Assembly (NCBI GenBank): GCA_030141605.1
Contig: JAQGDQ010000249.1
Location: forward strand, 122,510 to 186,509
Source of the DNA: Tubiluchus corallicola
Taxonomy: Eukaryota > Animalia > Priapulida
Direction of reading: 5' to 3'
Length of the DNA stretch: 64,000 nucleotides
The position numbers were made by a program, and so were the translations under genes. Positions 1 to 64,000 of this stretch are shown one piece after another. The notes beneath the pieces are model-generated. The model saw only the letters and a program-made list of their open reading frames with translations. It was not told the DNA's origin and searched no databases. How positions within the stretch are numbered: the first letter of the stretch is position 1; each line of letters starts with the position of its first letter.

Positions 1-1439
1 CCATGTTTGTTAAACCATGTCGTGTGCAGCGTTCTACTAAGGTAACGCAAGAAATTTAGCATTTTGGCTGAAACTAGCAGTTAAAATCGTAATGTGGTGA
101 ACGCTTTCACGTAAGACTTCTCGCTTGGGAGGCTGTTCCAGACAGGCGAGGTCATTTCAATCTGATTCTTAAAAACTGTGCCGGGAAGTTAAACGATGTT
201 TATTAAAGGGATAAATGAAAGGAAAAAATCCGCTCCAGGAGACCAGTTCGAGATACGCAAGAATTCGAGTTATATACCAGTTCAAATTATACATAGTTTA
301 CCATATGAGATAAACAACTGACATTTACAATGAGATATCTCATCTACTCGCATATGGACCATACTCCAATCTATTTCATCATTTACTTTCCGTTTAGCTT
401 ATCCACTCTTAGCTGACAGCTAATTATCATGTACAAATCCATCAGCAATTAGGTCAGTAGTAACCACAGACGACGAATATGTTCTTGCTCTAATGAGCAG
501 GTTGATAAATACCTGCTAAGCACTAGTTAGTACAGCTCAATACAGGCTAAGGAACAATATTTCAAATAAGCCTGAGCAAGTAAGAAAAGTACTCTTGGTA
601 GACACAACTCACTAGGCTGAGGAAGTACGTTCTATATAAGCCTGGAGTTAGATACATTGCCTAGATGCACAGATTTAATGTGCGAGTGTGAAGTTGTTGT
701 GCAACCTTTAATAGGTTAGCAGACAACAAGCTGCACTCTTGCTAGGCTGAGGAACTAAGTTCTATGTTGGCTTACTGACTTTCACGGCGATGTCACTCTG
801 GTTTGAAGATCAATGTTAAATTGTTGACATTCAACATTGAACAAGTAAAAGAATACTATCGCAGAGTATGGCCTGGTCTTGTTTGCTGCAGAACACAATA
901 TCATATTTTGCTACACAAAGTTGTTGTAAAATAAATAATTTATGACGTATAATGACTTTTCCCACTTTTGGTACACCACGTTACATCTTGATATACCTAT
1001 TACATAAAGCACATGCTATAAAGTGCTGCCACCTTTAGGAAACTATTACAAGAACATGTTACACCAATGTCGTCCCATATAATGGGAAACTTTATGCTCA
1101 ACAAGGAATATAAACGTGCGAAAGTAGGTGTTTTGAAAAGTAAAGTTTGTCTAATCTGACTTTTCCAGATGCTTTTCACGGTCGAAGAAACATTTCACAA
1201 TACACAAGGTTATTTGAAGGAAACAGCCTGAAATTGTGGATTAAATGCATCAAATCAGTGACAGTTTATGCATTATCAAAATGCTGAACTGCATGGCACA
1301 CTTCTTTTTTAGCTGCACATGTACTAGCATCATTAGATAAGAAAACTGTTTGAGATCAGCCAACAAGCAGCAGTTATTGATGACCTTGAAAAGGGTAAAT
1401 GATTGGAGATTGAAGCGTTAGTACAATATCTGTTGCTTT

Positions 1440-2822
1440 TCACATAAACTTCTTGTAAGCAAGCTCGCTAACAAATGTAAACAATGCTACACCGATTCCG
1501 GACATCAACACCCAAAAAACTACGTTAAGTTGCTCCACATTAATTGATAATGTGCCTACATGCTGAACAGGTGAGTCTAAACATTTTTCCGAAGGTTGCA
1601 GTAACTGTTGTAGCAGTTCATCCACAAGACCGTGTTCTTTTAATGTAGCAAGAGCAGAATTTAGGGCTTCTGTGTAGTTACTATTCGGTGGTACAACTAA
1701 TGCTGATGCTGATGAAAATCTCAAAAATGGGGAAACAGAAAATCTGCATTTTCCGTGTAATTCATAATCCTTAATTAAGGAGAGCTTTGCATAAGTCTCT
1801 TCCGCGAAGAAGGTGTATTTTCCAGTAGCTGTCAGTTCCAATGCCATTTCGTCATTGTCGGCAGGTACATTATGATCCGTTTTCATTCTCTGCCACAGTT
1901 GTCTAAATTCCGGTCTGTGTCTCATTTGCATGGTGCCGCTCAACTGACCTAGTGTAACAGGAACTATGTCGCTGTCTATCAACTCTTGCAACGTAGTGAA
2001 TGAATAAACTTGCTTGCTTACAAATAATTTACTAACCAGTGTGCCCGTGTACATGGCTGTGATGATGCAAGCAAAAATCCACCACCATCCGATAAGCATC
2101 CTAGCGGATAAACATTGTGGTAAATATGTTCCACCTTGTTGGAGGTACGACGATAGTGTGAACCGAGTAAAGTACGCCTTACTTTCATTCTTTATCACTG
2201 GTTTTTCCAGTTTTCTTTGGCAGTTACTGCATTTCGTAATCCCTTCCTCGTTGTACGGCAGGTTTTTGCTGTAGTCAATATAGTAAAGTATTGTACCCAC
2301 TACTATGCCATATAATAACAGAAGCAGCCACACGGGTGTGGTGAATGGGTCTATTATATTAAAACCTTGTAATTGATGTCTTTTTGTGATAAATACATGA
2401 GAACTATAAGCAAGTGGGTGAAGAAACGTCATACTTTTTGTTCTTTCTGGTAACATGGTGACTAAGCCCAAAAACAAGTCGAATTCTCCTGTATCAATTA
2501 TATTTTCTGGAGTTTCAAAACGTTTGATGTATGTCACCTTGTACGTGAAGTTTGCTGCTTGGCTGAGGATCGGAAGCAGCTGATCTAGATATGGCTTCAT
2601 AGGATCGTCTCTCCATGCTCCAACTCGAAGCATCTCTCCATGGAGTGAATAACCCTGTGTTCTGAAGTTTTTACCATAAAACGCATTTAAATTGTTCTGG
2701 TTATTCAAACTGTTGCAATTTTCAGTCCTTGTTTTAGTTTTACACGACATTCCTGCGGTCCAAAAACATTCAAGGAAATAACAAACGATGGCACAAGTTT
2801 TGAGAAATGATGCAAGCGACAT
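1440..2822 (-). CDS. Ionotropic receptor (IR)/iGluR-like channel subunit, copy 1 (460 aa, single exon, no ATD)
   Basis: Signal-peptide-like N-terminus; S1 motif GEFDLFLGLVTMLPERTKSMTFLHP (cf. iGluR D-LA-APLTIT--RE-VIDFSKPF); M1 DPFTTPVW; pore loop FTLSSYLQQGG; M3 PQCLSARMLIGWWW...MYTGTLVSKL (SYTANLAAF position); S2 end LNSALATLKEHGLVDEL; terminal TM helix. ATG at 2822 chosen by homology with the other copies; the ORF-track start is an upstream GTG. Confidence 0.92.
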   Translation of the reverse strand: MSLASFLKTCAIVCYFLECFWTAGMSCKTKTRTENCNSLNNQNNLNAFYGKNFRTQGYSLHGEMLRVGAWRDDPMKPYLDQLLPILSQAANFTYKVTYIKRFETPENIIDTGEFDLFLGLVTMLPERTKSMTFLHPLAYSSHVFITKRHQLQGFNIIDPFTTPVWLLLLLYGIVVGTILYYIDYSKNLPYNEEGITKCSNCQRKLEKPVIKNESKAYFTRFTLSSYLQQGGTYLPQCLSARMLIGWWWIFACIITAMYTGTLVSKLFVSKQVYSFTTLQELIDSDIVPVTLGQLSGTMQMRHRPEFRQLWQRMKTDHNVPADNDEMALELTATGKYTFFAEETYAKLSLIKDYELHGKCRFSVSPFLRFSSASALVVPPNSNYTEALNSALATLKEHGLVDELLQQLLQPSEKCLDSPVQHVGTLSINVEQLNVVFWVLMSGIGVALFTFVSELAYKKFM

Positions 2823-2901
2823 TTTGACTTTGAAAGTGTGAATAATAAACTTTAGCTGAATCACATTATACAGTCATAATATGCCCATCCAAGGAGGATG
2901 A

Positions 2902-2934
2902 CGATGAAAATGTTTTCAGCTGACCACTTTTATA
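2902..2934 (-). promoter_or_regulatory. Putative core promoter of IR copy 1 (TATA box plus initiator)
   Basis: Minus-strand TATAAAAG at 2934-2927 and TCAT initiator-like motif with its A at 2905 (29 nt downstream), ~83 nt before the ATG. TATAAAAG also at 19023-19030, 24188-24195, 28128-28135 and 35907-35914. Confidence 0.6.
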
Positions 2935-3296
2935 CTACAATGCCAATGTGTTACATGTACTTTGTCATATATTTGTATTAATCATAATAGTGTGTGCGCT
3001 AATTCATCGGGTGTGAATCTACATGTTAGTTTTGTCTGCCACACCTTTCTGGTGTTTAATTAGGCTTCTCGTCCTGTTGCCACCTGTGTTAACATTACCA
3101 CCTAGCTAATGTTACCTCAACACCTAAAATAATAACATATTAAAAAGCAGAATTCTGCAGAACGAATGCAGAAACCGCACAAGAGCAAACGTACTATACT
3201 TAACCAAGACCACAAGGAGCAAACTGTAAATTAAAAACGAAAAGTAACACGTGATTAGTGTCTCCTACTTTGATCAAGTCCACCTTGAGAATGAAG

Positions 3297-3332
3297 GATT
3301 AGATTTGATTAGATTAGATTAGATTAGATTAG
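3297..3332 (+). repeat. (GATTA)n microsatellite
   Basis: About 7 units, one imperfect. Confidence 0.9.
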
Positions 3333-4124
3333 AAAGAACAAAAATGCAAAAGTGTAGGACGAAGAAGAATAAAATAGAATAGATAAAAATGCAATAAGAG
3401 GGGAAACGGGAAGGGAAGAGAGGAGTTGAATCAGATTTTGCATCATTTGTGTAATTAACGTCTGCGTCCATTAATAAACGAAGCCACTCACATTTCACCA
3501 GAGTCAAAATCATGTTTAGATCTTATCATCACAAATATTCCAAACTGGTTTACTGGGACGTTTGTACAGACTGCAACTGCTGATGCATGCAGACACTGTC
3601 CTATATTGAGCCATATGAAATTTATATATGTATTAAGTAAAAAGGTATGTGAGAAAAGTTTAGAATTACGAAAAAAAATTTAATCAATTATCAAATGTCT
3701 TCTGGATGCTTTAATAACTGTCAGTATAAACCAAACATACAAGTTAATTATTGATGCATGTACAAACTGTGTTGTGGATCTATCCCAAATCAAACAGCAA
3801 TGGTTCATCCTGGAAACGATCCTTGGATGAATCCCAACATAAGAACACAAAAGCTTCGTCGCAACAGGTTATATAAATAAATCTAAGGAAAACTCCTAAC
3901 ACTCCACATTGGGATCAAAGCTGTAAGAAATGTCAGGTCAGGATGTGGAATTAACAGACGCAGAATCACCTTTTTTGGTATTTTCAAAAATTTTAATTTT
4001 TAATTTTTACAATTTTTTTTTAATTTTCACTAACACGGGACCCTATAGGAGTAAAGTTTCAAACAAGATCTCCTTTGAAATCGCCAAGTGGATTCACTCT
4101 AAACAAATCATGGATCATCCTAAG

Positions 4125-4750
4125 AATATTAGAATAGAACAGAAATTTATTTTTTTACATGAATGTGGATCAAAACTGCATATAATACAATATTTCCACG
4201 ATGGTCCATGCGTGATTAGCACTTTAAATATATAATTTCAAAAAGTGAAATTGAACAAATAAAAATTACGCATTAATAGCACATATTAAATAAAATAAAC
4301 ATTTAATTAAATCCCTAAGGATCAAGAGTTAGGAATTTTAAATTGTTCATAAGTTTCAAAAAACAAGTCAAGTAAGAGTCATAAAGTTAAAATTCATAAA
4401 ATTCATAAAGAATAATTGAAAAATGAAAAATTGAAAGATTGAAAAACAGTTAAAAATTATTTACTAAATGTAACAAAACTAGATTAGGGGTAAAACAACA
4501 TTTTAGACTAAAAATACTACGAAGTAAAAGTACTAATAAAGGTTATACCCAATTAAGAAAGAATTAAATGTTTAAAATTATCATTGCTAAACAGTAATTA
4601 AGAACAAAACTATATAAAAATCAAAATTAAGGTGATTAGCGATTAAAATCGGAATGATAAAATCTAAAAGTTGCTAAGATTTCAAAAATGAGACAACAGA
4701 TTAAAATATAAATTAATTTAAAATAGCATTAAGCAATGCTTTCTTTAGTT
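4125..4750 (-). repeat. Very AT-rich segment resembling a retroelement 3' tail, present in spacers 1-9
   Basis: On the minus strand it is T-rich and ends AATAAATTTCTGTTCTATTCTAATATTCT (poly(A) signal plus short TTCTA-type tail); homologous in each internal spacer. Family not identifiable. Confidence 0.35.
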
Positions 4751-5383
4751 TAGTATTTGGGTCATCCATCATAGCTGCAATTTATTATAATACAAAATGT
4801 ATATGGCAAAATCTCATCAAGTCTACGTCAGGTATTGTAATCTGAGTAGCACGGTTAATAGAATTCGGCAATAATAATATTATGACATACATTAAACCAT
4901 GTTTGCTAAGCCACGTCGTGTGCAGCGTTCTACTAAGGTAACACAAGCAATTTAGCATTTTCACTGAAACTAGCAGTTAAAATCGTAATGTGGTGAACGC
5001 TTTCACGCAAGACTTCTCACTTGGGAGGCTGTTCCAGACAGGCGAGATAATTTCAGTAAAATTCTTAAAAACTGTACCAGGAATTTTGTTCAAGTTATGC
5101 GAATCTGAGTTACACGATGTTTATTAAAAGAAAAAATGAAAGGAAAATCCGCTCCATGAGGCCAGTTCAAGATACGCAAGAATTCGAGTTCAAGTTATAC
5201 ATAGTTTACCGTATGAGATAAACAACTGACTTTTACAATGAGATATCTCATCTACTCACATATGGAACACACTCCAGTCAATTTCATCATTTAGTTTGAA
5301 TTTAGCATATTCACTCTTAGCTGATAGACGATGATCATGTACAAATCATTCAGCAATGAGGTCAGCACATAAACTATTGATTT

Positions 5384-6766
5384 TCACATAAACATCTTGT
5401 AAGCAAGCTCACTAATAAATGTAAACAATGCTACACCGATTCCAGACATCAACACCCAAACAACTACATTAAGTTGCTCCACATTAATTGATAACGTGCC
5501 TACATGCTGAATAGGGGGGTCTAAACACTTTTCCAAAGGCTGCAGTAACTGTTGTAGCAGTTTGTCCACAAGACCGTGTTCTTTTAATATAGCAAGAGCA
5601 AAATTTAGGACTTCAGTATAGTTACTTTTCTTTGGTACAACTAATGCTAATGGTGTCGAAATACTTAAAGATGAAGCAATGGAAAATCTGCATTTTCCGT
5701 GTAATTCATAATCCTTAATTAAGTAGATCTTTGCATAAGTCTTTTCGTTGAAGAATGTGTATTTTCCAGTAGATGTCAGCTCTAATGCCGTCTCTGCACT
5801 GTCGGCAGGTACATTAGGATCCATTTTCATTCTCTGCCACAGTTGTCTAAATTCAGGCCTGTTTTTCATTTGCATGGTGCCACTGAACTGACCTAGTGTA
5901 ACAGGAACTATGTCGCTGTCTATCAACTCTTGCAACGTAGAGAATGGATAAACTTGCTTGCTTACAAATAATTTACTAACCAGTGTGCCCGTGTACATGG
6001 CTGTGATGATGCAAGCAAAAATCCACCACCATCCAATAAGCATTCTAGCGGATAAACATTGTGGTAAATATGTTCCACCTTGTTGGAGGTACGACGATAG
6101 TGTGAACCGAGTAAAGTACGCCTTACTTTCATTCTTTATCACTGGTTTTTCCAGTTTTCTTTGACAATTACTGCATTTTATAATCTCTTCCTTGTTGTAT
6201 GGCAGGTTTTTGCTGTAGTCAATATAGTAGAGTATTGTACCCACAACTATGCCATATAATACCACAAGAAGCCACACAGGTGTGGAGAATGGATCTATTA
6301 TACTAAAACCTTGTAACTGGTGTCTTTTTGTGATAAATACATAAGAATTGTAAGCAAGTGGGTGAAGAAACGTCATACTTTTTGTTCTTTCTGGTAACAT
6401 TGTGACTAAGCCCAATAACAAGTCGAATTCTCCTGTATCAATTATATTTTCTGGAGTTTCAAAACGTTTGATGTACGTCACCTTGTACGTAAAGTTTGCT
6501 GCTTGGCTGAGCATCATAAGCAGTTGATCTAGATATGGGTTCATCTGATGGTCTCTCCATGCTCCAACTCGAAGCATCTCTCCATGGAGTGAATAACCCT
6601 GTGTTCTGAAGTTTTTACCATAAAGCACATCTAAATTGAACTGGTTATACAGTCTGTTGCAATTTTCAGTCCTTGGTTTAGTCTTACACAACGTTCCTTT
6701 GATGCAAAAACATTCAAGGAAATAAAAAACAATGGCACACGTTTTGAGAAATGATGCAAATGACAT
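5384..6766 (-). CDS. IR/iGluR-like subunit, copy 2 (460 aa)
   Basis: Uninterrupted 1383-nt ORF, co-linear with copy 1, same S1/M1/pore/M3/S2/M4 motifs. Confidence 0.92.
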   Translation of the reverse strand: MSFASFLKTCAIVFYFLECFCIKGTLCKTKPRTENCNRLYNQFNLDVLYGKNFRTQGYSLHGEMLRVGAWRDHQMNPYLDQLLMMLSQAANFTYKVTYIKRFETPENIIDTGEFDLLLGLVTMLPERTKSMTFLHPLAYNSYVFITKRHQLQGFSIIDPFSTPVWLLVVLYGIVVGTILYYIDYSKNLPYNKEEIIKCSNCQRKLEKPVIKNESKAYFTRFTLSSYLQQGGTYLPQCLSARMLIGWWWIFACIITAMYTGTLVSKLFVSKQVYPFSTLQELIDSDIVPVTLGQFSGTMQMKNRPEFRQLWQRMKMDPNVPADSAETALELTSTGKYTFFNEKTYAKIYLIKDYELHGKCRFSIASSLSISTPLALVVPKKSNYTEVLNFALAILKEHGLVDKLLQQLLQPLEKCLDPPIQHVGTLSINVEQLNVVVWVLMSGIGVALFTFISELAYKMFM

Positions 6767-9524
6767 TTTTTGCTTTGTAAAATCGAATCATGAGCGTTAG
6801 CTGATTCACGTTATACAGTCATAATATGGCTATGCAGCGAAGATGAAAATGTTTTCAGCTAACCACTTATACTACAATGCCAATGTGTTGTGGTCGAGTA
6901 CTTTGTAAATATATTTGCATTAATCGTAATTGTCTGTACGCTAATTGACAGGAGCCCATTCTGCATGTTTTTTTCCTGTCAAACTGTCTAGTGTTCAATT
7001 AGGCTTCTTCTGTTGCCTGCTGAAGTTGATGTTACCTCAACACCTAAACTAACAGCATATTGAAAAGCAGAATGCTGCAGAACATGCACTTTCGAAAACG
7101 TTATTGGCTATGTATTTGTTTGCTAGGTATCAAAAGATTTGGCTTTTGTATGCGGCACTGGCGCTAGCGAATGTGGAAACAACACAAGAGCAAACATAAA
7201 ACACTTAACACTATCAGAGAGGTGCAAACTGCAAATTAGATTAGAAAGAACAAAAAGGCAACAGTATAAAAAGAAGTAGAATAAAATAGAATAGATAAAA
7301 ATGCAATAGGAGGGGAAACGGGAGAGGAAGAAAAGAGTTGAATCAGATTTTCTATCATTTACGTAATTAATGTCTGCATCAGTTAATAAACAAAACCACT
7401 CACATTTCACCAGAGTCAAAATCATGTTTAGATCTTATCATTACAAATATTCCAAACTGGTTTACTGGGACGTTTGTACAGACAGCGACTGCTGATGCAT
7501 GCAGACACTGTCCTATATTGAGCCATATGAGATTTATATATGTATTAAGTAAAAAGGTATGTGAGAAAAGTTTAGAAGTATCAACTTCATATTTTTCCTA
7601 ATCAATTATCAAATGTCATCTGGATGCTTTAATAACTTTCAATGTAAACCAAACATGCAAGTTAATTATTGATGCATGTACAAACTGTGTTGTGGATCTA
7701 TCCCAAATCAAACAGTAATGATTCATCCAGGAAATGATCCTTGAATGAATCCCAACATAAGAACACAAAAGCATCATCGCGACAGGTTATATAATAAATC
7801 TAAGGAAAAATCCTAACACTCTACATTGGGATCAAAGTTGTAAGAAATGTCAGGTCAGGATGTGGATTTAACAGACACAGAATCATCTTTCTACGGATTT
7901 TCAAAATTTTGATTTCTTAAATTTTACGCATTTTTTTAAAATTTTCACTAATATGGGGCCCTATAGGAGAAAAAGTATCAAACAACATCTCCTTTGAAAT
8001 CGCCAAGTGGATTCACTCAAAACGAATCACGGATCACCCTAAGAACAGAGTAGAATAAAACAGAAATTTATTTTTTACATGGATTTGAATCAGAATTGCA
8101 TATAATACAATATTTCCAGGATGGCTCACGCATGATTATCACTTTAAATAGATAATTTCAAATAAGTGAAATTAAACAAATAAAAATTACACATTAATAG
8201 CATACATTAAGTTAAATGAGCATTTTAATTAAAACCTTAAGCATCAAGAATTAGGAATTTTAAATTGTTAATAAGTTTCATAAAATAAGTCTAATAAGAG
8301 TCATAAAGTTAAAATTCATAAAATTAATAAATTATAATTGAAAAATGAAAAATTTAAAGATTAAAGAACAGTTAAAAATTATTTACTAAATATAACAGAA
8401 CTAGATTAGGGGTAAAACAACATTTTAGACTAAAAGTACTAAGAAGTAAAAGTACTGATAAATGTCATACACAGTTAAGAAAAATTAAGTTGATTAAAGA
8501 TTAAAATCAGAATGATAAAATCTAAAAGTTGCCAAGATTTCAAAAATGACACAACAGATTAAAATATAATTTAATTTAAAATAGAATTAAGCAATGCTTC
8601 CTTTAACTGTTTTTCTGATAAACCATATAAAAGTTGTTAAATGATTTCCAACATTTTTGAGATTTGTATTTTCTATGATTTTTTCAATTTTTGCTATTTC
8701 TTCCCTTTGTTTAGTATTTGGGTCATCCGTCATAGCTGCATTTTATTATAATACAAAATGTATATGACAGAGTTTAAGCAAACCACATTATTAATATGTT
8801 GCCAGTAAGTCATTCATTTGAAAATAATTTGTATTGCTCACTTTGATATTAAATAATTAAGAGGCGTATATATTTCCAAGTTTTCTGACACCAGGCCCAG
8901 GGCTTTATATAGGTTAGGGCCTCACCAACTCTAAATCAGGAACCAGACCTACAGTCACCATGCCTACATCATGTACTGTAGACTGAAGAGCATGGTTAAT
9001 GGAATTCGGCAATAATAATATTGTGATCTACGTTTTACCATGTTCGTTAAGCCATGTCGTGTGCAGCGTTCTACTAAGGTAACACAAGCAATTTAGCATT
9101 TTCACTGAAACTAGCAGTTAAAATCGTAATGTGGTGAACGCTTTCACGTAAGACTTCTTGCTTGGGAGGCTGTTCCAGACAGGCGAGATAATTTCAGTAC
9201 ATTTCTTAAAAACTGTACCGGGAATTTGGTTCAAGTTACGCGATAATCTGAGTTACACGATGTTTATTAAAAGGAAAAATCTGTTCCACAAGATCTGTTT
9301 AAGATATGCAAGAATTCAAATTATACCAGTTCAAGTTATACATAGTTTACCGTATCAGATAAACAACTGACTTTTACAATGAGATATCTTATCTACTCGC
9401 ATATGAAACATACTCCAGTCAATTTCATCATTTAGTTTGAATTTAGCATATTCACTCTTAGCTGATAGACGATTATCATGTACAAATCCGTCAGCAATGA
9501 GCTCAGCACATAAACTATTGCTTT

Positions 9525-10907
9525 TCACATAAATTTCTTGTAAGCAAGCTCGCTAATAAATGTAAACAATGCTACACAGATTCCAAATATCAACACCCAA
9601 AAAACTACATTAAGTTGCTTCACATTAATTGATAACGTGCCTACATGCTGAACAGGTGAGTCTAAACACTTTGCCGATGGTTGCAGTAACTGTTGTAGCA
9701 GTTTGTCCACAAGACCGTGTTCCTTTAATGTAGCAAAAGCAAAATTTAGGACTTCTGTGTAGTTACTGTTCTTTGGTACAACTAATGCTGATGGTAACAA
9801 AAATCTCAAAAATGGAGAAACAGAAAATCTACATTTTTCATATAATTCATAATCCTTAATTAAGAAGAACTTTGCATAAGTCCCTATTGTAAACAAGGTG
9901 TATTTTCCAGTAGATGTCAGCTCTAATGCCATCTCTGCACTGTCGGCAGGTATGTTAGGATCCGTTTTCATTCTCTGCCACAGTTGTCTAAATTCCGGTC
10001 TGTTTTTCATTTGCAAGGTGGAGCTGTGCCGACCTAGTGTAACAGGGATTATGTCGCTGTCTTTCAACTCTTGCAATGTAGTGAATGGATAAACTTGCTT
10101 GCTTACAAATAATTTACTAACCAGTGTGCCCGTGTACATGGCCGTGATGATGCAAGCAAAAATCCACCACCATCCGATAAGCATCCTAGCGGATAAACAT
10201 TGTGGTAAATATGTTCCACCTTGTTGGAGGTACGACGATAGTGTGAACCGAGTAAAGTACGCCTTGCTTTCATTCTTTATCACAGGTTTTTCCAGTTTTC
10301 TTTGGCAGTTGCTGCATTTTATAATCCCTTCCTTGTTGTATGGCAGGTTTTTGCTGTAGTCAATATAGTAGAGTATTGTACCCGCTACTACGCCATATAA
10401 TACCAGAAGCAGCCACACGAGTGTGGTGAATGGGTCTATTATACTAAAACCTTGTAATTGATGTCTTTTTGTGATAAATACATGAGAATTATAAACAAAT
10501 GGGTGAAGAAACGTCATACTTTTTGCTCTTTCTGGTAACATGGTGACTAAGCCCAAAACCAAGTCGAATTCTCCTGTATCAATTGTATTTTCTAGAGTTT
10601 CCGAACGTTTCATGTATGTCACCTTGTACGTGAAGTTTGCTGCTTGGCTGAGCATCGTGAGCAGTTGATCTAGATATGGCTTCATAACATCTTCTCTCCA
10701 TGCTCCCACTCGAAGCAACTCTCCGTGGAGTGAATAACCCTGTGTTCTGGAGTTTTTACCATAAAACGCATTTAAATTGTACTGGTTATACAAGCTGTTA
10801 CAATTTTCAGTCCTTGTTTTAGTTTTACACAACATTCCTTTGATGCAAAAACATTCAAGAAAATAAAAAACGATGGCACAAGTTTTGAGAAATGATGCAA
10901 GTGACAT
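9525..10907 (-). CDS. IR/iGluR-like subunit, copy 3 (460 aa)
   Basis: 1383-nt ORF with the same motifs; S2 variant LFTIGT. Confidence 0.92.
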   Translation of the reverse strand: MSLASFLKTCAIVFYFLECFCIKGMLCKTKTRTENCNSLYNQYNLNAFYGKNSRTQGYSLHGELLRVGAWREDVMKPYLDQLLTMLSQAANFTYKVTYMKRSETLENTIDTGEFDLVLGLVTMLPERAKSMTFLHPFVYNSHVFITKRHQLQGFSIIDPFTTLVWLLLVLYGVVAGTILYYIDYSKNLPYNKEGIIKCSNCQRKLEKPVIKNESKAYFTRFTLSSYLQQGGTYLPQCLSARMLIGWWWIFACIITAMYTGTLVSKLFVSKQVYPFTTLQELKDSDIIPVTLGRHSSTLQMKNRPEFRQLWQRMKTDPNIPADSAEMALELTSTGKYTLFTIGTYAKFFLIKDYELYEKCRFSVSPFLRFLLPSALVVPKNSNYTEVLNFAFATLKEHGLVDKLLQQLLQPSAKCLDSPVQHVGTLSINVKQLNVVFWVLIFGICVALFTFISELAYKKFM

Positions 10908-13873
10908 TTTTGCTTTGTAGGTTTGAATAATAGACTTAGCTGATTCACGTTATACAGTCATAATATGCCTATCCAGGGAGGATGACGATGAAAATGTTTT
11001 CAGCTGACCACTTATTCTACAATACTAATGTTATGGTCGATTGCTTTGTAAATATATTTAATACTGGTGTTTAATAAGGCTTCTCTTGTTGCCAACTGTG
11101 TTAATATTATCACATAGCTAATGTTACATCAACACCTAACCTAATAATATATTTCAAAGCAGAAATTGGAGAGGAGAGGAAATGGGAGGAGAAGAGAAGA
11201 ATTGAATCAGAATTTGTATCATTTACGTAATTAAAGCCTGCATCCATTAATAAACGAAGCCACTCACATTTCAGCAGAGTCAAAATCATGTTTAGATCTT
11301 ATCATTACAAATATTCCAAACTGGTTTGCTGGGACGTTTGTACAGACAGTGACTGCTGATGCATGCAGACACTGTCCTATATTGAGCCATATGAAATTTA
11401 TACATGTATTAAGTAAAAAGGTATGTGAGAAAAGTTTAGAATTATGAAAATGTTGATACTTTATATTTTTTCGAATCAATTATCAAGTTTCATCTGGATG
11501 CTTTAATAACTCTCAATGTAAACCAAACGTGCAAGTTAATTATTGATGCACTTACAAAGTGTGTTGTGGATCTATCCCAAATCAAACATAACAGAAATGA
11601 TCCTTGGATGAATCCCAACATAAGAACACAAAAGCTTCGTCACGACAGGTTATATAATAAATCTAAGGAAAACTCCTAACACTCCACATTGGGATCAAAG
11701 TTGTAAGAAATGTCAGGTCAGGATGTGGAATTAACAGACACAAAATCATCTTTTTGCGGATTTTCAAATTTTTAATTCCTTAAATTTTATGCATTTTTTT
11801 AAATTTTCGCTAACACAGGACCCTATAGGAGAAAAAGTTTCAAGCAACATCTCCTTTTAAATCGCCAAGTGGATTCACACAAAACAAATCATGGATCATC
11901 CTAAGAACAGAATAAAATAGAATTTATTTTTTATATGGATGTGGATCAAAATTGAATATAATACAATATTTCCACGATGGTTCATGCATGATTAGCACTT
12001 TAAATAGCTAATTTCAAATAAGTGAAATTAAACAAATAAAAATTACACATTAATAGCATACATTAAATTAAATTAACATTTTAATTAAAACCCCAACCAT
12101 CAAGAATTAGGAATTTTAAATTGTTAATAAGTTTCAGAAAATAAGTCTAATAAGAGTCATAAAGTTAAAATTAAAATAATTCTTAAAGTATAATTGAAAA
12201 ATGAAAAATTTAAAGATTAAAAAACAGTTAAAAATTATTTACTAAATGTAACATAACTACATTAGGGGTAAAACAACATTTTAGACTAAAATACTAAGAA
12301 GTAAAAGTAAAAGTACTGATAAAAGTCATACACAATTAAGAAAAATTAAATGTTTATAATTATCATTGCTAAACAGTATATAAGAACAAAACTACATAAG
12401 GTCAAAATTAATGTGATTAAAGATTAAAATCAGAATCATAAAATCTAAAAGTTGTTAAGATTTCAAAAATGAGACAACAGTTTAAAATATAATTTAATTT
12501 GAAATAGTGTTAAGCAATGCTTTCTTTAACTGTTTTTCTGATAAACCATATAAAACTTGCTAAATGATTTCCAAAATTTTCGAGATTTGTATTTTCTATG
12601 ATTTTTTCAATTTTTGCTATTTCTTCCCTTTGTTTAGTATTTGGGTCGTCCGTCATAGGTGCATTTTATTATAACACAAAATGGATATGACAGAATTTAA
12701 GCCAACCAAATTATTAATATGTTGCCAGTAAGTCATTCATTTGAAAATAATTTGTATTGCTCACTTTGATATTAAATAATTAAGAGGCGTATATATTTCC
12801 AAGTTTTCTGAGACCAGGCCCAGGGCTTCACATAGTCTAGGGCCTCACCAACTCTAAATCAGGAACCAGACCTACAGTCTACATGTCTGCATCATGCATT
12901 GTATTCATGGCTGAAGACACATTCACAATACAAGATTATTTAAAGGAAACAGCTCAATACAGGCTAAGGAACAATATTTCAAATAAGCCTGAGCAAGTAA
13001 GAAAAGTACTCATGGTAGACACAACTCACTAGGCTGAGGAAGTACGTTCTATATGACCCTGGAGTTACATACATTGCCTAGATGCACAGATTTAGTGTGT
13101 GAGTGTGAAGTTGTTGTGCAACCTTTAATAGGTTAACAGACAACAAGCTGCACTCTTGCTAGGCTGAGGAACTAAGTTCTATGTTGGCTTACTGACTCTC
13201 ACGGGGATGTCACACTGGTTTGAGCATCATGTTAAATTGTTGACATTCAACATTGAACAAGTGAAAGAATACTATAGCAGAGTATGGCCTGGTCTTGTTT
13301 GCTGCAGAACACAATATCATATTTTGCTACACAAAGTTGTTGTAAAGGTGTTATGTAAAATAAATGACTTATGACGTATTATGACTTATCCCACTTTTAG
13401 TACACCCATGTTACATTTTGATATACCTATTACGTAAAGCACATGTTATAAAGTGCTGCCACCTTTAGGAAACTATTACAAGAACATGTTACACCAATGT
13501 CGTTCGACCATGTAATGGGAAAACTTTATGCTAATCAAGGAATATAAAAGTGTGAAAGTAGGTGTTTTGAAAGATGAAGTTTGTCTAATCTGACTTTTCC
13601 AGATGCTTTTCATGGCTGAAGAAACATTTCACAATACACAAGGTTATTTGAAGGAAACAGCCTGAAATTTTTGGATTAAATGCGTCAAATCTGTGACAAT
13701 TTATGATTATCACAATGCTGAACTGCATGGCACACTTCATTTTTAGCTGCACATGTACTGCCATCATTTGATAAGAAAACTGTTTGAAATCAGCCAACAA
13801 GCAGCAGTTATTGATGACCTTGAAAAGGGTAAATGATTGGAGACTAAAGGGTTAGTACAATATCTATTGATTT

Positions 13874-15256
13874 TCACGTAAATTTCTTGTAAGCAAGCTC
13901 GCTAATAAATGTAAACAATGCTACACTGATTCCAGATATCAACACCCAAAAAACTACATTAAGTTGCTCCACATTAATTGATAATGTGCCTACATGCTGA
14001 ACAGGTGAATCTAAACACTTTGCCGATGGTTGCAGTAACTGTTGTAGCAGTTTGTCCACAAGACCGTGTTCTTTTAATGTAGCAAGAGCAAAATTTAGGA
14101 CTTCTGTGTAGTTACTGTTCTTTGGTACAACTAATGCTGATGGTAACGAAAATCTCAAAAATGGAGAAACAGAAAATCTACATTTTTCATATAATTCATA
14201 ATCCTTAATTAAGAAGAACTTTGCATAAGTCCCTATTGTAAACAAGGTGTATTTTCCAGTAGATGTCAGCTCTAATGCCATCTCTGCACTGTCAGCAGGT
14301 ACATTAGGATCCGTTTTCATTCTCTGCCACAGTTGCCTAAATTCCGGTCTGTTTTTCATTTGCAAGGTGGGGCTGTGGTGACCTACTGTAACAGGGATTA
14401 TGTTGCTGTCTTTCAACTCTTGCAATGTAGTGAATGGATAAACTTGCTTGCTTACAAATAATTTACTAACCAGTGTGCCTGTGTACATGGCTGTGATGAT
14501 GCAAGCAAAAATCCACCACCATCCGATAAGCATCCTAGCGGATAAACGTTTTAGTAAATATGTTCCACCTTGTTGGAGGTATGACGACAGTGTGAACCGA
14601 GTAAAGTATGCCTTACTTTCATTCTTTATCACTGGTTTTTCCAGTTTTCTTTGGCAATTACTGCATTTTATGATCTCTTCCTCGTTGTATGGCAGGTTTT
14701 TGCTGTAGTCAATATAGTAAAGTATTGTACCCGCTACTACGCCATATAATACCAGAAGCAGCCACACGAGTGTGGTGAATGGATCTATTATACTGAAACC
14801 TTGTAATTGATGTCTTTTTGTGATAAATACATGAGAATTATAAACAAATGGGTGAAGAAACGTCATGCTTTTTGCTCTTTCTGGTAACATTGTGACTAAT
14901 CCCAAAAACAAGTCGAATTCTCCTGTATCAATTGTATTTTCTAGAGTTCCTGAACGTTTAATGTATGTCACCTTGTACGTGAAGTTTGCTGCTTGGCTGA
15001 GTATCGTAAGCAGTTGGTCTAGATATGGCTTCATAACATCTTCTCTCCATGCTCCCACTCGAAGCAACTCTCCGTGGAGTGAATAACCCTGTGTTCTGGA
15101 GTTTTTACCATAAAACGCATTTAAATTGTACTGGTTATACAAGCTGTTACAATTTTCAGTCCTGATTTTAGTTTTACACGACATTCCAGCGGTCCAAAAA
15201 CATTCAAGGAAATAAAAAGTGACGGCACAAGTTTTGAGAAATGATGCAAACGACAT
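13874..15256 (-). CDS. IR/iGluR-like subunit, copy 4 (460 aa)
   Basis: 1383 nt from the homologous ATG at 15256 (ORF-track start is an upstream GTG); same motifs. Confidence 0.92.
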   Translation of the reverse strand: MSFASFLKTCAVTFYFLECFWTAGMSCKTKIRTENCNSLYNQYNLNAFYGKNSRTQGYSLHGELLRVGAWREDVMKPYLDQLLTILSQAANFTYKVTYIKRSGTLENTIDTGEFDLFLGLVTMLPERAKSMTFLHPFVYNSHVFITKRHQLQGFSIIDPFTTLVWLLLVLYGVVAGTILYYIDYSKNLPYNEEEIIKCSNCQRKLEKPVIKNESKAYFTRFTLSSYLQQGGTYLLKRLSARMLIGWWWIFACIITAMYTGTLVSKLFVSKQVYPFTTLQELKDSNIIPVTVGHHSPTLQMKNRPEFRQLWQRMKTDPNVPADSAEMALELTSTGKYTLFTIGTYAKFFLIKDYELYEKCRFSVSPFLRFSLPSALVVPKNSNYTEVLNFALATLKEHGLVDKLLQQLLQPSAKCLDSPVQHVGTLSINVEQLNVVFWVLISGISVALFTFISELAYKKFT

Positions 15257-17536
15257 TTTGACTTTGAAAGTCTGAATAATAAACTTTAGCTGATTCACAT
15301 TATACAGTCATAATATGCCTATCCAGGGAGGATGACGATGAAAATGTTTTCAGCTGACCACTTATTCTACAATACTAATGTTATGGTCGATTGCTTTGTA
15401 AATATATTTAATACTGGTGTTTAATAAGGCTTCTCTTGTTGCCAACTGTGTTAATATTATCACATAGCTAATGTTACATCAACACCTAACCTAATAATAT
15501 ATTTCAAAGCAGAAATAGGAGAGGAAATGGGAGGAGAAGAGAAGAATTGAATCAGAATTTGTATCATTTACGTAATTAAAGCCTGCATCCATTAATAAAC
15601 GAAGCCACTCACATTTCACCAGAGTCAAAATCATGTTTAGATCTTATCATTACAAATATTCCAAACTGGTTTACTGGGACGTTTGTACAGACAGCGACTG
15701 CTGATGCATGCAGACACTGTCCTATATTGAGCCATATGAAATTTATATATATATATATTAAGTAAAAAGGTAAGTGAGAAAAGTTTAGAATTATGAAAAT
15801 GTTGATACTTTATATTTTTTCGAATCAATTATCAAGTTTCATCTGGATGCTTTAATAACTCTCAATGTAAACCAAACGTGCAAGTTAATTATTGATGCAC
15901 TTACAAAGTGTGTTGTGGATCTATCCCAAATCAAACATAACAGAAATGATCCTTGGATGAATCCCAACATAAGAACACAAAAGCATCATCGCAACAGGTT
16001 ATATAATAAATCTAAGGAAAACTCCTAACACTCCACATTGGGATCAAAGTTGTAAGAAATGTCAGGTCAGGATGTGGAATTAACAGACACAAAATCATCT
16101 TTTTGCGGATTTTCAAATTTTTAATTCCTTAAATTTTATGCATTTTTTTAAATTTTCGCTAACACAGGACCCTATAGGAGAAAAAGTTTCAAGCAACATC
16201 TCCTTTTAAATCGCCAAGTGGATTCACACAAAACAAATCATGGATCATCCTAAGAACAGAATAAAATAGAATTTATTTTTTATATGGATGTGGATCAAAA
16301 TTGAATATAATACAATATTTCCACGATGGTTCATGCATGATTAGCACTTTAAATAGCTAATTTCAAATAAGTGAAATTAAACAAATAAAAATTACACATT
16401 AATAGCATACATTAAATTAAATTAACATTTTAATTAAAACCCCAACCATCAAGAATTAGGAATTTTAAATTGTTAATAAGTTTCATAAAATAAGTCTAAT
16501 AAGAGTCATAAAGTTAAAATTAAAATAATTCTTAAAGTATAATTGAAAAAAGAAAAATTTAAAGATTAAAAAACAGTTAAGAATTATTTACTAAATGTAG
16601 CACAACTAGATTAGGGGTAAAACAACATTTTAGACTAAAAGTACTAAGAAGTAAAAGTAAAAGTACTGAGAAAAGTCACAACCGATTAAGAAAACTTAAA
16701 TGTTTATAATTATCATTGCTAAACAGTAATTAAGAACAAAACTACATAAGGTCAAAATTAAGGTGATTAAAGATTAAAATCAGAATCATAAAATCTAAAA
16801 GTTGCTAAGATTTCAAAAATGAGATAACAGTTTAAAATATAATTTAATTTAAAATAGTATTAAGCAATGCTTTCTTTAACTGTTTTTCTGATAAACTATA
16901 TAAAAGTTGTTAAATGATTTCCAAAATTTTCGAGATTTGTATTTTCTATGATTTTTTCAATTTTTGCTATTTCTTCCCTTTGTTTAGTATTTGGGTCGTC
17001 CGTCATAGCTGCATTTTATTATAACACAAAATGTATATGACAGAGTTTAAGCAAACCACATTATTAATATGTTGCCAGTAAGTCATTCATTTGAAAATAA
17101 TTTGTGTTGCTCACTTTGATATTAAATAACTAAGAGGCGTATATATTTCCAAGTTTTCTGAGACCAGGCCCAGGGCTTCACATAGTCTAGGGCCTCACCA
17201 AGTCTAAATCAGGAACCAGACCTACAGTCTACATGTCTACATTGTGCACCGTATTCATGGCTGAAGACACATTCACAATACAAGATTATTTAAAGGAAAC
17301 AGTCTGAAAAACACATTGTGGATTAAATGCGTCAAATCAGTTTTTTATGTCAAATCAGTGACAGTTTTTATGTTATGATGCTGAACTGCATGGCACACTT
17401 CATTTTTAGCTGCACATGTACTACCATCATTAGATAAGAAAACAGTTTAAGGTCAGCCAACAAGCAGCAGTTATTGATGACCTTGAAAAGGGTAAATGAT
17501 TGGACATTAGAGGGTTAGTACAATATCTGTTGATTT

Positions 17537-18919
17537 TCACGTAAATTTCTTGTAAGCAAGCTCACTAATAAATGTAAACAATGCTACACCGATTCCACAT
17601 ATCAACACCCAAAAAATCACATTAAGTTGCTCCACATTAATTGATAACGTGCCTACATGCTGAACAGGTGAGTCTAAACACTTTTCCGAAGGCTGCAGTA
17701 ACTGTTGTAGCAGTTCATCCACAAGACCGTGTTCTTTTAATGTAGCAAGAGCAAAATTTAGGACTTCAGTATAGTTACTTTTCTTTGGTACAACTAATGC
17801 TGATGGTGTCGAAAAACTTAAAGACAAAGCAATGGAAAATCTGCATTTTCCGCGTAATTCATAATCCTTTACTAAGCGGAGCTTTGCATAAATCCGTTCT
17901 GTAAAGAATGTGTATTTTCCAGTAGCTGTCAGTTCTAATGCCATCTCTGCACTGTCAACAGGTACATTAGGATCCAGTGTCATTCTCTGCCACAGTTGTC
18001 TAAATTCAGGTCTGTTTTTCATTTGCAGTGTGGGGCTGTAGTGACCTATTGTAACAGGAATTATATCGCTGTCTATCAACTCTTGCAACGTAGAAAATGG
18101 ATAAACTTGCTTGCTTACAAATAGTTTACTAACCAGTGTGCCCATGTACATGGCTGTGATGATGCAAGCAAAAATCCACCACCATCCTATAAGCATCCTA
18201 GCAGATAAACATTGTGGTAAATATGTTCCACCTTGTTGGAGGTATGACGACAGTGTGAACTGAATAAAGTACGCCTTACTTTCATTCTTTATCACTGGTT
18301 TTTCCAGTTTTCTTTGGCAGTTGCTGCATTTTATAATCTCTTCCTCGTTGTACGGCAGGTTTTTGCTGTAGTCAATATAGTAAAGTATTGTACCCACTAC
18401 TATGCCATATAATACCAGAAGCAGCCACACGAGTGTGGTGAATGGGTCTATTATACTAAAACCTTGTAATTGATGTCTTTTTGTGATAAATACACGAGAA
18501 CTATAAGCAAGTGGGTGAAGAAACGTCATGCTTTTTGCTCTTTCTGGTAACATTGTGACTAAGCCCAAAAACAAGTCGAATTCTCCTGTATCAATTGCAT
18601 TTTTTAGAGTTTGCAAATGTTTGATGTATGTCACCTTGTACGTAAAGTTTGTTGCTTGGCTGAGCATCGTAAGCAGTTGATCTAGATATGGCTTCGTCGG
18701 ATCGTCTCTCCATGCTCCAACTCGAAGCATCTCTCCGTGGAGTGAATAACCCTGTGTTTTGAAGTTTTTACTATAAAACGCATTTAAATTGTACTGGTTG
18801 TACGAGCTGTTGCAATTTTCAGTCCTGATTTTAGTCTTACACGACATTCCAGCGGTCCAAAAACATTCAAGGAAATAAAAAGTGACGGCACAAGTTTTGA
18901 GAAATGATGCAAACGACAT
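17537..18919 (-). CDS. IR/iGluR-like subunit, copy 5 (460 aa)
   Basis: 1383-nt ORF with the same motifs; M3 variant MYMGTLVSK. Confidence 0.92.
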   Translation of the reverse strand: MSFASFLKTCAVTFYFLECFWTAGMSCKTKIRTENCNSSYNQYNLNAFYSKNFKTQGYSLHGEMLRVGAWRDDPTKPYLDQLLTMLSQATNFTYKVTYIKHLQTLKNAIDTGEFDLFLGLVTMLPERAKSMTFLHPLAYSSRVFITKRHQLQGFSIIDPFTTLVWLLLVLYGIVVGTILYYIDYSKNLPYNEEEIIKCSNCQRKLEKPVIKNESKAYFIQFTLSSYLQQGGTYLPQCLSARMLIGWWWIFACIITAMYMGTLVSKLFVSKQVYPFSTLQELIDSDIIPVTIGHYSPTLQMKNRPEFRQLWQRMTLDPNVPVDSAEMALELTATGKYTFFTERIYAKLRLVKDYELRGKCRFSIALSLSFSTPSALVVPKKSNYTEVLNFALATLKEHGLVDELLQQLLQPSEKCLDSPVQHVGTLSINVEQLNVIFWVLICGIGVALFTFISELAYKKFT

Positions 18920-19460
18920 TTTCGCTTTGGAAGTGTGAATAATAAACTTAGCTGATTCACATTACACAATCATAATATGCCTATCGAAGGAGGATGACGA
19001 TGAAAATGTTTTCAGCTGACCACTTTTATACTACAATGCCAATGTGTTACATATACTTTGTAAATATATTTGCATTAATCATAATAGCGTGTGCGCTAAT
19101 TTACCAGGTGCCAATCTATATGTTCGTTTTGTCTGTCAAACTTTCTGGTGTTTAATTAGGCTTCTCGTCCTGTTGCCACCTGTGTTAACATTACCACCTA
19201 GCTAATGTTACCTCAACACCTAAAATAATAACATATTGAAAAGCAGAATTCTGCAGAACTTATTGGCTATGCATTTGTTTGCTAGGTATCTAAAGATTTG
19301 GCTTTTGTATGCGGCACTGGAGCTAGCGAATGCAGAAACCACACAAGAGCAAACGTACTATACTTAACCCAGACAGCGAGGAGCAAACTGTAAATTAAAA
19401 ACGAAAAGTAACACGTGATTAGTGTCTCCTACTTTGATCAAGTTCACCTTGAGATTGAAG

Positions 19461-19522
19461 GATTAGATTAGATTAGATTAGATTAGATTAGATTAGATTA
19501 GATTAGATTAGATTAGATTAGA
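19461..19522 (+). repeat. (GATTA)n microsatellite
   Basis: About 12 perfect units. Confidence 0.95.
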
Positions 19523-22500
19523 CTAAACTCGAAAAAACAAAAAGGCAAAAGTGTAGAACAAAGTAGAATAATAAAGAATAGATCAAAATGCAATAAGAGA
19601 GAAAATGGGAGGGGAAGAGAGGAGTTGAATCAGATTTTGTATCATTTACGTAATTAATGTCTGCTTCAATTAATAAACGAAGCCACTCACATTTCACCAG
19701 AGTCAAAATCATGTTTAGATCTTATCATTACAAATATTTCAAACTGGTTTACTGGGACGTTTGTACAGACAGCGACTGCTGATGCATGCAGACACTGTCT
19801 TATATTGAGCCATATGAAATTTATATATATATTAAGTAAAAAGGTAAGTGAGAAAAGTTTAGAAATGAGAAAATGTTGATACTTCATATTTTTTCGAATT
19901 AATTATCAAATGTCATCTGGATGCTTTAATAACTCTCAATGTAAACCAAACATGCAAGTTAATTATAGACGCATTTACAAAGTGTGTTGTGGATCTATCC
20001 CAAATGAAACAGTAATGATTCGTCCCGGAAACGATCCTTGGATGAATCCCAACATAAGAATACAAAAGCTTCATCGCAACAGGTTATATAATAAATCTAA
20101 GGAAAACTCCTAACACTCCACATTGGGATCCAAGTTGTAAGAAATGTCAGGTCAGGATGTGGATTTAACAGACACAGAATCATCTTTTTACGGATTTTCA
20201 AAATTTTGAATTTTTACAATTTTTTTAAAATTTTCTCTAAAATGGGACCCCCTAGGAGAAAAAATTTCAAACAACATCTCCTTAGAAATCGCCAAGTGGA
20301 TTCACTCTAAACAAAACATGGATCATCCTAAGAAGAATAGAATAAAACAGAAATTTATTTTTTACATGGATGTGGATCAGAATTGCATATAATACAATAT
20401 TTCCACGATGGTTCATGCATGATTAGCACTTTAAATAGATAATTTCAAATAAACGATATTAAACAGATAAAAATTACACATTAATAGCATACATTAAATT
20501 AAATGAACATTTAATTAAATCCCTAAGCATCAAGAGTTAGGCATTTTAAATTGTTAATAAGTTTCAGAAAACAAGTTAAATAAGAGTCATAAAGCTAAAA
20601 TTCATAAAATTCATAAAGAATAATTGAAAAATGAAAAATTTAAAGATTAAAAAACAGTTAAAAATTATTTACTAAATGTAAGATTAGGGATAAAACAACA
20701 TTTTAGACTAAAAGTACTAATAAGTAAAAATACTGATAAAAGTCATACCCAATTAAGAAAGAATTAAATGTTTATAATTATCATTGCTAAACAGTAATTA
20801 AGAGCGAAACTACATGAAGTCAAAATTAAGGTGATTAAAGATTAAAATCAGAATGATAAAATCTAAAAGTTACTAAGATTTCAAAAATGAGACAGATTAC
20901 AATATAATTTAATTTAAAATAGTATTAAGCAATGCTTTCTTTAGTTTAATATTTGGGTCATCCATCATAGCTGCAATTTATTATAATACAAAATGTATAT
21001 GGCAGAATCTCACCAAGTCTATGTCATGTATTGTAGTTTGAGTAGCATGGTTAATAGAATTCGGCAATAATAATATTGTGATCAACATTAAACCATGTTT
21101 GCTAAGCCATGTCGTGTGTAGCGTTCTACTAAGGTAGCACAAGAAATTTAGCATTTTGGCTGAAACTAGCCGTTAAAATCGTAATGTGGTGAACGCTTTC
21201 ACGTAGGACTTCTCGTTCTCGCTTGGGAGGCTGTTCCAGACAGTCGAGGTAATTGCAATCAGATTCTTAAAAACTGTGTCGGGAATTTGGCTCAAGTTAT
21301 GCGATAATTCAAGTTAAACAACGTTTATTAAAGGGATAAATGAAAGGAAAAAATCCGCTCCAGGAGACCAGTTCGAGATACGCAAGAATTCGAGTTATAT
21401 ACCAATTCAAATTATACATAGTTTACCGTATGAGATAAACAACTGACATTTACAATGAGATATCTCATCTACTCGCATATGGACCATACTCCAATCAATT
21501 TCATCATTTACTTTCCATTTAGCTTATCCACTCTTAGCTGACAGCTAATTATCATGTACAAATCCGTCAGCAATTAGGTCAGTAGTAACGGCAGATGACG
21601 AATATGTTCTTGCTCTAATGAGCAGCTTGATAATACCTGGTAAGTACTAGTTAGTACAGCTCAATACAGGCTAAGGAACTATATTTCAAATAAGCCTGAG
21701 CAAATAAGAAAAGTACTCTTGGTAGACACAACTCCCTAGGCTGAGGAAGTACATTCTTATAACCCTGGAGTTAGATACATTGCCTAGATGCACAGATTTA
21801 TTCTGTGAGTGTGCAGTTGTTGTACAACCTTTAATAAGTTAACAGACAACAAGCTGCATTCTTGCTAACCTGAGGAAGTACGTTCTTTATAAGCCTGGGG
21901 TTAGATACATTGCCTAGATGCACAGATTTATTCTGTGAGTGTGAAGTTTTCGTGCAACCTTTAATAAGTTAACAGACAACAAGCTGCGCTCTTGCTAGGT
22001 TGAGGAACTAAGCTCTATGTTGGCTTACTGACTTTCACGGCGATGTCACACTGGTTTGAAGATCACGTTAAATTGTTGACATTCAATGTTGAACAAATAA
22101 AAGAATACTATAGCAGAGTATGGCCTGGTCTTGTTTGCTGCAGAACACAATATCATATTTTGCTACACAAAGTTGTTGTAGAGGTGTTATGTAAAATAAA
22201 TAATTTATGACGTATTATGACTTATCCCACTTTTAATACACCATGTAACATTTTGATATACCTATTACGTAAAGCACATGTTATAAAGTGCTGCCACCTT
22301 TAGGAAACTATTACAAGAACATGTTACACCAACGTCGTTCGACCATGTAATGGGAAAACTTTATGCTGATAAAGGAATATAAAAGTGTGAAAGTAGGTGT
22401 TTTGAAAGATAAAGTTTGTCTAATCGAATTTTCCAGATGTTTTTCACGGCCGAAGAAACATTTTACAATACACAAGGTTATTTGAAGGAAACAGCCTGAA

Positions 22501-22703
22501 ATTGTGGATTAAATGCGTCAAATATGTGACAATGCGTTATCACAATGCTGAACAGCATGGCACACTTCATTTTTAGCTGCACATGTACTACCATCATTAT
22601 ATAAGAAAACTGTTTGAGATCAGCCAACAACCAGCAGTTATTGATAACCTTGAAAAGGGTAAATGGTTGGAGATTGAAGGGTTAGTATAATATCTATTGA
22701 TTT

Positions 22704-24084
22704 TCACATAAATTTCTTGTAAGCAAGCTCGCTAATAAATGTAAACAATGCTACACCGATTCCAGATATCATCACCCAAAAAACTACATTAAGTTGCTCC
22801 ACATTAATTGATAACGTGCCTACATGCTGAACAGGTGAGTCTAAACACTTTGCCGAAGGCTGCAGTAACTGTTGTAGCAGTTTGTCCACAAGACCGTATT
22901 CTTTTAATGTAGCAAGAGCAAAATTTAGGACTTCTGTGTAGTTACTTTTCTTTGGTACAACTAATGCTGATGGTGACAAAAAACTTAAAGACAAAGCAAT
23001 GGAAAATCTGCATTTTCCGCATAATTCATAATCCTTTATTAAGCGGATCTTTGCATAAGTCTCTTCGTCGAAGAAGGTGTATTTTCCAGTAGCTGTCAGT
23101 TCTAATGCCATCTCTGTACTGTTGGCAGGTACATTAGGATCCAGTTTCATTCTCTGCCACACTCGTCTAAATTCCGGTCTGTTTTTCATTTGTAAGGTCT
23201 GGCTCAACTGACCTACTGTAACAGGAACTACGTCGCTGTCTATCAACTCTTGCAATGTAGTGAATGGATAAACTTGCTTGCTTACAAATAGTTTACTAAC
23301 CAGCGTGCCCGTGTACATGGCTGTGATGATGCAACCAAAAATCCACCACCATCCAATAAGCATCCTAGCGGATAAACATTGTGGCAAATATGTTCCACCT
23401 TGTTGGAGGTATGACGATAGTGTGAACAGAGTAAAGTACGCCTTACTTTCATTCTTTATCACTGGTTCTTCCAGTTTTCTCTGCAGTTGCTGCATTTTAT
23501 AATCCCTTCCTGGCTGTACGGCAGGTTTTTGCTGTAGTCAATATAGTAAAGTATTGTACCCACTACTACGCCATATAATAACAGAAGCAGCCACACGGGT
23601 GTGGTGAACGGGTCTATTATATTAAAACCTTGTAATTGATGTCTTTTTGCGATAAATACATGAGAACTATAAGCAAGTGGGTAAAGAAACGTCATAGTTT
23701 TTGCTCTTTCTGGTAACATTGTGACTAAGCCCAAAAACAAGTCGAATTCTCCTGCATCCATTGCATTTTTTAGAGTTTCCAAATGCTTGACGTATGTCAC
23801 CTTGTACGTGAAGTTTGCTGCTTGGCTGAGCATCGTAAGCAGCTGATCTAGATATGGCTTCATCGGATCGTCTCTCCATGCTCCAACTCGAAGCATCTCT
23901 CCATGGAGTGAATAACCCGTGTTCTGTAGTTTTTACCATAAAACGCATTTAAATTGTTCGGGTTATTCAAACTGTTGCAATTTTCAGTCCTTGTTTTAGT
24001 TTTACACGACATTCCTGCGGTCCAAAAACATTCAAGGAAATAAAAAGTGATGGCGCAAGTTTTGAGAAATGATGCAAACGACAT
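22704..24084 (-). pseudogene. IR/iGluR-like subunit, copy 6, frameshifted (pseudogene or consensus error)
   Basis: 1381 nt instead of 1383. Single-base deletions near 23918 (aataacccgtg vs aataaccctgtg) and 23482 (ctctgcag vs ctttggcag) split it into ORFs 23860-24084, 23459-23896 and 22704-23495. No other in-frame stops seen. Confidence 0.8.
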
Positions 24085-24623
24085 TTTTGCTCTGGAAGTC
24101 TGAATAATAAACTTAGCTGATTCACATTATACAGTCATAATATGCCCATCCAAGGAGGATGACGATGAAAATGTTTTCAGCCGACCACTTTTATACTACA
24201 ATGCCAAGTGTTACATGTACTTTGTCATATATGTGCATTAATCATAATAGTGTGTGTACTAATTCACCAGGTGTGAATCTACATGTTAGTTTTGTCTGCC
24301 ACACCTTTCTGGTGTTTAATTAGGCTTCTCGTCCTGTTGCCACCTGTGTTAATATTACCACCTAGCTAATGTTACCTCAACACGTAAAATAATAACATAT
24401 TGAAAAGCAGAATTCTGCAGAACTTATTGGCTATGCATTTGTTTGCTAGGTATCAAATATTTGGCTTTTGTATGCGAAACTGTAGCTAGAGAATGCAGAA
24501 ACCACACAAGAGCAAACGTACTATACTTAACCAAGACCGCGAGGTGCAAACTGTAAATTAAAAACCAAAAGTAACACGTGATTAGTGTCTCCTATGTTGA
24601 TCAAGTCCACCTTGAGATTGAAG

Positions 24624-24705
24624 GATTAGATTAGATTAGATTAGATTAGATTAGATTAGATTAGATTAGATTAGATTAGATTAGATTAGATTAGATTAGA
24701 TTAGA
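24624..24705 (+). repeat. (GATTA)n microsatellite
   Basis: About 16 perfect units. Confidence 0.95.
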
Positions 24706-25001
24706 CTAAACTCGAAAAAACAAAAATGGAAAAGTGTAGAACGAAGTAGAATTATAAAGAATAGATCAAAATGCAATAAGAGAGGAAATGGGAGAGGAAG
24801 AGAGGAGTTGAATCAGATTTTGTATCATTTACGTAATTAACGTCTGTATGAATTAATAAACGAAGCCACTCACATTTCACCAGAGTCAAAATCATGTTTA
24901 GATCTTATCATTACAAATATTCCAAACTGGTATGCTGGAACGTTTGTACAGACTGCGACAGCTGATGCATGCAGACACTGTCCTATATTGAGCCATATGA
25001 A

Positions 25002-25038
<37 letters not shown>

Positions 25039-26645
25039 GTAAAAGGGTAAGTGAGAAAAGTTCAGAATTACGAAAAAAATTTTAATCAATTATCAAATGT
25101 CTTCTGGATGCTTTAATAACTCTCAGTATAAACCAATCATACAAGTTAATTACAGATGCATTTACAAACTGTGTTGTGGATCTATCCCAAATCAAACAGC
25201 AATGGTTCATCCTGGAAACGATCCTTGGATGAATCCCAACATAAGAACACAAAAGCTTCGTCGCAACAGGTTATATAAATAAATCTAAGGAAAACTCCTA
25301 ACACTCCACATTGGGATCCAAGTTGTAAGAAATGTCAGGTAAGGATGTGGATTTAACAGACACAGAATCATCTTTTTTTGGGATTCAAAAGAAAAGTATA
25401 TAGAAAAAGTTTCAAACAAGATCTCCTTTGAAATCGCCAAGTGGATTCACTCTAAACAAATCATGGATCATCCTAAGAATATTAGAATAGAACAGAAATT
25501 TATTTTTTTACATGAATGTGGATCAAAACTGCATATAATACAATATTTCCACGATGGTCCATGCGTGATTAGCACTTTAAATATATAATTTCAAAAAGTG
25601 AAATTAAACAAATAAAAATTACGCATTAATAGCACATATTAAATAAAATAAACATTTAATTAAATCCCTAAGGATCAAGAGTTAGGAATTTTAAATTGTT
25701 AATAAGTTTCAAAAAACAAGTCAAGTAAGAGTTAGGGATAAAACAACATTTTAGACTAAAAGTACTAATAAGTAAAAGTAAAAGTACTGATAAAAGTCAT
25801 ACCCAATTAAGAAAGAATTAAATGTTTAAAATTATCATTGCTAAACAGTAATTAAGAACAAAACTACATAAAGTCAAAATTAAGCTGATTAGCGATTAAA
25901 ATCGGAATGATAAAATCTAAAAGTTGCTAAGATTTCAAAAATGAGACAACATTAAAATATAAATTAATTTAAAATAGCATTAAGTAATGCTTTCTTTAGT
26001 TTAGTATTTGGGTCATCCATCATAGCTGCAATTTATTATAATACAAAATGTATATGGCAGAATCTCGACAAGTCTACATCGTGTATTGTAGTCTGAGTAG
26101 CATGGTTAATAGAATTCGGCAATAATAATATTATGATATACATTAAACCATGTTTGCTAAGCCATGTTGTGTGCAGCGTTCTACTAATGTAACACAAGCA
26201 ATTTAGCATTTTCACTGAAACTAGCAGTTAAAATCGTAATGTGGTGAACGCTTTCACGCAAGACTTCTCACTTGGGAGGCTGTTCCAGACAGGCGAGATA
26301 ATTTCAGTAAAATTCTTAAAAACTGTACTGGGAATTTGGTTCAAGTTACACGATAATCTGAGTTACGCGATGTTTATTAAAAGAAAAAATGAAAGGAAAA
26401 TCTGCTCCATGAGACCAGTTCGAGATACGCAAGAATTCGAGTTATACCAGTTCAAATTATACATAGTTTACCGTATGAGATAAACAACTGACATTTACTA
26501 TGAGATATCTCATCTACTCGCATACGGAACACACTCCAGTCAATTTCATTCTTTACTTTCCATTTAGCACATCCACTCTTAGCTGATAGATGATTGTCAT
26601 CTACAAATCCGTCAGCAATGAGGTCAGTACATAAACTATTGACTT

Positions 26646-28028
26646 TCACATGAACTTCTTGTAAGCAAGCTCGCTAATAAATGTAAACAATGCTACACCG
26701 ATTCCAGATACCAACCCCCAAAAAACTACGTCAAGTTGCTCCACATTAATTGATAACGTGCCTACATGCTGAACAGGTGAGTCTAAACACTTTTCCGATG
26801 GTAGCAGTAACTGTTGTAGCAGTTTGTCCACAAGACCGTGTTCTTTTAATGTAGCAAGAGCAAAATTTAGGACTTCTGTATAATTACTGTTCTTTGGTAC
26901 AGCTAGTGCTAATGGTGTCGAAAAACTTAAAGATGAAGCAATGGAATATCTGCATTTTCCGTGTAATTCATAATCCTTAATTAAGTAGAACTTTGCATAA
27001 GTGTCTTCTGTAAAGAATGTGTATTTTCCAGTAGATGTCAGCTCTAATGCCGTCTCTGCACTGTCGGCAGGTACATTAGGATCCATTTTCATTCTCTGCC
27101 ACAGTTGTCTAAATTCCGGTCTGTTTTTCATTTGCATGGTGGCGGCCAACTGACCTACTGTAACAGGAACTATGTCGCTGTCTTTCAACTCTTGCAATGT
27201 AGTGAATGGATAAACTTGCTTACTTACAAATAATTTACTAACCAGTGTGCCCGTGTACATGGCTGTGATGATGCAAGCAAAAATCCACCACCATCCGATA
27301 AGCATCCTAGCGGATAAACATTGTGGTAAATATGTTCCACCTTGTTGGAGGTACGACGATAGTGTGAACCGAGTAAAGTACGCCTTACTTTCATTCTTTA
27401 TCACTGGTTTTTCCAGTTTTCTTTGGCAGTTGTTGCATTTCGTAATACCTTCCTCATTGTACGGCAGATTTTTGCTGTAGTCAATATAGTAGAGTATTGT
27501 ACCCACTACTACGCCATATAATACCAGAAGCAGCCACACGAGTGTGGTGAATGGGTCTACTATACTGAAACCTTGTAATTGATGTCTTTTTGTGATAAAT
27601 ACCTGAGAATTATAAACAAGTGGGTGAAGAAACGTCATGCTTTTTGCTCTTTCTGGTATCATTGTGACTAAGCACAAAAACAAGTCGAATTCTCCTGTAT
27701 CGATTATATTTTCTGGAGTTTCAAAACGTTTGATGTACGTCACCTTGTACGTAAAGTTTGCTGCTTGGCTGAGCATCATAAGCAGTTGATCTAGATATGG
27801 CTTCATCGGATGGTCTTTCCATGCTCCAACTCGAAGCATCTCTCCATGGAGTGAATAACCCTGTGTTCTGAAGTTTTTACCATAAAGCACATCTAAATTG
27901 TTCTGGTTATACAGTCTGTTGCAATTTTCAGTCATTGGTTTAGTCTTACACAACGTTCCTTTGATGCAAAAACATTCAAGGAAATAAAAAACAATGGCAC
28001 ACGTTTTGAGAAATGATGCAAATGACAT
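26646..28028 (-). CDS. IR/iGluR-like subunit, copy 7 (460 aa)
   Basis: 1383-nt ORF with the same motifs. Confidence 0.92.
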   Translation of the reverse strand: MSFASFLKTCAIVFYFLECFCIKGTLCKTKPMTENCNRLYNQNNLDVLYGKNFRTQGYSLHGEMLRVGAWKDHPMKPYLDQLLMMLSQAANFTYKVTYIKRFETPENIIDTGEFDLFLCLVTMIPERAKSMTFLHPLVYNSQVFITKRHQLQGFSIVDPFTTLVWLLLVLYGVVVGTILYYIDYSKNLPYNEEGITKCNNCQRKLEKPVIKNESKAYFTRFTLSSYLQQGGTYLPQCLSARMLIGWWWIFACIITAMYTGTLVSKLFVSKQVYPFTTLQELKDSDIVPVTVGQLAATMQMKNRPEFRQLWQRMKMDPNVPADSAETALELTSTGKYTFFTEDTYAKFYLIKDYELHGKCRYSIASSLSFSTPLALAVPKNSNYTEVLNFALATLKEHGLVDKLLQQLLLPSEKCLDSPVQHVGTLSINVEQLDVVFWGLVSGIGVALFTFISELAYKKFM

Positions 28029-28599
28029 TTTTTGCTTTGGAAAATCGAATCATGAACGTTAGCTGATTCACGTTATACAGTCATAATATGGCTATGCAGC
28101 GAAGATGAAAATGTTTTCAGCTAACCGCTTTTATACTACAATGCCAATGTGTTGTGGTCGATTACTTTGTAAATATATTTGCATTGATCGTAATTGTCTG
28201 TACGCTAATTGACAGGAGCCCATTCTGCGTGTTTTTTTCTGTCAAACTGTCTAGTGTTCAATTATGCTTCTTCTGTTGCCTGCTGAAGTTGATGTTACCT
28301 CAACACCTAAACTAACAGCATATTGAAAAGCAGAATGCTGCAGAACATGCACTTTCGAAAACGTTATTGGCTATGTATTTGTTTGCTAGGTATCAAAAGA
28401 TTTGGCTTTTGTATGCGGCACTGGCGCTAGCGAATGTGGAAACAACACAAGAGCAAACATAAAACACTTAACACTATCAGAGACGTGCAAACTGCAAATT
28501 AGATTAGAAAGAACAAAAAGGCAACAGTATAGAAGGAAGTAGAATAAAATAGAATAGATAAAAATGCAATAGGAGGGGAAACGGGAGAGGAAGAAAAGA

Positions 28600-29097
28600 G
28601 TTGAACAAGATTTTCTATCATTTGCATAATGAATGTCTGCATCAGTTCATAAACAAAACCACTCACATTTCACCAGAGTCAAAATCATGTTTAGATCTTA
28701 TCATTACAAATATTTCAAACTGGTTTACTGGGATGTTTGTACAGACAGCGACTGCTGATGCATGCAGACACTGTCCTATATTGAGCCATATGAAATTTAT
28801 ATATATATTAAGTAAAAAGGTATGTGAGGAGAGTTTAGAAGTATCAACTTCATATTTTTCCTAATCAATTATCAAATGTCATCTGGATGCTTTAATAACT
28901 CTTAATGTAAACCAAACATGCAAGTTAATTATTGGTGCATGTACAAACTGTGTTGTGGATCTATCCCAAATCAAACAGTAATGGTTCATCCCGGAAATGA
29001 GCCATGGATGAATCCCAACATAAGAACACAAAAGCATCATCGCGACAGGTTATATAAATAAATCTAAGGAAAAATCCTAACACTCTACATTGGGATC
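28600..29097 (+). mobile_element. Decayed CR1/L2-type LINE ORF2 fragment (APE endonuclease C-terminus and linker); representative of 10 copies
   Basis: Translates as LHQFINKTTHISPESKSCLDLIITN...HCPI (APE motif QLI-EPTR...S-LDLI-TN...SDH-PI). Sister copies read PNQTVMIRPGNDPWMNPNI...RNRLY (linker PW motif). Other copies at about 3425-3916, 7337-7833, 11201-11696, 15546-16045, 19624-20130, 24807-25318, 32466-32957, 36380-36876 and 40306-40822. Confidence 0.78.
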
Positions 29098-30789
29098 AAA
29101 GTTGTAAGAAATGTCAGGTCAGGATGTGGAATTAATAGACACAGAATCATCTTTCTGCGGATTTTCAAAATTTTGATTTCTTAAATTTTACGCATTTTTT
29201 TTAAAATTTTCACTAATATGGGGCCCTATAGGAGAAAAAGTATCAAACAACATCTCCTTTGAAATCGCCAAGTGGATTCACTCAAAACGAATCACGGATC
29301 ACCCTAAGAACAGAGTAGAATAAAACAGAAATTTATTTTTTACATGGATTTGAATCAGAATTGCATATAATACAATATTTCCAGGATGGCTCACGCATGA
29401 TTATCACTTTAAATAGATAATTTCAAATAAGTGAAATTAAACAAATAAAAATTACACATTAATAGCATACATTAAGTTAAATGAGCATTTTAATTAAAGC
29501 CTTAAGCATCAAGAATTAGGAATTTTAAATTGTTAATAAGTTTCATAAAATAAGTCTAATAAGAGTCATAAAGTTAAAATTCATAAAATTAATAAATTAT
29601 AATTGAAAAATGAAAAATTTAAAGATTAAAGAACAGTTAAAAACTATTTACTAAATATAACAGAACTAGATTAGGGGTAAAACAACATTTTAGACTAAAA
29701 GTACTAAGAAGTAAAAGTACTGATAAATGTCATACACAGTTAAGAAAAATTAAGTTGATTAAAGATTAAAATCAGAATGATAAAATCTAAAAGTTGCCAA
29801 GATTTCAAAAATGACACAACAGATTAAAATATAATTTAATTTAAAATAGAATTAAGCAATGCTTCCTTTAACTGTTTTTCTGATAAACCATATAATAGTT
29901 GTTAAATGATTTCCAACATTTTTGAGATTTGTATTTTCTATGATTTTTTCAATTTTTGCTATTTCTTCCCTTTGTTTAGTATTTGGGTCATCCGTCATAG
30001 CTGCATTTTATTATAACACAAAATGTATCTGACAGAGTTTAAGCAAACCACATTATTAATATGTTGCCAGTAAGTCATTCATTTGAAAATAATTTGTATT
30101 GCTCACTTTGATATTAAATAATTAAGAGGCGTATATATTTCCAAGTTTTCTGACACCAGGCCCAGGGCTTTATATAGGTTAGGGCCTCACCAACTCTAAA
30201 TCAGGAACCAGACCTACAGTCACCATGCCTACATCATGTACTGTAGACTGAAGAGCATGGTTAATGGAATTCGGCAATAATAATATTGTGATCTACATTA
30301 TACCACGTTTATTAAGCCATGTCGTATGCAGCGTTCTACTAAGGTAACACAAGCAATTTAGCATTTTCACTGAAACTAGCAGTTAAAATCGTAATGTGGT
30401 GAACGCTTTCACGTAAGACTTCTTGCTTGGGAGGCTGTTCCAGACAGGCGAGATAATTTCAGTACATTTCTTAAAAACTGTACCGGGAATTTGGTTCAAG
30501 TTACGCGATAATCTGAGTTACACGATGTTTATTAAAAGGAAAAATCTGTTCCACAAGATCTGTTTAAGATATGCAAGAATTCAAGTTATACCAGTTGAAG
30601 TTATACATAGTTTACCGTATCAGATAAACAACTGACTTTTACAATGAGATATCTTATCTACTCGCATATGAAACATACTCCAGTCAATTTCATCATTTAG
30701 TTTGAATTTAGCATATTCACTCTTAGCTGATAGACGATTATCATGTACAAATCCGTCAGCAATGAGCTCAGCACATAAACTATTGCTTT

Positions 30790-32172
30790 TCACATAAATT
30801 TCTTGTAAGCAAGCTCGCTAATAAATGTAAACAATGCTACACAGATTCCAGATATCATCACCCAAAAAACTACATTAAGTTGCTTCACATTAATTGATAA
30901 CGTGCCTACATGCTGAACAGGTGAGTCTAAACACTTTGCCGATGGTTGCAGTAACTGTTGTAGCAGTTTGTCCACAAGACCGTGTTCCTTTAATGTAGCA
31001 AGAGCAAAATTTAGGACTTCTGTGTAGTTACTGTTCTTTGGTACAACTAATGCTGATGGTAACGAAAATCTCAAAAATGGAGAAACAGAAAATCTACATT
31101 TTTCATATAATTCATAATCCTTAATTAAGAAGAACTTTGCATAAGTCCCTATTGTAAACAAGGTGTATTTTCCAGTAGATGTCAGCTCTAATGCCATCTC
31201 TGCACTGTCGGCAGGTATGTTAGGATCCGTTTTCATTCTCTGCCACAGTTGTCTAAATTCCGGTCTGTTTTTCATTTGCAAGGTGGAGCTGTGCCGACCT
31301 AGTGTAACAGGGATTATGTCGCTGTCTTTCAACTCTTGCAATGTAGTGAATGGATAAACTTGCTTGCTTACAAATAATTTACTAACCAGTGTGCCTGTGT
31401 ACATGGCTGTGATGATGCAAGCAAAAATCCACCACCATCCGATAAGCATCCTAGCGGATAAACGTTTTGGTAAATATGTTTCACCTTGTTGGAGGTATGA
31501 CGATAGTGTGAACCGAGTAAAGTACGCCTTACTTTCATTCTTTATCACTGGTTTTTCCAGTTTTCTTTGGCAATTGCTGCATTTTAAAATCTCTTCCTTG
31601 TTGTACGGCAGGTTTTTGCTGTAGTCAATATAGTAAAGTATTGTACCCACTACTACGCCATATAATACCAGAAGCAGCCACACGAGTGTGGTGAATGGAT
31701 CTATTATACTGAAACCTTGTAATTGATTTCTTTTTGTGATAAATACATGAGAATTATAAACAAGTGGGTGAAGAAACGTCATACTTTTTGCTCTTTCTGG
31801 TAACATTGTGACTAATCCCAAAACCAAGTCGAATTCTCCTGTATCAATTGTATTTTCTAGAGTTTCCGAACGTTTAATGTATGTCACCTTGTACGTGAAG
31901 TTTGCTGCTTGGCTAAGCATCGTGAGCAGCTGATCTAGATATGGCTTCATAACATCTTCTCTCCATGCTCCCACTCGAAGCAACTCTCCGTGGAGTGAAT
32001 AACCCTGTGTTCTGGAGTTTTTACCATAAAACGCATCTAAATTGTACTGGTTATAGAAGCTGTTACAATTTTCAGTCCTTGTTTTAGTTTTACACAACAT
32101 TCCTTTGATGCAAAAACATTCAAGAAAATAAAAAACGATGGCACAAGTTTTGAGAAATGATGCAAGTGACAT
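30790..32172 (-). CDS. IR/iGluR-like subunit, copy 8 (460 aa)
   Basis: 1383-nt ORF, very close to copy 3; pore variant QQGE. Confidence 0.92.
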   Translation of the reverse strand: MSLASFLKTCAIVFYFLECFCIKGMLCKTKTRTENCNSFYNQYNLDAFYGKNSRTQGYSLHGELLRVGAWREDVMKPYLDQLLTMLSQAANFTYKVTYIKRSETLENTIDTGEFDLVLGLVTMLPERAKSMTFLHPLVYNSHVFITKRNQLQGFSIIDPFTTLVWLLLVLYGVVVGTILYYIDYSKNLPYNKEEILKCSNCQRKLEKPVIKNESKAYFTRFTLSSYLQQGETYLPKRLSARMLIGWWWIFACIITAMYTGTLVSKLFVSKQVYPFTTLQELKDSDIIPVTLGRHSSTLQMKNRPEFRQLWQRMKTDPNIPADSAEMALELTSTGKYTLFTIGTYAKFFLIKDYELYEKCRFSVSPFLRFSLPSALVVPKNSNYTEVLNFALATLKEHGLVDKLLQQLLQPSAKCLDSPVQHVGTLSINVKQLNVVFWVMISGICVALFTFISELAYKKFM

Positions 32173-34424
32173 TTTTGCTTTGTAGGTTTGAATAATAGAC
32201 TTAGCTGATTCACGTTATACAGTCATAATATGCCTATCCAGGGAGGATGACGATGAAAATGTTTTCAGCTGACCACTTATTCTACAATACTAATGTTATG
32301 GTCGATTGCTTTGTAAATATATTTAATAATGTTGTTTAATAAGGCTTCTCTTGTTGCCAACTGTGTTAATATTATCACATAGCTAATGTTACATCAACAC
32401 CTAACCTAATAATATATTTCAAAGCAGAAATTGGAGAGGAGAGGAAATGGGAGGAGAAGAGAAGAATTGAATCAGAATTTGTATCATTTACGTAATTAAA
32501 GCCTGCATCCATTAATAAACGAAGCCACTCACATTTCAGCAGAGTCAAAATCATGTTTAGATCTTATCATTACAAATATTCCAAACTGGTTTGCTGGGAC
32601 GTTTGTACAGACAGCGACTGCTGATGCATGCAGACACTGTCCTATATTGAGCCATATGAAATCTATATATGTATTAAGTAAAAAGGTAAGTGAGAAAAGT
32701 TTAGAATTACGAAAAAAAATTTAATCAATTATCAAATGTCTTCTGGATGCTTTAATAACTGTCAGTATAAACCAAACATACAAGTTAATTATTGATGCAT
32801 GTACAAACTGTGTTGTGGATCTATCCCAAATCAAACAGCAATGGTTCATCCTGGAAACGATCCTTGGATGAATCCCAACATAAGAACACAAAAGCTTCGT
32901 CGCAACAGGTTATATAAATAAATCTAAGGAAAACTCCTAACACTCCACATTGGGATCAAAGCTGTAAGAAATGTCAGGTCAGGATGTGGAATTAACAGAC
33001 ACAGAATCACCTTTTTTGGTATTTTCAAAAATTTTAATTTTTAATTTTTACAATTTTTTTAAATTTTCGCTAACACAGGACCCTATAGGAGAAAAAGTTT
33101 CAAACAACATCTCCTTTTAAATCGCCAAGTGGATTCACACAAAACAAATCATGGATCATCCTAAGAACAGAATAAAATAGAATTTATTTTTTATATGGAT
33201 GTGGATCAAAATTGAATATAATACAATATTTCCACGATGGTTCATGCATGATTAGCACTTTAAATAGCTAATTTCAAATAAGTGAAATTAAACAAATAAA
33301 AATTACACATTAATAGCATACATTAAATTAAATTAACATTTTAATTAAAACCCCAACCATCAAGAATTAGGAATTTTAAATTGTTAATAAGTTTCAGAAA
33401 ATAACTCTAATAAGAGCCATAAAGTTAAAATTAAAATAATTCTTAAAGTATAATTGAAAAATGAAAAATTTAAAGATTAAAAAACAGTTAAAAATTATTT
33501 ACTAAATGTAACATAACTACATTAGGGGTAAAACAATATTTTAGACTAAAATACTAAGAAGTAAAAGTACTGATAAAAGTCATACACAATTAAGAAAAAT
33601 TAAATGTTTATAATTATCATTGCTAAACAGTAATTAAGAACAAAACTACATAAGGTCAAAATTAAGGTGATTAAAGATTAAAATCAGAATCATAAAATCT
33701 AAAAGTTGCTAAGATTTCAAAAATGAGATAACAGTTTAAAATATAATTTAATTTAAAATAGTATTAAGCAATGGTTTCTTTAACTGTTTTTCTGATAAAC
33801 CATATAAAAGTTGCTAAATGATTTCCAAAATTTTCGAGATTTGTATTTTTTATGATTTTTTTCAATTTTTGCTATTTTTTTCCTTTGTTTAGTATTTGGG
33901 TCGTCCGTCATAGCTGCATTTTATTATAACACAAAATGTATATGACAGAGTTTAAGCAAACCACATTATTAATATGTTGCCAGTAAGTCATTCATTTGAA
34001 AATAATTTGTATTGCTCACTTTGATATTAAATAATTAAGAGGCGTATATATTTCCAAGTTTTCTGAGACCAGGCCCAGGGCTTCACATAGTCTAGGGCCT
34101 CACCAAGTCTAAATCAGGAACCAGACCTACAGTCTACATGTCTGCATCGTGCACTGTATTCATGGCTGAAGAAACAGTCACAATACAAGATTATTTAAAG
34201 GAAACAGTCTGAAAAACATAGTGGTTTAAATGCGTCAAATCAGTGACAGTTTTTATGCTATCATAATGCTGAACTGCAAGACACACTTCATTTTTAGCTG
34301 CACATGTACTGCCATTATTAGATAAGAAAACTGTTTGAGATCAGCCAACAAGCAGCAGTTATTGATGACCTTGAAAAGGGTAAATGATTGGAGATTGAAG
34401 GGTTAGTACAATATCTGTTGCTTT

Positions 34425-35807
34425 TCACATGAACTTCTTGTAAGCAAGCTCGCTAATAAATGTAAACAATGCTACACCGATTCCAGACATCAACACCCAA
34501 AAAACTACGTCAAGTTGCTCCACATTAATTGATAACGTGCCTACATGCTGAACAGGTGAGTCTAAACATTTTTCCAAAGGCTGCAGTAACTGTTGTAGCA
34601 GTTCATCCACAAGACCGTGTTCTTTTAATATAACAAGAGCAAAATTTAGGACTTCAGTATAGTTACTTTTCTTTGGTACAACTAATGCTAATGGTGTCGA
34701 AAAACTTAAAGATGAAGCAATGGAAAATCTGCATTTTCCGTGTAATTCATAATCCTTAATTAAGTGGATCTTTGCATAAGTCTTTTCGTTGAAGAATGTG
34801 TATTTTCCAGTAGATGTCAGCTCTAATGCCGTCTCTGCACTGTCGGCAGGTACATTAGGATCCATTTTCATTCTCTGCCACAGTTGTCTAAATTCAGGCC
34901 TGTTTTTCATTTGCATGGTGCCGCTCAACTGACCTAGTGTAACAGGAACTATGTCGCTGTCTATCAACTCTTGCAACGTAGAGAATGAATAAACTTGCTT
35001 GCTTACAAATAATTTACTAACCAGTGTGCCCGTGTACATGGCTGTGATGATGCAAGCAAAAATCCACCACCATCCGATAAGCATCCTAGCGGATAAACAT
35101 TGTGGTAAATATGTTCCACCTTGTTGGAGGTATGACGATAGTGTGAACCGAGTAAAGTACGCCTTGTTTTCATTCTTTATCACTGGTTTTTCCAGTTTTC
35201 TTTGGCAGTTGTTGCATTTCGTAATCCCTTCCTCATTGTACGGCAGATTTTTGCTGTAGTCAATATAGTAAAGTATTGTACCCACTACTATGCCATATAA
35301 TACCAGAAGCAGCCACACGAGTGTGGTGAATGGGTCTACTATACTGAAACCTTGTAATTGATGTCTTTTTGTGATAAATACATGAGAATTATAAGCAAGT
35401 GGGTGAAGAAACGTCATGCTTTTTGTTCTTTCTGGTAACATGGTGACTAAGCACAAAAACAAGTCGAATTCTCCTGTATCAATTATATTTTCTGGAGTTT
35501 CAAAACGTTTGATGTACGTCACCTTGTACGTAAAGTTTGCTGCTTGGCTGAGCATCATAAGCAGTTGATCTAGATATGGCTTCATCGGATGGTCTCTCCA
35601 TGCTCCAACTCGAAGCATCTCTCCATGGAGTGAATAACCCTGTGTTCTGAAGTTTTTACCATAAAGCACATCTAAATTGTTCTGGTTATACAGTCTGTTG
35701 CAATTTTCAGTCATTGGTTTAGTCTTACACAACGTTCCTTTGATGCAAAAACATTCAAGGAAATAAAAAACAATGGCACACGTTTTGAGAAATGATGCAA
35801 ATGACAT
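34425..35807 (-). CDS. IR/iGluR-like subunit, copy 9 (460 aa)
   Basis: 1383-nt ORF; N-terminal half like copy 7, S2 like copy 2. Confidence 0.92.
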   Translation of the reverse strand: MSFASFLKTCAIVFYFLECFCIKGTLCKTKPMTENCNRLYNQNNLDVLYGKNFRTQGYSLHGEMLRVGAWRDHPMKPYLDQLLMMLSQAANFTYKVTYIKRFETPENIIDTGEFDLFLCLVTMLPERTKSMTFLHPLAYNSHVFITKRHQLQGFSIVDPFTTLVWLLLVLYGIVVGTILYYIDYSKNLPYNEEGITKCNNCQRKLEKPVIKNENKAYFTRFTLSSYLQQGGTYLPQCLSARMLIGWWWIFACIITAMYTGTLVSKLFVSKQVYSFSTLQELIDSDIVPVTLGQLSGTMQMKNRPEFRQLWQRMKMDPNVPADSAETALELTSTGKYTFFNEKTYAKIHLIKDYELHGKCRFSIASSLSFSTPLALVVPKKSNYTEVLNFALVILKEHGLVDELLQQLLQPLEKCLDSPVQHVGTLSINVEQLDVVFWVLMSGIGVALFTFISELAYKKFM

Positions 35808-38635
35808 TTTTTGCTTTGGAAAATCGAATCATGAACGTTAGCTGATTCACGTTATACAGTCATAATATGGCTATGCAGCGAAGATGAAAATGTTTTCAGC
35901 TAACCGCTTTTATACTACAATGCCAATGTGTTGTGGTCGATTACTTTGTAAATATATTTGCATTGATCGTAATTGTCTGTACGCTAATTGACAGGAGCCC
36001 ATTCTGCGTGTTTTTTTTCTGTCAAACTGTCTAGTGTTCAATTAGGCTTCTTCTGTTGCCTGCTGAAGTTGATGTTACCTCAACACCTAAACTAACAGCA
36101 TATTGAAAAGCAGAATGCTGCAGAACATGCACTTTCGAAAACGTTATTGGCTATGTATTTGTTTGCTAGGTATCAAAAGATTTGGCTTTTGTATGCGGCA
36201 CTGGCGCTAGCGAATGTGGAAACAACACAAGAGCAAACATAAAACACTTAACACTATCAGAGACGTGCAAACTGCAAATTAGATTAGAAAGAACAAAAAG
36301 GCAACAGTATAGAAGGAAGTAGAATAAAATAGAATAGATAAAAATGCAATAGGAGGGGAAACGGGAGAGGAAGAAAAGAGTTGAACAAGATTTTCTATCA
36401 TTTGCATAATTAATGTCTGCATCAGTTCATAAACAAAACCACTCACATTTCACCAGAGTCAAAATCATGTTTAGATCTTATCATTACAAATATTTCAAAC
36501 TGGTTTACTGGGACGTTTGTACAGACAGCAACTGCTGATGCATGCAGACACTGTCCTATATTGAGCCATATGAAATTTATATATATATTAAGTAAAAAGG
36601 CATGTGAGAAAAGTTTAGAAGTATCAACTTCATATTTTTCCTAATCAATTATCAAATGTCATCTGGATGCTTTAATAACTCTCAATGTAAACCAAACATG
36701 CAAGTTAATTATTGATGCATGTACAAACTGTGTTGTGGATCTATCCCAAATCAAACAGTAATGGTTCATCCTGGAAACGATCCTTGGATGAATCCCAACA
36801 TAAGAACACAAAAGCTTCGTCGCAACAGGTTATATAATAAATCTAAGGAAAACTCCTAACACTCTACAATGGGATCAAAGTTGTAAGAAATGTCAGGTCA
36901 GGATGTGGAATTAATAGACACAGAATCATCTTTCTGCGTATTTTCAAAATTTTGATTTCTTAAATTTTACGCATTTTTTTTTAAATTTTCACTAATATGG
37001 GGCCCTATAGGAGAAAAAGTTTCAAACAACATCTGCTTTGAAATCGCCAAGTGGATTCACTCTAAGCGAATCACGGATCACCCTAAGAACAGAGTAGAAT
37101 AAAACAGAAATTTATTTTTTACATGGATTTGAATCAGAATTGCATATAATACAATTTTTCCACGATGGTTCATGCATGATTATCACTTTAAATAGATAAT
37201 TTCAAATAAGTGAAATTAAACAAATAAAAATTACACATTAATAGCACACATTAAGTTAAATGAGCATTTTAATTAAAACCTTAAGCATCAAGAATTAGGA
37301 ATTTTAAGTTGTTAATAAGTTTCATAAAATAAGTCTAATAAGAGTCATAAAGTTAAAATTCATAAAATTCATAAAGTATAATTGAAAAGTGAAAAATTGA
37401 AAGATTAAAAACAGTTAAGAATTATTTACTAAATGTAGCACAACTAGATTAGGGGTAAAACACCATTTTAGACTAAAAGTACTAAGAAGTAAAAGTAAAA
37501 GTACTGAGAAAAGTCACAACCGATTAAGAAAAATTAAATATTTAAAATTATCATTGCTAAACAGTAATTAAGAACAAAACTACATAAAGTCAAAATTAAG
37601 CTGATTAAAGATTAAAATCAGAATGATGAAATCTAAAAGTTAGTACGATTTCAAAAATGACACAACAGATTAAAATATAATTTAATATAAAATAGAATTA
37701 AGCAATGCTTTCTTTAACTGTTTTTCTGATAAACCATATAAAAGTTGTTAAATGATTTCCAACATTTTTGAGATTTGTATTTTCTATGATTTTTTCAATT
37801 TTTGCTATTTCTTCCCTTTGTTTAGTATTTGGGTCATCCGTCATAGCTACATTTTATTATAATACAAAATGTATATGACAGAGTTTAAGCCAACCAAATT
37901 ATTAATATGTTGCCAGTAAGTCATTCATTCGAAAATAATTTGTATTGCTCACTTTGATATTAAATAATTAAGAGGCGTATATATTTCCAAGTTTTCTGAG
38001 ACCAGGCCCAGGGCTTTATATAGGTTAGGGCCTCACCAACTCTAAATCAGGAACCAGACCTACAGTCACCATGCCTACATCGTGTATTGTAGACTGAAGA
38101 GCATGGTTAATGGAATTCGGCAATAATAATATTGTGATCTACATTATACCATGTTTATTAAGCCATGTCGTATGCAGCGTTCTACTAAGGTAACACAAGC
38201 AATTGAGCATTTTCACTGAAACTAGCAGTTAAAATCGTAATGTGGTGAACGCTTTCACGTAAGACTTCTTGCTTGGGAGGCTGTTCCAGACAGGCGAGAT
38301 AATTTCAGTACATTTCTTAAAAACTGTACCGGGAATTTGGTTCAAGTTACGCGATAATCTGAGTTACACGATGTTTATTAAAAGGAAAAATCTGTTCCAC
38401 AAGATCTGTTTAAGATATGCAAGAATTCAAGTTATACCAGTTGAAGTTATACATAGTTTACCGTATCAGATAAACAACTGACTTTTACAATGAGATATCT
38501 TATCTACTCGCATATGAAACATACTCCAGTCAATTTCATCATTTAGTTTGAATTTAGCATATTCACTCTTAGCTGATAGACGATTATCATGTACAAATCC
38601 GTCAGCAATGAGCTCAGCACATAAACTATTGCTTT

Positions 38636-48377: not shown

Positions 48378-49229
48378 CTGAAAAGCAATATCGTCTCTTG
48401 AAAAAACACACACTTATAGAAAACCAGCCTATCAAAGGGTTCGCGCGGGGTGTATTAAAACTTTACGATCCCGTAGACTGATAGTTCAGTCCCACCCATC
48501 TCTGTTGTGAATTTATGATTGCTTATGTATTGAGCAGATTAAACAATTACTTGTGGTGTATTAGAAACAGTATTAACCTAGTTTCTACGTGGTCATTATT
48601 AATTACATTTATTTGCAAAGCGCTTATATTCAAGCAGGCTTCTCAACTGCTTGTTGTGTGATACCTTGCACCTGTTCGTTATGTGGCACTATTCCTTATG
48701 AGCTGCGCTCAGTAACTGCCTGTGGTGTGCTATAAAATATGCCCTTTCGTGAATGTGAAAGTACGCACATTTTCCGAGGAGAATATTTTGCGATGCATTT
48801 GAGACTGTTGTGGCAACTTTGCGGTTATCTTGCGACATTTTTCCAAACCTCAGTTGTCCTGCAATTCTTTCTGGGAAAATTCCATAAAATTGCGGAGAAA
48901 TGATCACAATATGCGCAATATTTGCGTTGTCGCACGAGTGCCGCAGAAATTGAAAAAAACGCACAAATGCATAGTGTGAATTTCGTAAGACGTTCTCGCG
49001 ATTTCCGCTCGAGAAGAAAGCCTGTAAATTGCAAAAATGTGGGGAACTTTCCACGAATAATTTGGGACGAAACACAGTCGTGGGAGTTTTTTGAGGAACG
49101 TTGGACTTCCGATCGTTGCAAAAAAGCTGCTGTTCTGTGAAACCCTGGCTTAAACGACAAGCATTCATAGGTAAACTAGATAAACTACACGTGCGAGTTG
49201 AAGCCCAAGCAAACTCAAGAAGCCCAAGA

Positions 49230-49694
49230 ACATGAAGCTTGAAAAATTCGTCTTCAAATTTTATACAACTTACATACTGCATACAGGGCTTGCATGGGCA
49301 GTAAAGCTGTATAAAACTAGTAAATTTAAACTCCCACGAAACATTTCACGTTCTGCAATATGGCTGCCATGACGTTATGCGTGTTTTCAAACAGCGAACC
49401 ATAAATGACCCAGTTCATTTTCTGCGAACTGTGGCTGCCCGATATGCAGAAAAGTCTATGCAGGCGAGTTTTGACTAGGCGATGCACAAAACTGACTTTA
49501 AGTTTAGGAAACTGGAAAGCTTTGCATGTTTTACAGTACTAGGTCTCCATTGCTTAAAGCACAAGAAAACCCTCCACTTACATGAAGCTTAAAAAATTCG
49601 TCTCGAAATTTTATACCACTTACGTACCACCTTTTTGCATGCAGGGCTTGTAATGGCCGAAACGCTGTATAAAACTACTAAATTTAAACTCCCG
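49230..49694 (+). repeat. Diverged direct repeat pair (~105-115 bp)
   Basis: acatgaagctt..aaaattcgtct..aaattttatac...cagggcttg...gctgtataaaacta.taaatttaaactccc at ~49230-49334 and ~49580-49694. Confidence 0.7.
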
Positions 49695-50222
49695 TGATGA
49701 CCGTTAGACGCAGCCATTTTGATAGTAGGTCATTTGAGACAACATTGAGATAACATTGAGTAAAGTTTGAAAAAATAATCAGAGCATTCATAGCACATAC
49801 GTTACTAACTAAGTAAAATTTTAATTACTGTATCTTGTCGATAAGATTAAAAATAAATTTTTTGGTTAGTGAGTGGTGCACCTTGGAGGGTGAGTCAGCG
49901 ACATTTTACCAATTGGTGAAAACATTTTAAATAATTGATAATTTTCTTTTTTAGTTACATAAATCTCTCTAGCAGGTAAGTGAAATGCTAAATAATACAG
50001 ATTTGCATGGAAAGTTTTTAGGGAAATAATTTAACGTTTCCTTTTCTTCTCCTGATTTACGTTTGGTACATGACGTCATGTAATGGCGACATCGGAACAG
50101 TATTGTGGGAGATTTAAAATGAAAACAAACAAAAAATCCTTTCAATGCGAGTACGGTATACGCGTAAAATTGCTGTAAAGTAATGTAATCTTTAAAGTGA
50201 TTTTTCTGAAACCTACTTCAGG

Positions 50223-50760
50223 CTGTAGCGGATAGCCCTATAGGCTGAATAGGCTGAAGCCTAAGGCCCGGGATCAAAAGGGGCCCGGCAAAATAAAACG
50301 AAAAAAATTTTTTTGTTGTAAAAAAATAAATTGACAAAAGAGCAAGGGGCCGCCAAAATAAAATATAGAAAAAAGTTTTTTTTTTCAAAAGTTAGTCACT
50401 ATATTTCAAATCGGGTTTACACAAATCAAGTTTATACAATTTAAGTTTACACAATTCACGTTTACACAGTTTAAGTTTACACAATTCAAGTTTACACAAT
50501 TCACGTTTACACAGTTTAAGTTTAAGTTCAAAATTTCAGTTTCCGAATTTTTCTGGGGACAAAGTCAGTTATAATTTCTGAAAAGTCCATTTTTTTCAAC
50601 ATATCTGACTCAATATGCATCAGTGATAAATTGTTTAATTTGTCATCCTTTACAAACGACGAGAGCTCCACAAAAACACGTCAGCTCAGCAGTGTAGCAA
50701 CATTTAAAAGGCCCGTTCCAAGCTCAAGCCTAAGGCCCATAAAATCATAATCCGCCACTG
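50223..50760. mobile_element. hAT-type MITE with internal 15-bp tandem repeat
   Basis: Termini ctgtagcggat / atccgccactg; 8-bp TSD acttcagg / acttcggg (7/8); internal (gtttacacaattcaa)n at ~50415-50525. Confidence 0.75.
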
Positions 50761-51095
50761 ACTTCGGGTACCTCTTTTCTTCTCTTTTAAATGAGTATTG
50801 CTTTGGTAAATTCGTCTACGAGTGTTTCTGACTTGGCGAGGAACTCACAAATTATGCCTGTCTAATTACACACATCTTTGCGGTTTATGTAGTTTACTGA
50901 CCGAACTCAGGATTGCTTAACTTCTATCGGTAAGCATTCTCGGCTACGATCAGTCAACTAGCCTAACAGCCTAAATAAAGAACTAATTCTGGGCATTTAA
51001 CTGTAAAAAATACGATGGCAAAATAGCAAGATCTGCAAAGTGACAAAAATAATGAATAAATTATGGAAATTTTCATAATGTAATAATTGGTCAAC

Positions 51096-51193
51096 CCCAA
51101 AAAGAACGGCTGTCGGAAACAATCCGGCGCTCCAATTACGGCAGCTATGTGAGCGGAAGTGAACATCGGTTCAGCACGGCACATATCACAGGC
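51096..51193 (-). CDS. PLA2G6: PLA2G6-like coding exon 3 (98 nt)
   Basis: ataatttcag|GCC TGT GAT...TTG GG|gttga; ACDMCRAEPMFTSAHIAAVIGAPDCFRQPFFLG (cf. recalled human [24 protein letters not shown]). Phase 0 in, phase 2 out. Confidence 0.85.
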
Positions 51194-51782
51194 CTGAAAT
51201 TATAAAGGAAAATGGTTAAGACAGTTTGGCCATGGTCAGATTTAATGCCAAATAAATACCCAGTTTCCTGTCTGTAAATTTGCATGTTTTTAGGGTCCGG
51301 CTTGGGGTCCCGTGGCATTTGTCCCCTCCACCAATGGGCGTTACGCCACTGCAGACAGGGGACCCTGGTGCACTGCTTTGCCCCGGAGAGATGTAATGCT
51401 GTTAAGGCCGCCTAGCTTTATCATTAATTTAATGCATCATGCAGTTGGCATAATTTGCCTGAAATCTGTGCACACCATCTTTTATCAACTAAGCTAAACT
51501 AAGCACATTATTTGATTGATTTTAAATTTACCAGAAAAGTACTTAATGTTGAAATCAGATTCGCTTCAAATTTGTAATCGTGAAATTCGATTCGAAATCG
51601 AAAAATTTCCAATTCAAATTTCGATTTTTGGTAGCGTACACTGGTCCCTAGTTGCTATAAAAAAATATCGACATCCAAAACACGCAAGTTTCAACCCAAA
51701 TTACAACAGCTCACATTCAGTTTAGTTCCTTATTATAAAAAGTAGCTCTAGAACAAAAAAATAATAATAACGAGAAGAAATA

Positions 51783-52249
51783 CAGTCAACCTCGGGTATG
51801 AGGTACTCGCTTATAAGCTACCACCAACACTGGTCCCGATTTTTCGTAATGTTTTTCCCATGTAAAAATTTTCGTATATAAGGTACTCGGATATAATGGA
51901 CAATATCTTCAGGTCCTACGTAATAGAAACCCAGGTAAATTACCTCGCATATAAGCGACCCTATGATCAAAGTGAAATTGATCAATTTTTAACATGAATT
52001 TTTTGCAAACTCGGCTTTCGAACAGCTCGGTTTCCGTGGTCACACACATCTCGCATCACTGAAGGAGCTTCCTACATACCGTTTGCACTGAATGTGTAGC
52101 AATAATCCATAAAAATATGGATAAAAGTACAGAAAAGTACAGGTCTAGATACACCCTCGGTCTGACTCAACTTCGGCTATAAGGGACATCGGATACGAGG
52201 GACGATTTTTTTCCGGTCCAAAGGTGTCCCTTATATCCGAGGTTGACTG
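51783..52249. mobile_element. pogo/Tigger-like MITE
   Basis: TIRs cagtcaacctcgg / ccgaggttgactg flanked by TA on both sides; no coding capacity. Confidence 0.85.
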
Positions 52250-52283
52250 TAAAACCGCCGATTTTCGCCCGGTACACTTTCAC

Positions 52284-52404
52284 CTTTTGCAAAATGACTA
52301 AGTCGAAGACGGGTTTGCTGGTCGTGTCAAAAATCGGCTGCAGACGATTGAAGTACAGCTGGAAAGACTGGTCTGCTTCTGTTTCGTTGAAGGTCCTTAA
52401 CAAA
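52284..52404 (-). CDS. PLA2G6: PLA2G6-like coding exon 2 (121 nt)
   Basis: gttcttctag|T TTG TTA AGG...CAA AAG|gtgaa; LLRTFNETEADQSFQLYFNRLQPIFDTTSKPVFDLVILQK (cf. recalled human [25 protein letters not shown]...VLQ). Phase 2 in, phase 0 out. Confidence 0.87.
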
Positions 52405-52624
52405 CTAGAAGAACAAAACTTAGGATCACACAAGCGCATCGAATTCTAAATTCACTAGAACGACAAGACGACGCTGTTTACATGAACATAACGTTTATTT
52501 AAGACTAATTTTAAAATGTAGATTAATGTGTATCAGAATTTTGAAAATATTCCAATACAATGCAACATTTTTGGACAAAGTTTGGACTTGGCCTATTGGC
52601 AGCTGTTACTGTATAACGTCACGT

Positions 52625-53372
52625 GTGAACAGTGTTTTTTGAAACAAAGAAAAAGTGTGAGCAACGGTTTTTGCAAAATATTGGCAGTGTGAACAGTACT
52701 TTTTAAAATACTAGAAGTGAGGACAGTGCTTTCCAAAATTTTGATACAGTGTAAACAGTGCTTACCAAAATTTTGAACAATTTGAACAGTATTTTTCAAA
52801 ATATTGGAAGTGTAAACAGTGCTTACCAAAATTTTGAACAATTTGAACAGTATTTTTCAAAACATTGGAACTGTAAACAGTGCTTACCAAAATTTTGAAC
52901 AATTTGAACAGTATTTTTCAAAACATTGGAAGTGTGGGCAGTGCTTTCCAAAATTTTGGAACAGTGTTTACCAAAATTTTTGTACAGTGTGAACAGTATT
53001 TTTCAAAAAATTGGAAGTGTGGGCAGTGCTTTCCAAAATTTTGGAACTTTTGTACAATGTGAACAGTATTTTCCAAAATATTTGAAGTGTAAACAGTGAT
53101 TTTCAAAATACTGGAAGTGTGGACAGTGCTTTCTAAAATACTAGAAGTGAGAACAGTGCTTTCCAAAATTTTGATACAGTGTAAACAGTGCTTACCAAAA
53201 TTTTGATACAGTGTAAACAGTGCTTACCAAAATTTTGTACAATTTGAACACTATTTTCCAAAATATTGGAAGTGAGGACACTGCTTTCTAAAATTTTGGA
53301 AGTGTGGGCAGTGCTTTCCAAAACACTGGAAATGTGAACAGTGCTTTACAAAGTCTTGGTGCAGTGTGAACA
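52625..53372 (+). repeat. Degenerate ~30-bp minisatellite
   Basis: Recurring gtgtaaacagtgctt(t/a)ccaaaatttt / gaacagtatttttcaaaa units. Confidence 0.85.
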
Positions 53373-53760
53373 CTGAAGTTCTGTTCTGTTTCAGAAGTGT
53401 CTGCACCGGTCGTAATGTTTTTATTTGCCGACAAGTAACCAAATACAAAGTGTAGCACAAGAAATAGGTCACCCATATTGCTTATCACTGAATCGGATGC
53501 CCCCCGACACATTAAGTGCCTTTCAATGTCGGTTCAGTCCACATACAAACATACCACAGATGCGTAAGTTCCTTAGGTAAACATGTGCAAACTATAGCTT
53601 GTTTACAAGCACAATGGAATGCAATTGATTATTAAAATACCATAAAATTTGAAGCAAATGAGTCCAAAATTCAGAAATAAAATTTAACAACTAAAGTTTT
53701 TATCATCTAAAACATGAAATATAATAAAATAATACTTTAGTGAAAATCGCATATATTAAT

Positions 53761-54135
53761 TCTACTGGTATATATATATATATATAAGATTCGCGGCTAC
53801 AGCTCCAACGACGGCACCATTTGTGGCGATCTATACATCAAACGAAAGGTCTCGATCTAGTGTCGTGCCATTGGGGGTTTATTATTCGAATCGGGCCCAC
53901 TGGGACGAACGGGGGAAGAAAAACCTCCAAAAATGGCCATCTTTCGGCCGTTTTTCGCAAAAGTTATACGTCTGAGATCTGAAGAACGGGAATGGGCCGA
54001 GGGTGGTGCTGGCTATGGATAGATAGCCCATTCAGCGGTGGGTGTAGTAGGCATACTTAGAATTCGCGAGAGGGCCACGGAGTCCCGTAACGGGCATTTT
54101 CCCGGACACAACTCGCGATTTTTTCGAAATTTTGG
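53761..54135 (+). mobile_element. Possible truncated non-autonomous element (Helitron-like 5' end)
   Basis: TC...(TA)n start followed by an abruptly GC/CpG-richer block. No 3' hairpin-CTAG end found, so the class is uncertain. Confidence 0.3.
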
Positions 54136-54586
54136 TCAAACAGACTGCAGAAAAACGTTCTAGCGGCGCCTGGTGGGACTCTCGTAAAATATTATTTCTC
54201 ACAGCAGGAGAGACTTTGATGACAAAGAATTTCTACCTTTGTAACCAATCTTACAGCACAGAATGTAAACACATGCTCTAACAAGATTCCAGTCTGAGCA
54301 AATGTTTGCATTCCATGTATAAACAGCAATAAACTAAACCCTGATTTAATGTTTTAAAAAAACAGCAAGCTACAACTGCATACAGTATTAACTGGCTTTA
54401 AGGAAACAATCCAGTAAGATGAACAAATTGATAAAATTCATCAACTCGGCTTCATTAGATGAGTTTGAAGCCAATTTAAATGCTGAATGGGTTGGTATTC
54501 CAACCTTGCAAGTTTGTGTTTCGGGATGGTGAAAATCCCAGTTTATACTTAACGGCAACTAATAGCGCTTATCCGGTTTTACAAGA

Positions 54587-54730
54587 GGTGGTATAACTCA
54601 ACGCTACTGTCCTCGCTTCACACTCGAGAGGTCGTGGGTTCAACTCCCTATCGGGTCATACCAAAGACTTGAAAAATGGTAATGCTGGTTCTTCGACCTA
54701 CCGCGCAGGTTAATCGAAGTATCATGTGGG
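54587..54730 (+). mobile_element. tRNA-derived SINE (head and core)
   Basis: A-box-like GGTGGTATAACTCAA and B-box GGTCGTGGGTTCAACTCCC, followed by GGGTCATACCAAAGACTTGAAAAATGGTA, a core I recall from MetaSINE-type elements. 3' end not defined. Confidence 0.65.
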
Positions 54731-55496
54731 TCATAATAATCAGGAGACACCTTGGAGTTAAGTCCTGATTTGCTTAAGGCGTTGTTCCCGGACGGAAATT
54801 ATTAAGTAACTTTAGGAAACGAAGCATAAGCTCATACTGCTTAAAGGACATGAAAATGGCCAACCAAAGTAAGACTCAGAAAATTTGCAATAAAAAATTA
54901 TATCACCTAAGTATAACCTTAAGCGAATAAAGTACTCATGTTTTCGCATTTACTCCAATTTTTGTAAAATATTTCAACCGCTGCAGTAAACGTTGGCGCA
55001 GACAGGTTTCAATTGAAAAGCCAGCATGTGACTGATCACGTGGCATGACATCACTCGAACACACTCGCAGTGAGTTCTAATCACGTGTACTATAAAGTTA
55101 GTACACTTTGTGAGAATCAACAGTCAGAATCACTTTGTGTCGTGATTCTGTGACGCCATCTAATATGGCACCGCCGTGACAGTCTCACGGGAGTATTTAA
55201 AATGAAAACAAACAGGAGTATGATAACGCGAGTATGATAAACGCTTAAGATTGCCTCTAACCGTTATAATTCTTTAGCAAAAATTTTCTGACACTTGCTT
55301 TAACTAGGCCTTTTCTTGTCCTTTAAAAGGTCAAGTAATTTCTGCAAACACAGCCTGTACTTAACACGTCTTACAGACATTACAGAAACGCAAGACATTT
55401 CGGCGGCGTTTAGAAATTCAATAAAAATCATAATCATTATGAGAAGAACTTTTGACTCTCAAATTTTGTAGGAAATCTGTTTTGTAGAAAGCTTAC

Positions 55497-55711
55497 CTGA
55501 AAAATTTCAGTGGAGGCGTGGTATTCTGAACGACGATATCGAACTGTCTGGTAGCAACAAAGTAATAGCCAACAAAAAGCCCCTTTTGCCAAACAGTTTT
55601 CTCCTTCAAGTAATGATTACGATCTCTTTCCAGCACTGCGTACGGAGAGGAAGGCTCCGATTCATTCCCAAAAAAACTTTGAATGGCTTTCGTTATTCCC
55701 AGGAAACTCAT
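55497..55711 (-). CDS. PLA2G6: PLA2G6-like first coding exon (CDS part 215 nt)
   Basis: MSFLGITKAIQSFFG...SPYAVLE...RQFDIVVQN...KFF(S) parallels recalled human MQFFGRLVN...NPFRVKE...TWDCVLVN...GFR. Donor AG|gtaagc at 55496; acceptor ttttctgtag at 55781 implies a non-coding exon upstream. Confidence 0.85.
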
Positions 55712-57155
55712 GGCTAGATTTTTGTCGTTGTTGTGTCCGTGCTTTCTCAAACGTGCCTAAAGTTCTGGTTTACAGCAAGCCTACAGAAAACATAACAGCA
55801 TTGTAAATGCAGCAACAGATAAGCGATAATTATATCACACAATACAGTGAGATCTATTCTTTTTGCTCAAGTTTCTACTTTTGTACTAGTGATCATTTTA
55901 TTTGTAGTTCGTAAATTCACCTACAATATTATTGTTTCTGCGTGCCCTTCAGCAAGTAAGCAATGAAATTTGGTACAGTATAAACAGTCGGCCCCAAATT
56001 ATACAAAATCGGGTAGAAATGAGCTTAATAGAACACTACCAAAACTGAATATGGTGCCTAACTTAATTCGTGTTTGCATAACTAACTTTATCATGACTCA
56101 TGGAAGCTGACATACTTCTATCCCAGAATACCACACTCAGTGTACAAAACATTTTTTTTGTTTTTTAAGCAACGTTTAAGTGAACTCTGCAAAACACAAA
56201 AACCGATACATAATTTCTTTGCACGAAAATTTATTAAAGTTATTTTTGGTAGTGTGCATAACCACTAATTATCAAAAAACTATTTTGAAAAAGTAAAATT
56301 TAGTAGGCAATACTTTACAACAGAGGACAGCACAGACTTAATTCTACGGCGGTTGCGCGTAATATTTTAGGGAAGAGAATGATGTTGGTGAAAGTTTTTG
56401 TAATGTCTTTTACAAAGACTGGACCAGTTGGATAAACGAGTTGGATATGAATGTCTTGAGAAAAGATGTAAGTTATATTATGTATTTCCTTTTTTCATTA
56501 GGTGTGCTTTCATTTTAAAGGTGACGTGTGATATGTGGCATTCAGCAATCGATATGCCAACGCCATTTCGATATACTCCGATGGCTAATAATAGGTTAAA
56601 TTTTATTAAGCATTTATTACCACCAAGATGTTTCTTAAAAGTTACTCATTTGGCATTCCACATTAATACTTTTGTTTGACGTAATAACTTTTTAAATTAA
56701 AAAGCATTAGCCATGAACAAGGTAGGCCCTACTAACTTGAGTGTGCATAATTAGGCCAATGTACTTTTACTAATTGGGTTTCAGTTTTTGTTGGAACACT
56801 TGCATTTTACGTCTCCAACGTCAAAAATTAAGGAGATTGTGAAATGGCTGATTTAGTTTGGTGCCAGCTGTTAATAACATTCATGCATACACGTATACAC
56901 TTTAGAGCAAACCGTAATATAAGTTCTATATTGTGCATTTTAATTTAGAAATATATTGCCAGGTGGCGGTTCATCCATGGAGGTTTTTCTGTGTAGTCCT
57001 AATAGAATAGTATACAAACTGTGTTTGAACATCCTTTGCCAGTTTGACAGAAAAGTCATAAATTAGTTTTTTTTAGAAAAGAATAGGTTTCTCCAAATGC
57101 CGTATTAAGCTAATATAGTGAAGATGTATCAGCTACCAGTAAAAGCATAATTTAT

Positions 57156-57530
57156 TCCTTACCTACGTTCTATCAACTAGAGGCTGTTTTCCTTGGAGAC
57201 CTGCTACGGATATTGGTACAATCCGGCTCGAAAATTACACTGTCTCCCTGGCATTTTCACGGGCCGACAGCAGTGCACCGGACAGTGCTAGAGCCGTGGT
57301 GCTTTACAGGAACAACATTCCTATCTCCGGACAAACCGATTCCAGGGAGTGCACCCCTTACAAAGAAAAGACAACTCTTCCCGGGACTACCGCCGACGTC
57401 TACCAGTTCATTTGCGTTGCCGCACTGGACCCCGAAGGACCGATCTCCGTATTCGGGTTAACCCGATTCCCTTTCGACCTTTGGCGGGCAACGAACAGAT
57501 GGATTGCCCCCACTTTGGAACGGATCTTCT
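57156..57530 (-). pseudogene. Isolated, degraded 28S rRNA fragment (around D7-D8)
   Basis: Reverse complement of conserved LSU motifs: TCGAAAGGGAATCGGGTTAA, GAAGAGTTGTCTTTTCTTTGT, CCCTGGAATCGGTTTGTCCGGAGATAGG, GCAGGTCTCCAAGG..AACAGCCTCTAGTTGATAGAAC..GTAGGTAAGG. Small deletions in conserved cores; no flanking rDNA. Confidence 0.9.
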
Positions 57531-58133
57531 GGGCATCCGATGTAATTAATTCAGAATTAGAGATTCTAAGTTCTGCGGGGATTTCCGACACATTTCAAAT
57601 ACAAAGTTGAAGGATTTAGCTGAGTGGTGACATTGTGCACTTGTAGTTTTGTATAAGTTAAGTTGTCGTCTATAGAAGCACACCTCTATAGACTCACATT
57701 CGTAAATTTCCAGTATTTTCTTAACCTTCTAGATGGTTGGGTTCATTTCAGTTCGCACAAAACGCTAGGATCTAGGAATAAAATTACAATAAGCACGTCG
57801 TGTAATTAGCAAAATCACTTTAAAGTTGTAATCGCTTCGTGCTCGGACGCTCCCGTTTTCAATGCCCATTCTTCTTTCATCCACGCGATTCGCCTGGAAG
57901 AAAAGTAGCGCACTGTCGATCTTCGTCAAAGTATAAGTTCTTACATAAACATTAGTTAGTTGATTTTGTAACATTTTTAGCTGAATATTAGGTAAGCTGA
58001 AGAAGTCTGAACTAGTTTAAGCAGCGCGCATGGACGCGCTTACGAAAAATCACGAATCTCCCAGTTATGTCATAATTTTTTTTCAAACAAATTGTTGTGC
58101 AACTACCACGCCTGGAAATTCCTATTCACAGGT

Positions 58134-58192
58134 ATTGTTGTTGTTGTTGTTGCTGTTGCTGTTGCTACTGCTGCTCCTGCTCTTGTTGTTGT
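58134..58192 (+). repeat. (TTG/CTG)n trinucleotide tract
   Basis: Direct reading. Confidence 0.85.
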
Positions 58193-58522
58193 TTATGGGT
58201 AATTGTAGCTCGATTGGTAACCAAAAATTTCAGAAGATACAATAATTTACATTGCCCAAAGTAGTCTCCGTACGAAGGGGACAACGTAGTGCAGCACATC
58301 ATATAGTGCATTAATGTAAGTGTAGAGATTAGTACTAAACTTTATGTACCTATGACAATAATAATATATAATTAAATTGTTTCAGACTTGTGTTTCATAA
58401 AGTGTTTTGCAGGTTTCCTTGTTATAGTTTTCTAAGTTTAAGCGATAACGGTAAAATAAACCCAAAGTGCAAAACGACTTGTCCTTTCCTTTAATATGGC
58501 CTTGATTTAAGAGCGGCTAATA

Positions 58523-59022
58523 CAGGGGTGTGCAAATTATCCGACTAGCCGGGCCACATTAAACTTTCCCGCAATTCCTGCGGGCCACAGGCAGTTTGAT
58601 CAAGGAGCCAAGTACAGAAAGGCCTAATAACGACTTTTTTGCATCCGACCTGCGTACATCATTACTACTACACTCAAGAAACTATTTTAGAAGTTATTAA
58701 AATTTATATTAAAAACCATATATTTCTACTTTCAGGACAGATAGTGGTAATTTCATTACAATGCATATTAGTAATGTGTATCACACAGTCTGTGTAGTAC
58801 AGTGACATTAAGTTACAACCATCTTGTAAGGGTTAATGGCATCCGATCTAGTAGAAAAAACTACCCGCACTATCTTTGGGATCGTGGTACGGACTTCAGC
58901 TGGATACACTCAATTAATCGCCAGGGCCGCACTTTCATTAGGTTGACAAATCTCTTCGCGGGCCACACAAACTCTTTTGGCGGGTCGCAAGTGGCCCGCG
59001 GGCCGCAATTTGCACACCCCTG
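58523..59022. mobile_element. hAT (Charlie-like) MITE, 500 bp
   Basis: Perfect 16-bp TIR caggggtgtgcaaatt / aatttgcacacccctg; subterminal gggccac / gtggcccgcgggccg; 8-bp TSD ggctaata / ggctaatc (7/8). Confidence 0.88.
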
Positions 59023-59546
59023 GGCTAATCCCTAATCGCACTCTCGTTATCGGGAATTTTCCCTTCCCTCACTCTTTGTTTGTCGTGGTTCGTATCTAGT
59101 GTGTACAATGTAATGGGTTTCTTCCAAAGCGTGTCAACTTAAGCAGAGCTGCAGCTATCAGACGCAATTAAATATGTTACCCTGGCAACATCAGCAGTGA
59201 TGCGGATGCTGCGCTCTTGGCTTCGCGTGGGTGTGATGCTACTACAGGTTGGAGTGTGGGGAAACGTTGAGAAACAGGAGTTAATGATTATTAGATTTGA
59301 CAGTCAATTATGCGTTTTATTACAGCACTCACTTGTCTACCTTTACCCTTTTGTCACATCCGCCCACGCGTCAAGATGATTTTTCCACTAAGAACAGCTG
59401 CTGAATTGATCATACGTGGGTGAGAAGCATGTTTGCGTAATACATTGCATCATCTGCTTTACTTGGTTTACTGCTGGCTCATCTGTTGTGAAGCTCAACA
59501 TTTCTTGATATAATTTTTATTAATCATTAGTTTTTAATTGGGTCAT

Positions 59547-59817
59547 TCTCCACAGAACGTACAATTTTTCTCCACAGAACGTACAATTTTTGTCCACAGA
59601 ACGTACAATTTTTGTCCACAGAACGTACAATTTTTCTCCACAGAACGTACAATTTTTGTCCACAGAACGTACAATTTTTCTCCACAGAACGTACAATTTT
59701 TGTCCACAGAACGTACAATTTTTCTCCACAGAACGTACAATTTTTGTCCACAGAACGTACAATTTTTGTCCACAGAACGTACAATTTTTCTCCACAGAAT
59801 GTACAATTTTTGTCCCA
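59547..59817 (+). repeat. 22-bp minisatellite, ~12 copies
   Basis: Unit TCCACAGAACGTACAATTTTT(C/G); period 22. Confidence 0.97.
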
Positions 59818-60409
59818 GGATAATTTTTTTTTAAATAACAAAGTTTCTGGTGCAATACTGTCTCATGACTGGTAGACGTCAAAGAAAGAGACTTATTCCA
59901 GTTGTATGTGTTACCTCATTAGTCATTGTTGTTACCTTGTCATTCCTGTTATGGCCCAAAATTTCTCTATAGTTCTGAAGCAGAATCTTCTTCTGAGCAG
60001 TGAAGTGGCACATCTAATTCATTTTTATTACCATTACATTTGTACAATGTAGTATGTTTTCATCCTTCTTCGTAAATGAGCTACGTCCATTTAAGATGCA
60101 TGTCAGATGCAAACACTGTCTAACAAACGTGAAAACCAGTACAACGTATAAAAATGTTGAATTTGTACTGTAGAGAATGACCCAATTATTATCAATAGTC
60201 ATATTATTACATTCTCTTGTTAAAACATTAAAAATCCCACGCAAGAAATTTCAGCTATAAAACAAGTTTATTTATTTCTATGCAGTCTAAACTTTCACCC
60301 TTGAACTAGTATGCATAACATTTACCTTCATTGAATTGCTGGCTTCCTTGCTTCATGGAAAATACTTACCTGGGCAGTTGGGTTTTACAGATCACATTGT
60401 AAGCATGTG

Positions 60410-60412
<3 letters not shown>

Positions 60413-60467
<55 letters not shown>

Positions 60468-60918
60468 GGAGAGAGGAGAGAAAAGAGCAGAGACAGAGAC
60501 AGAGAAGAGAGAGGCAGAGAGAGAGAGAGAGAAGAGAGGACAGAAAAGAGAAGAGAGGGGGGAGAAAAGAGCAGAGACAGAGAGAGAGGATAGAAAAGAG
60601 CAGAGACAGAGAGAGAGAGAAGAGAGAGGAGAGAAAGGAGAAAAGAGCAGAGGCAGAGAGAGAGAAGAGAGAGGAGAGAAAAGAGCAGAGACAGAGAGAG
60701 AGAAGAGAGAGGGAGAGAGAAGAGAGGAGAGAAAAGAGAAGAGAGGGGGAGAGAAGAGAGAGAGAAAGAGGGAGAGAGAGAGAAGAGAGAGGGAGAGAGG
60801 AGAGAAGAGAGGGGGAGAGAGGGAGAGAGGAGAGAAAAGAGCAGAGAGAGAGAAGTGAGAAGAGAGGAGAGAAAAGAGAAGAGAGGGGGGAGAGAAGAGA
60901 AGAGAGAGAGGGAGAAAG
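60413..60918 (+). repeat. Polypurine (GA)n / GA-rich low-complexity tract
   Basis: ~500 bp almost entirely G and A. Confidence 0.97.
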
Positions 60919-61480
60919 ACTATCACTATAAAATTTATAAAATAAAGTTTACGAAACTCACATGTATTCTTCTTGATTTATTAGTATCTTAGCTTTAGAA
61001 CTACTTCATATTATCTAAAGCGATAGTGCTCAAAACAACAACAATAATAATAATTATAATAATAATAAATATAGTAATAATAATAATATTAAAAAGAAGA
61101 AACACTGTAGAAACATTCTATTTATAAATTACTATGTCAATAACACAGATGACCATCTAACAGTCCTCACTTCACCCTCATTTTAACAGTTTAAAATGAA
61201 GCCAGAGAATTTTGATAAACCAATATAAATGATGGGGTAGTTCATTTTTGCTATTATGTGTTTGATTTTTCATGCCAGTCAACTTAATCACTACAAGTGC
61301 TGGGTTACCCTATAGGCCAGTATAGGCTGCATCCTAGGGCCCCTCAAGCTTGGGACGGAGCCCATCCTTTGCATTGCCGACTTTTGAGAAAGGAGGCCAG
61401 AAAGTCTGGAAATCGGATTTTAAAGTGACTCCTGATTTGTGTTAAACAATCCCTGTTTGACGTCTTTAATTTCAGACAAA

Positions 61481-61835
61481 GGGCCCTGCTTGAGGCCCTT
61501 CATCTGAGGTATTTGAGGCACCTCTTTGAAGCCCCTGATTTGAAATATGGGGCCCTTGCTTGAGGCCCTTCGTTTGAGATTTTTGAGGCACCTCTTTGAA
61601 GCCCCTGATTTGAAATATGGGGCCCTTGCTTGAGGCCCTTCGTTTGAGATTTTTGAGGCACCTCTTTGAAGCCCCTGATTTGAAATATGGGGCCCTTGCT
61701 TGAGGCCCTTCGTTTGAGATTTTTGAGGCACCTCTTTGAAGCCCCTGATTTGAAATATGGGGCCCTTGCTTGAGGCCCTTCATTTCAGATTTTTGAGGCA
61801 CCTCTTTGAAACCCCTGATTTGAAATATGGGGCCC
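61481..61835 (+). repeat. 70-bp tandem repeat, 5 copies, probably internal to a MITE (~61300-61977)
   Basis: Period 70 (61562, 61632...). Flank ctataggccagtataggctgcatcctagggccc resembles the left end of the 50223 element; right end aatccggccgtg. Confidence 0.9.
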
Positions 61836-61900
61836 CCGGCTATGAAAATGTTACTAAAATATATCACAAGTAAAAAATATTCGAGGCGAGTGCGAGCAGA

Positions 61901-62619
61901 TTAGAGGGTGGTTCCATCTGACGGGGCTCCAGAATTCATTATCCTAGGGGTCCCCAGAAGGTCACAATCCGGCCGTGCATACGCACTGGAATGTAAAAGA
62001 ACTTTAATCTCTCCATGTTTGTTTCCAATGTCTGCTAGCTCGGTTTGTAGAACATTGCACTGAAAACCTGCTACGTTTAGAGGGTGGTTCCGTCTGACGG
62101 GGCTCCAGAATTCATTATCCTGGGGGTCCCCAGAAGGTCACAATCCGGCCGTGCACACGAAGCGAAACGCACTGGAATGTAGAAGAACTTTAATCTCTCC
62201 ATGTTTGTTTCCAATGTCTGCTAGCTCGGTTTGTAGAACATTGCACTGAAAACCTGCTACGTTTAGAGGGTGGTTCCGTCTGACGGGGCTCCAGAATTCA
62301 TTATCCTGGGGGTCCCCAGAAGGTCACAATCCGGCCGTGCACACGAAGCGAAACGCACTGGAATGTAGAAGTAATCTCTCCATGTTTGTTTCCAATGTGT
62401 GCTAGCTCGGTTTGTAGAACATTGTACTGAAAACCTGCTACGTTTAGAGGGTGGTTCCGTCTGACGGGGCTCCAGAATTCATTATCTTGGGGGTCCCCAG
62501 AAGGTCACAATCCGGCCGTGCATACGCACTGGAATGTAGAAGAACTTTAATCTCTCCATGTTTGTGTTCAATGTCTGCTAGCTCGGTTTGTAGAACATTG
62601 TACTGAAAACCTGCTACGT
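61901..62619 (+). repeat. ~180-bp tandem repeat, 4 copies
   Basis: ttagagggtggttcc starts at 61901, 62077, 62263 and 62444. Confidence 0.95.
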
Positions 62620-62717
62620 TGCAGGTTTAAGCAAGTCCTGTATGTGACACCTAGACTGGTTAAGTATTAAGCAAGAGTGAATAGTAAGAGCGTATGTGTA
62701 CACCCCAGAAATGCGTA

Positions 62718-63388
62718 TGGGATGAACAGTAGTGGGATGAACAGTGGTGGGATGAACAGTAATGTGATGAACAATAGTGGGATGAACAGTGGTGGGATGA
62801 ACAGTGGTGGGTTGAACAGTGGTAGGTTGAACAGTGGTGGGATGAACAGTGGTGGGTTGAACAGTGGTAGGTTGAACAGTGGTGGGATGAACAGTAGTGG
62901 GATGAACAGCAGTGGGATACACAGTAGTGGGATGAACAGTAGTGGGATGAACAGTGGTGAGACAAACAGTAGTGAGACGAATGTAAGTGAGATGAACAGT
63001 AGTGGGATGAACAGTGGTGGATGAACAGTGGTGGGATGAACAGCGGTGGGACGAACAGTAGTGGGATGAACAGTGGTGGGATGAATGGTAGTGAGGTGAA
63101 CGGTAGTGCGATGAACGGTAGTGCGATGAACAGTAATGGGATGAACAGCAGTGGGATGAGCAGCGGTGGGATGAACAGTAGTGGGATGAACAGTGGTGGG
63201 ATGAACTGTGGTGAGATGAACAGTGGTGGGATGAATGGTAGTGGGATGAACAGTGGTGGGATGAACAGTGGTGGGATGAACAGTAGTGGGACGAAAAGTG
63301 GTGAGATGAACAGTAGTGGGATGAACAGTAGTGGGATGAACAGTAGTGAGATGAACAGTAGTGAGATGAACGGTAGTGGGATGAACAG
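62718..63388 (+). repeat. 15-bp minisatellite, ~45 copies
   Basis: Unit GGGATGAACAGT(A/G)GT. Confidence 0.97.
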
Positions 63389-63709
63389 GTGAATTTAGAG
63401 AGCGCGTTGTTTTCTACACAGATTGTTAACTTAGAAATTCTCGCATAAATTAACACCAACTAGGGGACCAGATGTCCTTCTTTTGGACAGTACTGATTTT
63501 GAGCACTCTTTCCTTCGTACCTAGTAACTTTAAGGAGGACAATAATTTATCCTTCTTTTTGGGGCCTATCAAAAAAAATTTATGTAAATGCTTTTACATT
63601 TTTGACAACTGAGAGGGACATTAGCTATTCTTTAACTTATTTAGATTGTAATTTCATGTAGTTGCTGCTGGCAACACTAGTGCAGTGTGACCAGTTTCAC
63701 GTGACTAAT

Positions 63710-64000
63710 CAGGGTTGCCATGGTCAGGGAAAATTCTGGAAAATCCTTAAAAATACAGGCCATCTTGGAAAGTCGTGGAAAAGTCGGGGGGAAAGATAAT
63801 TTGGTAAAAAGTTGGGGAAAATGATGAAAATGGGGGCGAAAATTCAGGGAAATTGAAAAGGGTTTCGATATTTTTCCAAACTTATTTTTCAGTGATTCGT
63901 GTTCAAATAAAATTTCGCTATGACAGGCTCCCAGTTTCGATTTCTGTTCCAAAAATAATGATTGGATTAAGAAAGTTTATTTAATGTGATTAGTGTAATT
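63710..64000 (-). mobile_element. Second, inverted copy of the 41010-41503 MITE (runs off the window)
   Basis: 63710-64000 is the reverse complement of ~41197-41503 (e.g. ctatgacaggctcccagtttc). Confidence 0.8.

What the first reader, a model, noticed from the sequence alone, without database searches (positions are those of the whole stretch)
1..55711. Cluster of at least 10 ionotropic-receptor genes apparently nested, same strand, inside one giant intron of PLA2G6 (iPLA2-beta)
Seen: six phase-compatible GT-AG exons (55711 to 41586) give one open reading frame for the N-terminal ~300 aa of iPLA2-beta. The last ends ...HWAKNRE|gtaac, 764 bp from the array edge, and I found no further ankyrin or patatin exon in the remaining 41.5 kb. 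Known: iPLA2-beta continues with more ankyrin repeats and a patatin domain; nested genes are more often antisense to the host. Inference: the receptor family expanded inside a >41 kb intron (the other introns are 1-3.3 kb). Host transcription must then pass ten same-strand promoters and poly(A) signals (minus-strand AATAAA near 200, 5121, 9263, 21323, 26372, 30528, 38374). That predicts transcriptional interference or a truncated ankyrin-only host isoform; such isoforms are reported to inhibit mammalian iPLA2-beta.
Basis: partly seen in the sequence, partly recalled or inferred. Interest (0 to 1): 0.85.

Follow-up and report, generated by a model that had tools for sequence, protein, structure and literature searches.

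The report
Receptor array likely inside phospholipase intron
Ten head-to-tail copies of a gene for a likely smell/taste-type ion-channel receptor start right behind the sixth coding exon of the lipid-enzyme gene PLA2G6 on the same strand, so they likely fill one intron of more than 41 kb; this is an unusually large case of a known arrangement, and the far end of the host gene has not been seen.

Summary
Six GT-AG exons (55711-41586) give a 301-codon open frame. Exons 3 and 6 match iPLA2-beta (PDB 6AUN) colinearly. Ten single-coding-exon iGluR/IR-like genes follow on the same strand; nine are intact and one is frameshifted. The array runs off the window. No ankyrin or patatin exon was found in 218 downstream ORFs, and the 762 bases before the array are mostly repeats. 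Exon 6 shows as one contig at single-copy depth in the likely source sample. A contig from a second sample bridges the array edge.

Nesting is therefore likely (about 0.75) but unproven: no genome, downstream exon or RNA was available. The interference and inhibitory-isoform idea has no support yet. AATAAA occurs at chance frequency (28 versus 29.5 expected), and only five copies have one near the stop codon.

Both parts are known. IRs expand as intronless tandem arrays, and 72.5% of same-strand nested fly genes are single-exon. This scan earlier noted an antisense IR array in an intron in another genome, and a same-strand nested retrogene in this one. Verdict: new member of a known kind, notable for size and orientation.

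The parts
55497..55711 (-). PLA2G6 coding exon 1 (ATG at 55711); an acceptor-like AG about 70 nt upstream suggests a non-coding first exon further right
   Evidence: no PDB hit on its own
52284..52404 (-). PLA2G6 coding exon 2 (121 nt)
   Evidence: no PDB hit on its own
51096..51193 (-). PLA2G6 coding exon 3 (98 nt; weak donor)
   Evidence: only PDB hit is 6AUN 111-137, E 0.62
48200..48377 (-). PLA2G6 coding exon 4 (178 nt), ankyrin repeats
   Evidence: Pfam Ank_2 E 6.5e-9; generic ankyrin PDB hits, 6AUN among them
44668..44861 (-). PLA2G6 coding exon 5 (194 nt), ankyrin repeats
   Evidence: Pfam Ank_3 E 7.9e-4; generic ankyrin PDB hits, 6AUN not listed
41586..41682 (-). PLA2G6 coding exon 6 (97 nt), phase-0 donor at 41585
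   Evidence: 6AUN 265-299, E 1.1e-5; one contig at depth 149 in run X1
40824..41585 (-). Start of the inferred giant intron: 82 nt of unique sequence, a high-copy MITE-like repeat (about 41010-41503) and a smaller repeat (about 40826-40985)
   Evidence: no ankyrin-like ORF
38636..40018 (-). IR-like gene 1, 460 aa, intact
34425..35807 (-). IR-like gene 2, intact
30790..32172 (-). IR-like gene 3, intact
26646..28028 (-). IR-like gene 4, intact
22704..24084 (-). IR-like gene 5, frameshifted (two 1-nt deletions)
17537..18919 (-). IR-like gene 6, intact
13874..15256 (-). IR-like gene 7, intact
9525..10907 (-). IR-like gene 8, intact
5384..6766 (-). IR-like gene 9, intact
1440..2822 (-). IR-like gene 10, intact
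1..40823 (-). Whole tandem array: units of about 4.2 kb, with a 21.3-kb (five-unit) higher-order repeat (1-12952 matches 21093-34207 at 91.8%); it runs off the left end
40079..40372 (-). Predicted 5'-UTR splice signals of gene 1: two donor-like motifs shared by 10 of 10 copies, and an acceptor-like site 61-63 nt before the ATG in 8 of 10 copies
   Evidence: inferred, no RNA

Best explanation
Ten copies of an IR-type ion-channel receptor gene lie head to tail behind coding exon 6 of PLA2G6 on the same strand, and they likely fill intron 6 of an intact host gene whose remaining exons would lie beyond the left end of the window. Shown: the six-exon open frame, the ten genes, purifying selection on them, and the mosaic and higher-order repeat structure. 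Inferred: a single intron-poor receptor gene with about 800 nt of upstream DNA landed 762 nt behind exon 6, next to transposon-like repeats, and multiplied by unequal crossing-over and gene conversion. Each copy likely has its own promoter and 3' end and would be expressed in sensory cells as a tuning subunit, possibly with an IR25a co-receptor. The ligand is likely a small acid or amino acid, since the Arg, Thr and (in 6 of 9 copies) Glu aligned to GluA2's glutamate contacts are kept. The host is predicted to splice the whole array out. The pairing is most likely an accident of insertion, not a regulatory device.
For: Host identity and integrity. About 450-500 residues of the host are missing from the window (6AUN is 752 aa), while the donor at 41585 is consensus-like. 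My recollection, not checked in any call, is that human PLA2G6 has a 97-nt exon ending at the same codon, and that five exon-boundary phases match. Only the next human boundary (c.1077, end of exon 7) was seen in print (PMC4573652, passage). No next exon was found before or inside the array, and all of 1-40823 is repeated array DNA. Exon 6 has one contig version at 94% identity or better in X1, at depth 149. Neighbouring exact-match contigs run 115-156, and the exon-5 contig is 193. This argues against a recent truncated duplicate. The array edge is bridged by an X4 contig from another sample (40741-40891, 1 difference, depth 2.7). X1 exact-match contigs cross both ends of the MITE. Receptors: PF00060 E 4e-19. 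Pairwise dN/dS is 0.25-0.60 in 36 of 36 pairs, and pN/pS is 0.20 in the pore region. The fly gene is single-copy and its loss shortens life (PMC5811537, passages).
Against: No downstream host exon, genome or spliced RNA was seen. No single contig spans the roughly 490-nt MITE between exon 6 and the array, and no clear target-site duplication was found. X1 and X2 may be the sample the window was built from. The one independent bridge is a single low-depth contig. In X2 the summed depth over 41552-41633 is 32-39, against 10-19 for single contigs, and one contig there has a 1-nt deletion in an A-run. This is probably overlapping short contigs, but it is not resolved. A surplus of depth in bin 41660-41939 at the 85% threshold could not be assigned. 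A second copy under 85% identity would be invisible. The Pfam screen missed exon 6 itself. AATAAA is not depleted on the sense strand (28 versus 29.5 +/- 4.3), so there is no sign of purging for read-through.
Confidence: 0.72

Rival explanations
1. The six exons are a 3'-truncated gene, either a partial duplicate or a PLA2G6 broken by a rearrangement at the repeat-rich spot, and the receptor array is simply its downstream neighbour.
For: No 3' exon in 41.5 kb, while the other introns are 1.1-3.3 kb. The array edge lies 3 nt from the end of a small repeat. Exon 6 can read through 25 codons to a stop. There is unassigned surplus depth in X2 and in one bin.
Against: The frame is intact over six exons. 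Exon 6 has a single contig version at single-copy depth in X1. X4 shows the covered part of exon 6 (41627-41682) unchanged, with two differences in intron 5.
Confidence: 0.13
2. The assembly joined the PLA2G6 5' half to a receptor array from elsewhere, through the high-copy MITE at about 41010-41503.
For: No contig spans the MITE. Its two flanks show no clean target-site duplication. Arrays with 21-kb higher-order repeats are hard to assemble.
Against: Exact-match X1 and X2 contigs cover 40795-41064, 41274-41429 and 41472-41817. No two array blocks over 2.5 kb are more than 96.4% identical. A repeat under 500 nt would be easy for long reads, though the read type is not on record.
Confidence: 0.07
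3. The nesting is real and functional: the exon-6 donor is spliced to an acceptor in front of a receptor gene, or host transcripts end at a receptor poly(A) site, making an ankyrin-only iPLA2-beta that would inhibit the full enzyme in receptor-expressing cells.
For: Of 64 AG sites between 41545 and 40018, only two have 10 or more of 14 pyrimidines. One of them (40079) is the predicted 5'-UTR acceptor of gene 1 and would add 7 residues and a stop. Human ankyrin-only isoforms may act as dominant negatives (PMC4019866, passage).
Against: No RNA. That acceptor is lost in 2 of 10 copies. In-frame fusion sites occur in only 4 of 10 copies. Acceptor-like and AATAAA counts match shuffles. Human ankyrin isoforms are said to arise by alternative splicing further downstream (recalled) and would contain more repeats.
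Confidence: 0.08

Closest known systems
Same-strand nested genes of Drosophila melanogaster (Lee and Chang 2013, PMC3814207; passages and section 4 read)
   Same: Nested genes on the host's strand that have a single coding exon. In the fly 28.7% of nested genes are same-strand, 72.5% of those are single-exon, and host and nested expression are uncorrelated.
   Different: Here there are at least ten copies over more than 41 kb, the far host exon is unseen, and the copies carry predicted 5'-UTR splice sites.
Divergent ionotropic receptors in tandem arrays (Drosophila IR94 and IR52 clades, Aedes IR7 clade; Croset et al. 2010, PMC2924276; passages)
   Same: Species-specific, single-exon, no amino-terminal domain, expanded by non-allelic recombination, with birth and death of copies.
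   Different: Shorter (460 aa), much younger (82-97% protein identity, dN/dS about 0.4 against a median of 0.149 across drosophilids), probably not an arthropod. The passages I saw do not mention nesting in an intron.
Mammalian and fly PLA2G6 / iPLA2-beta (PDB 6AUN; fly CG6718, PMC5811537)
   Same: Colinear match of exons 3 and 6 with a 3-residue offset; ankyrin repeats.
   Different: Only residues 1 to about 298 are in the window; the patatin domain was not seen.
Earlier unreviewed notes of this scan: IR array inside a Shisa-like gene intron (e1-9324990) and GPCR array inside a ClC-2 intron (e1-9937406)
   Same: A receptor tandem array inside one long intron of an unrelated gene.
   Different: Those are antisense to the host and were reported as confirmed nestings; this one is same-strand and open at the far end.

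Membership tests
PLA2G6 / iPLA2-beta | N-terminal ankyrin repeats | tested here: met
   Pfam ankyrin hits on exons 4 and 5
PLA2G6 / iPLA2-beta | Specific, colinear similarity to iPLA2-beta over other ankyrin proteins | tested here: met
   6AUN is the best hit for exon 6 (E 1.1e-5) and the only hit for exon 3 (E 0.62). Exons 1 and 2 gave no hit, and exon 5 did not list 6AUN.
PLA2G6 / iPLA2-beta | C-terminal patatin domain with lipase motif | not testable with these tools
   Absent from the window; no genome held
PLA2G6 / iPLA2-beta | Intron positions shared with the human gene | tested here: inconclusive
   The match rests on recalled human boundaries; searches for them in print found only c.1077
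Intron-nested gene cluster | Host exons on both sides of the cluster | not testable with these tools
   Only the 5' side lies in the window
Intron-nested gene cluster | No host exon before or within the cluster | tested here: met
   0 of 218 ORFs with an ankyrin or patatin hit; tblastn with 12 ankyrin proteins found only known exons at E under 0.01; short exons may be missed
Intron-nested gene cluster | Physical continuity of host exon and cluster | tested here: inconclusive
   Array edge bridged in X4 and both MITE ends crossed in X1, but the MITE is not spanned by one contig
Intron-nested gene cluster | Host mRNA spliced across the cluster | not testable with these tools
   The only candidate RNA run of this species label (X24) did not cover exon 6 or most of exon 5
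Divergent ionotropic receptors (IRs) | iGluR-type S1-pore-S2-TM architecture | tested here: met
   PF00060 and PF00497; residues 112-458 align to GluA2, E 2e-19
Divergent ionotropic receptors (IRs) | No amino-terminal domain | tested here: met
   460 aa in total; the GluA2 alignment starts at residue 112, against 470 in the chain
Divergent ionotropic receptors (IRs) | Single coding exon, lineage-specific tandem expansion, purifying selection | tested here: met
   only 2 relatives (70% and 44%) among 3069 candidates
Divergent ionotropic receptors (IRs) | Phylogenetic placement in the IR25a-derived clade rather than among synaptic iGluRs | not tested
Divergent ionotropic receptors (IRs) | Expression in chemosensory neurons with IR25a | not testable with these tools
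   No RNA; IR25a in this genome is known only from an unreviewed note (e1-10583050)

The most novel reading that the evidence does not exclude
The receptor array acts as a set of alternative last exons for the host. In sensory cells the exon-6 donor is captured by the acceptor in front of a receptor gene (first candidate 40079), giving a 308-residue ankyrin-only iPLA2-beta that ends at the receptor's poly(A) site and dampens the full enzyme. A chemoreceptor expansion would then set the lipid-remodelling activity of the neurons that express it.
Probability: 0.07. Interest if true: 0.65.

Novelty: new member of a known kind. Interest (0 to 1): 0.36.

Why it matters
If the nesting is confirmed, this is a natural test of how a broadly expressed single-copy gene is transcribed and spliced across at least ten same-strand genes with their own predicted splice and poly(A) sites. 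It would also show that a young chemoreceptor family can expand inside such an intron without visible purging of those signals. It adds a young, selected IR-like expansion in what earlier notes call a priapulid-like animal, a group for which my searches found no IR repertoire paper. It also warns annotators that automatic gene models will probably split PLA2G6 or fuse it to a receptor. It does not by itself reveal a new mechanism.

Tried and rejected
No whole genome is held, so the left flank could not be searched. Three attempts to obtain a full-length iPLA2-beta relative failed. An exon-6 query gave 1 candidate and no hit. An exon-1 query against the representatives gave 3 repeat-like hits. 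A pooled six-exon alignment gave 12 generic ankyrin proteins with no patatin domain. Metagenome scans with the receptor alignment and with exon 6 found nothing. The AlphaFold model of the receptor was unusable (pLDDT 37.7), so no fold search was run. Candidate RNA run X24 gave no cover of exon 6 or of the receptor ORF, which is no evidence either way. Summed contig depth over the array (tens to hundreds of times single-copy, differing about 8-fold between X1 and X4) hints at many more copies but is not a copy number. A pre-specified test of nine pocket residues showed no excess variability (p 0.21); the clustering of variable sites at 288-301 and 338-350 (9 of 27, against 25 of 433) was picked after the fact. 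An ORF with an ankyrin-looking stretch at 7126-7434 had no Pfam hit. The apparent insertion at 21582-22694 is ordinary array spacer. An in-frame ankyrin-receptor fusion was rejected as a conserved feature (sites in 4 of 10 copies). Strand skew (T over A 0.125 in spacers, 0.024 in host introns) was judged uninformative. Paper searches for a chemoreceptor array nested in an intron found no describing paper; the library lacks most subscription journals, and no supplements were read.
Full report
Observation. Six minus-strand exons between 55711 and 41586 have canonical splice sites and join into 301 codons without a stop. The donor of exon 5 is at 44667; my first trial boundary was six bases off. 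Exon 6 matches hamster iPLA2-beta (PDB 6AUN) residues 265-299 at E 1.1e-5, far ahead of the next hit. The only PDB hit of exon 3 is 6AUN 111-137 (weak). Both sit at a 3-residue offset, so the match is colinear. Exons 4 and 5 are ankyrin repeats. Exons 1 and 2 matched nothing. About 450-500 residues of the enzyme, including the patatin domain, are not in the window.

The array. Ten genes start at 40018, 35807, 32172, 28028, 24084, 18919, 15256, 10907, 6766 and 2822. Nine encode 460 residues in one exon; copy 5 has two single-base deletions. The two copies scanned carry PF00060, and copy 10 aligns to GluA2 from the first ligand-binding lobe to the last helix, with no amino-terminal domain. Protein identity among intact copies is 82-97%. 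dN/dS is 0.25-0.60 in all 36 pairs and lowest in the pore region (pN/pS 0.20). The residues aligned to the glutamate-contacting Arg and Thr of GluA2 (labels recalled) are invariant, and the Glu is kept in 6 of 9 copies. Units are about 4.2 kb. Coding, upstream and 3' parts give different groupings. A 13-kb block repeats at an offset of five units. This points to unequal crossing-over and conversion, and suggests that the array continues past position 1. Only two relatives were found, at 70% and 44% identity, both unnamed.

Is there a next host exon? Array homology stops at 40823. The 762 bases up to exon 6 are mostly a high-copy MITE-like element and a smaller repeat. Of 219 minus-strand ORFs of 30 residues or more outside the receptor frames, 218 were scanned. 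None hit an ankyrin or patatin family; ten gave weak hits to unrelated families, all below cut-off. Exons 4 and 5 were detected as controls and exon 6 was not, so a short exon could escape. However, everything left of 40823 is repeated DNA, where a host exon would be present many times. tblastn with 12 generic ankyrin proteins found only the known exons at E under 0.01.

Duplicate or misassembly? No genome is held. In run X1, which may be the source sample, exon 6 and its flanks lie on one exact 346-nt contig at depth 149, with no second version at 94% or better. Other exact contigs nearby are at 115-156, and the exon-5 contig is at 193. That argues against a recent partial duplicate. A contig from another sample (X4; 151 nt, 1 difference, depth 2.7) bridges the array edge, and X1 contigs cross both MITE ends. 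Against: no contig spans the MITE, no clear target-site duplication was found, X2 shows unexplained extra depth and a 1-nt deletion contig within exon 6, and an older paralogue under 85% would be unseen. No RNA run covered the host exons.

Mechanism. Most likely one intron-poor receptor gene inserted behind exon 6 and multiplied in place, and the host splices across the whole array (inferred; about 0.72). The receptors likely act as chemosensory tuning subunits for small acids or amino acids (inferred from family knowledge and retained pocket residues). AATAAA on the sense strand of the spacers is at chance level (28 against 29.5 +/- 4.3), as are acceptor-like sites (29 against 25.5 +/- 4.9). 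The units are not independent, so this test is weak. Copies 1, 3, 4, 8 and 9 have AATAAA 257-268 nt after the stop; the other five share a different 3' end, with none within 500 nt. All ten copies share two donor-like motifs upstream of the ATG, and eight share an acceptor-like site, which suggests 5'-UTR introns. In copy 1 that site is one of only two pyrimidine-rich AGs the exon-6 donor would meet before the first ATG, and it would end the host protein after seven more residues. This keeps the truncated-isoform idea alive but unsupported. Human ankyrin-only isoforms are reported as possible dominant negatives (PMC4019866, passage).

Comparison. In Drosophila 71.3% of nested genes are antisense, and 72.5% of same-strand ones are single-exon (PMC3814207, passages and section 4). 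Divergent IRs are mostly single-exon and form tandem arrays of up to seven in Aedes (PMC2924276, passages). PMC6307864 (passages) lists the priapulid iGluR classes but not such genes. PMC9298276 was searched for exon boundaries without result. Four searches for a chemoreceptor array inside an intron found no describing paper. Unreviewed notes of this scan report antisense receptor arrays in introns of other genomes, and a same-strand intronless CEP290 in an intron of this genome. They call the animal priapulid-like, which I did not test. IR membership rests on architecture; no tree with named IRs was possible.

Verdict. A real and accurately described locus. Nesting is likely but open at the far end, and the regulatory consequence is speculative. 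New member of a known kind, interest 0.36.

Noticed in passing
window 42288-43668 (+), ORF 42423-43526: An intact Tc1/mariner-type transposon in host intron 5: terminal inverted repeats, TA target site, 368-aa ORF with PF16087 and DDE_3, and DD41D spacing by my count (family label rosa/Visitor, recalled). Many runs of other marine organisms hold 0.13-0.18 of the query's words, about this element's share. X1 and X4 also show a 147-nt deletion variant.
   Followed up: partly
window 45301-48138: A 41-bp satellite of about 70 copies fills most of host intron 4.
   Followed up: no
window 57175-57572 (-): An isolated 400-nt fragment of 28S rRNA upstream of the host start codon (Rfam RF02543).
   Followed up: no
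window 1-12952 and 21093-34207: A five-unit (21.3 kb) higher-order repeat in the receptor array, with long exactly identical patches.
   Followed up: partly
window, receptor residues 288-301 and 338-350: Variable sites cluster next to the predicted ligand pocket, and the Glu aligned to GluA2's glutamate contact is Ile in copies 3, 7 and 8; the copies may differ in ligand (post hoc).
   Followed up: partly
window 3' flanks of the ten genes: Two unrelated 3' flank types alternate (copies 1, 3, 4, 8, 9 against 2, 5, 6, 7, 10), and only the first has a nearby AATAAA.
   Followed up: partly
window 59549-63388: A run of simple and tandem repeats (22, 2, 70, 186 and 15 bp units) and a second copy of the MITE at 63712-64000.
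   Followed up: no
window 44666-44836, run X23: A run with the same species label matches exon 5 at only about 90% (17 differences in 171 nt), which suggests a related or cryptic species; the differences were not classified as synonymous or not.
   Followed up: no
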